DNA from: a virus
Reading direction: 5' to 3' (one strand)
Length of the DNA: 64,000 nucleotides
Virus record (IMG/VR): IMGVR_UViG_3300023281_001229
Location: 1-64,000 of that record
Made by a program: the position numbers and the translations under genes. How positions within the stretch are numbered: position 1 is the stretch's first letter; each line of letters begins with the position of its first letter. Below the pieces are notes generated by a model. It searched no databases. It was given only the letters and a program-made list of their open reading frames with translations, and was not told the DNA's origin. Shown one piece after another: positions 1-64,000 of this stretch.

Positions 1-28
1 ATCATCACTCTTAAAACCCTTAACCTTA

Positions 29-1342
29 ATGAGCATAGATAATCTTTTCAATGCACGCAAAACAGCCATTGAATACACCGATGAGCAGAGACAAGCATTA
101 CTTAAAATACATAAATTCCTTGAGTCTAAAGATCGTTTCTTTTTACTTGCAGGATATTCAGGTTGCGGTAAAACAACTTTAGCCGAAAACATTGCCAATT
201 ACAAAAATGCCACTCTACTTGCACCAACTAATGCAGCAGTCAACAGACTTAGAGAAAAAATAGATAACCCTAATTTAGATTACTCTACTATACATTCTGC
301 ATTATTCAAAGCAACTGATAAAGCCAAAGGAGTTTCATTTACTGAAGGAGGCGAACTCAGAAGATTTGGAGTTTACATTATTGACGAATGCTCTATGATT
401 GATCAATACATATTGGAAGTACTTATTAAAAAATGTACAGAAAAAGAATGTAAAATGATTTTTATGGGCGATAGCTTTCAATTAGAACCTGTAGGCCGTA
501 ATCCTAATATATTTAATTGGGACAAAGCATACTCTTCAATATTTTTAGAACATAATAAGTATGAGTTAACTGAAGTCAAAAGATATGATGGAACACTGCT
601 TAATATCGCTACGCAAATTAGAACAAACAAAAAAAGCGTTTTTAAGCAACCAGAAGATTCTGACCTCACCATTGTATCAAAATTTGGTTCAAGTCTTGTA
701 GAAGACATGGAAAGCAACAATGATTACGTTGTACTAACATCTACAAACAAACGTAGAATTGCATATAACACAAAAATTAGAGAATTCCTGCTTAAAGATG
801 AACCTGATTTTAATCCTAATACAATATATAACCAGGAAGTTCTAGTATCTGTAGCCAATTCTGGCGGATATTCTAATGGAGAAATTTACAAAGCTATAAA
901 CCCTATACATAGATTTAGTTTTTCAATTACTATAGAAAACAGAAAAGGAGAAAATATGAGTTACATGGCTCATGTGTATGACATTAATAGATCATTACAT
1001 TTAATTGTTCCTAATTTGTTAGAAGCATCCTTGCACGGAAAACAAATACTAGATTCTATAGAAATGCTTGACAATATTTCTTATAGCCAAAAGAAATCAC
1101 TTATTATGACATTTGGCAGATATGGAAAAAAACAAAAATATTTTAATAAAAATATTACCATATCTACATTTGGCTATGCAATTAGTTGTCATAAAGCACA
1201 AGGTCAAGAATGGGACAATGTATATATTGATGCATTTTTTCTTATGCCTAACTGGCACAAAGCAAAATGGTTTTATACAGCTATCACAAGAGCAAAAAAT
1301 AAAGTAGAAATTACTAATAACAAATATTTAAAAATAGAATAA
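29..1342 (+). CDS. Dda/RecD-like superfamily 1B DNA helicase
   Basis: Walker A GYSGCGKT, motif Ia APTNAA, Walker B IIDECSM, motif III GDSFQLEPV, motif V YAISCHKAQGQEW and motif VI YTAITRAK. Confidence 0.9.
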   Translation: MSIDNLFNARKTAIEYTDEQRQALLKIHKFLESKDRFFLLAGYSGCGKTTLAENIANYKNATLLAPTNAAVNRLREKIDNPNLDYSTIHSALFKATDKAKGVSFTEGGELRRFGVYIIDECSMIDQYILEVLIKKCTEKECKMIFMGDSFQLEPVGRNPNIFNWDKAYSSIFLEHNKYELTEVKRYDGTLLNIATQIRTNKKSVFKQPEDSDLTIVSKFGSSLVEDMESNNDYVVLTSTNKRRIAYNTKIREFLLKDEPDFNPNTIYNQEVLVSVANSGGYSNGEIYKAINPIHRFSFSITIENRKGENMSYMAHVYDINRSLHLIVPNLLEASLHGKQILDSIEMLDNISYSQKKSLIMTFGRYGKKQKYFNKNITISTFGYAISCHKAQGQEWDNVYIDAFFLMPNWHKAKWFYTAITRAKNKVEITNNKYLKIE

Positions 1343-2025
1343 TGCCAAATCACGTTTATAGTTCAATACAAATTGACACAGATGATGAAAATTTAATAAA
1401 CCTGTTACATGAAATTAAAAAAACAGGTATATGTACTTATTTTAGACCAAGACCTAAGAAATTAGGTCTATATTCTTCACCACCTAAAATTGTTAAACCA
1501 TCTGAATATCTAATGGCTGTAGAAAATGTCATTCTATATCCAAAACAACATGTTAGTTTACCAATGACTCAAGAAATCCAAGATAAACTTATCAAAAAAC
1601 ACGGATCAACTAATTGGTACGATTGGTCAATAAGTAACTGGGGGACTAAATGGGGATCTTATGATGAACAATTTAATGAAGACGGTACTTATGACTATGT
1701 TTCAGCTTGGAGTCCTGTAGATTCTGAAATAATTTTACAATTTGCAAAACTTATACCTGATTTTACATACCAATGGGTAGAAGAACAAGGATTTGGAGCT
1801 GAATATACATTTGAAAATGGAGAACTAGTACATGAATGGAGTTTTGATTATCCTGAATGGATAGAGGCTGAAGAAGCTATATTTAAAGATGAGGAAGTAA
1901 CAATTCTCACAAACAGTTATAAAAACCTTGACGGTGAATTTAAAGCAGGTTATTACTATGCTTTTGACCTTAATGAATTTTTAGGAGAAACTGCAGAAGA
2001 AGCAAATAAATGTTTAACATCATAA
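1342..2025 (+). CDS. DUF1281/YubB (Api92-like) ferredoxin-like domain protein
   Basis: N-terminal MPNH, WYDWSISNWGTKW and SAWSP..EEQG motifs typical of this family; TAATG overlap with the helicase stop. Confidence 0.7.
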   Translation: MPNHVYSSIQIDTDDENLINLLHEIKKTGICTYFRPRPKKLGLYSSPPKIVKPSEYLMAVENVILYPKQHVSLPMTQEIQDKLIKKHGSTNWYDWSISNWGTKWGSYDEQFNEDGTYDYVSAWSPVDSEIILQFAKLIPDFTYQWVEEQGFGAEYTFENGELVHEWSFDYPEWIEAEEAIFKDEEVTILTNSYKNLDGEFKAGYYYAFDLNEFLGETAEEANKCLTS

Positions 2026-2038
2026 AATTATAAATAAA

Positions 2039-2494
2039 ATGAATGAAAAAGAAAAAGAATTAATAAACGAATTGCTAAAAGCAATAGAAAAAAATTCAAC
2101 CGGATTATGGGTTGATGATTTGTCAGAAACTGTAGATTGTGTAATTTTAAACACTGAAGATATTGCAGAAGGAGATGAAGATGAAAGAGCAAAAAATGAA
2201 CCAACTTATTATACTGGAATAAGTTATGCTATTGGTAACTTAACAAAGTATATGAATAAAGTTAAAGAAAATAATATAGTTCAAGCAAAACAAACATTAA
2301 AAGCTAATGGCTATATTGTTGACAATTTATGGCAAACTTGTGATATTAAGCAGAACTACATTTGTGATGATTCTACAGCCGAATATATTGTTTCTAAAGC
2401 CGTATGTTCAGAACAAATTACAAGTGCAACTTTTGAAATAATAGATGAGTATGCTCAAGATGAAAAATTAAAAAGAGTAGATGATGAAAATTAA
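2039..2494 (+). CDS. hypothetical phage protein
   Basis: 151-aa ORF in a tightly packed + strand run. Confidence 0.75.
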   Translation: MNEKEKELINELLKAIEKNSTGLWVDDLSETVDCVILNTEDIAEGDEDERAKNEPTYYTGISYAIGNLTKYMNKVKENNIVQAKQTLKANGYIVDNLWQTCDIKQNYICDDSTAEYIVSKAVCSEQITSATFEIIDEYAQDEKLKRVDDEN

Positions 2495-2741
2495 ATTAGA
2501 TAAAACAAAAGAGAGAGATGGTAAAACATATCATCTTTCTCTAATTACAGAAGACTGGTATTTTTATAGTGATTATAAAAACAATATACCAAAATCTAAT
2601 ACATTAGGTTTTGATAAAAACACTGATGAAGAAGTAGCTCCAGAACACGCTTATTTTGGACTATATATGCACCTACCAGATGATAAACATGTCTGGATAA
2701 GTGATGAACTAAAATCAATTTATAAAAAAATGAAAAAATAA
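2481..2741 (+). CDS. hypothetical phage protein
   Basis: 86-aa ORF overlapping the previous stop; the start may be the second ATG at 2484. Confidence 0.65.
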   Translation: MMKIKLDKTKERDGKTYHLSLITEDWYFYSDYKNNIPKSNTLGFDKNTDEEVAPEHAYFGLYMHLPDDKHVWISDELKSIYKKMKK

Positions 2742-2744
2742 TTT

Positions 2745-3281
2745 ATGGAAATAGAATTAATAAATTCAATGGGAAGGTATACTCAAAAAAGCAATACCTT
2801 TTTATATCCACTATTAAATTTAACAGTAAATCCAATAGAAACATATCTAAAATTTGACGATATTGATTTATCTGATGAGCGATTTTTAATTGCATTATAT
2901 TGGACGGAAGATAAAAATTACCTTAAACACAAATTAGATATATTAAACAACAAATATTTTGATAATATATTTTTTGACGATGTTTTTGCTATAGTAATTT
3001 TTAATATGTATTCACTTAGAAATGAATATGATAAAATTATAAAAGGTGAATATTCCAAAGTATCTAAAAATTGCAAAGCTATTGTTGCTGATCAAACTAC
3101 AGATCCTGTTATAATTAAATGCATGAATCCAAATAATAATTATAAAGAATTTGCAAAAGCTTTAGGAGTAGAATCAGAAATGTTAAAAGGAAAAGAACTA
3201 TTATCACCACCTCAAGATAAAGCAGAAGTTTTAAATGTTAATAAAACAATAAAACAAGAAATAATAGATACTTATCTGTGA
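2745..3281 (+). CDS. hypothetical phage protein (last gene of the + strand block)
   Basis: 178-aa ORF, 3 nt after the previous stop, converging on the virion module. Confidence 0.75.
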   Translation: MEIELINSMGRYTQKSNTFLYPLLNLTVNPIETYLKFDDIDLSDERFLIALYWTEDKNYLKHKLDILNNKYFDNIFFDDVFAIVIFNMYSLRNEYDKIIKGEYSKVSKNCKAIVADQTTDPVIIKCMNPNNNYKEFAKALGVESEMLKGKELLSPPQDKAEVLNVNKTIKQEIIDTYL

Positions 3282-3424
3282 AAAACGTGAAAATCTAATG
3301 TAAAAATTCCTAAAAAAATTCTGTATGTAGATATAGGCTCATTATCTGATGGGCCTATATATTCCCAACCTAATGCAAATCTGTCATGAGGCCATGTTGT
3401 AATTAATTCTAATTGCCAATTCAT
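3272..3424 (-). CDS. small hypothetical protein, 50 aa (MNWQLELITTWPHDRFALGWEYIGPSDNEPISTYRIFLGIFTLDFHVFHR); not in ORF track
   Basis: ATG 3 nt after the stop of the upstream giant gene, A-rich leader, open for 50 codons to TAA at 3274-3272; fills the gap between the two gene blocks. Confidence 0.65.
   Translation of the reverse strand: MNWQLELITTWPHDRFALGWEYIGPSDNEPISTYRIFLGIFTLDFHVFHR
3331..3360. terminator. hairpin near the convergence of the two transcription blocks (possible bidirectional terminator)
   Basis: ATATAGGCTCAT-N6-ATGGGCCTATAT inverted repeat with one G-U pair; weak U tails; lies inside the 50-aa ORF. Confidence 0.4.
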
Positions 3425-3427
3425 TTT

Positions 3428-6400
3428 TTAATATTTTTCCAAAAACGCTTTGGCATCTTCTTCTGTTAGACCATATGTATCCTTTATTTCTTCTGGTGAT
3501 GATTGAACTAAACGATCAACATTAGGTAAGTCAGGAATTTGTTTTATTCCCCAATCAAAGATCCCTTCTCTAAAATATCTTTTTTCTCTTTTAATAACAT
3601 CTTGAGGATATAATAAATCTCCTTTAACTCCAACCAATCTACCAAAAATATTCCAAATCTTATATCTATCTTCTTCTTGCCAAACATATGGGCCTGGAGC
3701 TTTTTTAACAATTCCATCTTCATCGTTAGTAGTTATATTTCTAACCTCATCTATTAAAGCAAAAATCTCTTTAACCGCACCTCCATCTGCTAAAGGAGAT
3801 TGTAGAGTAGCTATAGAACCAGCAGTAAAGAAAGCTTGTTCTGGATTAAATGTTCTTTCTTCATTTTCAACTCTTAAAATTATTCTAAGAGCTTGTAGTT
3901 TAAAATAATTTTCCCAACTAAAAGCAGCTCCATTATTTACTGTATACTGCTTTGAAACAAAAGGATTATCTTCACCCAAAGCACTTGTAGATGCTTTTAA
4001 TACACTATTCATATTATAAAAAGAATCTTCATCAGGATTCCAAGCAATACTAAAATCCTCATCATCACTATCCTGAAAGTAAATCATCATTTGTAATTGA
4101 CGTAGTAAATATTGAACTAATACTGTAGCCAATACATTTAAAAAACCTTTTCTAGTTTGCCACGACATTTTTTTAGGATTATAAGTACCATTCCACAATT
4201 CATTAATACCTGTAAATAAAGACAGGTAAGTACCAATTTCTGCTTGCTTAGATGCTAAATTAAGTCTGCGATTTCCCCATTTACCTTTTTTTGTTCTTAT
4301 TTGATATTTATCTAAAGCCATCCCTGGAAAAAACTTTACTAAAAATAAAACAAATTTACCTAAAACTGTACGATAAGCTTCCGGTTCAGTGTACTCTGAA
4401 GCAACACCAATATTTTTTTGTAAAAAAGTTTGATGAGCATTTGTTATATCTGTTAATTTACTACCTAATTTAATTTTACCTTTCTCATCATAACTTATAG
4501 ATAACTCAGCAGGAACACCTTCCTTTGTATAAATTTTACCATCTCTTAACTCTACAGCATCAGCCAAAGAAACACTTCTACCATCTAATTCAAAACGAGC
4601 ATGTTCAAGCATAGCTAAAAATTGATGAACAACAGTTGAATCATTTAAATAACGTCTATCAGCATAAAAGAAAGAACCTTCTGCTACAGATGTACCAACT
4701 GTTCTACCTGCTCTACCACCTATTTCTTTTTTAAGTCCTGACGGCAATGCTCCAGCAACATCTAATAATTGTAATACAGCACTAGGTACTTCATTTGAAT
4801 ATTGTTTAGCAATCATTTCTTTAATCACCATTAAACTTTTTGCTCTGGTAACAGCTAAATCTTTTGTGTTATACCATCTACCTTCAGTAGATTTTTTCCA
4901 AGTCATTAATTTACCACCAAAATAATTAGTCAAAGATTTAACAGGATCTAAAGCAAAAGACATAAATGCCATTTTTTGCGCTGCTATTCCAATTAGTTTA
5001 GATACTCTTAACTCAACCTTACCTAAACCTTCGTCTTGTTGATCAGAAAAAGTTTTTATACTTTGACCTTTTAAATGTTTACTAATTAATGATTGAACTT
5101 GCTTTGCTCTTTTTGAAGCCTTTGATTTTCTTTCTGTTAATAAAGATTGATTTTTTGCAATTTTTTTAACTTCTAATTCAGCTAAAATATTACCTTCTTC
5201 AGTTGTTGACATTACCTCCAAAGTATTTTTTAATAAATTACTTACAGAATTAACATCGCGCATTGCTTTAAACTGCTCTACAGAATAAGCGTGATCCATT
5301 ACAGATTCAATTATATTAGTACTAACATCTAAAAGAGGTAATTTAAAACTACCTGATATAGGCCTAGAGAATGAGTTGTAAATAGATTTATCTGCTGTAG
5401 ATCCTGTATAAAATCCTATTTCATAATCATCCACTGCTTGATACCAAGTATCTCGTAATCTTAATTTTTTTCTGTTCCACCAATTTCTATCGTAAACTTC
5501 TAAAGCTCCTTTTCTATATCTTGGATAACTCAAAAATAATCTTTGAGAATTGTCTAATAATTTTTGATTATTTAAATGAGCTTTTTTTACATGATCCAAT
5601 AAATTCCATTTAGCCCGATCTTCATTAAACATTGCTTTATAAGAAGCATCAATGTACTTATTAGTTTTTGCAAAGTTAGGTTGATTAGGATTGTAATCTT
5701 TAGGGAGCCACTTTCCTCTATTATCTCTATTAGCTAATATTAAATTACCACTTTCATCTACATAATCTTCAAGAATTTTTGGTGTTTGATATTGCTCTTT
5801 TACTAATCGTCTTTGATAAGCTCTTGTAGGAATTCTTGGTACTCCATCAACTTCAATAAACCCTCTTTCACTAAATTGCTTAGGCATTCCTACTGCTGCT
5901 TTAGCTTCGTACTCACTAATATCACTTGGATTGCTATATGACCAAACTGGAGTAGATCTATAAATTGTTTCTGTTGATGCATAACGTCCTGTTGTATCAT
6001 ACTCGTCAATCTCTTCAGTATAATGATTTCTATCAAACCATTCTGCAAATTCAGGATTAGCTTCTTTTAAACGCTCTATTAATTTTATATTTTTGGTAGT
6101 ATCAAAAAGTTCATTAGCAATAGGCATATCCCCATCTAAAATATCTACAGCTCTTTGCGAATCAGCAAATATTTTTTTACTTTCCGGATTAGATGTTACA
6201 AATTTAGTAAAAGTTTCAATGTAAGTTTGTGTTAAACCAGAACTAGTCATTTTAGATAAATATTCATTTACTTTTCTTAAAGTAAGAACATCAGTTTTAG
6301 TTATACCAAATCTTAATAAAGTTGCTTCAGCTACATCCCAAAACCTTTGATGAAAAATTCGATCTTCATTTGATAAATATTTACCTTGATTATTCATATA

Positions 6401-9400
6401 GAAATTATCAATATTTCTATATCGGCTTAAATCCGCTTTAGTTACACCACTAGCTAAAAGCCATTTATCTTTCATATCTGCAATCTCTTGCATTATTTTT
6501 TGAATTTCTTTTTGGGCTTTAGCGTTTATTTTATTTCCATCATACTGATTAAAATCATCACGAGTACCTTTTATAATAGCAAAAACTTTTTCATATAAAG
6601 GACCTACATCTAAATCTTCATTATTTGCTGCTTGTAATTCAGCTAATATTTCACTACGCTTTTCAATTAATTGTGTTCTAACATCGTAATAACTTTGCTT
6701 TACTGAAACTGTAGTATTTAACAATAACCATTCTTTAACTTTTTCATCATAAGCATCAGTATTTTCTTTAAGACCAGCATTTTTAAGTCCAAGTTTAAAT
6801 AAATCAAACGTGTCATTAAACAAACCTTCTTTCTCTTCCCATTCGTAAAATTCTTGAATTTCATTCCTGTATTCAATTAACCTTTCAGCTATAGCTAAAG
6901 CTTTACCTGTTTTAGTCTTACCATTTTCATCATAAATATTAGATAGATTTGCATACTCAGTCCATAATAAATCTAACGCTGCTGATTTTTGTCTTAAATC
7001 TCCTGCTAATGTTATATTATCTTCTACTTGACGCATCCGTCTAAAAATATCATTTTGAGCAGCTCTAGCTTCTGTTCCTAACTCATCATATAAATATTTT
7101 TTTTGAACTTCATAATAGCGAGGATCATAATCCCGATTCATATAATCAGTTAAAAATTCTTCTAGTTCTTTTTGTGCATCGTTATAAGCTTTTTCTGTTT
7201 CCTCAGTTTGTCTAAAATTAAAATCTTTTTTAGCTTCTAAAACCGCTTGTGTTAAAGTATTTAAATCAAACTCATAATCTTTAAAATTGCTTTTAAATCT
7301 ATATTCTAAATATTCAATTACTTTGCCATCCTCATCTAATTCAAAAGATTTGTTAATAGTACTAAGATCTTTACCCATAGCCCCTTCACTAGCAAATCTT
7401 GATTTTACATCTCCATAACCAGCGTCTTTCATTAATTTATCTAAACCATTATACAATTCAGATCTTCTTGCATTCGCATTACCATCTATTGTATTAAAAG
7501 TTTTTTGTAGATAAGTTGCAAATCCACCTACTATTAAATCTTGACTATTTAAATAAGACTCCATTAAACCATTTAAAACACCAGCATCGGGTAATAGTCC
7601 AGCAGCATAAGCTTTTAATTGATCTTTACTGATATCATGTCCATCATAAGACTTTAATCTTAATTGAGACAATTCTTCAGTTTCTTTCCTAGAAATTGTT
7701 GATTTAGAAATAGATTCAAGTTCAAGTAACCTAAACTTCTCCTCTACAGTAATGCCGTAATATTCTAAATGTAATTTATTATACATTTTTAAATTATTAG
7801 AATCTTTAGCCGATTGCATCTGATCTAAAAAATCTTGTTTAATAGGCTCCATTTGCTCAGTTAAAGTATCATAAAGTACATCTATAACTTTATCAGAAGA
7901 TAACCTATTTGCTATTCGCTGAGCTTTATATAATTTTTCTTCCAACTCATTTAATGCACTGTTCCATTGAGAAGAGTTTAACAAAGAACCTTTTTTCCAA
8001 GTTTCTATTTGTTGTTTCCAAACTTCAACAAATTGCATTATTGCAAAAACTTGATCAAACTCATCTGTATCAAAATTTTCAATCTTTTCTAACTCTTCTA
8101 ATTTACTAATGTATTTATCTGCAACTTGTTGTGTTATAAAAATAGAATCAGAAAATGCTTTTATTCTTTGTACAAACTCTAAAGCATCTTTTTCTAATCT
8201 AGTATCGCCTTCTACTTTAAGTTTATCCAAAGGCATAACTAATTGTCTATTGCCAATAGTAACAATATTTTGCATTAAACCTTCTACCTTTTGAAGTAAA
8301 CCTTCTCGGTTAGTATCAGCTAAATCTTTTTCTATTTTTTTAAAAATATCATTTTCTAATTGAAACCTAGATAACTGGTTAGCCGTTATTTGATAAAACT
8401 GGTTCATCATAACTTGAGTTTTTTCAGAAGCATTTTTCTGTAACTCTTCTTGCATTTTTGTATAATCTGTTTCAAACATTGTAAACAGATTTTTTTCTAA
8501 AAACTCTTGATTTAAAACAAACTCTTTACCATAATTAATCATCTCTACAAATTGAGATAAAGTAGTCTTGTCATTTAATTTAGAAATATTTATTTTTTTA
8601 CCAAACTGCCCTCTTAAAAATTGCTTTATAGCAAAGAAGATCTTTTGTATCCAATTTTTAACTTTAGGTTCTTCTGTAATATTTGTATCACCATTGATTG
8701 CTTCTAAAGCCTGAACAATTGCCTCTTCCATATACTCAGCAGTTCCTGGCGTATAATAACTGTCTTGATTTAAATTGGTAATTATTGTTTGTCCAATCTC
8801 AGTTTTAACTAACTCTTCAAAAAGACTATTGAATAATTTAGGATTATCTTGAGATAAAGATTTAATAACAGGATGAGCAAACTCATGAAAAACACTACTT
8901 GCGCTTAAAGAACCTTTTGCTAAATATACCTTACCTCCTCTATAAAAGTTTTTTCTAAACGGCTCATTGGGAAATAACGCTGCCATATCTTCATCACTAA
9001 TGATTTCATAAGGTATGTTTAATTTTTTGGAAAGAGCTTCCGCTAAATTTAAAGCAACCGTTTGATTATCTTGCTCAACAATTGTATTAAAATTATCTTT
9101 TACAAACTTTAAATAATCTTCCGGTGTTTCTAAAGAAGGCTGTTTTCCAAAGTCTACCATCATATCTGCCATAGTTTCAAAACTCTCTTCAATCCGGGCA
9201 TTAATTTTTTCTTGAATAACAGATGATGGACGAACAATTTTATTGTTTTCAAAATAGTCACGAAATGCTTCCTGCTCTCCTATAGCATTAGCTACTTGAT
9301 TAAACTTTTCTAACTGTAGGGAATCAGTAGGTTTTCCATTCTTTTTAATTAGTTCTAGTAAAACATAATTGTCAATTTCAACAACATCTGTTTTTTTATA

Positions 9401-9601
9401 ATTCCAATTATCAGACTCTACAGAAAAATCTAATTTAGATTTAGAAAGTTCTGTTTCTTTCAAAACCATTTCTTCATTATTAAAATTTTCATTTAATAAA
9501 TCACCATATTTTTCATTGTATATGATCTCAGCCAATAAAGGATTAGGTTCAGTTTCTAATATTTTTTTAAACTCAGGACTATTTGGATTTACACACGCCA
9601 T
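3428..9601 (-). CDS. giant ejected virion protein of the RNAP cluster with an N-terminal zincin-like (HEFAH) domain
   Basis: ~2057 aa; likely start MACVNPN at 9601 (TAATG overlap with the RNAP stop); FHEFAHP...EEAIV motif; follows the RNAP gene as in crAss-like phages. Confidence 0.75.
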   Translation of the reverse strand: MACVNPNSPEFKKILETEPNPLLAEIIYNEKYGDLLNENFNNEEMVLKETELSKSKLDFSVESDNWNYKKTDVVEIDNYVLLELIKKNGKPTDSLQLEKFNQVANAIGEQEAFRDYFENNKIVRPSSVIQEKINARIEESFETMADMMVDFGKQPSLETPEDYLKFVKDNFNTIVEQDNQTVALNLAEALSKKLNIPYEIISDEDMAALFPNEPFRKNFYRGGKVYLAKGSLSASSVFHEFAHPVIKSLSQDNPKLFNSLFEELVKTEIGQTIITNLNQDSYYTPGTAEYMEEAIVQALEAINGDTNITEEPKVKNWIQKIFFAIKQFLRGQFGKKINISKLNDKTTLSQFVEMINYGKEFVLNQEFLEKNLFTMFETDYTKMQEELQKNASEKTQVMMNQFYQITANQLSRFQLENDIFKKIEKDLADTNREGLLQKVEGLMQNIVTIGNRQLVMPLDKLKVEGDTRLEKDALEFVQRIKAFSDSIFITQQVADKYISKLEELEKIENFDTDEFDQVFAIMQFVEVWKQQIETWKKGSLLNSSQWNSALNELEEKLYKAQRIANRLSSDKVIDVLYDTLTEQMEPIKQDFLDQMQSAKDSNNLKMYNKLHLEYYGITVEEKFRLLELESISKSTISRKETEELSQLRLKSYDGHDISKDQLKAYAAGLLPDAGVLNGLMESYLNSQDLIVGGFATYLQKTFNTIDGNANARRSELYNGLDKLMKDAGYGDVKSRFASEGAMGKDLSTINKSFELDEDGKVIEYLEYRFKSNFKDYEFDLNTLTQAVLEAKKDFNFRQTEETEKAYNDAQKELEEFLTDYMNRDYDPRYYEVQKKYLYDELGTEARAAQNDIFRRMRQVEDNITLAGDLRQKSAALDLLWTEYANLSNIYDENGKTKTGKALAIAERLIEYRNEIQEFYEWEEKEGLFNDTFDLFKLGLKNAGLKENTDAYDEKVKEWLLLNTTVSVKQSYYDVRTQLIEKRSEILAELQAANNEDLDVGPLYEKVFAIIKGTRDDFNQYDGNKINAKAQKEIQKIMQEIADMKDKWLLASGVTKADLSRYRNIDNFYMNNQGKYLSNEDRIFHQRFWDVAEATLLRFGITKTDVLTLRKVNEYLSKMTSSGLTQTYIETFTKFVTSNPESKKIFADSQRAVDILDGDMPIANELFDTTKNIKLIERLKEANPEFAEWFDRNHYTEEIDEYDTTGRYASTETIYRSTPVWSYSNPSDISEYEAKAAVGMPKQFSERGFIEVDGVPRIPTRAYQRRLVKEQYQTPKILEDYVDESGNLILANRDNRGKWLPKDYNPNQPNFAKTNKYIDASYKAMFNEDRAKWNLLDHVKKAHLNNQKLLDNSQRLFLSYPRYRKGALEVYDRNWWNRKKLRLRDTWYQAVDDYEIGFYTGSTADKSIYNSFSRPISGSFKLPLLDVSTNIIESVMDHAYSVEQFKAMRDVNSVSNLLKNTLEVMSTTEEGNILAELEVKKIAKNQSLLTERKSKASKRAKQVQSLISKHLKGQSIKTFSDQQDEGLGKVELRVSKLIGIAAQKMAFMSFALDPVKSLTNYFGGKLMTWKKSTEGRWYNTKDLAVTRAKSLMVIKEMIAKQYSNEVPSAVLQLLDVAGALPSGLKKEIGGRAGRTVGTSVAEGSFFYADRRYLNDSTVVHQFLAMLEHARFELDGRSVSLADAVELRDGKIYTKEGVPAELSISYDEKGKIKLGSKLTDITNAHQTFLQKNIGVASEYTEPEAYRTVLGKFVLFLVKFFPGMALDKYQIRTKKGKWGNRRLNLASKQAEIGTYLSLFTGINELWNGTYNPKKMSWQTRKGFLNVLATVLVQYLLRQLQMMIYFQDSDDEDFSIAWNPDEDSFYNMNSVLKASTSALGEDNPFVSKQYTVNNGAAFSWENYFKLQALRIILRVENEERTFNPEQAFFTAGSIATLQSPLADGGAVKEIFALIDEVRNITTNDEDGIVKKAPGPYVWQEEDRYKIWNIFGRLVGVKGDLLYPQDVIKREKRYFREGIFDWGIKQIPDLPNVDRLVQSSPEEIKDTYGLTEEDAKAFLEKY

Positions 9602-12600
9602 TAGTAACATTTTTTTAAGTGTTCAACAATTTGATCATTAGATTTTTTTGGATTTGCTAATGCTTCCTCAATATACTTTAAAGCATTAACAACTTTAAAT
9701 TTCTTAGCAAAGTTATCTAAAATACTTTGTTTTTTAGATTCATCAAGCAAACCAAATTTAAAAAGATCGGCATACTCTTTTACAGAAGCTGCGGAACCCT
9801 CAACAATATTCACATCTGTTTTTTGATTAATATAATAATCTAAAACAGTAGCGTGAGAAGGCATCCCAATATCTTTATAATATTCTATTTTCATACCTTT
9901 TAGTTCGCCAGATTCAAAAGCATCTAGTAATGCTTTTCTATAAGGCTGCTCTAATTCAGTAAACATAGTACCTTCTAACCATCCAATAAATTCTTTTGTT
10001 GCCTGTCCTACAGGTTTACCTTCTGCAGAAATAGGATTACCAATAGAATTATATTCATTAAAAGAACCTAATAAATTAGCTTTAGATGCACGGTACGCTT
10101 TTATAACAGACTTATCTTTCATATTATTCCAGATGTTCTCTACAATCTCTACATTTTCAGAAGCCGTTTCAAAACCTAACTTATCATATATATCTTCTAT
10201 AGTTTCTTTTTTTACTTCAACTACAGGAGATTGCTTTTGAGCTTGATTCCTTAAATTCATAAATACTTGCTCTACTAAAGAATCAAATAAAGAAGTTGAA
10301 CTTTTACCTAGAGTTAATAGACCAGCAGAAGAATTTTTTAACTCATACCGTAGTTTGGCTTCATAACTTATTTTTCCTTTTGTTAACAAACTTTCGCTTC
10401 TTATAGCATCTACTATCATCGTGTAAACCACTTCGTATCCTGTTTTCTCTTTTAAACCTGAAGATAACTTTTCGAATTTTTTTGGTTGTTTCCTAGCCAA
10501 ACCTCTATCTACACCATTAGTTAAAACAACTTCATATACTTTATCTAATAGTTCATTATATACAGAATTATTAGTTAAATACATTGTTTGCTCTGTAGGC
10601 TTATAAAAATCATGAACCACATCTTTCAAATTTTCGCTTTTTACCATTTCAAAATAAACTCCAGCTTTTGTATATTGCCTAACCGCAACGTAGCCGTTAT
10701 TTTCTAAATATTGTTTAGCTAAAGCATCTATTCCAGAGTAGTTACCAACTATAAAAGTTTCAACTCCCGCCTTCATAGCTTTATCTATCATTTTTTGATG
10801 ATATGAATTAAAAGTGTTTTTAATTTTTTCAAGGTATATTTTAGCACCATTTGTTTCATTATTGTAAGCACGCTCAACCATTCCTGATCCAAATATCCAA
10901 ACTACATCTTTACTTGTAAACTGTTTTTTCCTAGAACTTTTATCAGCCAATACATTCCTTTTTCCAAACTCGTCTTGTTTTAAAACAGATACATATGCTT
11001 CAGAAGTTGATTCATAAACTGGATTTAAAGCTTTTGTAGACGCTCCTATGGCTTTACTAGAACGATTAGCCATAGCTTCATCCTTAACTGTGTTTAAACC
11101 TTTTAAAACAGAAGATCTTTCAATAGATAAACCTTGTCCAATTTCTTTACGTTGAGCAATTAAATTTGGTAGTTCACCAGTATTATCAATTCCAATTATT
11201 TTTAAAGCATTATCGAATTCTTCTTGAGTAAGAAGGTCAGGTTGTATCAATTCAGGAATTAACATTTTTTCATTAACAATAATTAAATTTGCTCCTTTAC
11301 TTACTTTCATTACTTCCTCAACACTAAGCCTTCCACTTATCATAGTATCAAGTATTATGTCAGCATTAATTAAATAACCTCCTTCAGTTCTCTGAATTGA
11401 CCATGCCTCTTCATAAGACTTTGCTACAGTAATTAAATTTTTACCTCTTTTTAGTGTTACTTTTTTTGCTTTAGAAAACTGTAAATTGTTTATAGTATAG
11501 TTATGACCTCTTACTTTTTGCGCTTTTTTACTTAAAGCGTCATTAAATAATTGAGCAAATTGATCTATAATTTGACCATCAATTTCTTCCCTAGAAACAT
11601 TATTTTTTATTAATGTATTTACATCATCTAAAACACCATTAATATATTTTATTCCTATAGACTGATCAATAATTTTTTCTAGCTTAGTTTGATCTGTTAA
11701 TTTAGTCAATGCATATTTTGATTTTACACTTAAACCTGTTTGCATTATTGCAATGTGATCAAACTTTCCAAAAAATTCTTTAACTTCAGGATGAGGACTG
11801 TTTTTTAAGTTCGCAATATTTTCTCTATAAACTTGAGCCATTTGAGCATCTTGAATTTGAGAAAGATACATATTCATTTTTTTAAGAGGTTCGTTGTAAT
11901 CATATTTAATATCTCTAAAAAAAGCATAATTGTCAAGCTCGGTTTTATATTTAGAATGGATATTTTTTAAAATATTAGCAACACCTGAACCAAAATTAAA
12001 CATTGCCTCAGGATTACTTGTATTATAAAGAGCCGCTTTAGTTAAAATCATTGTTTTCCCTGTAGTTTCACCTTTATCTAAATAACTATTGCTTGTATTA
12101 TCAAATATTCCAAAAGTTTCTAAAAATTCTTCTTTTGTCATATCTTTAGAAACTTCTTGTAAATTAGACATCTCTATATAAAATTTAACAAAATCTTTAG
12201 GTTTGCTTATGTTAAAAAATTGCATTGCCGGAGCATTTTCTAAAGAACCAAATAAATTAACTACAGCTTGCGTAGACCATGTAACAACTCCGGTTTCTTT
12301 ATTAATTTCTATTTCTTTTAAGCCACCTTCTTCCTTTAAAGTGTAAGTCACACCTGGTAAAGATGTTTTATTATCTACAATGCTTGTACCTGAGGTTGTA
12401 TAAGAATCACCAGCATAAACGGCATTTTGATATAAAAACCAAATAAAGTCATCTTTAAATTGAGTTAATATTTTAGCCTTATCCATTCCTTTAGGAACGG
12501 TTATTCCTAATGATTTTAATATTAGTGCTGGATTATTTTTAACACCAAAATATTTAGAAAATAAATCAACAATAAATTTATCATTATCAAATTTGCCAAT

Positions 12601-15600
12601 AGGTGAATTTTTAACTCCTTCAAAAAATGAATTAGGTATAATTTTTTTATTAGCAGGTTTAGATTTAAATTCTTTTATTTTTTCTTGTCTATTTTGAGCT
12701 TCAGAAATAGAACTTATTTTTTGTGTATCAAACTTTTGTAATTGAGTAAATGTGTTTAAGTCTTCTGCCATTTCTTTAGCAGCTAAAAACGTAGCTAATA
12801 ATTCGATATCTCTAAAATCTATTTCTCTGTTTTTAAGACTTATTCTGTTTTCTAATTCTCCTTCATTAAATTCTTTAGATTTATTTACAATTAAATTTTG
12901 TGAATATTTTGAATAGCCCGCATTTTCTAATAAAGGCAAGTATTTTTTCATTATTTCTGTTAAAGCTTGTTTAGCAGGCTTACTGTATTCCCTGGCTTCT
13001 TCATCAACATATTCTGCTATAAGCGCGTCTAATTCTTCTACCTGATTTTCTTGAATAATGTCACCAAAAATACCACTGTACTTAGCCAAATTAGAATTAT
13101 ATTCCATTACTAAAGGGTTAGTCATCATAGAAATAATATTTCTTGGGCTGACACCCGCCATCGTTAAAAATAATATAGTAGGTGTATTTTCTTTATCACC
13201 TTGCATTTCCGCAATCCATGGTGAATTCGCAGCATCTACATATCCGTTTATTAATTGAGAAAGCAAATCAGAAATTAATTTACCATCAACATTTTCAACC
13301 ATCCCTAAAGACAACGCATTTTCTGAAAGAACTTCATTGCTTTCTAGTTTTAAAGTTTTACTTTGATATGACTCTACAATTTTTAAAGACTTAGACCAAA
13401 TTGCTGGATTAGTTCGAGAATTAGATTCAACAGTTAAAATCTTTAAAGCATCAACAAATTGTTTTTGATCTTTTGCTGAAGTAGATTGAAGAGTTGCTTG
13501 AAAAGTTGTAAACACTGCATAAAATGTACTAGCAACAGCTGCTATACCCAAAGAGTCTAAAGCAACAGACATTTCTTGATGCTTTAATAAATTAAATCTA
13601 TAGTCAAATATTTTAGTATTACCCCCTTGAGTTTTATCAAATGTTCTTTGAATTTTTTTACCAGCCTCTCTGGCCATATCTTCCCAGGCTTCAGTAGTAT
13701 TAGGTGATACTAATCTTGACATGTTACTTGGATCTAAAACTCTTTCTTGTATTAGATCAATTAATCTATTTTCTAAACCTTTAGTAGTTCTACCTTGTAA
13801 TTTTGCTTCTAGTTGAAACAATTTATTTTCAACTTCTTTTATTTTAAACTCAACTTCTTTTATAGGATCATTGTACCTTTTAAACTCTGCATCAACAGCC
13901 GCTCTTCGCTCTTCTTTACCAGAAATTTTAGTTTTGAAAAAATCACTAAGTACTTTTTCTAATTCCATTTCAGCTTCTGCTATATTTGCTTGGCCCTTTT
14001 CAATTTCTTCATTTAACAGTTGATGAAATTCTATTTTTTTACTAATACTATATTTGCCACTAGAATATACTTCTGTCTTTTGTTTATAAAGAACTTGTAT
14101 ACCATTTTGGTTTTTCTTTATTCTATCTATGTATTCTTGTGCTGCTTCATTAACATTACCTTTTTCTTTGAGATATTCAATGTATGAGTTTAAAAGCTCT
14201 TTTCTGTCTTCTTTAAGAACTTCTCTTTCTTCTTCTAGTTGTTCAATTGCTGTAAATATTACAACAGGATCTTCTTTTTGATTAGGAATATATTTAACCT
14301 CTTTAACTATACCGTATTTAGAAATAAAGTTTTTCATTAATGTAAACATAGCATCTACATCATAATCAGAACCTGTATTTACAACTACCTCTGCAGGCAT
14401 TATAATTATTGGTCCTGCTGCTTCTGGCAAAAACTCAGCTACTCTTGTAGCAATAAAAGCATTAGATCCTTGAGATGGTATACGCACCCCAGGAATATCA
14501 ATCATTTTACCATATTTTTCTAACCACACAGAATCTTTTATAGCTTTATTTAAGTTTGCTAACGAAGCCACCTCATCATAAATTTTTTCACCGGTTGCTG
14601 TATCTCTTGTAAAAACTTTTATTGGCTTATCATTATATTTTGTATTTAAAAGTTTTTTATATTCACCTTGCAAAGCAATCTTAATTTCCATTTCAGTAAC
14701 AGTATATAAACCAGTTTTTGGATCTTCTATATACTTTCCATTTTCATCTACAGCGAAGTGAAATTTTAAACCACTTGTTCCATATTTTTCGTGATCTTCT
14801 TTTGTACCAGTTTTATAATCATATGATTCCCACATTGCAGAACTAACCTGAGTTAATTTTTCACCATTAGATTTAAGTCGTCTTAATTTTTTATCTACAA
14901 GAGTAGTAAGTAATTCTTCTATTTTTGAACCAATCAACGAAAAAGATAAATCATCAATTAAAGTACCGTCAGGCTTAGAAATATAACTTATTTCTTCAGG
15001 TAATAAATCATTATCTTTTAGTTGTGTTTTAATATATTCAACTAAAGCTTTTGAATCACCCTCATAAACAGTATCGCCATTAGCATTTTTTACTTCTTTC
15101 ATTTGAATGTCTTCCAGTAAACTGCTTCTTAAAACAGCTTCCATTTCATCTAAAGTTTCAGTGAAATCTTGATACCACGCCCATTTTTTTGATTTTTCTC
15201 TTTTCTTTAGATTTGTAAGTTTTTCCCAATTTGATTTACGTTTAGGTGCATTGGGTTGAAAATCAAAAGGTACACCATTATCTAAAATACCATTTAACGC
15301 AATTTTTCTTAATTGAGTTGGTAAAGTAACATAACCTTTAAATCCTTCTTTAATAAATATTTGACTTTTAAGACTGTTTACATCAATTTCATTTATAGTC
15401 CATGGAACCGCTTTAGCTAAAAAATCATCATTTACTAATCTATCCTTTGCACTATAAAAATCATCTTCTATAGGAATAAATTTTTGCTTTTCTTCACTCC
15501 ACTCCACCTTAGTTAATGTAGATAATTTAGATCCAGAATTCATAGTAACATATGCTAATCCTTGCTCCATCATAGATTCATGCAGCTCAACTAACTTAGG

Positions 15601-18600
15601 TGCATTTTTAATAACTTCAGGAACCAAAGGCATCAAAGAAAATTTATGAAAGGCTGAATTAGCAAAATCTAAACCAAGGCCTCTTAATAAAGATTGAGTT
15701 TCTGCATTTGTTACTGCACCAAATGTCTGAAATTTTCTAACAGGAAATGTAACTTTTCGATCTTCTGAATTTAAAGTTTCTTCATTTAACATTTTTTGGT
15801 AAACACGCTCTTGAGGATCAGACCATTCATCTATGGAAATATTCAATAATCTGTATGCATCAAATGAAATCCAACCTTGACCGTCAGCTTCTTCCATTGC
15901 GCTGTAATCTTCTACATCTAAATCTAAATTTTTATATTGATTTTTAAATACAGCATCACTTATTATTTCTTTCATGACACCTGTACGCAGTTTTCCAGTA
16001 TATGTGTAATCACGAGTTACACCTTCTTTCTTATTATGTTTTTTAGAAAAGCCATCATTGTTAAAAGCTTCACTATTTATATACTGAAGCCATGCAGCAT
16101 CCCTTCTTACAATTTTACCTGTAGAAATAAAACCAGCAATTCTTTTATGAAATGCTTCTTTTTCAATATCATATACAGAAGCATCTCCTAAAAAAGTTGC
16201 ACTATAATCAGCATTAGATAAAAAATTATTAAAAATAAAAGAAGCATACATCTTAAATTTTATATCCTCTAAAGATTCTGTTTCAGACGTAGTATAAAAA
16301 GCAACCATGTTGTCTGAAAGAGGAATAGTTTCACCAAACTCTTTTATCATATTATCTGTCTTTCTTGCAAAGAAACCCATTAATTTTTTTTCAATTTCTT
16401 GAATTAAGTCATTTGATAATTTTGGACTATTGTTCCATTCATTTATAATTTCACTATTTGATAATAATTTTTTGCGTATGTTGGAATTTTTTGGAAAAAC
16501 AGCATCAAACATATATAATTCAGTTCCTCTATTTAATTGTTTAACATCAATAGCAATATCAGGAACAGAACCATCTTTGATTTTTTGACCTAACTCCAAA
16601 GACCTATGAACTCGGTGGATATCATTTACAATGTGGCCTATAAATTTATCATATAAAATTCTACCTTTATATTCATCAGTAAGCATTTGATCAATTTCCG
16701 CCTTGTTAATTGTTAAATCATATTGAGTCCTTGTTTTAGATTCTCCTGGTGCTTTAATATCAGCATAAACTGTTAATGAAGTAGATTTTGCTTCAGAGCG
16801 CATTATTTCTTGACGATTGCTTAATGTTAAATAAAAATCACCAATTACTTTTGTATTCTGATCTGAACCTATTTGAGATTCACCTTTATCATTTTCTATC
16901 TGAGAAATGATTTGCATTTTATCTTGCTCATTTAGCCCTGAATATTCAATAGCCTGAATAGCTTTATTACCAGATAAGTTTTTTACATGTAATTTAATAG
17001 ACACATCTCGCTTACCTCTAACCGATTTGTCATATTTAGAACCTAATCTAAACATGCTAGTTAACCAATTTGATGCTGCCACTTGCGAATTAAATTTAGG
17101 ATTCAAATGTTCTAACCCAGGAGTTGAATATAAGTCTTCTATAGAGGTTGCTTTATTAATAGAGTTAACCATTAACAACAAACTAGAATTAAAAGACTTT
17201 TCACTTTGCAAATCGCCTTTAGCATTACGAGCAGAAAAGCTAGTAAATTCATCAGCATATTCATATTGCGTTTCTCTTAAAGCTTTTCTTACTCCAAAAA
17301 TTTCAGGTTGTTCTTGAATTTTTCCAGAAGAATCTTTATACATAAATCCTTGAAATAATTGATTTAAATTACTTATGTATTGTCTGCTTGTATCTTTTTC
17401 CCATCGCTCATCAGCCTCATTCCAAAGAACTGCATTTAGCCTATTTGAAATATTATCAACTAAATATGCCATAATCGGAATATTAAAATTAGTTGATTCA
17501 TTATACAGAATCTCCATAACAGCTGGATCAGAACTCATCTCAATACCAAAAGTTTTTAAAAATTCAATTGGTTCCGCTTCAGCTGAAACTTTTCTATTTT
17601 TAGTATATACTCCTGTGCCTTGTAGTTTTTTTGATTTAGCTATTTGTGGACCTTGCCCAGATATTTTTCCAAAGTAAGTTCCTTGGCTTGAATCTATCCA
17701 ATCATCATAAACTTGTTGTAAATCTAATTTAGTAACTCCTTCTACTTGTTCAACATACTCATTCTCGTTTCTTAATAATTCAAAATTAAAATTAGAATTC
17801 CACTGTCTATCAATTATTAAATCTTCTGATTGAGCTTTTCCTACTTTAGATACAAGGTCAATTGTAGCTGTACCATCATCTTTTATCTTAATGTTATTTT
17901 GTAACATAAACTCTGCTAAAAGAACATCTGATTTATTTACTGATTGCCAGAAACTTGTCCACTGCTTATGTTCAAATGTAGTTAACTTATCAGCATGTTT
18001 AAGATCTGTTATATCCCCAAGCATATTAAAAATTTGAGCAATTTCTTTATCAGTTTTTGCTGCAATTTTTAATTTTTCTGACATCTCTTGAGCGTCTACG
18101 GTATTAGTTAAAAGTTTTGCTACTTTAGCTAAAGTGTTTCTAAAAGGAAGCAATCGCTGTACACCAATAGGATTTAACATAGGATCACCTTTACCCTGTT
18201 GAGTATAAGCCCTAACAGAAGATAACATGTTTATTGTAGCTTTAGACAAAGTTTTATCTAGCATTAATTCTTGACCACCTCTGCCCCACAAGACTTCCCA
18301 ACTTTCTGTATCTTCTTCTAAATCGTCTAATGTTAATTTAGAAACACTTTCCGGCATACCTGATAAATCTAAAGAACTATAATTATTTAAAAATGTAGAT
18401 AACAAAGTTGAATTTTCATCTTCATTTAAATACTTATTAAAATCTAAAGCTTCTCCAAAATTTTCTGATTTTAAGACTTTTTCTAAAAGTTCAGATTGAT
18501 AATTTAAAGAAACGCTTTCTCCAGAATTTGAATCTATATTTTTTAATTTTTCTTTAATTAAATTCAACTCTTGTTCAAATCTGGATTTAATAAAATTCAT

Positions 18601-21276
18601 TGCTAAAGCAAAAACTTTAGGATTGGTCTGTAACATGTATGTACCAGAACCTGTTCTTAACCTATTATTAAATAAATTTTCATGAGCCTTAGCGGCAGCA
18701 TTGTAGATTTCAGTTCCTGGTATATTTTCAGCCATTAGCTGCAAAAACTTGACACTATTTTGTTTATCTTCTATACTTTCTGAAATATTTAAACCTCTTG
18801 TTGTAAACTCTGAAAGCAGTGATTGCATGCTTTCCATAACTAAACTAATCTCCTCTAAAGAAAAAACATCACCTGTTTCTGTTTTAATTTCTTCTGATTT
18901 CCATTTAGCTTCATTAGTTCTAGCAGTAAACATTTCAGATGTAAACTCTCCTTTATATAAAGAATTAAACAAAACATCCACTAATGCATTGCTTTTATTC
19001 AAAGCCTTTGCATCAGCATAAGTCATTCCTCCAAAAATGTTTTTAATTAGTGCAAGCAGCTTTTGAAAAAATGATTTAACTTTATTATTGCTAAATTTCA
19101 TTTTTTTACCATCGCTTAATGAAAATTCTCTAAACTCTTCTGCTAAATATTCTTCTATCTCTAAATTTGTAGCAGAAGACCAGCTTATAGTTTTTAACTG
19201 ACCGTTAACCGTTGTATTAAAAGTGCCAGTCCTGCTTCTTAATGAATCATAAATTTCTTTACGCTCTGATTCTGTAAGAATACCATCAAAAAAAGCATGA
19301 AACGCTTCATGGTAAATATCTGAATTAGAAGATCCTTGATATAAATTAATAGTATTACCTATAAAATTAGCAACAAAGTTTGGACCTAATTCACTAACAC
19401 CATCTATAAAATTTAATTTAAGAATATCAAACAGCGGACTAGATTTAAACCACTCAAGAGCTGCTGCATTTTGTTTAGATGTAGCTTGCGTAGATTGATT
19501 TCTTTTTGAAATACTTCTAAATTTAACTTCTCCCTTTAAAGGTTGTATATCAGCTAAACTATCAACACCTTTTTCAAATTTTAAATAAGATCCCATTGCT
19601 ACAATTTTGTTCTCTCCATTTAAAACAATATTTGTAAAACCTACGCTTGTAACTTGATCTCTTAATGTTTTTTTATTACCAGTTTTTATTACACCATTTT
19701 CTAATTTAACCGGCACTTTACTGCCGCCTAAAATAAAGTCGTCCATGCTTAAAGATCGCTCATCTGCAAAATTTCTAACCGTACCTTGACTTTCATAAAT
19801 TTTACCATCTTTACCATAATATACTTCACCTAAATTAGTAACATCTTCAATAGATTTTTTAACAAACACCCCTTCTGTTATTAATTCAGGCTTTACTTCT
19901 TTAGCAAATCTTTTGTTTGCCCACTCGGTTAAACGTTCTAAGGTTAGTTCAGAAGCTTTAATTACTTCTGTTCCTAATGTAACAGTAGCTACTGTAGCCT
20001 CATCAACAGCGTTTGCTTTTCTTCCAGGTTCAAAAGCAAAAACATTTTGACGCTCCTGAATAAAATAACTTATAAACTTGAGGCGTGTGTTATTATTTAT
20101 CTTAGATTTATAACCTTCCATTATTACATCTTCAGCTGTTATTAAATGATGCAATACTTCAAATTCCTCTTTAGTAAGTGATGATAATGCTTTAGGAAAA
20201 ACTCTAAAAGCAGTGTTAGAATTCATAGGTTTTATTACAGGATAAAATTGTTTACCAGTTGTTTCTTTTCCTAAAGGAGCTTCTTCAGTATTTAAATTAA
20301 TTACATCAGATAGATTTGTTGTATTATTTCTATTTAAAGCAATAAATCCTAAACTACTCTGTCCTATATTAATACTCATATAAACAGAATCTTTTGATTT
20401 AGCAGAAGATTCAATGTAGTTTATAAAATCAGAAATATCAGCTGATGCTTTTTTTAACGCTTCCTGCTTAGATAAACCTTTATCTTCATATTGCTCAGCA
20501 ATTATTTTTTTTTGATTTGCTAAAGCTTCCGAATTTGTAGCAATACTAAATACCGGAAAATTACCATTAACATCTTCAACACCTTCAGAATTAAATTTTA
20601 CTATTTCATTACTACTATTTACTAAAACTAATTTAATTGTACTATTATCTTTTGTACTTGTTGTGTCTGTAAATCCACTTTCTTTTTTTAAAGCCCCAAG
20701 AGTAGTTAATTTAAATTGATATAATTGAGAATTATTATTTTTAATAATATTCCTAGAAACCTTGAATTCAAATGCTTTATTAGGATCTTGAATGTTTTCA
20801 GCGTACCCAGTTTTTTCATTCCAAACAGCTTCTTGGTTATTTGTTCTAAATATTTGTTTTGATATAGCTACAAATCTTTCCTCAAAATTTTTGTCTGGTA
20901 TTCTAACATCTTTATTACCCAACATCAACCCTAAACTTTTAATTAAATTTTCAAAAGGCTCCGAGGATTTTGCTTTAGAGCTATTGATAACCTCTGTCCC
21001 TAAGTCTTGAAAAAATTTAGAATCTTTATATTGTATTACCGGATTTTCTGATAAATGTTTTAAAACAATCTGAGGAACAATGCTCATGTGTTGCAAAACA
21101 ATTTCTTTATTTTCGGCTTCGGTCAAATTAGTATTTGCAAAAGAGTCCGTAGTTAAATTAAATAAATCTGTCATTAAAACAGATGCACTTTTATTTTCTT
21201 TTAATAATTCTGGTAATTGCTTGTTAACATATGTACCAAATAATTTTAAACTATTTGGAGTAATACAAATTTTCAT
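9601..21276 (-). CDS. virion-packaged two-barrel (double-psi beta-barrel) RNA polymerase, crAss-like / phi14:2 gp66 type, with fused accessory domains
   Basis: 3891 aa; EEADGQGWIS, HKFSLMPL, SGSK, RIPSQ and catalytic GSDYDVD (D2304-D2308, nt 14353-14367), matching the DFDID-type motif of crAss-like RNAPs; zincin motif HEAFH at aa 656. Confidence 0.9.
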   Translation of the reverse strand: MKICITPNSLKLFGTYVNKQLPELLKENKSASVLMTDLFNLTTDSFANTNLTEAENKEIVLQHMSIVPQIVLKHLSENPVIQYKDSKFFQDLGTEVINSSKAKSSEPFENLIKSLGLMLGNKDVRIPDKNFEERFVAISKQIFRTNNQEAVWNEKTGYAENIQDPNKAFEFKVSRNIIKNNNSQLYQFKLTTLGALKKESGFTDTTSTKDNSTIKLVLVNSSNEIVKFNSEGVEDVNGNFPVFSIATNSEALANQKKIIAEQYEDKGLSKQEALKKASADISDFINYIESSAKSKDSVYMSINIGQSSLGFIALNRNNTTNLSDVINLNTEEAPLGKETTGKQFYPVIKPMNSNTAFRVFPKALSSLTKEEFEVLHHLITAEDVIMEGYKSKINNNTRLKFISYFIQERQNVFAFEPGRKANAVDEATVATVTLGTEVIKASELTLERLTEWANKRFAKEVKPELITEGVFVKKSIEDVTNLGEVYYGKDGKIYESQGTVRNFADERSLSMDDFILGGSKVPVKLENGVIKTGNKKTLRDQVTSVGFTNIVLNGENKIVAMGSYLKFEKGVDSLADIQPLKGEVKFRSISKRNQSTQATSKQNAAALEWFKSSPLFDILKLNFIDGVSELGPNFVANFIGNTINLYQGSSNSDIYHEAFHAFFDGILTESERKEIYDSLRSRTGTFNTTVNGQLKTISWSSATNLEIEEYLAEEFREFSLSDGKKMKFSNNKVKSFFQKLLALIKNIFGGMTYADAKALNKSNALVDVLFNSLYKGEFTSEMFTARTNEAKWKSEEIKTETGDVFSLEEISLVMESMQSLLSEFTTRGLNISESIEDKQNSVKFLQLMAENIPGTEIYNAAAKAHENLFNNRLRTGSGTYMLQTNPKVFALAMNFIKSRFEQELNLIKEKLKNIDSNSGESVSLNYQSELLEKVLKSENFGEALDFNKYLNEDENSTLLSTFLNNYSSLDLSGMPESVSKLTLDDLEEDTESWEVLWGRGGQELMLDKTLSKATINMLSSVRAYTQQGKGDPMLNPIGVQRLLPFRNTLAKVAKLLTNTVDAQEMSEKLKIAAKTDKEIAQIFNMLGDITDLKHADKLTTFEHKQWTSFWQSVNKSDVLLAEFMLQNNIKIKDDGTATIDLVSKVGKAQSEDLIIDRQWNSNFNFELLRNENEYVEQVEGVTKLDLQQVYDDWIDSSQGTYFGKISGQGPQIAKSKKLQGTGVYTKNRKVSAEAEPIEFLKTFGIEMSSDPAVMEILYNESTNFNIPIMAYLVDNISNRLNAVLWNEADERWEKDTSRQYISNLNQLFQGFMYKDSSGKIQEQPEIFGVRKALRETQYEYADEFTSFSARNAKGDLQSEKSFNSSLLLMVNSINKATSIEDLYSTPGLEHLNPKFNSQVAASNWLTSMFRLGSKYDKSVRGKRDVSIKLHVKNLSGNKAIQAIEYSGLNEQDKMQIISQIENDKGESQIGSDQNTKVIGDFYLTLSNRQEIMRSEAKSTSLTVYADIKAPGESKTRTQYDLTINKAEIDQMLTDEYKGRILYDKFIGHIVNDIHRVHRSLELGQKIKDGSVPDIAIDVKQLNRGTELYMFDAVFPKNSNIRKKLLSNSEIINEWNNSPKLSNDLIQEIEKKLMGFFARKTDNMIKEFGETIPLSDNMVAFYTTSETESLEDIKFKMYASFIFNNFLSNADYSATFLGDASVYDIEKEAFHKRIAGFISTGKIVRRDAAWLQYINSEAFNNDGFSKKHNKKEGVTRDYTYTGKLRTGVMKEIISDAVFKNQYKNLDLDVEDYSAMEEADGQGWISFDAYRLLNISIDEWSDPQERVYQKMLNEETLNSEDRKVTFPVRKFQTFGAVTNAETQSLLRGLGLDFANSAFHKFSLMPLVPEVIKNAPKLVELHESMMEQGLAYVTMNSGSKLSTLTKVEWSEEKQKFIPIEDDFYSAKDRLVNDDFLAKAVPWTINEIDVNSLKSQIFIKEGFKGYVTLPTQLRKIALNGILDNGVPFDFQPNAPKRKSNWEKLTNLKKREKSKKWAWYQDFTETLDEMEAVLRSSLLEDIQMKEVKNANGDTVYEGDSKALVEYIKTQLKDNDLLPEEISYISKPDGTLIDDLSFSLIGSKIEELLTTLVDKKLRRLKSNGEKLTQVSSAMWESYDYKTGTKEDHEKYGTSGLKFHFAVDENGKYIEDPKTGLYTVTEMEIKIALQGEYKKLLNTKYNDKPIKVFTRDTATGEKIYDEVASLANLNKAIKDSVWLEKYGKMIDIPGVRIPSQGSNAFIATRVAEFLPEAAGPIIIMPAEVVVNTGSDYDVDAMFTLMKNFISKYGIVKEVKYIPNQKEDPVVIFTAIEQLEEEREVLKEDRKELLNSYIEYLKEKGNVNEAAQEYIDRIKKNQNGIQVLYKQKTEVYSSGKYSISKKIEFHQLLNEEIEKGQANIAEAEMELEKVLSDFFKTKISGKEERRAAVDAEFKRYNDPIKEVEFKIKEVENKLFQLEAKLQGRTTKGLENRLIDLIQERVLDPSNMSRLVSPNTTEAWEDMAREAGKKIQRTFDKTQGGNTKIFDYRFNLLKHQEMSVALDSLGIAAVASTFYAVFTTFQATLQSTSAKDQKQFVDALKILTVESNSRTNPAIWSKSLKIVESYQSKTLKLESNEVLSENALSLGMVENVDGKLISDLLSQLINGYVDAANSPWIAEMQGDKENTPTILFLTMAGVSPRNIISMMTNPLVMEYNSNLAKYSGIFGDIIQENQVEELDALIAEYVDEEAREYSKPAKQALTEIMKKYLPLLENAGYSKYSQNLIVNKSKEFNEGELENRISLKNREIDFRDIELLATFLAAKEMAEDLNTFTQLQKFDTQKISSISEAQNRQEKIKEFKSKPANKKIIPNSFFEGVKNSPIGKFDNDKFIVDLFSKYFGVKNNPALILKSLGITVPKGMDKAKILTQFKDDFIWFLYQNAVYAGDSYTTSGTSIVDNKTSLPGVTYTLKEEGGLKEIEINKETGVVTWSTQAVVNLFGSLENAPAMQFFNISKPKDFVKFYIEMSNLQEVSKDMTKEEFLETFGIFDNTSNSYLDKGETTGKTMILTKAALYNTSNPEAMFNFGSGVANILKNIHSKYKTELDNYAFFRDIKYDYNEPLKKMNMYLSQIQDAQMAQVYRENIANLKNSPHPEVKEFFGKFDHIAIMQTGLSVKSKYALTKLTDQTKLEKIIDQSIGIKYINGVLDDVNTLIKNNVSREEIDGQIIDQFAQLFNDALSKKAQKVRGHNYTINNLQFSKAKKVTLKRGKNLITVAKSYEEAWSIQRTEGGYLINADIILDTMISGRLSVEEVMKVSKGANLIIVNEKMLIPELIQPDLLTQEEFDNALKIIGIDNTGELPNLIAQRKEIGQGLSIERSSVLKGLNTVKDEAMANRSSKAIGASTKALNPVYESTSEAYVSVLKQDEFGKRNVLADKSSRKKQFTSKDVVWIFGSGMVERAYNNETNGAKIYLEKIKNTFNSYHQKMIDKAMKAGVETFIVGNYSGIDALAKQYLENNGYVAVRQYTKAGVYFEMVKSENLKDVVHDFYKPTEQTMYLTNNSVYNELLDKVYEVVLTNGVDRGLARKQPKKFEKLSSGLKEKTGYEVVYTMIVDAIRSESLLTKGKISYEAKLRYELKNSSAGLLTLGKSSTSLFDSLVEQVFMNLRNQAQKQSPVVEVKKETIEDIYDKLGFETASENVEIVENIWNNMKDKSVIKAYRASKANLLGSFNEYNSIGNPISAEGKPVGQATKEFIGWLEGTMFTELEQPYRKALLDAFESGELKGMKIEYYKDIGMPSHATVLDYYINQKTDVNIVEGSAASVKEYADLFKFGLLDESKKQSILDNFAKKFKVVNALKYIEEALANPKKSNDQIVEHLKKCY

Positions 21277-21277
21277 G

Positions 21278-24200
21278 CTATTTACATTTAGTTATTTCTG
21301 TTTTCAGATCTTCTAGTAACTGTTCATCAGATAAAGATTCAGCTTCTTTATTATACTTAGTGAAGTTACTTAAAATTTCAGAATAGGCTTCTTTAATATA
21401 CTGAAATTCGGTGGCATTTGCAACAACGTCAATAACTTGACCATTAAAAATAGTACCTGGTAAAAGTTCTTCAGTCATAGCTGATAATAATTCTTGAGAG
21501 TTTAATGCCATAACATTTCCAACCATACCTGATTGAAATTCTTCTAACAAAACAACTTCTATTTTATTAGATTCTTCTCTATAATCGTTAATAATATATG
21601 CAGTTCCACTAATGTTGACTACAGCTCCTTTAAGATTTCCTGATTCAAATTGTGAATCTATTGATTTTTGAATTGCTGTTTTTTGTTTTGCTGTTGTTAA
21701 CTTATTTAAAGCACTTGTGTAAGTATAAAAAGATTTTATAAAATTTAAATCCGATTGTTTTTCAGTATTAATTAATTTCCAAAGTAATTGTAATTGCTTT
21801 GGAACTGAATCTATTTTTAAAAGCTGTGCAGAAATAGATTCAGTAAATCCATATTCAGAAATATAATCTTCTGATTTTTCTTTAGCAGATAATTCTTCAG
21901 CATACTCCTCATTAAGCATTTCTTCAGCTAATAAATAATCTTGTTCTTTTGACAAAATTTCAGCTTCTATTATTGCTTTACCTTCTTGAGTTGTACTCCA
22001 TTCCACCCATTGCATTAAAGCCGCTTGTTCTTCAGTCATCCCTGATAACTCCTCTTCTCTTTTACTAGCTTCATAACTACTTATATCGTTGTCAATCATT
22101 TCTGCTACAGCATCAGCTAATTGATTTGGAGTAAATATATCGGCTAGTAATGATTCAGCAATACCCATTCCCGGAACATTACTACCCGGATCTAATGCAT
22201 TTCTAACAAACTCATTATCTTGCTCACCAAGACGCTCAGATAAGCCCTCTTCTATTTTTTCGCCTAATTCTGCAGAAGATCTATAGCTCATTTGTTTTTC
22301 AGGATTATTTGAAATCCAAGCCGAATATTGTTCTCTTAGTTTTTCTGTAAGAAAATAAGACGGGTTTAGTTTTTTTAAACCATCAGTATCAAAAAGCAAA
22401 AGTTGGGCCATTATTATAGCAGCTTTTGTTTCCATAGTGAATGCAATATTTTCAATATCTGCATTTTTAATAAGTCTTCTTGATGAGTCTTTAAAAGGCA
22501 TTTCGACATCAGAACCAAATTTTTTCTTTGGTGTAGCTCTTAGTTCATAAAGACTTGTTGAATTTATTAATTGCTTAGAACTTAATTTTTTTAATGTGTA
22601 CGCAATTCCTGATTCATTCAATAATCTATTTACTTTAATTACAACACTAGGATACAACCGTTGATTTTTTTCAAGCTGGGCTATTAACTTTTTAGCATTT
22701 TTTAAAGTTTCTAACTTAGTTTTTCCTATTAAAGTTTCTGGTAATAACTTAGAAATTTGATTAGGCTTAGTTGAAAATCTATAATTTCTCATTATATCCC
22801 TTACTCCTTCATTAAATTGATTTGAATCTAATAAAAATATTTCAGAATGATATTTAAGCATAAACTCCCGCATACCGTTGGGAATGTTTATTATTTTATC
22901 TTTTGTGTTAGCTATTTTCAGCTCATACTTTCCGGATGAACCTAAACGCTTAACATTATCTGCAATTAATTTTTCTTTTTTTAAACGCTCTTCTTTTTGT
23001 ATTTTTTCTTCTGCTTCTCTTTGTATTCTTAACCTTCCTGTAATTACGTTTCTTATATCTAAAAAACTAAACGCAATAATACCTTCTTGATTTTTTATTT
23101 TTTCGGCAAACTTTTTAATTTCTTTGTCAGTTAATAAGTCAGCTCCTGGTAATTGTTTAATTTTTTCTTCAAGAGTTAACTTAGTTTTTTTACCTTTTTT
23201 TCTAAGTTTTTCTAAAGCCATATCCTCTTTACGTTTAGCTTTAGCTCTATCAATCTTTTCTTGATTTAGTTTAATATCTTTTGAACCTTCTTGCTCATCT
23301 TGATCTTTTATTCTATCTGCAGAATATTTAGAGGCAGCTTCTATATATAAAGGATTTCTTTGCATCATTTCCGCAATAGCATCAATATCTTTTTGCTCTA
23401 ATGCAGTGATTGGTTTTCCATATAAATCAGCTATAGTATTTTGAAGTGCTTTAGGAAGTCTTGCAAAAGGTGTAAATGGAGTGATAATCTCATTTTTATT
23501 TCTATCAAATTCAGGAACATAATCTGTATTTTTTTCTAAGACCGGGGCGTTTTTTGTTACTTGTTCTGTTGCTAGTTTTTTTCTTTCTTCAGACAACTCA
23601 AGCACTTTAATTTTCAGCATTGATGTTTTAGTAGACAACCTTCGTTTTTCAATAAAAGTTCCTTTGCCTATTTTTAAATTGTCTTCATTAATTTTTATTT
23701 GAGCTCTTAAATTATCTATTTCATCTTGTATACTTTGAACCGTTCTAACATCACTATCTACCTCACTTTGTTTTAGAACTTCTTCTTCAACTTCTATTTC
23801 TTCTGTTTCAATTCTTGTTTGAATTTCTTCTCTGCCTAAAAACAGTTCTGCTTCTTGAGCCTTTAATAAAGAGTCTAAGCCTATAAATGTTTTACTATTA
23901 TATTTATTCTTTTTTGGATCTTGTCCTTCAAATAATGCTTTAACAAACCATTCTGATCTTTGTCCGCTACCATCTGTTTTTAACCTAGTTCCAAAATAAA
24001 GCAATGGTGTCCATTCTCCAGCAGTATCTGCAGTTGTCCCTGTACCGGTAGATTTATACATTAAAAAACGTTTACCATTGGCAACAACATCAATAATTAA
24101 TCTACCGTCTATTTCTAATCTAAGCGGTCCAAATTCCCAATTCATTTCATCTGATAAAACATCTATTTCATCAAGCTCTTTTCCTAAAGCAACTAGTTCA

Positions 24201-27200
24201 TCAGTAGCTGCGTTTACAGATTCTTCATTTTCAAATTGAATGTCATCATTAATATAATCTTCCATTAACGTAGGTTGATCTCTGGCTTCATTCATTACAA
24301 CAGTATTACCCCCTACATTTTCTTGAACTTCTCTAGTAACCGTTTTTGTTACTTTTATTTTTTCAGTTTTTGGGGCTTTCTTTTTTTCTTCAGTTTCTTC
24401 TAAAATGTAACCTAAATCTATAGCACCCCCTTTAGCACTATATTTAGCTAAATCGGCTATAGTTGTTTTAGTTGGTTTAAATTTGCTTACGTCTTTAGGT
24501 ATTATTTTTAAAAACTTTGCTGTTTCTTTAATAAGCATTTTTGCAAACTCATAGATTCTTTTAAATAATCCGGGTTTTTCTTTTTCACTTATTTGATTAG
24601 CCATAGCTAATTCATAAACTCTACCTACTAACTCATGTTCAAATTGTCTACTTCCGATACTTTCCTCTGTACCATATTCTGCCTCAACATAATCTATTAC
24701 AGATTGATCAGCTTTTGCTTCAGCAACTAAGGCTTTATATAATTCAGGATTTAGTTTTTCTGCATTAATTAAAAAAGGATGTAAAAATATTTCATGGAAC
24801 GGAGTGTTTTCTTTTACACCTTCTGCAACAATATACGCAGTATTTGTTTTTTCATCATAAAAGCCATTAGGTATCCCTGATTCTTTAGAATAAAAAGGAT
24901 TATTAATTTTATCTAAATAACTTTCTGCTTCTTCTTGATCTCTTAATATTTTAACATTAACATTCCATTTTGCACCTAACTCCGCACCTAATATTTTTAA
25001 TTCAGCTTCCTTTTTATCTAAAGCTTCGGTTGCTTCGTCTGTTCTAAGTTTAATATTAATTTCAGAAATGTCATCTATTATTTCTTGATCAACTGCTTTA
25101 GCTGCTATATTAATAACTTTATTAACTAACTTATTTTCAAATTTTTCTTTTACAATAGCTTCGCCCCCTTCTTTGACTGTAGCCCATAAAGTTTTTTTAG
25201 TTGGTTGAATTGCGTCTTCTATTTTACTTAAAAAATATTGAAACCCTGAATCATTTAATGCTTCAGATAAAAATACATTTACCGAATTAAAAACAGGCAT
25301 GTTTTCTACATCTTGCTCAGGATAAGTAGCAGCATAAACTTCTTTTGCTTGACGCATAGCATCTCTAGCTTGCAACCAAAGATCATCATTTTCAACTAAT
25401 CCTTCCGAAATCTTGTTTTGTGTTAAAGCAGTAATTACAAGATTTTCAATAGAGTAAGCAGAATTACTGTAGTCTTCCCCAGCAAATCTTACATCAATAG
25501 TAATTACACCTTGTTCATTAACTTGAATAGGAAGAGTTTGATCTTCAACAAACCTTATAGTACCCTCCGCTTCCATAACTTTTAACATGACTTCCCTATC
25601 TATAGGTGTCATGTATTTATTATCTACATCTAATATTTTATTTATTAATGTTAAACCTTCTTTAGAAGTAATATCAATATTTTTGTCAATTTTAATATTG
25701 TATTGACGTAAAATACCTTTGACTGTACGTTTATCTTGTTTTAGTTTTCTGCCCTGACTTCCTTCTTTAAGTCCACTTTTTACAATATTTTTGCCAGTTA
25801 ATCTTTTTATATACTTATCAATTATTTTCTCAGCTATTCTTGTCTGCTCAGAACTAGCAGCTTCATTATCTTCTAAATTAATAATCTCTTCAGGCATCAC
25901 CCTATTTTGTAAAAGATCATCTAAATATTTCAAATCAAAAAACACACCTGCATCATACAACTCTTTTAACATTTGGTCAGAAGATTGCTTTTTAGAAAAC
26001 TCAATTAAAGCGTTTTTAATATGCTCTTTTTTATTTTCTTCTAATCTACCTAACATTAATTTATGACTAGCCATAAAAGAACTAGATCCACTATTAGTCA
26101 TTAATGTTTCAGCATATTCTGTATAAGCACCTTCTTGTTTTTCTAAAATTATATAATCAAAAATTAAGTCAAATGCTTTTTTGTTAACTTCTGTTTGAGC
26201 TTCTTTACTAGTTAATCTATTTTTACCAAAAGCCTCAACTACCTTTTGATAAACATCAAACATCCCATCATAAATTTCTTCTTCTGATTCAGTAGTACTT
26301 GCTTGATTTAATAATTCTGTAGTTTGAGTTAAAACTAATTTATAATTTTCTAAAGCCTGAAGACGTTGTTCACTAATTTTAGAATCTTGCAATAAAGCCC
26401 CTGTTAAATTTAGGTCTTTATTAGCTTCAACCTCTGCCCTTAAAGTTTGAATTGTTTGATCTAAGCTACCTACTTCCACTAAAGACTCTACAGAAAACTC
26501 AGAAACCAAAGGATTTTGATCTCTAATCACTTCTTTAATTTCTTTTAATCTTTTAGCTCTATCTAAAATTTTAGAATGATTAAATAAAAGCTCATCTTTT
26601 AATGATTCAAACGCAGAATATTCTATAAATTTTTCTAAATAGTTATCAGCTTTAGGATCTAATTCAGAAAGCGTTATATCGTTAATAAAATTTTGTTGGA
26701 TTATTTTGTGTTTTTCAGATAAATTTCTTAATAATTCCGCATTGTCTAATAATTTTTTCCTAGACTCTCCTATGTTTTCTTCAGTTATATCTGTTCTAGC
26801 CATTAATTCGCTAAGCTCAGTTGCACCTAGTTCGGTTCCCATGTAGGTTAAATGATCAGACATTTGTTCAGCTAATCCAGCTTTAATAACTCGCCTTACA
26901 CCATTTGTAAAACTTTCATTTTGAGCATTCTTAAATTCTTTTTTCTGCCCATTTTTAGCAGCTTCTAACATTTCTTCTTGAATCTCAGCTTGTCTGGCAA
27001 TAGGCTTAGACCAAGAATCTATAAAATTTTTATTTTCATTAAAAAACTTAGTCAAAAATTCAGCTTCTTTTTCAAGCCTGTCCATTTCTGCTTTTTGAGT
27101 TTCTGCATATTTTGTTTTATTAGTAGCTTTCTCAAATGTACCTTGAGCAGAAATAAAACCACCTCCGTTAACAAAAGTGTTTATTTGTCCTGTAGCAAAA

Positions 27201-28810
27201 CCTACAGGTGAAGCAAATACTCCCATAAATAAACCAGACATAAAAGTTTCTAATCCTTGATGGCTATTTTGTTTATTTACTGCCTCCATTAAATCATTCT
27301 TCAAATAATGCAGTAACCCTCCTTTAGCTTGAGTTCCTTGCACATTCCTTGAATGATAATTTTTAAATGATTCTGAAAGAATATCTTGCCCAAGTTCTTG
27401 AACACCTTCCATTGAACCACTTAATGTACCTTTTACAGATTTTTTAATTGTACCGCCAATAGTCCAATCTGATACTTTTCCTCGTATATATTCTCCAGCG
27501 CTTTTTTTAATAGCATTAACTGTAACTTTTTTAGTAAGAGGATCTCTTACTGCTTTAAACATGTTATTTGCAGAGTTACCAAACATTCGGCCAGTTCCTT
27601 TCATATGTTTAAACATATTATCAAAGGTCACAGCATTAGTCAAATAAATTAATCCAAAGTTTCCAGCATATACATTTTTATTTACTCGGTTTGCTTCAGC
27701 GTCTAATTTTTCTGTGTAAGACTTATCCATTAAAACACCTACATTTTTTTTTGTAGGATTACCATATTTATCTAAGTTGGTATAATCAAGATAGAAGTCA
27801 TCATAATTCTTTTTTCTAAAGTCAGATTCTGCCATGTTGGCTTCTAATTCGCTTTCACTATGCGCCATGTATATTTTTCGCATATCTCTTACAACAGAAC
27901 CTGCTCCTAATGCAGTAGCTTTTAATCCATTAAAATCTTTAACGCGATCTATATTTCTAATAAAATCCATGCTTTCGCCAATAGGATTTATAGCCTTACC
28001 AAAATTTTTAGCTCCTTTTCCAAAAGCTGCTTTTCTCCTACCCAACCAAGCTGTAACTTTATCTACGTCCATCATTTCTTCGGCAGCATTTATCATATTT
28101 TTACCTTTCCGGCCTTTGCTACCTTTACTAAGAAATTTAAAAGCTTGTGTACCTCCTATTTTACCAGCACCTCCTATTGCACCTAAACCTCCGGTAATAG
28201 CTGTAATGGCTAATTCTTCTGCAGCTATTCCTGCAATAATACCCATAGTGTATCCAGAAGATAACATTGTGTTAGACCAAAATCCAGTTTGTCCTCCTTT
28301 AGAAGAACTGTATTTAGCCATAACATCTTCAAATTCTATATAATTTTCATCATCGTGAAATGCTCCGAGGGCAAAAGTATCTTGAAAACCAATTTTTGTT
28401 AATTCCCACATTCCATCAAGTGCTCTATAAATATCATCTGAAGCCGTAGTGTTGTCATCATATAAAGCATCCATCCCACTTTTATATGTACCATCTGCTT
28501 GTTTAACACTACTTAAAAAAGGATCAAAACCAAGCTTTCCGTAAACTTCACTATCGTAAGTTAGGTACTTATCAACATTATGCTGCTTTGCACTAAAGCT
28601 TACATCAGCTCCCATTAAGAATTGCTGAGTTTGTACTAAATCACGTTGAACAGCTATATCAGACATAATTTGTTGATCCCGCTGTATTCTTAAATCTTGT
28701 TTATTTAATTTAGGAACATCTTCTATTTCTGCAGCAGGATCTATTTCATTAATAGAATTATTGTCATTAAGTAATGCTGACATTTCTGTATTGTCTAGTT
28801 CTTCTGCCAT
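21278..28810 (-). CDS. giant ejected virion protein of the RNAP cluster with N-terminal hydrophobic segments and zincin-like domains
   Basis: 2510 aa; Gly/Ala-rich hydrophobic stretches (GIIAGIAAEELAITAITGGLGAIGG; FMSGLFMGVFASPVGF); HEIFLH motif; immediately upstream of the RNAP gene. Confidence 0.75.
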   Translation of the reverse strand: MAEELDNTEMSALLNDNNSINEIDPAAEIEDVPKLNKQDLRIQRDQQIMSDIAVQRDLVQTQQFLMGADVSFSAKQHNVDKYLTYDSEVYGKLGFDPFLSSVKQADGTYKSGMDALYDDNTTASDDIYRALDGMWELTKIGFQDTFALGAFHDDENYIEFEDVMAKYSSSKGGQTGFWSNTMLSSGYTMGIIAGIAAEELAITAITGGLGAIGGAGKIGGTQAFKFLSKGSKGRKGKNMINAAEEMMDVDKVTAWLGRRKAAFGKGAKNFGKAINPIGESMDFIRNIDRVKDFNGLKATALGAGSVVRDMRKIYMAHSESELEANMAESDFRKKNYDDFYLDYTNLDKYGNPTKKNVGVLMDKSYTEKLDAEANRVNKNVYAGNFGLIYLTNAVTFDNMFKHMKGTGRMFGNSANNMFKAVRDPLTKKVTVNAIKKSAGEYIRGKVSDWTIGGTIKKSVKGTLSGSMEGVQELGQDILSESFKNYHSRNVQGTQAKGGLLHYLKNDLMEAVNKQNSHQGLETFMSGLFMGVFASPVGFATGQINTFVNGGGFISAQGTFEKATNKTKYAETQKAEMDRLEKEAEFLTKFFNENKNFIDSWSKPIARQAEIQEEMLEAAKNGQKKEFKNAQNESFTNGVRRVIKAGLAEQMSDHLTYMGTELGATELSELMARTDITEENIGESRKKLLDNAELLRNLSEKHKIIQQNFINDITLSELDPKADNYLEKFIEYSAFESLKDELLFNHSKILDRAKRLKEIKEVIRDQNPLVSEFSVESLVEVGSLDQTIQTLRAEVEANKDLNLTGALLQDSKISEQRLQALENYKLVLTQTTELLNQASTTESEEEIYDGMFDVYQKVVEAFGKNRLTSKEAQTEVNKKAFDLIFDYIILEKQEGAYTEYAETLMTNSGSSSFMASHKLMLGRLEENKKEHIKNALIEFSKKQSSDQMLKELYDAGVFFDLKYLDDLLQNRVMPEEIINLEDNEAASSEQTRIAEKIIDKYIKRLTGKNIVKSGLKEGSQGRKLKQDKRTVKGILRQYNIKIDKNIDITSKEGLTLINKILDVDNKYMTPIDREVMLKVMEAEGTIRFVEDQTLPIQVNEQGVITIDVRFAGEDYSNSAYSIENLVITALTQNKISEGLVENDDLWLQARDAMRQAKEVYAATYPEQDVENMPVFNSVNVFLSEALNDSGFQYFLSKIEDAIQPTKKTLWATVKEGGEAIVKEKFENKLVNKVINIAAKAVDQEIIDDISEINIKLRTDEATEALDKKEAELKILGAELGAKWNVNVKILRDQEEAESYLDKINNPFYSKESGIPNGFYDEKTNTAYIVAEGVKENTPFHEIFLHPFLINAEKLNPELYKALVAEAKADQSVIDYVEAEYGTEESIGSRQFEHELVGRVYELAMANQISEKEKPGLFKRIYEFAKMLIKETAKFLKIIPKDVSKFKPTKTTIADLAKYSAKGGAIDLGYILEETEEKKKAPKTEKIKVTKTVTREVQENVGGNTVVMNEARDQPTLMEDYINDDIQFENEESVNAATDELVALGKELDEIDVLSDEMNWEFGPLRLEIDGRLIIDVVANGKRFLMYKSTGTGTTADTAGEWTPLLYFGTRLKTDGSGQRSEWFVKALFEGQDPKKNKYNSKTFIGLDSLLKAQEAELFLGREEIQTRIETEEIEVEEEVLKQSEVDSDVRTVQSIQDEIDNLRAQIKINEDNLKIGKGTFIEKRRLSTKTSMLKIKVLELSEERKKLATEQVTKNAPVLEKNTDYVPEFDRNKNEIITPFTPFARLPKALQNTIADLYGKPITALEQKDIDAIAEMMQRNPLYIEAASKYSADRIKDQDEQEGSKDIKLNQEKIDRAKAKRKEDMALEKLRKKGKKTKLTLEEKIKQLPGADLLTDKEIKKFAEKIKNQEGIIAFSFLDIRNVITGRLRIQREAEEKIQKEERLKKEKLIADNVKRLGSSGKYELKIANTKDKIINIPNGMREFMLKYHSEIFLLDSNQFNEGVRDIMRNYRFSTKPNQISKLLPETLIGKTKLETLKNAKKLIAQLEKNQRLYPSVVIKVNRLLNESGIAYTLKKLSSKQLINSTSLYELRATPKKKFGSDVEMPFKDSSRRLIKNADIENIAFTMETKAAIIMAQLLLFDTDGLKKLNPSYFLTEKLREQYSAWISNNPEKQMSYRSSAELGEKIEEGLSERLGEQDNEFVRNALDPGSNVPGMGIAESLLADIFTPNQLADAVAEMIDNDISSYEASKREEELSGMTEEQAALMQWVEWSTTQEGKAIIEAEILSKEQDYLLAEEMLNEEYAEELSAKEKSEDYISEYGFTESISAQLLKIDSVPKQLQLLWKLINTEKQSDLNFIKSFYTYTSALNKLTTAKQKTAIQKSIDSQFESGNLKGAVVNISGTAYIINDYREESNKIEVVLLEEFQSGMVGNVMALNSQELLSAMTEELLPGTIFNGQVIDVVANATEFQYIKEAYSEILSNFTKYNKEAESLSDEQLLEDLKTEITKCK

Positions 28811-28811
28811 T

Positions 28812-31316
28812 TTATGGTTGTATTTCGTCCTTTTGTAAATTATCTAAAAACTCTCTAGCTCCTTCTTGAGCCGTTTCAAGGCTCATTGCGTTCATTGATC
28901 CAATTTGTATATTGTTAGTTTTTTCATTTCCCTCATCATCATAATAGGAATACCTTACATTATATACTCCACCAATATTTACCAATTCAGGAGTACCTTT
29001 AAATATATTGTTACCTTTCTGATCTTTTCTATTAGTTAATGGGAATTTACCATCTAAATTAAATACTTGTTGTACCCAATTAGTCCTAGAGTAAGTAAAG
29101 TTGTCTTCTTTTACTTCTTTAAGTTTTGTATCTTTTATATTTGCATATATGGTTGATTTGTCTGAAGGATTATAAAATTTATACATAGAGTGACCAGGTA
29201 AACTTGTATACTTTATATAAGTCATTTGAAGATTATCTAAATCTTTACCTTCTGCAAAAAATTTATCTAGTTTATCTCCTGATGTTTTCGAAGCTTCTCT
29301 AAACTCGTTCATACTCATGTTATGGGTATAGTCATTAACGACAGCAAAATTTTCTGACGCATTAGTCCACTTTCCTCCACCTGACATTATTCCCATAACT
29401 TTAGAAAAGTTATGCTGTTTACTTAAAAGATTTGGATCAGTAGGCGCTGTTCCAGTATTAACTAATGCTTTACTTTTAAAATCTATTGTCCCTTCTAAAC
29501 CAATAGTAGTCATAGAATTTGAACTATTGTTTCCTAATCCGCCAAAAACTGCATTTTCTGTATATATGTTATCAAAGTTTAATTTATCATATTGAGCTTT
29601 ATAAGACTTTGAAATTGTATTGTAAAGTTTTCTTAACTGTTCTTCTTTATCCGAAATACCGCTTTTCGTACCAACCATTGATCCACTAGCCCCTCGTGCA
29701 TTAGCCATGTTTCTTTCATTTGCTTTTTTAAAATCACTATAGTTTTTTGCACCACCTGCGTCTAGTTGCATTTGCTCTAAAGCAGTTTCTGTTGTTACAG
29801 TTTTTTTATCTCCCCAACCAAAACCACCCCAAGTTCCTGTAACTTTTCTAGTTGTTGTATATTTTTCATTTGCTATTAAATTAAACCAATCTTCAAAAGA
29901 ACGTTGCCTACCCTCATCAGTAAAAGCAGCGTCATATACAAACTCTTCTACATTTGCCAACGTTGATCTTTTACCACTAGGGCTAAGAATATTAGTTTTA
30001 TTTGCCACTAAATTATCAAAAAATTTTGATATACCCCCGTTGTTCTTTTCTTTTGCAATTTGGAAAGCCTGCTTAGCAAGTCTTTCCATGTTTTCATCTA
30101 GCTGAGCGTCCCATTTATTTAACTCTTTTCCTACTAATAAATCATTTTGAAATTCAGCTGAAGTTTTATCTGATGAAGAAGGAAAATATTCTTGATCGTC
30201 ATAAATTTTATATTTATTATCTATTGCATTTTCTAGCAACATTTTTTTTGTAGCATTATCTAGTTTATTATATCCGTTTAATATCATTTTAGCATTGCCT
30301 GACCACATCTCATTCTGATATTTAAATGTATTTGGGCCTATTCCTTTCAATCCATCAATAAGTATTCTTTTAACGTTTATATCTTTATCACCTATTGCAT
30401 TTACAACATCATTTATCCAAGCATGAGCAGCATGTCTTTCATCTGCATTTTCGCTTTTTAATTTTGATAAACCCCGTTCTGTAAAACTATTAGATAGCTG
30501 ATCTGCTGATTTATTATATTGCGTCATAGCCTTGGTTCTATTTGCATCTATTGACATTAAATCATCATATGCTGGATTATTATTTTTTCCTATCGCTTGC
30601 AACGCATCGTTGCTTCTTACGTCTTTATCATCTAAAGAAATAAGACCTTGATACTCTTTTGTAAATTGTTTCCCTGTTTGTATAGTCCATGATTTATCAA
30701 TTTCATTATAAGTTACTCCGTAGTTATCAGCAACAATATTTCGTGGATCATGACGATAATTTGATTCTATTTTATTCCATTCTGTAAAAGAACCCTCTCT
30801 AGCCTTTCTTAAAGACCCTCCTTGCATTACCATGACAGGCTTGTTATTTTCATCCAATTCTGGATTTCCATCGGCATCAGTTTGAGCTACTGGTGTACCA
30901 AGAATTTCTGTAATTTTGGCATTGTAGTTATTTACTTGTTCTTGAGTAGTAAACCCTTTTGCTTTTTCTTTCGCCAATCCGTTAAATTCTTTTATAATAG
31001 CAGCTTCAGATTCCATAGCTTTATTCAACGGCTCCCAAGATTTAATTGATTGTGGATCTGTTTTACCAAATGCTTCTGGTGTTAAGTAACCTTGATCATA
31101 AGCTTTTTCTAAATAGCTTAAATCTGCTCCCATTTCTCCAAATGCTTTATCAAATCCGTAAAGAGATTCACCAGTAGGTTTATTTTTAGAAGGGCCTGTA
31201 TTACCTAAGTCAATGTTAAACTCTTTTGAGTTATTAGATCCTAAGTCAATGTTAAACTCTTCTGAGTTATTAGTATTATTTTTTAAGTCAATATTAAAAT
31301 CTTGCTGTTTGCCCAT
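28812..31316 (-). CDS. putative internal/ejected virion (cargo) protein
   Basis: 834 aa, no Cys seen, three N-terminal FNIDL repeats; lies between the muzzle gene and the RNAP cluster. Confidence 0.65.
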   Translation of the reverse strand: MGKQQDFNIDLKNNTNNSEEFNIDLGSNNSKEFNIDLGNTGPSKNKPTGESLYGFDKAFGEMGADLSYLEKAYDQGYLTPEAFGKTDPQSIKSWEPLNKAMESEAAIIKEFNGLAKEKAKGFTTQEQVNNYNAKITEILGTPVAQTDADGNPELDENNKPVMVMQGGSLRKAREGSFTEWNKIESNYRHDPRNIVADNYGVTYNEIDKSWTIQTGKQFTKEYQGLISLDDKDVRSNDALQAIGKNNNPAYDDLMSIDANRTKAMTQYNKSADQLSNSFTERGLSKLKSENADERHAAHAWINDVVNAIGDKDINVKRILIDGLKGIGPNTFKYQNEMWSGNAKMILNGYNKLDNATKKMLLENAIDNKYKIYDDQEYFPSSSDKTSAEFQNDLLVGKELNKWDAQLDENMERLAKQAFQIAKEKNNGGISKFFDNLVANKTNILSPSGKRSTLANVEEFVYDAAFTDEGRQRSFEDWFNLIANEKYTTTRKVTGTWGGFGWGDKKTVTTETALEQMQLDAGGAKNYSDFKKANERNMANARGASGSMVGTKSGISDKEEQLRKLYNTISKSYKAQYDKLNFDNIYTENAVFGGLGNNSSNSMTTIGLEGTIDFKSKALVNTGTAPTDPNLLSKQHNFSKVMGIMSGGGKWTNASENFAVVNDYTHNMSMNEFREASKTSGDKLDKFFAEGKDLDNLQMTYIKYTSLPGHSMYKFYNPSDKSTIYANIKDTKLKEVKEDNFTYSRTNWVQQVFNLDGKFPLTNRKDQKGNNIFKGTPELVNIGGVYNVRYSYYDDEGNEKTNNIQIGSMNAMSLETAQEGAREFLDNLQKDEIQP
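31204..31303. repeat. in-frame tandem repeat (36-nt period, two near-perfect copies plus one degenerate) encoding FNIDL
   Basis: CCTAAGTCAATGTTAAACTCTTYTGAGTTATTAG at 31204-31237 and 31240-31273; partial copy at 31284-31303. Confidence 0.85.
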
Positions 31317-31333
31317 TTTATTTTATATTTTAA

Positions 31334-33217
31334 TTACTTTGTAATTACAGATTCTAAAGATACAGTAGGACCAATATCTGGGTTTTCCACAACAGCCTTA
31401 ATCTTTTTTGTTACTTTGTTTGCTAATTCAATTTTCTTTGCAGCATCACCATCAGTATACTCTGCTCCATAAAGTTTTTCTGTCAAATAATAAGTATACT
31501 TACTTCCAACATTGCTGCCATCTTTCATTTGGGAATGTAAATTTTCTTCTATTTGTTGTTTAGTCACTAATTCTGGATAAGGAATTTCATCAAAACTTGT
31601 TGTAATAGTTCCTTCTTTATTTGCAAACCAAAATTTACCGGCATAATCAACCTCTGCCTTTTTTCTTTTTGCAGCTTCATCTCTTTTTAAATTTTGATAT
31701 ATGGCATAGTTTTTTACGTCATTTTCAGTTGTCCCGTTTGCCCATCCTTTAACTCTTTTCATTGTAATAGCACCTGTAATTTTATTCTCTGCCCAAACAT
31801 TACTAGTTAAAATATTCTGTACCTGCCCCTCTGCTGAATGTTTCCCCCCTGCTCCTAAATCTATTTCTAGTTGTTTCATAGAAACCATTTTAGCATTTCT
31901 TGCTGATTGAGCAGCTAAACTAGCACTACCTGCAGATATTTCTTCTCTTTCCATAGCAGCCGCATCTTTTTGTGCTTGAAGTTGCTTGTCATACTCAAAT
32001 TTTTTGCTCATTTCACTTAGCGTGTTCTTATGGGTTACATCAATTTTAGCAAACTCATCAGCACTAAGTGTTTGTTCAGCATCTTTAAAAGCAAGTGTTC
32101 TAACAGCACCTGTAATATCTTTATTCATATAATCATAAGACCTTTGCGCATCTACGTTAGCAGCTAAAACATCATAGGATGCTTCAGGATCAATAGACTT
32201 GTTAGCTTTAATTAGAGAATCTGTGTACTCTTTAGCAGAAGCAGCTCCATTTTGTAATTGAATATATTCTTGAAGTTGTTGTCCTCTGTCACTATTGGCA
32301 GTAAATTCTTTGTTCTCAAAAGCTTTACGCTCATCTTTTACTTTTTGATCTAAAAGATCTAAATCAACATCTAAGGCTTTAGCTGAATTTTCTAATTGCT
32401 TAGATTGTTTTGATTTAAAATCTTCTAAAAATCCAAGTTTAGCTTCATCTAAATCTTTATATTCTCCTTTTTTTACTGCACTATGAGTCCAATCATTTCT
32501 TGATACATAAGCTTTAGTGTCATACATAGCTTTGTATTTAGGATCATTTGCAAAAGTTTCTTGAAATAGTGTAGTTAGCGGAGATGTAATTAAATCGCCA
32601 TTTTTTGTTGTAATTATATAGCGTCCATTTTTAGACATTTTATCAACAGTAACATTTAGACCCGCAGCTTTAGCTAATTTAATAGCATCTTTCATCATAT
32701 TAAATTGAGGAGCGTACTCTGCATTACTTATTGATAAAGCTTCATCAGCAGTAGCATTAGTAAATTCTTCACGTTTGTATGCCATGGCCCTATCTCCAAT
32801 AGCCCAAGCTCCTCCTGTTTTTTCTGTATCAGTGCTGTTTTTTAATCCATCTCTTTTACTCATTTGCTGCTGGTAGTTCTTAGTCCAGACCATATCTTTT
32901 ACAATACCTTTATTGGTATATATAGATTGGAATACATTAGCAGCAGCATCTACATTTTGCTGTAGAGAAAAGTCTAAACTTCCCATTCGTCTAATGTCTT
33001 GGTTAATCATTTGAAAAAACTCATTCCTAGCTTCTTGATTATCAGTACGAGTCATAGCAGAGTTTAATAATGATCCATATAACTCACTAACTTTTTTATG
33101 CCCTGCATCATACTTGTTTTGCAAGTTACCCAACATCTGAGCATCAAACTGTAAGTTAGGTTGCGTAGGTTGTATTTGAGTTACATAATCTTGCTGTCCT
33201 TGTAAATAAGTTGCCAT
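31334..33217 (-). CDS. putative internal/ejected virion (cargo) protein
   Basis: 627 aa, helical composition, no Cys seen; cargo-gene position. Confidence 0.65.
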   Translation of the reverse strand: MATYLQGQQDYVTQIQPTQPNLQFDAQMLGNLQNKYDAGHKKVSELYGSLLNSAMTRTDNQEARNEFFQMINQDIRRMGSLDFSLQQNVDAAANVFQSIYTNKGIVKDMVWTKNYQQQMSKRDGLKNSTDTEKTGGAWAIGDRAMAYKREEFTNATADEALSISNAEYAPQFNMMKDAIKLAKAAGLNVTVDKMSKNGRYIITTKNGDLITSPLTTLFQETFANDPKYKAMYDTKAYVSRNDWTHSAVKKGEYKDLDEAKLGFLEDFKSKQSKQLENSAKALDVDLDLLDQKVKDERKAFENKEFTANSDRGQQLQEYIQLQNGAASAKEYTDSLIKANKSIDPEASYDVLAANVDAQRSYDYMNKDITGAVRTLAFKDAEQTLSADEFAKIDVTHKNTLSEMSKKFEYDKQLQAQKDAAAMEREEISAGSASLAAQSARNAKMVSMKQLEIDLGAGGKHSAEGQVQNILTSNVWAENKITGAITMKRVKGWANGTTENDVKNYAIYQNLKRDEAAKRKKAEVDYAGKFWFANKEGTITTSFDEIPYPELVTKQQIEENLHSQMKDGSNVGSKYTYYLTEKLYGAEYTDGDAAKKIELANKVTKKIKAVVENPDIGPTVSLESVITK

Positions 33218-33240
33218 ATTGTAAATATATTAATTTATAA

Positions 33241-33258
33241 TAACTAAAAAATAGTTAC
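33241..33258. promoter_or_regulatory. palindromic intergenic element TAACTA-AAAAA-TAGTTA-C, copy 1
   Basis: 18-mer identical to 41577-41594; both copies abut a stop codon and lie upstream of the next - strand gene. Confidence 0.55.
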
Positions 33259-35630
33259 TATACAGTCCCTTGATTTAGAATATCCATTTCATCTAATTCA
33301 TCAGGGTCGGTTACGTTGTCTTCTGTTTGTATCTTTTTTAAATCCCATTTTCCAGATTTAGATGCTTTAAATAATTCCATTGCAGCTGCATCAGATAATC
33401 CAGCACCTTTTTTGAAGTCAGTAAATTCTTCAGCTAGTGTTTTTGTATTAGTAGCTTTAGGCTCCATTGGTTTTTGATTAGTTGTATATATAAGACCTGT
33501 ATATGGATCTTTCTTTTTCTGAGTAGTTTGCAAATTAAGATTATACAAATTAGATGCATTAGTAATCATTTGATTTTCCATCTGTACAATTTTATCTTTA
33601 GCTTTTCCTACAGAATTAGCAATGTTCTGTTTTAGCGTGTCTTGTTTTTCTTGCATGCTGTTTGCAGTAGAAGCATCAAGTTGAGCTTGTTTATTAGCTA
33701 AAGCTGTAGCTGTGTTTTGGTAATTATTAAAAATACCAACGTTTTTATCTGCATACTGACCTATTGTACCTGCCACATCTGCATAAGCTTTACCAGCAAA
33801 AGAAGAAGCAGCGGCCCCCATAGCTTGTGCGCTTTGAGCAGTCTGCATTCCTTGCATCATTTGATTTACTTGTTCATTCTTAGCAGCAATAGCCCGTTCT
33901 GGAGAAACATAAGCAACATCCGGAGTTTTAAGTTTAACTCTTTTTTCCCAAGGTTGTATTTGTGGTATTGACCATCTAGCATCTACTGCACGATTTAAAG
34001 AATTAATATCTTCTCTTCTATAGGCAAAAGGATTTTCTAATTCTTTATTAAATCCTAATCCTCTTGGAATAGTTTTAATTTCTGTTGATGAATCTTCTGG
34101 CTTTTTAGGTGTATCTTCTGGTATATCTTCGTCTGGCACATAATTTCCAAATGCAACTTCTTGTTTTTGACCAAACGCATCAAAATGCTCAAAACCTGAT
34201 AGAGCATCATCTCCCATAGAAGGTCTATATCCAGATTTTGCTAATTGAGTTTCTATACCAGAAGTCACTTTGCCGTAATTCTTTTTATAGAAATTATCAG
34301 ACATTAAATCTTCATCTTTTTCTGGAGCTTCCATACCTAACCAACCAGTAAATTCTTTTCTGTATTCTTTTGCTTTTGCCGGGTCTTTGTAATCTTCTTC
34401 TAATGCTTTAAAAGCATTTTCATCAGACATGCCTGCCCCTCGCATTTTTTCAAACTGGTATCTTTTTTCATAGTCCTTTGGAGTAAATCCAGCAACAAAA
34501 GCTCCCTTACCCGCAAATCCGCTAGTACTTTTCTGTAATATAATCTTGTATTTCCCAGTTCTAAACTTTTTTCCTGATTGATTAATTACTCTACTTAAAG
34601 TAATTTTATCTTTAAACGGAGCATCAAAGTTTCCTTTAATTTTTATTGTGCCGTTCCCTTTATTATATGTAATTGTTCCAGCTTTTATACCGTCTTCTAT
34701 AACTCTATTTGCTTCAGCTTCGGCTGCAGCATTTTCAGGTGAAGCCGCTATCCAATCCGCTATAGGTCCTTTTTCTGTTTGTGTAGTTATTTTCTTTAAC
34801 TCTGTAATTGAAGTTGCTTCACGGAACTCTCCTGCATGAGGTTCACCTTCTGGAATTTGATACCATTGCCCTATTTTATGTCTAGTACCTGGAACATGAA
34901 TTTCAGCACCTTCCGGTAAATTATCTTTTGTTACATGGCCCCCACCTTTATACTTTCTTAGGGAAGGAAACTCATTGTGGTATTTAACAGAATCTACTAA
35001 TATACCACCCATTGCTTTTTGTGCAGCTTCATTTGTTTTATTTGCCATTTCCTCATCCATACCAAACACTTGACTAGGATCAAGTTGTAATTTATCAAAA
35101 AATGGTTCTAAGCCATTAGGAACTTCACTCATTCCTTTCATTGATTCTTGCAATAACTTTAGAGCAGCTATTTTAAAAGAAGCATTATCCAAAGTCATTT
35201 CTGCTGATTGCTTAGATAATCTATCTGCACCTAAATCAATTAAAACCTCCTTAGCTTTGTTTACAGCAGGTATCCATTTTTTGGATATCTGAGCTAAAGT
35301 TTTTGGTTTCTTTCCGCTAATACCAAAGTATTCTAATAACGCAGGATCTTTAACAATTAACTTTTTGCTGTCTGAAAATATAAAGGATGTACCATTAGCT
35401 CCTTCCTCATCAGTTGGTAATGCTAAAGGTGTACCGCCTTTACTATGTTTTTTACCATTGATATTATACATTTCATAGATGTTATTTAAACCTCTACTCA
35501 TGTTAGTTACAACCGTTTCTCCTTTCTCTGCTTCTACATTTGCCACTTTTTTATTTACAGGCAAAAGGGAATTATTAAGCTTTGATTGCTTTTGATTGTT
35601 TGGTAATCCTATAATTTTATACTGAGCCAT
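33258..35630 (-). CDS. putative internal virion cargo protein
   Basis: 790 aa; N-terminal ANVEAEKGE...GKKHSKGG...FIFSD motif, recalled from crAss-like cargo proteins; Ala/Gln-rich helical C-terminus; no Cys seen. Confidence 0.65.
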   Translation of the reverse strand: MAQYKIIGLPNNQKQSKLNNSLLPVNKKVANVEAEKGETVVTNMSRGLNNIYEMYNINGKKHSKGGTPLALPTDEEGANGTSFIFSDSKKLIVKDPALLEYFGISGKKPKTLAQISKKWIPAVNKAKEVLIDLGADRLSKQSAEMTLDNASFKIAALKLLQESMKGMSEVPNGLEPFFDKLQLDPSQVFGMDEEMANKTNEAAQKAMGGILVDSVKYHNEFPSLRKYKGGGHVTKDNLPEGAEIHVPGTRHKIGQWYQIPEGEPHAGEFREATSITELKKITTQTEKGPIADWIAASPENAAAEAEANRVIEDGIKAGTITYNKGNGTIKIKGNFDAPFKDKITLSRVINQSGKKFRTGKYKIILQKSTSGFAGKGAFVAGFTPKDYEKRYQFEKMRGAGMSDENAFKALEEDYKDPAKAKEYRKEFTGWLGMEAPEKDEDLMSDNFYKKNYGKVTSGIETQLAKSGYRPSMGDDALSGFEHFDAFGQKQEVAFGNYVPDEDIPEDTPKKPEDSSTEIKTIPRGLGFNKELENPFAYRREDINSLNRAVDARWSIPQIQPWEKRVKLKTPDVAYVSPERAIAAKNEQVNQMMQGMQTAQSAQAMGAAASSFAGKAYADVAGTIGQYADKNVGIFNNYQNTATALANKQAQLDASTANSMQEKQDTLKQNIANSVGKAKDKIVQMENQMITNASNLYNLNLQTTQKKKDPYTGLIYTTNQKPMEPKATNTKTLAEEFTDFKKGAGLSDAAAMELFKASKSGKWDLKKIQTEDNVTDPDELDEMDILNQGTV

Positions 35631-35634
35631 AATT

Positions 35635-38600
35635 TTATTTTCTTGTTAGTACAAATCCTGCTTTTTCAAATTCTGCTAATTTTTCTGGAGATAAATCAAC
35701 ATCTCCACCTATTTGATAATACTGCCCGCCATACATCATCATTTGAGGTTGACCTCCAAAGGCAGAAAATGTTGTACCTACATTACTATTTACATTAAGA
35801 TTTTGATTATTAAAATCTGTATTATTTCTTGCACCTTGTTGATTATCTAAACCTACTTGCAATTGATTAAAAGAATCCGCCCCTATTAAAGAGCTTTGAG
35901 CTCTCCGATCATTTATTCGTTGGGCTTCAGCATTTTCTCCGGCTTGATCAAAAAATGTAACAGCCTGTGCTGTATTCTTTAACGCTTGCCCCAAATCTCG
36001 TTTGTTGCCCCATTGCATTCCTTGTTCTGTTTCTACATCTACTGTACCAAAACCGTTTAAACCTTGTTTAGCCAAAGCTTCTTCCATAGAAAGTCTTCCT
36101 TGCAAATCCATACCGTTAACAGCTTGTGGAATAGAACCACCAAATGCTCTATTAATTAAATTAACTGCATTAGCTAAAGCTTGTGGTGATACACCGCCTC
36201 CATATGTCATTCCGCCAGCAGCTTCAATATCTCTTTGAAGCATTTCCTCTCGTGATAATTCAGGAAGAGGAGCAGGAACAGAAACAGGCGTTGTTGATGT
36301 TGTGGACTGTCCGTTCTTAATCCACGGTTCTGTAAAAGATTCTGCAGGAGGTTCATTTTGTGGATTTACTACTGGAGCTGGTTCATTTAAAAGTTCAATA
36401 GGTTCTTTATTTATACCTTCTATTTCAGCAGCATAATTTGGATTTTCTCCTATCGGCATACTTGCATTTGAATTTTGATTATTAGATTTACTAAAATAAC
36501 CAGGACTTTTCATCCCTTTACCGTAGTTATCAAGCATCATTTTGTTTTCAAGCTCCGCTTTAGTTCCTGGGACATTACCTACTATAGTAGGTTCTCCAGG
36601 TGTACCAAAAGCCGGTTTTAATGGCATTCTTGTTATTCCAGGATCTGCAGGTGCTCCAGTTGTCATTCCTTTACCATAATTATCCAACATCATTTTTTCT
36701 TGAAGTTGTTCTGTCATTTGAACAGGACCTGTATAATCTTCAGCTGCACTAAAATCAGGAGTAGTTCTTTCTGGAAAAGGACTTCCGTCTTGTCCATATA
36801 CAAAAGAATTAGCAGGGGACGCAGATGCACTATCAGTAGTTGCTAAAGGCGGTTGCTCAAAATATGGACTTCCTTCTACCGGTACAACATTACCGTCTGC
36901 ATCAACTCCAGTTTCTTCAGCTAGTTTACCAGCAGCAATATCTTGATCTATACCATATTGTCTTTCTGCTTCTAAATTTATATCTTCTAAAGATGTTTTA
37001 CCTTTTTTAATATCTCTAAGTTGTTTTTTTGATAAATTCTCTTCGGTCATTGGTTGAAAACCTTGTGAACCAGGATCTCCTGCGGCAGCTGCATTAGCTC
37101 GCATTTGTTCTAATTGAGTTTGGTTTAACGGATCTCCTGCGGCAGCTGCATTAGCTCGCATTTGTTCTAAACTAGAAGGAGCTTCTGTTCCGCCTCTATC
37201 ACCTTTTAATACATCATAAGCCTCATTAGCGGAAACTTGATCTCTACCACGCTGCATTTTTCTGAACTGTCGTTTTTCATTTCTAGTCATGCTGTTTAGC
37301 ATATCTTCTCTACTCATTGCTCCACTAGTACCAGGAGCTGTTCCTTCTTCAGATGCCCCACCTTCTTGAGTACCGTCTGTCAAACCAGTACCGTAATCAA
37401 TATTGTACCTTACACCTCTTCTAGTAGGTTGTCTTCTTACAAATGGATTTAAGTTCTTTAAGAAAGTACCATCTTTTTCTACATATCTTTCTCCAGAACT
37501 TACTCTATACGGTGTACCGTCAGGACCAACTCCAGACATACCTTTCATTTGAGATAAAAAATCTGCACCAGACATACCACCTGGTAAATTGTTACCTCTA
37601 ATTGTTGGGTTACTAAAAGTTCTACCAGTATTACCTAAAAACCTAGCCCATGGATTTGTACCACGTTGGAGTTCGTCCATCATAGTAAATTGTCTTGGAT
37701 CTCTATATCCTACAGTCATATTATTCATGTAAGGGTTGTATCCAGAAAAACCTTGATAATTAACTCCTTGTTGATTAGGTACAATACCAGGAGTCTGTTG
37801 CCAGTTTGGATTTTGGGAACTATTTCCTTGCGCTTGGATTTTTTTAAAACCAGATTTTAAATTATCTATATATGCTTGTTGTTTTTCATTAAATGCTAAA
37901 TCATCATCTGCTGCAGTTTCGCTATTAACATCACTACTTCCGGCAGTTCCTTCAAATTTAGGAAGACCTCCTAAACTTGCAGTAGGTAATCCAGCTTTTG
38001 CAAAAGGATCTCCTTTCATACTTTCATTAAGAGTAGCCATTGCTGTGTTTTGTTTAACAGCATTAACAAACATAGCAGCTCTATCAGAAACATAGTCTTC
38101 TGAACTAGCCGCAGGTGCAGTTAAATTACCACCCCATGCTTTTTTCATAAGCTTTCTAAACATATCACCACCGGCTTTCATTTTGTCCATAGGAACCATG
38201 TAAGTAGGTTGACCTTGAACATTCATATCTGTATAGCCTTTTGTTATCTCCAAATCTTTTTTATATTCTGCCCATTCTGCTGGAGTCATGCCTTCTTTTG
38301 CTGTTGCACCTATACGAGTTTGATGATTTCTTGCAGATTGTTCTGTAGGATCTCTTTCTATTCTTGCATCTTTTTGGCCAAATAGAGCTGACATTGTATA
38401 AGCAGGATTAAAAGCAGGAACAGGAGGTGTTACAGGAGAAGAAGGTACAGGTGGAGGTACAACCCTTTTTAGTGTTTTAGTAATTCCTTCCATTCCTCTA
38501 TCTTCAGATTCTGACACTTCACTTCTTCGAAGTTTTAGTGATTTTAGATGGTTTGCAGATTCTACTTCATTATTTTCATTTAATAATTGCCCAGCCAAAG

Positions 38601-39075
38601 TTCCCATAGTATACCCTGCATCTTTTACTTTTTCTCCATGGTCCCCGCCATGCCACATCATTGGTGGCTGACCTTCTTGCTGTTGCATAGCTGCCATTTC
38701 CTCTGGAGATGGTTGACCTTGCGGTGGGCCTTGAGGAGCACCTTCTTGAGGAGGTCCTGCCTGCATGGCTTGTTCAATTGCCGCTTGAGCTTCTTGTTGT
38801 GGTAAACCCATTTCTACAAAAACTTGCATAATTGCTTCAGGTGGAACTTGTTGTCCTAATAACTCAGCAGCTACATCAGCAGGTTGTGCACCTTGCTGAA
38901 TCATCTGCTCAACCATTTGCATTATTTGTTGCATAGCTTCATCTTGGCCGCCACCTTGTTGAGGAGCACCTTGTTGAGCTTGAGCAGCTGCTTGTTGCTC
39001 CATCATAGCCATTTCTTCTGGACTAATTTGACCACCATCTGCTTTTTTTATAATGTATTTTTTTCTTTGTTCCAT
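35635..39075 (-). CDS. low-complexity putative internal virion protein with multiple GG motifs
   Basis: 1146 aa, Q/P/A/G/M-rich, internal repeats, no Cys seen. Confidence 0.65.
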   Translation of the reverse strand: MEQRKKYIIKKADGGQISPEEMAMMEQQAAAQAQQGAPQQGGGQDEAMQQIMQMVEQMIQQGAQPADVAAELLGQQVPPEAIMQVFVEMGLPQQEAQAAIEQAMQAGPPQEGAPQGPPQGQPSPEEMAAMQQQEGQPPMMWHGGDHGEKVKDAGYTMGTLAGQLLNENNEVESANHLKSLKLRRSEVSESEDRGMEGITKTLKRVVPPPVPSSPVTPPVPAFNPAYTMSALFGQKDARIERDPTEQSARNHQTRIGATAKEGMTPAEWAEYKKDLEITKGYTDMNVQGQPTYMVPMDKMKAGGDMFRKLMKKAWGGNLTAPAASSEDYVSDRAAMFVNAVKQNTAMATLNESMKGDPFAKAGLPTASLGGLPKFEGTAGSSDVNSETAADDDLAFNEKQQAYIDNLKSGFKKIQAQGNSSQNPNWQQTPGIVPNQQGVNYQGFSGYNPYMNNMTVGYRDPRQFTMMDELQRGTNPWARFLGNTGRTFSNPTIRGNNLPGGMSGADFLSQMKGMSGVGPDGTPYRVSSGERYVEKDGTFLKNLNPFVRRQPTRRGVRYNIDYGTGLTDGTQEGGASEEGTAPGTSGAMSREDMLNSMTRNEKRQFRKMQRGRDQVSANEAYDVLKGDRGGTEAPSSLEQMRANAAAAGDPLNQTQLEQMRANAAAAGDPGSQGFQPMTEENLSKKQLRDIKKGKTSLEDINLEAERQYGIDQDIAAGKLAEETGVDADGNVVPVEGSPYFEQPPLATTDSASASPANSFVYGQDGSPFPERTTPDFSAAEDYTGPVQMTEQLQEKMMLDNYGKGMTTGAPADPGITRMPLKPAFGTPGEPTIVGNVPGTKAELENKMMLDNYGKGMKSPGYFSKSNNQNSNASMPIGENPNYAAEIEGINKEPIELLNEPAPVVNPQNEPPAESFTEPWIKNGQSTTSTTPVSVPAPLPELSREEMLQRDIEAAGGMTYGGGVSPQALANAVNLINRAFGGSIPQAVNGMDLQGRLSMEEALAKQGLNGFGTVDVETEQGMQWGNKRDLGQALKNTAQAVTFFDQAGENAEAQRINDRRAQSSLIGADSFNQLQVGLDNQQGARNNTDFNNQNLNVNSNVGTTFSAFGGQPQMMMYGGQYYQIGGDVDLSPEKLAEFEKAGFVLTRK
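37073..37170. repeat. perfect 41-bp direct repeat (57-nt period) encoding LEQMRANAAAAGDP
   Basis: GGATCTCCTGCGGCAGCTGCATTAGCTCGCATTTGTTCTAA at 37073-37113 and 37130-37170. Confidence 0.9.
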
Positions 39076-39084
39076 GTTTAAAAT

Positions 39085-41541
39085 TTAATATTCTTCTAGT
39101 ATATAACCGTTTGATTTATATCTTTCTGCTTGTGTCTTACTCAAATCTCTAACTACTCCACCTTTTTCAAATCCTAGAAAAGGGCTATAACTAGTAGTTT
39201 TTAAAACTGGATTTTTTGGAGGATTAGCTTTATATTTAATTAATTCTTTAGATGCATTATATGTTCGCCTATTTAAAAACTGTTGAGCTTCTTCAGTATT
39301 TTTAAAGTTAGTATTGTATTTTTTATTAACAGCACTTACATCTTGAGTTTTTATAAAAGCATCAGCTTCTTGATTTAAAACTTTATAGTTTTTATTTAAT
39401 TCGGTAAGCTTAACATCTGTGGTAACTTTTACTGGATCAAGAACTTTATCACCTGGTTTTCCAACAATTGCTGTTATTCCTTCACCAGATACATCATCTA
39501 TAACAGCTCCAGGTTTAATTTGATTTGCGGGTACATCAACTACTTCATTAGGCTTTGCTAATACTCTATTTTTTTTTAGATTGTTAAAACTTGTTACCAT
39601 TTCATCTGTACTACCAGAATAATCAAATGGAATTCTAGCTTCTACATTATGACTTCCATAATCTGAATTAATTTTACCCTTTCCTCTAAAAGTATATAAA
39701 GCATCATCACCAGAACTCATATTTTTTAAACCTACTCTTTGCCCTGTTCCTGCATTACCCATAATATCTGTATGACTACCTGTATAAAGAGCCTCTGTAC
39801 TTGCCTCTGGAAATGCAGATGATGCAAAGTCATCACCTGTATAAACATTTCTATTAACAGTTAATTTCTTTTTTATACCATCTCTAACTGCTGCATCTAA
39901 TAAATTAGGATTGTCAATTAAAGCTTGCTCATTTAAAGTTGGTGAAATTAGACCATCCTTTTTTAACTGTTGAATTTTAGTTAAAGCTGTTTCTTGAGTT
40001 GTAACTGCATTAGCTATGTCATCAGTACCTTCAAAAATTTTTGGGTTAATACCTGTAGCACCTTCAATTTGTTCATCCAAATACTGGTAAGGTTTAGTTA
40101 AATAAGTTTCATGTCCTTTTGGAGGATCCATGATGGTATGACTCTTTCTAAAAGTATTTGAAACATCAACTTGAGTTTTACCATCTCCCAAAGTATACAT
40201 AGCCGGTTTATTGGCAATTTCCTCCGGCATAGCTTTTATTGTAGTTGATTTTTTAGGATAAAATATGCTTTTTCTAGGTATAATATATTCATTAGGATTA
40301 ATTCTTTGAGCGTATATGCTCCCAGCTGAACCGTCTACTATAAACCCTTGTTCTTTTTTTAAGGCAACTACATCTTTATTTGTTGTTACATTTTTATTCT
40401 TATTCCAAAATGGTATTTTTACTTCATCAATAATCATGTCATCTCCTTGAAATATACCTGCTCTTGACTCGTTACCTTTTGCATACTGAGCTACTTCGTC
40501 TATATCATCTGTAAACCACTCGCCTTTTTTTTCTACTTTAGCTAATAATTCTTGTTCTTTGGCACTTGCTTTCTGTCCTGCTGAGTAATCTAAATTTTTC
40601 TTGCCAGACTCAGTTCTTACTCTATAAGCTTTTTTAGGCCACACAATTTTATCTACTTTCTCACCAGCTTTATTATAAACACTTTTTATATTTTTTACTT
40701 GAGATGCTCCAGCAGGAAGTACAACGGGAGAAGCCATTAATAAATCTAAACCTGCTGCACCAGCATTAGACCATGACGGATTTTTTATAAGTTCAGGTGC
40801 TGACTGTGTTGCTAATTTTGTAGCACCAGTAAGACCAGTTATTGCCATACCAACTGGAGTAAAAGATGCGGGTACAGAAAATGCAGTATTCATTTTTTTA
40901 GTAGTAGCAGGAATATTTTTATCTATTCTTGCTTTTTTATAATCAGCTTCTTGAGCAGGTGTCATATAGACTTGCTGACCTGCATAGTCTTGTGTATTTA
41001 TATCTTGCCCAGATTCATTCTGAATTGTAAAAGAGGGGTTCCATTCATCTGCTTTATCTATACTTACTAACTTTCTATTAGATGTATAGTCATCCATTGC
41101 ATTTTGTTTAGCAGCTTCTTTTTCATTATCTTGGAATATCTCATATTCTTTACTAGACATTCCTGCAGTTTCTTTTAAAGTTTTTTTAGTATCTAAAGCT
41201 TCTTTATCTGTAACTTTAGTTTGCTGTGACTTACCTAGCTTTACTAACTCACCAGTCTTAGGATTATACCCATAATTACCTGTAAGAAGTCTAGCTTTAA
41301 TTTGATCATTATAAGCACTACTAATATCTACATCTGAACTCCAGTTCCAATCAGCAGTTCCATCTACTTTAGATTTATTATTCTTATATGTAATCAATTC
41401 ATCATCTCCATTTTCTCCACCGTCTTTTAACTCTTTGAGTACATAACCTCCGGCCTCATATTGTTTAACTTCATTATCTGATAGAAGTTTTTCAATACTT
41501 GTAGAATTTTTTGTCCGTAATTTACGCTTACTCTGAGCCAT
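39085..41541 (-). CDS. putative ejected virion protein with a possible ADP-ribosyltransferase-like domain
   Basis: 818 aa, no Cys seen; hydrophobic hairpin (PVGMAITGLTGA..AGAAGLDLLMASP) followed by AYRV..GEWFTDD..VAQYA..NEYII. Confidence 0.55.
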   Translation of the reverse strand: MAQSKRKLRTKNSTSIEKLLSDNEVKQYEAGGYVLKELKDGGENGDDELITYKNNKSKVDGTADWNWSSDVDISSAYNDQIKARLLTGNYGYNPKTGELVKLGKSQQTKVTDKEALDTKKTLKETAGMSSKEYEIFQDNEKEAAKQNAMDDYTSNRKLVSIDKADEWNPSFTIQNESGQDINTQDYAGQQVYMTPAQEADYKKARIDKNIPATTKKMNTAFSVPASFTPVGMAITGLTGATKLATQSAPELIKNPSWSNAGAAGLDLLMASPVVLPAGASQVKNIKSVYNKAGEKVDKIVWPKKAYRVRTESGKKNLDYSAGQKASAKEQELLAKVEKKGEWFTDDIDEVAQYAKGNESRAGIFQGDDMIIDEVKIPFWNKNKNVTTNKDVVALKKEQGFIVDGSAGSIYAQRINPNEYIIPRKSIFYPKKSTTIKAMPEEIANKPAMYTLGDGKTQVDVSNTFRKSHTIMDPPKGHETYLTKPYQYLDEQIEGATGINPKIFEGTDDIANAVTTQETALTKIQQLKKDGLISPTLNEQALIDNPNLLDAAVRDGIKKKLTVNRNVYTGDDFASSAFPEASTEALYTGSHTDIMGNAGTGQRVGLKNMSSGDDALYTFRGKGKINSDYGSHNVEARIPFDYSGSTDEMVTSFNNLKKNRVLAKPNEVVDVPANQIKPGAVIDDVSGEGITAIVGKPGDKVLDPVKVTTDVKLTELNKNYKVLNQEADAFIKTQDVSAVNKKYNTNFKNTEEAQQFLNRRTYNASKELIKYKANPPKNPVLKTTSYSPFLGFEKGGVVRDLSKTQAERYKSNGYILEEY

Positions 41542-41547
41542 AATTAT

Positions 41548-41559
41548 ATAATATACAAA
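41548..41559 (-). promoter_or_regulatory. putative phage late promoter / leader motif TTTGTATATTAT
   Basis: identical 12-mer directly upstream of three - strand genes (41548, 48630, 54502). Confidence 0.55.
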
Positions 41560-41576
41560 AATTAATTCACTTATTG

Positions 41577-41594
41577 TAACTAAAAAATAGTTAC
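41577..41594. promoter_or_regulatory. palindromic intergenic element, copy 2
   Basis: identical to 33241-33258; here it extends to 7-bp arms (GTAACTA/TAGTTAC). Confidence 0.55.
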
Positions 41595-44500
41595 CTAAAC
41601 GAAGTCTGCTGGTTACTACGGGCTAGACTTACTAGTATTTCTACATTAGTGTTTTTGCTTCTTTTTAAAATAACCTTATTGTTATAATGCCTAAACTTTT
41701 TTCTTTGAAGCTGATCTTTATTGTAATTTAAATTAGCTTCATTCAAGTTGCGTATATAACCATTATCTTCTGTTTCCCAAATGTTTTCTTGCACACCTGT
41801 AAACTCACCCCTATCTTTTGTTATATCCCAAAACTGATTAAATCTATATTTCTGTTCTTCTTTAGAGAAGAGTATATCTATATAGTTCAGCTGTACTTTA
41901 GGATAGAGTAGTAATTCTTTAATATTGTTTTTAGGAGTTAAATGCAATTTTAATAAACCTGATACTTGTTCTGAGTTATAAAGTATAGCTTCATCAAATC
42001 CATGATCTAATACATGAAATCTATCAAAACAATTAGAAGTATCATATACATAACTTTCAATGTAGTATTCTATATTTCTAATTGTTCCTACATTGAACTT
42101 AGTATCCGTAGTAAACTCTACTTCAAATGGATATTCTACATCATAGTATTTACAAAAACTAGCACAGGTATTATTGTGTTTCCAGAAACTAGAACCTTTA
42201 GTTGTAAGGAATGTATTCTTTGCACCTAATGATAAATCAGGATGCCAATCGTGGAATGAAATAAACGTTTGCGTCTTTGGATCATAACTTAAAGTCCATG
42301 AGCAGTTATCAAAATAATCTGGATTACCTGCTTTAACTTCTAATACACTGTTTATTAAAAAGTTAGAACCCCCTATATACTCTACACTAACCGGTAGATT
42401 CTTTTTAAGTCGGTAGTCTTTCTTACAGAAATACACTAAGGAATACTCATTATCATATATAGTCTGACACCCTATACCAGATACCGGATTATCTAATACC
42501 TCAAACTCCGGAAAGTCTTTAAGTAACTGATAAGGTAAATACTGATTTAGCCAATACTTATTACTAGACATAGATATCTCTTTCATACCACCCGCATACT
42601 GAAATATCTTTCCTTGATTTAAGTTCATCCAAAACAAACCGGCAGGTGTATTAAGTACAGATAGTCTGCTTTGACAAGAACCGTACTCATAAGTTTTTTC
42701 TGAATTATTTAACTGTTGTAGTTTCCTAGCAAAGAGTTGACCATCACCAAGCGTCACAGCAGCCCCTCCCATTGTCTGTAATTGATCAACTCCCGGTAAC
42801 ATACCTGGAGCCTCATTCTCAAATAAAATCAACGCACCGGTCTTATTTATGGGCTTGACTGAGGAGATGTTACTATCATAATCAGCAAAATTATTCGGCA
42901 AAAATACAGTCCAAAAATCTTTTTTAATTAAACTCAAACCAGCAGCATTAGATCTCTGAGGTAAAGAATACAATAATCTTCTCGGAAACTTAGTATAACA
43001 TGTTTCAGATTTCAAAGGATCATACTCCCTATCTTGTATAACTCCCCATGAAAACTTTTGACTTGCCATAAAACTATGACTCAGGCTTCTGTCATATCTG
43101 TAATAGTTATCTAGCTCTATAAAATCGGTTTTAAATAAAACTTTTAAATCAGATATTACTGGATAATGCTGTTGAGCTTCATCATCTAACCAATCCCTGC
43201 AGTCTACATTAAATTCAGATTCTACAAAGAAATCTCTTACTCCTGAATTAAACAGATACATATAAGCTTTCTTTAATAGAAAGAATCCATTAGTGCCATT
43301 TAATCTATCAAAGCAATGCTTATCAGAAGGAGTAACTATATCAGTAAAAAATGTGTTTATACTACCAGGGTTAGATACTAAATTTCCTAATGCGGCCATA
43401 ACACTTTGAACAAATTCTGCAACATCAAATGGATCAGTATCCATCCAGAAAGCCGTCCAATTAAACATCTGTTCTTTAAAGTAATTAATTACAGCACCAT
43501 CGTTTTGACCGTTAAGCCATCTTTGAAAATAAAGTAATGTATTTTTTTCAGAGTACTTACCTATGTAAGTATCACCTCCAAATAAAGTACCACTGTTTAC
43601 GTTACCTATATCAGACACACAATTTGATGCAAGAACCATTCTAATAGTTTGGAGTTGACCATATTGATTTCGCATCCTTGACTTTAAAGCAACGTAGTGT
43701 GAAGAAGCTCTTCTGTTGTATAAATCAAATACTTTATTAGCAGGTAAAGTTGAAACACGAGGCGGTCTTGAATTATCAGCTAACGCCCCTGTTAAATCTT
43801 CTATATCTTCTGTAGTATCAAAAATAACACATTCATTACGTCCTCTGTTGTTTACAACAAAATTACTTTTAAAATTAACAACACCCCTTTCTAAATATCT
43901 AGAATCTCCTATTAAGCGTCTTCTGTTATTAGCATAAGGAGCAGCAAAATTTTCAAAATGACACAAACTTTGATATTGCAAAGTATGTTGTTGCCAACTA
44001 CCTAAAGCTTGTATTAATTTAATTGTTGTATCTCCTCCTTCAGCAAAGTAACTTAAAAACATAGGATTACCCAATGCAGCAATTGCAGCTTTAAAAAATC
44101 CTGGAGAAGAATCTTGATCTGTATATTCTATTTCAATGCTTCCGGATGTTACTCCTGTAGATGGAATAGAGGCTGCTGTTAATCCAGCACCTTTAAGAGC
44201 TTGTTGTGCACTGACTGTTGTAGAAGCGTTACCTGAGTTTTGACCAGTAAGCCCATCGGCAAATCCTTGTAGACCAACTGTGTTTAAAGCAGCTGTTTCT
44301 GCTGCCGTTAAAGCTGCTCCCGCTGGAATTATGTTACCCGTAGATGTAGAAGTACCTGCAAAAATAGGATCGCTATCAATTGTATATCCTTTATATTTTA
44401 CATTTCGCGTTCCATTCATTTGGGATATAGCATAACCTATACCAACAACAATGGCTGTAATCATAGTGATATCAGTTACAAACTTATGTCTAGGATGACC

Positions 44501-46486
44501 TTCCGGTTCTATGTAATATCCATTACTATCTCCAAAAACAGCTCCATATATTTTAATTTCATCATCAACTAGATAAGGTTTAGCAAAAGATGTATCTGGA
44601 GAGTGAAAAGTAAAATGTTTTTTACTGTAATCAGCATTAGGCGTATAGTTTATTAAACCGCCTGCTAATGGTTCAAAAGATGTAGGTTCTGTATTACTAG
44701 AAATAAATGGATCAGGTCTTAAATCATTATAAGGATAATTAGGATACAAAGCCTCACGATCCGTAACTAAATCAGGTGGAGTATATTTAAACATATTGTT
44801 TATCATACCTTTATACAAAACACTTTTGTTTCCGCCACGGCTTCCTCTTAATATTTCGTATCCAACAATATTAGTTATTACATTACCTTGGTTATCAACA
44901 GGAGGTTGAATGTTATCAAACCTAACACCCATGATTCTAATTTTTTCCCCACCGTCTACATAGTGATTTGTAATTGTATCATTACTGCCTCCTGAAGTTA
45001 TTACGTTTTCTGGAAACTTATGATGTCTAATGGGTTGTCCACATAAATCAAATTGAGGCTGTCCAGGTATATCGGAGTTCCAAACAATAGGATTTTTATC
45101 ATCATATAGTTCAGTTGATTCCCAATAACCCATTGTTCCTTCTGCTACAAGAACTCCACCATCTTCTAAAGTAGTATTAGGATTTGATGTTACTGTTGCT
45201 GTATTATATACTTCAAATACTTTAGGAGAATATGTTTCAATAATATTGTCTGTAGCTGGTGCATCCGCAACTTCACTTATTAAACCAGCATTTGCACCTG
45301 CGTCATTTGTTAAATACCAATCTGTTGCAGCTCTTCCGGGTACATGATATGCCCTACTTTTATCTCCTGTATTATAAACAAAACGAATAAAAAATGAATA
45401 TACTTCATCTCGCATGTATCCTATATTAGTTCCTGCGTTTTTGTAGTATTCATTTTTATATTCAACGGATTGCCAAAAGGTTTGTATTTGGTTAGCTAAA
45501 GGTTGATAATTAAAATCAAATTTGTTTGTTGGACCAACTCGTAAAGCATACTCACCTACTGTAAAAATAGCTTCAGATGTATCCGGAACAGGAGTTATTA
45601 AAGGTAAATTTTCTAAGGGAACTACAGGAAAAGTTAAATCTATAAAATCAATTACTATTTTTTCTTGTCTTGTAGAATAAACACCCATCCGTCTAGCAAC
45701 TGTTTTTTCAGCTTGAGTGTAAACTAATACTAATTCAAATTCATCAAAATTAATATCCATGTTTTTACATGTAATATCAATCGCGCTGTTTACATTGCTA
45801 TGTGTAAACATGGATATGACATTAGAAGGTAGTGAATAATCTGTTACTCTTTGCCCATCTAATATATAAGCTGTATGAACTTGATAAGTGCCATTATCTA
45901 AACTACCTTGACTAGGACCTTGTTCTATTGTTATGCAAGGTGCTCCAATAAAAGATTCTAATCTTATTTTATCACAATCTAATTCATCTGTATCAGTGCA
46001 TGTTGTACAACCGTTTACTGTAACACAGTTTTGAACCCAAGGTATATCTCCAATATCTAAAACTCTTGACACATTTCTGCCGTCATCCCAATAAACATTA
46101 AATGAACAATCAAAAGTTGGACGTAATATTCCTTTAATTAAATTGTCTGTATTAAAATTAAGACATTTATCATTTACAAGAACTTCATATTTGCAAGTAC
46201 CTTCTGTAAACTTTCCTATTTCAGAATCAGTATTATTTGTTGAAAATATTACCCACTCATCTTTCTCAATATGTATTGCACCAATAATAGTATAAGTAGC
46301 TACTGTGCAATAAGTATTAGCAGGTTCAGTAGCAAGTTTTCCTAGATCACCTTTTCTTGTATTATTAATAGCATTCCTAGCATAAGTCCATGCTCTATCT
46401 GGTAAATGATAATCGTTAGTATCTGTTACTAAAGCTTGATCAAATGTATTATTAGTTTGAAATGAAGATCCTCTTCCTTGTGCCAT
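41591..46486 (-). CDS. tail stabilization / muzzle protein (crAss-like)
   Basis: 1631 aa; motifs YWDDGRN, GYMRDEVYSFFIRF, MGYWESTE, PIRHHKFP, FGGDTYI and WTLSYDP..FISFHDW; follows the ring protein genes. Confidence 0.8.
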   Translation of the reverse strand: MAQGRGSSFQTNNTFDQALVTDTNDYHLPDRAWTYARNAINNTRKGDLGKLATEPANTYCTVATYTIIGAIHIEKDEWVIFSTNNTDSEIGKFTEGTCKYEVLVNDKCLNFNTDNLIKGILRPTFDCSFNVYWDDGRNVSRVLDIGDIPWVQNCVTVNGCTTCTDTDELDCDKIRLESFIGAPCITIEQGPSQGSLDNGTYQVHTAYILDGQRVTDYSLPSNVISMFTHSNVNSAIDITCKNMDINFDEFELVLVYTQAEKTVARRMGVYSTRQEKIVIDFIDLTFPVVPLENLPLITPVPDTSEAIFTVGEYALRVGPTNKFDFNYQPLANQIQTFWQSVEYKNEYYKNAGTNIGYMRDEVYSFFIRFVYNTGDKSRAYHVPGRAATDWYLTNDAGANAGLISEVADAPATDNIIETYSPKVFEVYNTATVTSNPNTTLEDGGVLVAEGTMGYWESTELYDDKNPIVWNSDIPGQPQFDLCGQPIRHHKFPENVITSGGSNDTITNHYVDGGEKIRIMGVRFDNIQPPVDNQGNVITNIVGYEILRGSRGGNKSVLYKGMINNMFKYTPPDLVTDREALYPNYPYNDLRPDPFISSNTEPTSFEPLAGGLINYTPNADYSKKHFTFHSPDTSFAKPYLVDDEIKIYGAVFGDSNGYYIEPEGHPRHKFVTDITMITAIVVGIGYAISQMNGTRNVKYKGYTIDSDPIFAGTSTSTGNIIPAGAALTAAETAALNTVGLQGFADGLTGQNSGNASTTVSAQQALKGAGLTAASIPSTGVTSGSIEIEYTDQDSSPGFFKAAIAALGNPMFLSYFAEGGDTTIKLIQALGSWQQHTLQYQSLCHFENFAAPYANNRRRLIGDSRYLERGVVNFKSNFVVNNRGRNECVIFDTTEDIEDLTGALADNSRPPRVSTLPANKVFDLYNRRASSHYVALKSRMRNQYGQLQTIRMVLASNCVSDIGNVNSGTLFGGDTYIGKYSEKNTLLYFQRWLNGQNDGAVINYFKEQMFNWTAFWMDTDPFDVAEFVQSVMAALGNLVSNPGSINTFFTDIVTPSDKHCFDRLNGTNGFFLLKKAYMYLFNSGVRDFFVESEFNVDCRDWLDDEAQQHYPVISDLKVLFKTDFIELDNYYRYDRSLSHSFMASQKFSWGVIQDREYDPLKSETCYTKFPRRLLYSLPQRSNAAGLSLIKKDFWTVFLPNNFADYDSNISSVKPINKTGALILFENEAPGMLPGVDQLQTMGGAAVTLGDGQLFARKLQQLNNSEKTYEYGSCQSRLSVLNTPAGLFWMNLNQGKIFQYAGGMKEISMSSNKYWLNQYLPYQLLKDFPEFEVLDNPVSGIGCQTIYDNEYSLVYFCKKDYRLKKNLPVSVEYIGGSNFLINSVLEVKAGNPDYFDNCSWTLSYDPKTQTFISFHDWHPDLSLGAKNTFLTTKGSSFWKHNNTCASFCKYYDVEYPFEVEFTTDTKFNVGTIRNIEYYIESYVYDTSNCFDRFHVLDHGFDEAILYNSEQVSGLLKLHLTPKNNIKELLLYPKVQLNYIDILFSKEEQKYRFNQFWDITKDRGEFTGVQENIWETEDNGYIRNLNEANLNYNKDQLQRKKFRHYNNKVILKRSKNTNVEILVSLARSNQQTSFR

Positions 46487-46502
46487 TGTTTATTTAGTTT
46501 AC

Positions 46503-47462
46503 TCAATTATAGCGACCTCCGCTTCTAAACATATTCCAATAATTATGGTATTGTGCTTTACGATTAACTTCCCAAATTTTTCTTAATTCATTAAAGTTTG
46601 GCGTATTTACTAAACTATAAGCATTATTACGAGATGACTTTAATCTTTGTTCAATTAATTGTACTTGATTAGGGTTTACTATTTCCCCATTCATTATCAT
46701 ATTTTCAAATACTCTTTGTTTAATTGCATACTCATAAAACTCATTTAGCATATCGTGATCAGGTACTAATAAATTACCTTCATCATCTTCCATGTTACCT
46801 TGATAGTTAATATAAATTTTACCAGTCTGAAAAGAAGGATATATAAATCCATTACGAATATATGCAGACTGTTTTGCTTGTGCAGTTTTATTAGGACAAT
46901 CGGCATCTACAACATCGGGATTATCTATAATCCTAACATTATACATATCTTTCCAAGTCCTAGTGTGATATTTATAATTTTGTACAAGAACCATAAAGTC
47001 CCCTTTGCAATTTAAATGAACATCACCTACCGGTTTGCAATTACAGTTAGTGTATTTTAATCCGCATTCACCACAAGGTTTTTTAACAACCACTGGCTCA
47101 CTTGTATAAGGCGCACATAAATCTACATCACTCCAATTTCCAGGATTATAAGTAGGGCCTACGCTTACATTTTCAACATGCGTACCAGAAATTAAAGGCT
47201 CTCTTACAGTATAACTGCCAAGAACAAAAGCAAAATTTAAAACATTAAAGTTATTAGGTAGTTTGGCTTTACCTTTTTCTACATCAAGGACTGCTTCTTT
47301 AGTTTTAAAAACACGCAACCCTAATTCATAGTTACATCTTTTAGCAACTTTAATAAACTCTTGAGGATTAATATAGTCTTGAAGATATAGTTTTTTAAAA
47401 TCCGATTGTATCTCTGCTAATAGCTGCTCGTAAGTTCTATATTTTAATTCTGTATGTGACAT
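46503..47462 (-). CDS. tail ring / tail tubular protein with a Cys-rich insertion
   Basis: KAKLPNNF, YIRNGFIYPSFQTGKIYINYQG..DDEGNLLVPD motifs; directly upstream of the muzzle gene. Confidence 0.7.
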   Translation of the reverse strand: MSHTELKYRTYEQLLAEIQSDFKKLYLQDYINPQEFIKVAKRCNYELGLRVFKTKEAVLDVEKGKAKLPNNFNVLNFAFVLGSYTVREPLISGTHVENVSVGPTYNPGNWSDVDLCAPYTSEPVVVKKPCGECGLKYTNCNCKPVGDVHLNCKGDFMVLVQNYKYHTRTWKDMYNVRIIDNPDVVDADCPNKTAQAKQSAYIRNGFIYPSFQTGKIYINYQGNMEDDEGNLLVPDHDMLNEFYEYAIKQRVFENMIMNGEIVNPNQVQLIEQRLKSSRNNAYSLVNTPNFNELRKIWEVNRKAQYHNYWNMFRSGGRYN

Positions 47463-47463
47463 A

Positions 47464-48135
47464 TTACCTCATTATATTTTTTGAATCATCCCCTGTATCA
47501 GGTGGTATTTTACCAAGCGTCATTAGCTCTTGTTGAGTTAATTGTTCAATTTCAGTAAATAAATAATCAGGTGCAGTAAAGTTTCTATCTTGAGCTTTTT
47601 GACAACTCTCATCTTCTACATTACAAAATCCTTCTATAGTATCTTCAAACATACCTTCTATAGAAACAGCGTCCCAATCTATATTTGGAAAATACAAGTA
47701 TCCGTTTTTATACCAATAGTATTTTGTTCGATTATATTTAAATGATGTGGACTTAGACATTGAAACATATACAGCAGATCTACATTGCTGCATAATATCT
47801 TGACCGTCAATAGATGCTATAGTTCTAAAAATAGGACCATCTGAATCTGTCATTAATTCAGGTAGTTTTTTTTCAGTTCTCATTATCTGACATCCAGATT
47901 TAATACCCGCACATCCAGCTTCAATTCTATCTACTTCTACTAACTCTACATAAGGTAATGTTTCAAATAAAGTATCTACTTGCATTATAGACTTTACTAC
48001 ATCATCTCTTTTCATTAAAGCTTTGGAGTGCTTTAGAAGCAAACTGTAAATAAATCGGTCAGTTAAAAAGGCATCTTCCGTTACTAACTTAAATACATTT
48101 CTAATCCGCGATATAGATTCTCTAATGGTTGTCAT
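47464..48135 (-). CDS. tail ring protein (crAss-like)
   Basis: 223 aa; RTEKKLP and YYWYKNGYLYFPN motifs; position next to the IHF-like and ring genes. Confidence 0.6.
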   Translation of the reverse strand: MTTIRESISRIRNVFKLVTEDAFLTDRFIYSLLLKHSKALMKRDDVVKSIMQVDTLFETLPYVELVEVDRIEAGCAGIKSGCQIMRTEKKLPELMTDSDGPIFRTIASIDGQDIMQQCRSAVYVSMSKSTSFKYNRTKYYWYKNGYLYFPNIDWDAVSIEGMFEDTIEGFCNVEDESCQKAQDRNFTAPDYLFTEIEQLTQQELMTLGKIPPDTGDDSKNIMR

Positions 48136-48137
48136 AA

Positions 48138-48629
48138 TTACACTTTTATATCCACAGTTGAATTATACTTTGCACTTAAACACCTAGACCAATTTTTTCT
48201 AAAATATTTACTTGCCCTTCTTTTATATGCTTGCAAAGGATTGAATCCATATAACTTTGTATGTTTAACCATTGTTCTCAACGTCTTATTCATAAAAGTA
48301 ATTCTCATCATATTGTTATCAGTATCCCAGTTTTTATGATATACTAACTTACCTTGTGCTTTAGATTTTGCATAATCTACAGGTTTCTTTTTAGATTTAC
48401 CGGCATTGTTTATAAAGATGCATCCAATGTTTTCTGGAAGTAAAACACCATAAATATTATTCATGGTTTCATCTGCCATATTTTCATTAAATTTTCGCAT
48501 AACTTTTATAATATCCGCTTTTGTTAAATTGTAACCCGGATATTTTTTATTAAAATCAGCTACTTCTTTGTAATTAATTACCTTACCTTTCTTTTCAGTT
48601 ACCCTTGATTTATTCAAATCTACATTCAT
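48138..48629 (-). CDS. IHF/HU-like DNA-binding protein
   Basis: basic 163 aa; helix followed by GVLLPENIGCIFI (HU-like beta arm) and VDYAKSK; same position as the IHF gene of crAss-like capsid modules. Confidence 0.6.
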   Translation of the reverse strand: MNVDLNKSRVTEKKGKVINYKEVADFNKKYPGYNLTKADIIKVMRKFNENMADETMNNIYGVLLPENIGCIFINNAGKSKKKPVDYAKSKAQGKLVYHKNWDTDNNMMRITFMNKTLRTMVKHTKLYGFNPLQAYKRRASKYFRKNWSRCLSAKYNSTVDIKV

Positions 48630-48641
48630 ATAATATACAAA
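48630..48641 (-). promoter_or_regulatory. putative late promoter motif TTTGTATATTAT
   Basis: copy of the 12-mer immediately adjacent to the ATG of the IHF-like gene, downstream of a terminator. Confidence 0.55.
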
Positions 48642-48669
48642 TTAAAACCCTAAAATACAAATTATATAT

Positions 48670-48699
48670 CAAAACAAAGCCCGAACTTAATCGGGCTTT
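48670..48699 (-). terminator. intrinsic terminator
   Basis: AAAGCCCGA-TTAAGT-TCGGGCTTT stem followed by GTTTTG on the - strand. Confidence 0.8.
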
Positions 48700-48737
48700 A
48701 TCCTAGTCAGTCACCAAGAAACCAACCTCTGCGACAT
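48670..48737 (-). ncRNA. candidate structured 3'-UTR / small RNA (hairpin with a GGUUGGUUU loop, then a terminator)
   Basis: GC-rich GUCGC...GUGAC stem in AT-rich intergenic DNA; bipartite complementarity to the leader at 61362-61380. Confidence 0.35.
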
Positions 48738-48753
48738 TTTTTTATACTGGTTA

Positions 48754-49521
48754 TTACGGTGGAGTTGCTACTCCTATCTCTTCTACTAATAATGATCCAC
48801 TAACTAACCACGCTGCTGGCGGTTCTGCAACCGCAGTAGCATCTTTAGTTCTAAACATTAATGAAATTGTTTCACCTGGATCAAGCGTTACTACTTGTAC
48901 TATTGTTTTACCTGGTGTAAATTGAATAGTTTGCATTCTTAAATCTAATGTAGATCCTTGATCATCTATTAGATTATGTACAGGTGTTCCTGAACCTATA
49001 TTTTCATTACCAGCAGCTCCCCAAAATAAATTACTTCTCATAGAATAAATACCGTATGCTTGTTCTATTATTACTCCTCCAGTTTTAACAATTGCTGCAT
49101 CAACCCATGAACCTACTTGTGTTTTATTACTTGATTGAATAATTTCGTGTTGATATGTTCCAAATACTTTATATTTTTTACTTTCAGAAGAAGGATTAGT
49201 ATAGTTTAAAGTAGTATATCCGGTTGGCTGAAAATAAGTCAAAGATGCCCACGCTGGATCTACACTTATATCTAATTGAGAATTTATTGAATCGTGAAAC
49301 AATTCTTTTGGTCTTCCTATAGTAAAAATAGTTTGGTTGCCAACAGTATTAGATTCTACAGTAAGATCATCTTCTGTAATTATATCAACACTAGATCCTG
49401 CACCGCCAGTTGATCCTGGGGGACCTTGAATACCTTGATCTCCTTTATCACCTTTAAAACCTCTTGGTCCTCTTAATTTTATGTTGTGACTTGCACAATT
49501 TTTATTACACTTATTACTCAT
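48754..49521 (-). CDS. collagen-like fibre protein with a C-terminal beta-rich (BclA/C1q-like) head
   Basis: short Gly-X-Y run (GPRGFKGDKGDQGIQGPPGSTG) after a Cys-containing N-terminus; beta-strand-rich C-terminus. Confidence 0.6.
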   Translation of the reverse strand: MSNKCNKNCASHNIKLRGPRGFKGDKGDQGIQGPPGSTGGAGSSVDIITEDDLTVESNTVGNQTIFTIGRPKELFHDSINSQLDISVDPAWASLTYFQPTGYTTLNYTNPSSESKKYKVFGTYQHEIIQSSNKTQVGSWVDAAIVKTGGVIIEQAYGIYSMRSNLFWGAAGNENIGSGTPVHNLIDDQGSTLDLRMQTIQFTPGKTIVQVVTLDPGETISLMFRTKDATAVAEPPAAWLVSGSLLVEEIGVATPP

Positions 49522-49532
49522 ATCTTATTTTT

Positions 49533-51272
49533 TTAAGGACACACTGGAACATTTAAACCTAATGCATTTAACGCAGCTACAACTATATTTCTATAATATA
49601 AACCATTTTGTGCAGGGAGTGTATCTAAATTAACATTATACTTGCTTCCATAATAATCCGCTAAATTATCATTAGGTTGATAAACTCCATTATTTACAAA
49701 TGTAGCTTGCGATAATCCTTTAAATCCAGGGAATTGATTATTACCTGTAGAAACTCTAAATTGAGTACCTCTTATATCATAAGTTAATGTGCTTTGTTGA
49801 TTTCTAGTATAAGTTACATCAGTATCAAATTGAGGCGCTCTTGATTGATTATCAAATGGTTGACCGCCACCATAACCATACACGTTTGATTCATCAGCAA
49901 AAGTTAAATTAATAACTTGAGTTACATTAGTATCTACTGTTCTTTGAAAATTTCTACCTTCTCCTAAACAACGAACAAATCTTTCATTGTAATTCCAAGC
50001 ACCACCTACATCAAACATTTTATGTACTTTAACTCTTTCATTATATAATGCCAAATCATTATTATAAATAGGTAATAAACATTCTCTTAAAGACTGTGTA
50101 GAAGAATTAATCATTTGGTTTAATCCCAATAAAGTTGTATTCATAGAACCTGAATTATCAAACCATACATTAATTTCTGTAGTATTTGATATTAAGGGGG
50201 GTTGTGTTGTACCTGTACAAGGTATAGAGTCTATACATTGAGGAGTACCGTTACATTCATTTACAGTAGAACCATCGGGACATGACCAAGTTCCTGCAGA
50301 ACCTGCAGCAGCTACATCAAATCCAATCAAACTGTTAGATGTAAATTCTAAGAAAGGTACTATATCGTTTTCATCATTACCGCATGCTGGTGATGTACCC
50401 GCTGAATCAGTTAAAACGTCTACAAATTTATCATAAGGGGATGCGTATGGTGCGTTAGGACCAAGACCAATATCACCCATATCATAAACTTCAAATCCTA
50501 TAGAACCTGTTATTCCCCATAACTCCTGTCCTGAAAACTTAATTATGTTAGTACCTGCAGGTAAAGTTATTGGAAACACCCACCAGTTGTAATCATAATC
50601 TGTACCACTTACTGAGTTTCTTAATTTAACTTGGTCAACAAAGCCACTTCCTGAATCAATAGATAGTGTCATATCATCTCCAGTCATACCAAAAAGATAT
50701 TGTTTTGGTGCAACTAACTCAATACAATATTCAAATGCTAACTCCGTTCCTTTAGGGTATCCCGTAGGCCAAATGCCAACTATATTTAATCTACCTTGGG
50801 TTTGATCTTGTATGCAAGTTCCAGAACCTACTCCCCATAATCTATTTTCTACAGGAGAAATTGCTAAAGGTACGGCAACACCTGTACCATTATTATCAAT
50901 TAATTGAAATGGATCTACAATAACATTGCCTAATAATGGTAATGTATAAGCAGAAAGATCATTATAAAGTCTTAATCCATTTGATGTATATAGTCTATCT
51001 TGATGACCTTGTGCTAATGTAGCTGTAGTTCCTGTGTAAACAGCAGATTCTTGTTGAACACAGTCATTAGTTATATAATTAAATTCATATCCTGCCGGAC
51101 ACTCGCATGGGCAAACTAAATCGCACCAATTAGCACCATCGTAATATTTAATTATGCAATTATTTGGATCTATAATTTGCGGAGTATTGGTATAATCATA
51201 AATACTTATATTACAGTCACAAGGACTGATATAATTTGTACCATCAAAAAATAAATATTTATCATTAGCCAT
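49533..51272 (-). CDS. putative adhesin / receptor-binding protein: Cys-rich modules, PA14-like domain, vWA-like domain
   Basis: likely start MANDKY at 51272; CECPAGYEFNYITNDC; INVWFDNSGSM (MIDAS-like DxSxS) and INLTFADE. Confidence 0.55.
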   Translation of the reverse strand: MANDKYLFFDGTNYISPCDCNISIYDYTNTPQIIDPNNCIIKYYDGANWCDLVCPCECPAGYEFNYITNDCVQQESAVYTGTTATLAQGHQDRLYTSNGLRLYNDLSAYTLPLLGNVIVDPFQLIDNNGTGVAVPLAISPVENRLWGVGSGTCIQDQTQGRLNIVGIWPTGYPKGTELAFEYCIELVAPKQYLFGMTGDDMTLSIDSGSGFVDQVKLRNSVSGTDYDYNWWVFPITLPAGTNIIKFSGQELWGITGSIGFEVYDMGDIGLGPNAPYASPYDKFVDVLTDSAGTSPACGNDENDIVPFLEFTSNSLIGFDVAAAGSAGTWSCPDGSTVNECNGTPQCIDSIPCTGTTQPPLISNTTEINVWFDNSGSMNTTLLGLNQMINSSTQSLRECLLPIYNNDLALYNERVKVHKMFDVGGAWNYNERFVRCLGEGRNFQRTVDTNVTQVINLTFADESNVYGYGGGQPFDNQSRAPQFDTDVTYTRNQQSTLTYDIRGTQFRVSTGNNQFPGFKGLSQATFVNNGVYQPNDNLADYYGSKYNVNLDTLPAQNGLYYRNIVVAALNALGLNVPVCP

Positions 51273-51273
51273 A

Positions 51274-51780
51274 CTACGCTCCTCCGCTTGCACATGGCTG
51301 AATCCAAATGTCGCCAGGTTTTATTGATTCATTACCTACACCCGGAACTTGATTAAGTCCGTAACCTTGTATAGTACCATATTGAGCATTAAAATCAGAT
51401 TGTGTAGGTTGAGCTACTTGTACAAAAACTGCTAAGCCTCTACCGCTATATCCTTGATCCCCTTGAACACCTTGATCGCCAGTAGCACCGGGAGCACCAT
51501 CAATACCGTTTGTTCCATTTATACCAGGAGTGCCAGGTAAGCCTTGAGGTCCCGTTCCTCCTCCCACACCTGCGTTGCCTTGCGGTCCAGTTAAACCTAT
51601 AGGTCCAGTAAGACCCGTAAGTCCTTGCAAACCTTGAGTACCTTGTGGTCCTTGTAAACCGGTATCTCCTTTTTCACCGGCATCTCCTTTATCTCCTTTA
51701 AAACCACGAGGCCCTCTCAGACCTTTTGGTAAAGCCTGGCAGTTTCCGTTACAACTGTTATCATTACAAACTTTACACAT
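51274..51780 (-). CDS. collagen triple-helix repeat protein (fibre)
   Basis: about 30 uninterrupted Gly-X-Y triplets; N-terminal CxxC..CxxxC; C-terminal KPGDIWIQ motif. Confidence 0.85.
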   Translation of the reverse strand: MCKVCNDNSCNGNCQALPKGLRGPRGFKGDKGDAGEKGDTGLQGPQGTQGLQGLTGLTGPIGLTGPQGNAGVGGGTGPQGLPGTPGINGTNGIDGAPGATGDQGVQGDQGYSGRGLAVFVQVAQPTQSDFNAQYGTIQGYGLNQVPGVGNESIKPGDIWIQPCASGGA

Positions 51781-51786
51781 ATTGTT

Positions 51787-52512
51787 TTATTTTGTGAATT
51801 TAGAATAAATGTGAGTAACTGTATCTGCTATATCATTAGGCGTACAAGTTAATACTATATATTGATTACTTGTCCAATCAATAGAAGTTGCTGCTATTGG
51901 ACTTGATATACTCGCAGAATCAGTGTAATTAACTAAACCTATTGGCATAAATTTAGTATCTGTTGCTATATCTAAAACTACTAATCCTCTAGTTCCAGTA
52001 CCACTAGCATTAGCATTAAAGCTAACACCATAATTTCCAAAATTTGCAAATGGAATAGGTGATCCTAAAAGGTCCGGAGTAGAATTAATATAAGCTTTCA
52101 GTCCTACAGAACCATTAACTGTGCTTTCTTTAGAGAACATCATTTCGTATCTCATTATGTCATTTTTTTCTAAAGAATTAGCCGGAATAAACATTGAACT
52201 TAATACTGACTCATCTGTAGTTGCAGTTACACTTCCAGGGAGAGTATTCTCAAAAGTTTTTTTAACTAGGAATTTACAGAAGTAATTAACTACGGCTTTA
52301 ATTGCTAAAGATAAACTAGTATTAGTTTCTACAAGAACGTCAGCCCCACATTGTAATGGTTCATCTGTATAGATAATACATTTAGAATCTGTTATTTCTG
52401 TGCATGGTTGAGGACTTGGGCATATTGCTTCTTCGCAACCGCAAGCGCAAGAACACAGTCCTTCTGTTGTAGCTTGAGTATGATTATTAGTTTGACAAGA
52501 TGTACACGACAT
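51787..52512 (-). CDS. Cys-rich fibre/structural protein
   Basis: N-terminal Cys-rich module (CTEITDSKCIIYTDEPLQC) and beta-rich C-terminus. Confidence 0.6.
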   Translation of the reverse strand: MSCTSCQTNNHTQATTEGLCSCACGCEEAICPSPQPCTEITDSKCIIYTDEPLQCGADVLVETNTSLSLAIKAVVNYFCKFLVKKTFENTLPGSVTATTDESVLSSMFIPANSLEKNDIMRYEMMFSKESTVNGSVGLKAYINSTPDLLGSPIPFANFGNYGVSFNANASGTGTRGLVVLDIATDTKFMPIGLVNYTDSASISSPIAATSIDWTSNQYIVLTCTPNDIADTVTHIYSKFTK

Positions 52513-52523
52513 TTTTTTTATTT

Positions 52524-53258
52524 TTAAGTATTATACACTGACATTGATGAAATTTGAACATTGCAATCAGCTCCTTCGCAGCTAACAACAAATCCTAATT
52601 TTAAAATAATGCCTAAAAGATTTAAGTAATCTGTAGCTGTTAAGGTTGTATGGTTTAATTCTAAATAATCCAAAACTATTCCTAAACCACTATAACCGCT
52701 ATAGCTAGAGCTTTCAAAAGCCCCTGCATTTAATAATGTTTCTGGATTAAAGTACGCATCGGTTGCTGTAGATAAAGCAGCCCATCTTGCAATTTTATCA
52801 TTAAAATCTGTATTGCAACATTTAACTATCGCTCCTCCAGATTTAGTTTCATATAATGCTTTTATTGTTTTCCAGGTTGATACACTTGCTTCATGTTCTA
52901 AGCAGCATATTTTTAACCAATTAGTAGTTGCTCTATCTAAAAAAGCAGTTATTTGCGTATCGTCAGAAATAAAGTATAATCCTGATTTACAATCTGGGCA
53001 ACATATATCAGTAGAGTTAGTTACTGAAATACCGTTAATTAAAACACTGAAAAGTGCAGTATCTATAGTATGAGTAAAGGGCACAGCTGCTGGAGGAGTT
53101 CCTTGCTCAACTAAAGCTGTATAATTTGATACTACTTTAGCGTCCATGCAAGTTGTTCCAACAAGGGAGAACGCTTCTTTTACAGCATACAATAATGGAT
53201 TTTCACATATTGTTGCTGCACAAGTGCATTTGCTATCTTTACATTTTTTACAACTCAT
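52524..53258 (-). CDS. Cys-rich structural protein, paralog A
   Basis: shares ICCPxC, CC..E.SV, CCxTDF and GxVVxC with 53269-53988. Confidence 0.65.
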   Translation of the reverse strand: MSCKKCKDSKCTCAATICENPLLYAVKEAFSLVGTTCMDAKVVSNYTALVEQGTPPAAVPFTHTIDTALFSVLINGISVTNSTDICCPDCKSGLYFISDDTQITAFLDRATTNWLKICCLEHEASVSTWKTIKALYETKSGGAIVKCCNTDFNDKIARWAALSTATDAYFNPETLLNAGAFESSSYSGYSGLGIVLDYLELNHTTLTATDYLNLLGIILKLGFVVSCEGADCNVQISSMSVYNT

Positions 53259-53268
53259 TTTTTATATT

Positions 53269-61675: not shown

Positions 61676-61703
61676 AAAAAAAAGGGCCGGTTTCCCAGCC
61701 CTT
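61676..61703 (-). terminator. intrinsic terminator after the major capsid gene
   Basis: AAGGGCTGG-GAAA-CCGGCCCTT stem with a GNRA loop, followed by a T tract. Confidence 0.9.
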
Positions 61704-61719
61704 CTTCTGATAATAAATA

Positions 61720-63336
61720 TTATAGTGATCCGCCTGTAATTGGGTTTCTCATTACAATTTTAAGAACTTTAGTGGGATCCTCTACTTTGATAGCAGGCAT
61801 AGCTTGCGTCATGTAGATTTGGTATCCGTTAAAGTTTCCGGAAGATGCAAAACCTTGCGTTCTTCCCATATAGTCCATAGAACCATTAACATATCTCCAA
61901 ACTAAATCTTTGTTCCAAGCACATTTCAATAATTTAATATTGTCTTGTCCTGTTTCAGTAACATCAAAAATGATGAAAGAATAAGAAGACAATCTAAATC
62001 CATCAATGATTGGATTTTCAATCTCGTTGTTTTGAAGATTATCAAATGCTGGGTTAAGAACAAACTTAACATTTGCTAAGAAAGGAATTGTATAAGATGT
62101 GAAAGAGAATCCATAATGTAGATCCATTCCACCACCTTTAATCATATCCAATTCAGCTGCATCAACATAAAGTCCTGCTGAAAAAGCATCTTTTTTGATA
62201 GCTTCGTTAATCATTCTCATTCCGCCCATTCCTGTTTGAACAATAAGTTCACGTTGTGGATCTGGACCTTGGAAATCAACTTTCCCATTAAAGAAGTTAA
62301 AAATCTCAGAACGGAAAATGTCTAATGAAAAGTCTGGCTTGTTGTATACATGCTTGTAAGATAAGTCAAGTTGTTTCCAAAGACCAACAGATAAACGAAG
62401 ATCATCTGGCCCGTCTTGCTTAATTCTACCACCTTTACCCCACATAAGGTAAGTTTCGATATCATAAGCAATTTTAGAAAGGTGAGCCGCTTCCATTTTA
62501 GTAATGAAAGAACGAACTAAGTTACCATTATCTAAAGACTTTTTAACATAACCTTGTCCTTTAGCAGCAACCATTCCTTCTAAAGAATTGATAGATGGAT
62601 CCATTGTAGTATCAAAGTTTTTCCAAATCTCAGTTACTGGAACTGAACCATCTGCTTTCATACCACCTTTTTCCATCAATTTAACTCTTGAAGAAACAGT
62701 ATAGTGAACGTGTGCATCTGCATTACCAACATAGTTATAGAACTCACGACTTGTGTGATCCATAGATAGGTCAGAATATCTTTCTCCATATTCTCCTCTA
62801 GCAGAACCTACTCTAAAGTAGTAAGTATTGTTAGTTAAGAATCTGTTATCAAATACTCCGTCCGAATCATTATTCGGCATTTGAACAGTATAGATAAATC
62901 CATCACCCATATCAAGAATATCCTCATCAGTAACGTAAAGTTCTTTACCATTGAATTTATCATAAGTAATGATATCTCCATGACCAAAAACTCTTTTGTT
63001 CATTTTAATTTGAAAAGGTGTACCGTCAATACCTTTAGCAGTATTAGATGGATCAAGGTCTTCCATAATAAAAGGAAGCTCTTCCGATACAGGTGTTGTC
63101 CATTTGTATTCACCTCTTGGGTGATCTACTTCAATTACATTTCTTCCCTGAAATGATGACATTTGATAAAGAGGCATCTCAACCTTTTTAACTTGTGCCC
63201 ATAATTCTACTGGACCCAAATCGTCTGGTTTAGCATCTTTTAATAAATTCATCAAGTGGTAAGAATCCACATGCGATGACGCTGTGTAGTTGTTGTCCCG
63301 AAGGAACATACCATTGTTTAAAACTGGTGTACTCAT
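61720..63336 (-). CDS. major capsid protein (crAss-like)
   Basis: 538 aa; biased high-expression codons; strong terminator; ETYLMWGK, GLWKQL, IVQTGMGGM and YSFIIFD motifs; position in the module. Confidence 0.85.
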   Translation of the reverse strand: MSTPVLNNGMFLRDNNYTASSHVDSYHLMNLLKDAKPDDLGPVELWAQVKKVEMPLYQMSSFQGRNVIEVDHPRGEYKWTTPVSEELPFIMEDLDPSNTAKGIDGTPFQIKMNKRVFGHGDIITYDKFNGKELYVTDEDILDMGDGFIYTVQMPNNDSDGVFDNRFLTNNTYYFRVGSARGEYGERYSDLSMDHTSREFYNYVGNADAHVHYTVSSRVKLMEKGGMKADGSVPVTEIWKNFDTTMDPSINSLEGMVAAKGQGYVKKSLDNGNLVRSFITKMEAAHLSKIAYDIETYLMWGKGGRIKQDGPDDLRLSVGLWKQLDLSYKHVYNKPDFSLDIFRSEIFNFFNGKVDFQGPDPQRELIVQTGMGGMRMINEAIKKDAFSAGLYVDAAELDMIKGGGMDLHYGFSFTSYTIPFLANVKFVLNPAFDNLQNNEIENPIIDGFRLSSYSFIIFDVTETGQDNIKLLKCAWNKDLVWRYVNGSMDYMGRTQGFASSGNFNGYQIYMTQAMPAIKVEDPTKVLKIVMRNPITGGSL

Positions 63337-63357
63337 TGTTATTTTGTTTTTGTTTGT

Positions 63358-63564
63358 TTACTGATTTTGTTTTGCAAAAGCATTTATTGCTTTCTGTTTT
63401 GCAGAAGGAGAAAGGTCAATGGAGTTTATTTTCTTTCTTTGCTCCGGTGTTAAATCCTGCATTGTATATTTATTAGTAATGGTCTTGTTCATTTTATCTC
63501 CAGGACCTTCTATCATGGAACCGCCATTCTCCATTTTTCTTTTTGGATTTGCCTTATATTGCAT
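63358..63564 (-). CDS. small hypothetical protein with a KRKMENGG motif
   Basis: 68-aa ORF filling the gap immediately upstream of the MCP gene. Confidence 0.65.
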   Translation of the reverse strand: MQYKANPKRKMENGGSMIEGPGDKMNKTITNKYTMQDLTPEQRKKINSIDLSPSAKQKAINAFAKQNQ

Positions 63565-63579
63565 ATTATTTATTTTTTG

Positions 63580-64000
63580 TTATCTGGAGAACAAACCTTT
63601 ACCGCCTCTTTGTATTGTTGGCTTTGGTTTTGTTCTTTTTCCAGAAGATTGTTTTTCCCCTATTCCTGTAGAAGATGTTATTTTACCTCCTTCGCTAGTT
63701 CTTAATTTTCTAGCTGTATTTACTACTTCTTCATTTTGACCTATTCTTTTAACAGAATTTCTATAATCATCCGGATCTGCTAATAGCCAAAGTGCTTCTG
63801 CAACTAAAGACGGATTAGCATTTTGACCAAATTGATGTTGTTCTAATAAATAACCTAAAGCATTTGTGTTATTACCTTTAGAGTCTTGATACTTTGATGA
63901 ATCAGTTAATCCATAAAATAACATTGTCTGTATTTTGTTATTTAATGGAATACCATTTAGATCTTTTTGATTCAAAGCATTATAAACATTGTTTTGATAA
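63580..64000 (-). CDS. 3' part of a conserved capsid-module protein (possibly scaffold-like), truncated by the window edge
   Basis: the frame stays open upstream of the called TTG (…YQNNVYNALNQKDL…) to the window end; AEALWLLADPDDY motif. Confidence 0.7.
   Translation of the reverse strand, partial: YQNNVYNALNQKDLNGIPLNNKIQTMLFYGLTDSSKYQDSKGNNTNALGYLLEQHQFGQNANPSLVAEALWLLADPDDYRNSVKRIGQNEEVVNTARKLRTSEGGKITSSTGIGEKQSSGKRTKPKPTIQRGGKGLFSR

Follow-up and report, generated by a model that had tools for sequence, protein, structure and literature searches.

The window analysed here, a 64,000-nucleotide stretch of viral DNA, covers positions 1-64,000 of the IMG/VR record IMGVR_UViG_3300023281_001229, itself a fragment of 73,277 bases with a completeness rating of 61%. 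Three giant genes lie side by side on its minus strand, and their products are the first, middle and last members of a putative chain. The first gene (21278..28810) encodes a 2510-aa protein whose sole cysteine is the penultimate residue Cys2509 (...EITKCK, codon 21286-21284), leaving its N-terminus without any. The second (9601..21276) encodes a predicted crAss-type virion RNA polymerase of 3891 aa, in which Cys4 (MKIC..., codon 21267-21265) and the penultimate Cys3890 (...LKKCY, codon 9609-9607) are the only cysteines. The third (3428..9601) encodes a 2057-aa protein with Cys3 as its sole cysteine (MACVNP, codon 9595-9593) and none at its C-terminus. The polymerase carries the catalytic DxDxD motif at D2304/D2306/D2308 (GSDYDVDAMF, 14353..14367, minus strand), with the Asp triad invariant in 28 sequences, and a zincin-like HExxH motif at residues 656-660 (YHEAFH, 19297..19311, minus strand), in which H656, E657 and H660 are invariant. 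The 2057-aa protein has an HExxH motif of its own at residues 239-243 (8873-8887, minus strand), like phi14:2 g065. Both C-terminal TGT codons in the window hold an out-of-frame ATG (AAATGT).

An earlier note on this DNA had claimed that the three proteins contain just four cysteines, all at adjoining termini, and the computational count bore this out: there were 4 Cys in 8,458 residues (positions 2509; 4 and 3890; 3), every one at a facing end, with no internal Cys and none at the outer ends. The chance that four randomly placed cysteines fall one in each 6-residue facing end is about 6e-12. Directly upstream of the chain lie five consecutive Cys-free ORFs of 834, 627, 790, 1146 and 818 aa (28812..41541, minus strand; 0 Cys in 4,215 aa), for which a PHROG search gave no match. 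They probably encode further packaged or ejected cargo outside the Cys-linked chain, as suggested by their position and by the gene order in crAss001 (gp45, gp46) and phi14:2 and in the account of PMC10172136. Thus, the eight consecutive ORFs hold 4 Cys in 12,673 aa, a frequency far below that of the phage's own remaining ORFs, since the window's 22 other ORFs of at least 150 aa contain 177 Cys in 7,706 aa (2.30%), and base composition alone predicts 2.7%. The avoidance of cysteine by ejected proteins, which the earlier note had given as established, is in print for Schitoviridae, including N4 gp50, where the suppression is near-total (as given in PMC11445570).

Its sequence relationships place the 3891-aa protein among the crAss-type virion RNA polymerases (two-barrel, phi14:2 gp66 type). 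In a tblastn search it matched crAss RNAP genes from 25 phage records, each of them either Crassvirales or crAss-labelled, with a best E of 2e-9, and its family profile matched the phi14:2 gp66 polymerase (PDB 6vr4_A) at E 5.8e-20; a single-sequence phmmer search against PDB sequences gave no match at E 0.01 or better, nor did Pfam and PHROG searches of the three giant proteins give any. In the sources consulted, virion presence and early-gene transcription of such polymerases are known only for phi14:2 and crAss001. The block closes the structural operon, following the tail and cargo genes and adjoining the replication genes: PHROG matches upstream include the major head protein (61720-63336), virion structural proteins and a tail fibre protein, and a Dda-like helicase is encoded on the other strand at 29-1342. 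An AlphaFold2 model of polymerase residues 1-600 (mean pLDDT 83) placed Cys4 in coil preceding a helix at residues 7-24, and residues 1-8 of the downstream protein were likewise coil in a model of its residues 1-620 (pLDDT 70). When the first 320 residues of the polymerase and the final 280 of the upstream protein, each with its own alignment, were modelled as a complex, the prediction scored 0.25 against a mark of 0.32, a value that speaks neither for binding nor against it.

We then examined the terminal cysteines among database homologues. They were kept in every homologue complete at the relevant end, three fusions excepted, and were conserved down to ~22% identity, so that the conservation proposed as a check in the earlier note was found, both there and in the cultured crassviruses phi14:2 and crAss001. 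Among the 30 polymerase homologues, 27 had the N-terminal and all 30 the C-terminal Cys, and 21 had just those two. A sole C-terminal Cys was present in 20/22 homologues of the upstream protein, the two sequences without Cys being cut short at the C-terminal end, and no upstream homologue had an N-terminal Cys (0/22). For the downstream protein the pattern was reversed, with an N-terminal Cys in 29/32 and a C-terminal one in 0/32; the three without Cys start inside the protein. In the alignments, C2509 and K2510 of the upstream protein (27 rows), C4 and C3890 of the polymerase (28 sequences) and C3 of the downstream protein (24 rows) were invariant. The downstream homologues also bear on the start of the 2057-aa protein. 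The longest ORF at this place (3428-9610) begins MLLMAC, and initiation at the ATG (9601-9599) overlapping the stop codon of the polymerase gene (TAATG) gives MACVNP and 2057 aa; the latter is supported by the presence of Cys3 in the homologues counted above, nearly all of which begin M-A/S-C.

The same arrangement was followed across IMG/VR loci, of which 80 were fetched and 77 were distinct after removal of 3 duplicates, giving 190 adjacent plus-strand ORF pairs. Cysteine was present at both facing ends in 137 pairs, at neither in 52 and on one side only in a single pair, which proved to be a frameshifted polymerase gene (L072) whose true start reads MAKC. True outer ends were without Cys, both at the first N-termini (0/53) and at the last C-termini (0/60), counted once five flagged cases had turned out to come from loci truncated at one end. 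In 133 of the 137 junctions, 0-4 residues followed the C-side Cys, and in 133 of 137 the N-side Cys was residue 3-5; its overall range was residue 3-7, and it was never residue 1. Gene spacing at the junctions ran from -17 to +23 nt, and both Cys codons, TGT and TGC, were in use. Overall, cysteine made up 0.057% of 586,331 aa across the 77 loci, and the 38 wholly contained chains had 3 members in 32 cases and 4 members in 6. The loci are mutually related, so the 137 junctions represent far fewer independent events, and independent splits, fusions or shifts number roughly eight.

Two cultured crassviruses, phi14:2 (g067-g066-g065) and crAss001 (gp47-gp50-gp49), share with the window a homologous polymerase, a three-protein block and the four-Cys terminal pattern. 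In phi14:2, the sole Cys of g067 is its final residue, the g066 polymerase (PDB 6VR4) has only Cys3 and Cys2179 of 2180 residues, and g065 has Cys3 alone. In crAss001, the sole Cys of gp47 is residue 2339 of 2341, gp50 has Cys5 and Cys2404 near its ends plus one internal Cys1334, and gp49 has Cys5 as its sole Cys. These block proteins are shorter (1349-2412 aa) than those of the window and are broken elsewhere relative to domains, and the crAss001 block genes lie on two strands, unlike the window's, with gp47 on the strand opposite gp50 and gp49. All block proteins have been detected in virions, according to the record notes for phi14:2 and to PMC10172136 for crAss001. The strand arrangement bears on whether the Cys codons could be a by-product of DNA or RNA junction signals such as start-stop overlap or translational coupling, a view that the AAATGT context of the window would suit. 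Partner genes lie on opposite strands in IAS virus as well as in crAss001, junction spacing and Cys position vary, and TGT and TGC both occur, so a DNA-level artefact was rejected. Enzymatic peptide ligation of the ends, raised as an alternative in the earlier note, is made unlikely by an N-side Cys that is residue 3-7 and never residue 1. Taken together, a nucleic-acid signal or ligation is highly improbable as the cause of the pattern.

New gene splits bring new facing Cys pairs, and fusions are without them. Wherever 500-900 nt separate the polymerase gene from the downstream gene (5/5 cases), the gap encodes a protein of 165-297 aa with exactly two Cys, one per end. One of these gap proteins, that of L066, corresponds to the C-terminal 180 aa of the polymerase, which three other loci (L082, L059, L060) encode without the split, and the unsplit forms have no third Cys. 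Similarly, a 574-aa piece in L044 equals residues 3-566 of an unsplit protein in L023, which has no Cys at that position. Fusions lost the junction cysteines, as the earlier note had suggested they might. The upstream-plus-polymerase fusions P0030 and P0031 have no Cys near the join and keep the C-terminal Cys; the fusion reading of P0029-P0031 comes solely from blastp (E 1e-6 to 3e-9 for P0030 and P0031; one 250-aa match, to P0054, for P0029), which did match the fused polymerases where an HMM of the upstream family gave no matches. In the polymerase-plus-downstream fusions, p-crAssphage gp44 and the Rudgehvirus polymerase, the second pair is absent and the first is kept (...SFSCM followed by MSC..., and ...YTCS followed by MAC...). 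The break itself moves, and the Cys pair moves along with it, as seen from the location of the YHEAFH motif, which lies 182 residues ahead of the C-terminal Cys in crAss001 gp47 and 652 residues past Cys4 in the window polymerase. Residues 585-748 of the window polymerase match residues 1460-1611 of cr108_1 protein 22606, of which residues 1477-1599 match residues 2100-2218 of crAss001 gp47; the motif homologous to that of the window polymerase thus sits in the upstream protein in crAss001. The placement rule, its conservation and its behaviour at splits and fusions are matters of observation.

These splits and fusions discriminate between the possible partners in a disulfide. With a Cys at either end of the polymerase and a single one in each of the two outer proteins, the arithmetic would permit bonds that are not between facing ends, either Cys4-Cys3890 within the polymerase plus a first-to-last link, or a homodimer of each protein. 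However, the upstream-polymerase fusion removes exactly the two facing cysteines while the C-terminal one stays, the polymerase-downstream fusion removes the other two while the first pair stays, and every extra split adds a facing pair. The absence of Cys at outer ends is not predicted by the homodimer model, and the facing ends are those bonded in the one solved structure with this signature, described below. Such non-facing bonds are accordingly very unlikely.

A few boundaries deviate from the rule. Lone near-terminal cysteines without a facing partner occur in p-crAssphage gp47 (...QSCR, followed by gp46 starting MPINF) and in Rudgehvirus gene49, and in the IAS virus record, which contains ambiguous bases, only one side of the gp055/gp056 boundary has Cys. 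The partnerless cysteines and the one-sided boundary count against disulfide linkage. The existence of partnerless cysteines in other cargo proteins would fit free thiols that serve another purpose at the chain ends, for instance in docking, in the sensing of redox state or in attachment to another part of the virion, in proteins that associate only non-covalently. Nevertheless, free thiols explain neither why Cys is always on both facing ends and never on outer ends, nor why both are dispensable once a peptide bond is present, and we regard this explanation as unlikely.

The closest structural precedent comes from Cyanopodophage A4 (Anabaena phage A-4L). In its cryo-EM structure, a disulfide joins Cys1715 of the pre-ejectosome protein gp27 to Cys5 of gp26, and the C-terminal helix of gp27 inserts into a cleft of gp26 (as reported in PMC12002296, PNAS 2025). 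In the A-4L record, Cys1715 and Cys5 are the sole cysteines of proteins of 1717 aa and 1114 aa encoded by adjacent genes. A4 therefore resembles the window in having adjacent ejection-protein genes with sole Cys at facing ends, and the window arrangement shows the same signature, a sole or nearly sole Cys near the facing C- and N-terminus. In contrast to window-type chains, which have two to four links, A4 has one link and no RNA polymerase, and the available text of PMC12002296 presents the bond as stabilising a single structure and does not generalise from it. A phmmer search of A4 gp26-gp29 against the crAss proteins collected here gave no match at E 1 or better, searching the A4 proteins with profiles A1 and A2 gave none up to E 10, and a Foldseek search of both N-terminal models against the PDB gave none at E 0.001 or better, whether to A4 gp26 or to any other fold. 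With no detectable A4-crAss sequence similarity, the precedent is an analogy: the window block would work like the A4 family, and kinship with that family is supported by neither sequence nor fold searches.

The A4 structure also bears on the nature of the joint. Paired cysteines at facing ends would suit any two-thiol joint equally, including a reversible one in which the facing Cys hold a shared metal ion such as zinc or copper, which the earlier note had listed among the alternatives. Each terminus, however, offers one conserved residue, no His, Asp or second Cys recurs in the listed terminal peptides, two thiols alone make a weak site, and in A4, the one solved case, the bond is a disulfide. 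A metal bridge is thus quite unlikely.

The interpretation of the earlier note, that the proteins are linked into one chain in gene order, was strengthened in its comparative part, in which all predictions were passed, and by the A4 precedent with the same signature; we infer the disulfide bond itself, its timing, the threading and the release from the sequence pattern. Given a Cys pair at every real gene break in relatives and its absence where genes are fused, we propose, with a probability of about 0.7, that head-to-tail disulfides concatenate the polymerase block of packaged cargo proteins. The three giant proteins would be packaged virion cargo, in which the polymerase would be bonded through its Cys4 to Cys2509 of the first protein and through its Cys3890 to Cys3 of the last, giving one nearly linear covalent thread of ~8,460 residues. 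All other cysteines are purged, as in other ejected phage proteins, and the purge would also prevent mispaired cross-links. With Cys so near the chain ends, only short stubs would protrude, and after partial unfolding the joint could fit through a narrow tail channel. Contacts of a non-covalent kind would be lost on unfolding, while proteins tethered covalently would stay together with order and stoichiometry fixed; the link would do the work that a peptide bond does in relatives with fused modules. A further suggestion of the earlier note, that the linkage might hold the polymerase inactive until delivery, is speculative. A reducing cytoplasm may then cut the joints and free the subunits.

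A broader version of this proposal is tentative, and we would put it at rather less than even odds: that the whole block reaches the host as a single disulfide-stitched thread exceeding 8,000 residues and is cut into working subunits by the reducing cytoplasm, in effect a redox-cleaved 'polyprotein', that joints are possible wherever a break gains a facing Cys pair, and that the same principle evolved independently in the unrelated cyanophage. For the disulfide proposal in general, the host cytoplasm is reducing and many hosts are strict anaerobes, both of which count against bond formation. The similar junction contexts (KCK/KCY; C-I/V-x-P-N-S) also count against it by leaving room for cross-pairing or polymer formation. 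A thioredoxin (PF00085) search of the 73,277-base, 61%-complete record found none, an absence that carries no weight in so incomplete a fragment. In favour of the proposal, disulfides are reported in crAss001 virions, in the tail and portal vertex, and Bayfield et al. performed LC-MS/MS on reduced and non-reduced virions (both from PMC10172136). The word 'cysteine' occurs 0 times in PMC10172136 and in the bioRxiv version of the phi14:2 paper (10.1101/2020.03.07.982082), and our literature searches found no description of the Cys rule for Crassvirales.

Other systems for protein ejection differ in how their parts are held together. Crass-like blocks fused into one or two giant genes (p-crAssphage gp44; a 'polyprotein' in the account of bioRxiv 10.1101/2020.03.07.982082) have the same modules made covalently continuous by peptide bonds, and the preprint proposes proteolytic cleavage of the fused block into components, whereas continuity in the window would come from reducible S-S bonds. 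Schitoviridae (N4, DEV) resemble the window in that they store in the capsid, and eject, an RNA polymerase of ~3,500 aa whose chain includes flanking domains and has been likened to beads on a string (PMC11445570 and PMC13434306). Unlike the window's, that polymerase is a single polypeptide with zero Cys, hence without junction Cys, and its fold is T7-like, not two-barrel, and unrelated to that of crAss; how the three proteins of the crass polymerase block relate to the N4 single chain is said to need study (both in PMC13434306). In T7, gp14, gp15 and gp16 are likewise Cys-poor ejected proteins of adjacent genes (0 Cys in the 747 aa of gp15 and in the 1318 aa of gp16; Cys2 in gp14), but they have no facing terminal Cys pairs. 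The T7 core is held together non-covalently. The rule is thus not general to podophage cores.

The finding bears on the question of how ~1 megadalton of protein, RNA polymerase included, is moved through a narrow tail by crassviruses, which no other phages of the human gut exceed in abundance. If the proposal is true, tethering the proteins end to end by a covalent and reducible bond would account for an ordered delivery with fixed stoichiometry, for the free splitting and fusing of genes, and for the purge of Cys elsewhere in the proteins. The idea is directly testable in the two cultured phages, perhaps in the existing crAss001 LC-MS/MS data. The Cys pairs also aid annotation, in that a break without a pair marks a frameshift or an intron, as in L072 and cr108_1, and should not be taken for the true end of a protein.

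Three giant ORFs abut on the minus strand of the window. By residue count, they hold only the four cysteines that the earlier note had described, all at adjoining termini. The upstream protein (2510 aa, 21278-28810) has its sole cysteine at residue 2509 (...EITKCK), the polymerase (3891 aa, 9601-21276) has two, at residue 4 (MKIC...) and residue 3890 (...LKKCY), and the downstream protein (2057 aa from its preferred start) has one, at residue 3 (MACVNP); the two outer ends of this chain have none. The junction DNA reads ...AAA TGT AAA TAG C ATG AAA ATT TGT... between the upstream gene and the polymerase and ...AAA TGT TAC TAATG GCG TGT... between the polymerase and the downstream gene. The start giving MACVNP overlaps the polymerase stop and the longest ORF would begin MLLMAC, but the former, chosen in the earlier note as well, is preferable because Cys3 is found in 29 of 32 downstream homologues, nearly all beginning M-A/S-C. 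Five ORFs directly upstream of the chain (28812-41541, 4,215 aa) are cysteine-free, so that eight consecutive ORFs carry 4 cysteines in 12,673 aa, compared with 177 in 7,706 aa (2.30%) for the other 22 window ORFs of at least 150 aa and 5-7% in some small tail-region ORFs. The chance that four randomly placed cysteines would fall one in each 6-residue facing end is about 6e-12.

At the opposite extreme to the cysteine-free cargo block are small ORFs (168-256 aa) with 5-7% cysteine, in a run at 51787-56014 on the minus strand together with 51274-51780 and 49533-51293. Several begin with paired cysteines (MSCTSC, MSCKKC, MCKVC) and contain CC doublets, and they adjoin a collagen-like tail fibre protein (PHROG E 4.5e-20). 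By analogy with crAss001, they may encode disulfide-stabilised tail or fibre parts.

The middle giant protein is identified as a crAss-type virion RNA polymerase because of its motif, its tblastn matches, its family profile and its gene context. GSDYDVDAMF lies at residue 2304, and its three aspartates are invariant in 28 sequences; tblastn hits in 25 phage records fell on genes annotated as crAss RNAP (best E 2e-9); and the family profile matched the phi14:2 polymerase (PDB 6vr4_A) at E 5.8e-20. The single sequence had no match among PDB sequences, and none of the three giant proteins matched Pfam or PHROGs. Genes upstream of the block encode a major head protein, virion structural proteins and a tail fibre protein, and a Dda-like helicase is on the opposite strand; the virus record has 73,277 bases and is rated 61% complete.

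We then compared the cysteine positions with those of database homologues (30 polymerase, 22 upstream and 32 downstream proteins), with identity down to 21-23%. Polymerase homologues carried a cysteine within the last 10 residues in 30/30 cases and within the first 10 (position 4 or 5) in 27/30, and 21 of the 30 had no others. A single cysteine, at the last residue or adjacent to it, was found in 20/22 upstream homologues, and none of the 22 had an N-terminal one; Cys3 was the sole cysteine in 28 downstream homologues, and a C-terminal one occurred in 0/32. Every upstream or downstream homologue lacking the cysteine was cut short at the relevant end: the alignments of two upstream proteins to the 2510-aa protein cover only residues 1-1867 and 1-2360, and three downstream proteins start at residues 37, 209 and 375 of the 2057-aa protein. 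C4, C3890, C2509 and C3 do not vary in the family alignments. Thus the terminal cysteines, on whose conservation the earlier proposal depended, are kept wherever the end is complete, outside fusions, even at 21-23% identity.

The same arrangement was observed in cultured crassviruses. In phi14:2, the sole cysteine of g067 (1797 aa) is its last residue, the only cysteines of the polymerase g066 (2180 aa) are Cys3 and Cys2179, and the sole cysteine of g065 (1421 aa) is residue 3. In crAss001, gp47 (2341 aa) has only Cys2339, gp50 (2412 aa) has Cys5, Cys1334 and Cys2404, and gp49 has only Cys5, with gp47 encoded on the strand opposite to gp50 and gp49. IAS virus and cr108_1 also fit the pattern, apart from two boundaries that are ambiguous in imperfect records. 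A lone cysteine near the C-terminus occurs in the cargo proteins p-crAssphage gp47 (857 aa, penultimate) and Rudgehvirus gene49 (757 aa, 10 residues from the end); the proteins that follow them lack an N-terminal cysteine, so there is no facing partner. A DNA-level cause of the facing cysteines was ruled out by the crAss001 strand arrangement, by the variable gene spacing at junctions (-17 to +23 nt) and by the use of both cysteine codons (TGT 226, TGC 48).

The polymerase alignment, used to scan IMG/VR, recovered 80 crAss-like loci, of which 77 were kept after dropping three duplicates. Cysteines were scored within 10 residues of the facing ends of adjacent plus-strand ORF pairs (ORFs of at least 300 aa). 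Among 190 such pairs, 137 had a cysteine on both facing ends, 52 on neither and one on one side only. Each of the 52 cysteine-less pairs consists either of two upstream cargo ORFs or of such an ORF and the first chain member, and the discordant pair belongs to locus L072, where the polymerase gene has a frame change and the piece after the upstream protein starts MAKC. In 133/137 junctions the C-side cysteine was trailed by 0-4 residues, and the N-side cysteine was likewise residue 3-5 in 133/137. Overall, the ORFs held 335 cysteines in 586,331 aa (0.057%), 286 of them within 10 residues of an end. True outer ends carried none (0/53 first N-termini and 0/60 last C-termini); five apparent exceptions were all in loci cut beside the gene, where the fragment of the missing neighbour has the partner cysteine.

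Given that the loci are interrelated and simple junction counts overstate independence, the argument is borne by splits, fusions and shifted breaks. Where the gap between polymerase and downstream gene was 500-900 nt, it encoded in 5/5 loci a protein of 165-297 aa with exactly two cysteines, the first at residue 3-5 and the second at the last or penultimate residue. Over its whole length, that of L066 is homologous to the C-terminal 180 residues of the unsplit polymerases of L082, L059 and L060, which have two terminal cysteines and no others. Similarly, a 574-aa protein of L044 (MNC...NNCFR) corresponds to residues 3-566 of the downstream protein of L023, which is unsplit (2352 aa) and has cysteines only at 4 and 1647. 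The chain has four members in L025 and at least five in L051, with a cysteine pair at every joint; of the 38 chains contained entirely in their locus, 32 consist of three members and six of four.

The earlier note had also asked whether fusions lose the junction cysteines, and this was the case in all four examples. The polymerase homologues P0030 and P0031 are longer at the N-terminus by about 1,250 residues, which match the N-terminal part of the upstream family (blastp, E 1e-6 to 3e-9), with no cysteine near the join and the C-terminal one kept. In p-crAssphage gp44 and in the Rudgehvirus polymerase, the downstream protein forms the C-terminal part; neither has a C-terminal cysteine or a pair at the join, but both keep the first pair, shared with the protein before them (...SFSCM / MSC... 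and ...YTCS / MAC...). Moreover, in crAss001 gp47 the C-terminal cysteine comes 182 residues after a YHEAFH zincin-like motif, but in the window polymerase this motif comes 652 residues after Cys4; therefore the gene break is differently placed relative to the domains, and it is at the break that the cysteine pair is found. For many downstream proteins the alignment to that of the window starts only at about residue 95, and each of these proteins begins with its own cysteine, which on these alignments is conserved by position and not inherited with a domain. Two interruptions of the polymerase gene had no cysteine pair, a 290-nt gap in cr108_1 (L003, 19467-19758) and the frame change in L072 (8103-8858); both look less like real protein ends than like sequence errors, introns or decay.

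As read from the sequences, a three-part rule holds: each real protein boundary within the block has one cysteine per facing end, the outer ends never carry one, and a peptide bond makes both junction cysteines dispensable. This matches the prediction of a facing-end Cys-Cys link, whereas alternative cysteine pairings do not predict it, and a heterotypic link between the facing ends of the block proteins is the most likely reading. The comparisons lend no support to the suggestion in the earlier note that such a link might keep the polymerase off. In AlphaFold2 models, the N-terminal cysteines of the polymerase and the downstream protein are plausibly exposed because each sits in a coil that precedes the first helix (residues 1-6 and 1-8, respectively). 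The model of polymerase residues 1-600 (19477-21276, minus strand; mean pLDDT 83, pTM 0.63) starts with a five-helix bundle and continues into an alpha/beta domain, and Foldseek against PDB returned nothing at E <= 0.001. The crAss001 atlas describes disulfides in two parts of the virion, the tail and the portal vertex, and argues that gp47, gp49 and gp50 need partial unfolding to pass the tail (PMC10172136). Non-covalent contacts would be lost on such unfolding, whereas a terminal disulfide would survive; it would leave stubs of only a few residues, so that the linked proteins could pass through the channel one after another. Covalent continuity is compatible with function, as the fused relatives show. 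Cysteine suppression is documented for ejected proteins of Schitoviridae, where it is attributed to passage through the periplasm (PMC11445570).

A direct precedent exists in cyanophage A4, whose cryo-EM report (PMC12002296) describes how gp27 inserts its C-terminal helix into gp26, where a disulfide between gp27 Cys1715 and gp26 Cys5 holds it in place. In the A-4L record, the bonded residues are the sole cysteines of the 1717-aa and 1114-aa proteins, encoded by adjacent genes, which is the signature of the crAss chain, where such bonds are predicted. Since the A4 and crAss proteins showed no sequence similarity, the device looks convergent or very old. Our literature search found the A4 paper as the only report of an ejection-protein disulfide and no description of terminal cysteines or disulfide chaining in the crAss polymerase block; the word 'cysteine' has 0 occurrences in the crAss001 atlas and in the phi14:2 preprint (bioRxiv 10.1101/2020.03.07.982082). 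What would be new here is a multi-link chain including the polymerase, its order-wide conservation and the split-and-fusion rule.

Some further features were observed. The window's five cargo-like ORFs lack the close cysteine pair (2 to 8 residues apart) often found in a cargo protein upstream of the chain, for example at residues 88/94, 128/133, 390/398 and 369/378; it occurs in L012, L015, L025, L027, L030, L040, L049, L051, L074, L076 and L079, and also in crAss001 gp45 (L005) and phi14:2 g069 (L006). Polymerase homologues P0010-P0012 have two additional internal cysteines, near residues 1088 and 1430, and the giant homologues P0010, P0011, P0013, P0014, P0016, P0017, P0019, P0029 and P0030 carry extra Pfam domains (PF08719, named YbiA/DUF1768 family protein by one source, PF13532 and PF25176). 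HExxH zincin-like motifs lie at residue 656 of the window polymerase (19297-19311, minus strand) and residue 239 of the downstream protein (8873-8887, minus strand). The YHEAFH type is in the upstream protein of other crassviruses (crAss001 gp47 residue 2157, p-crAssphage gp45 residue 1743), and the second type has a counterpart at residue 245 of phi14:2 g065. A convergent module boundary lies at 3281-3428, where the plus-strand replication-type genes (Dda-like helicase, 29-1342) end facing the final gene of the operon for structural and cargo proteins.
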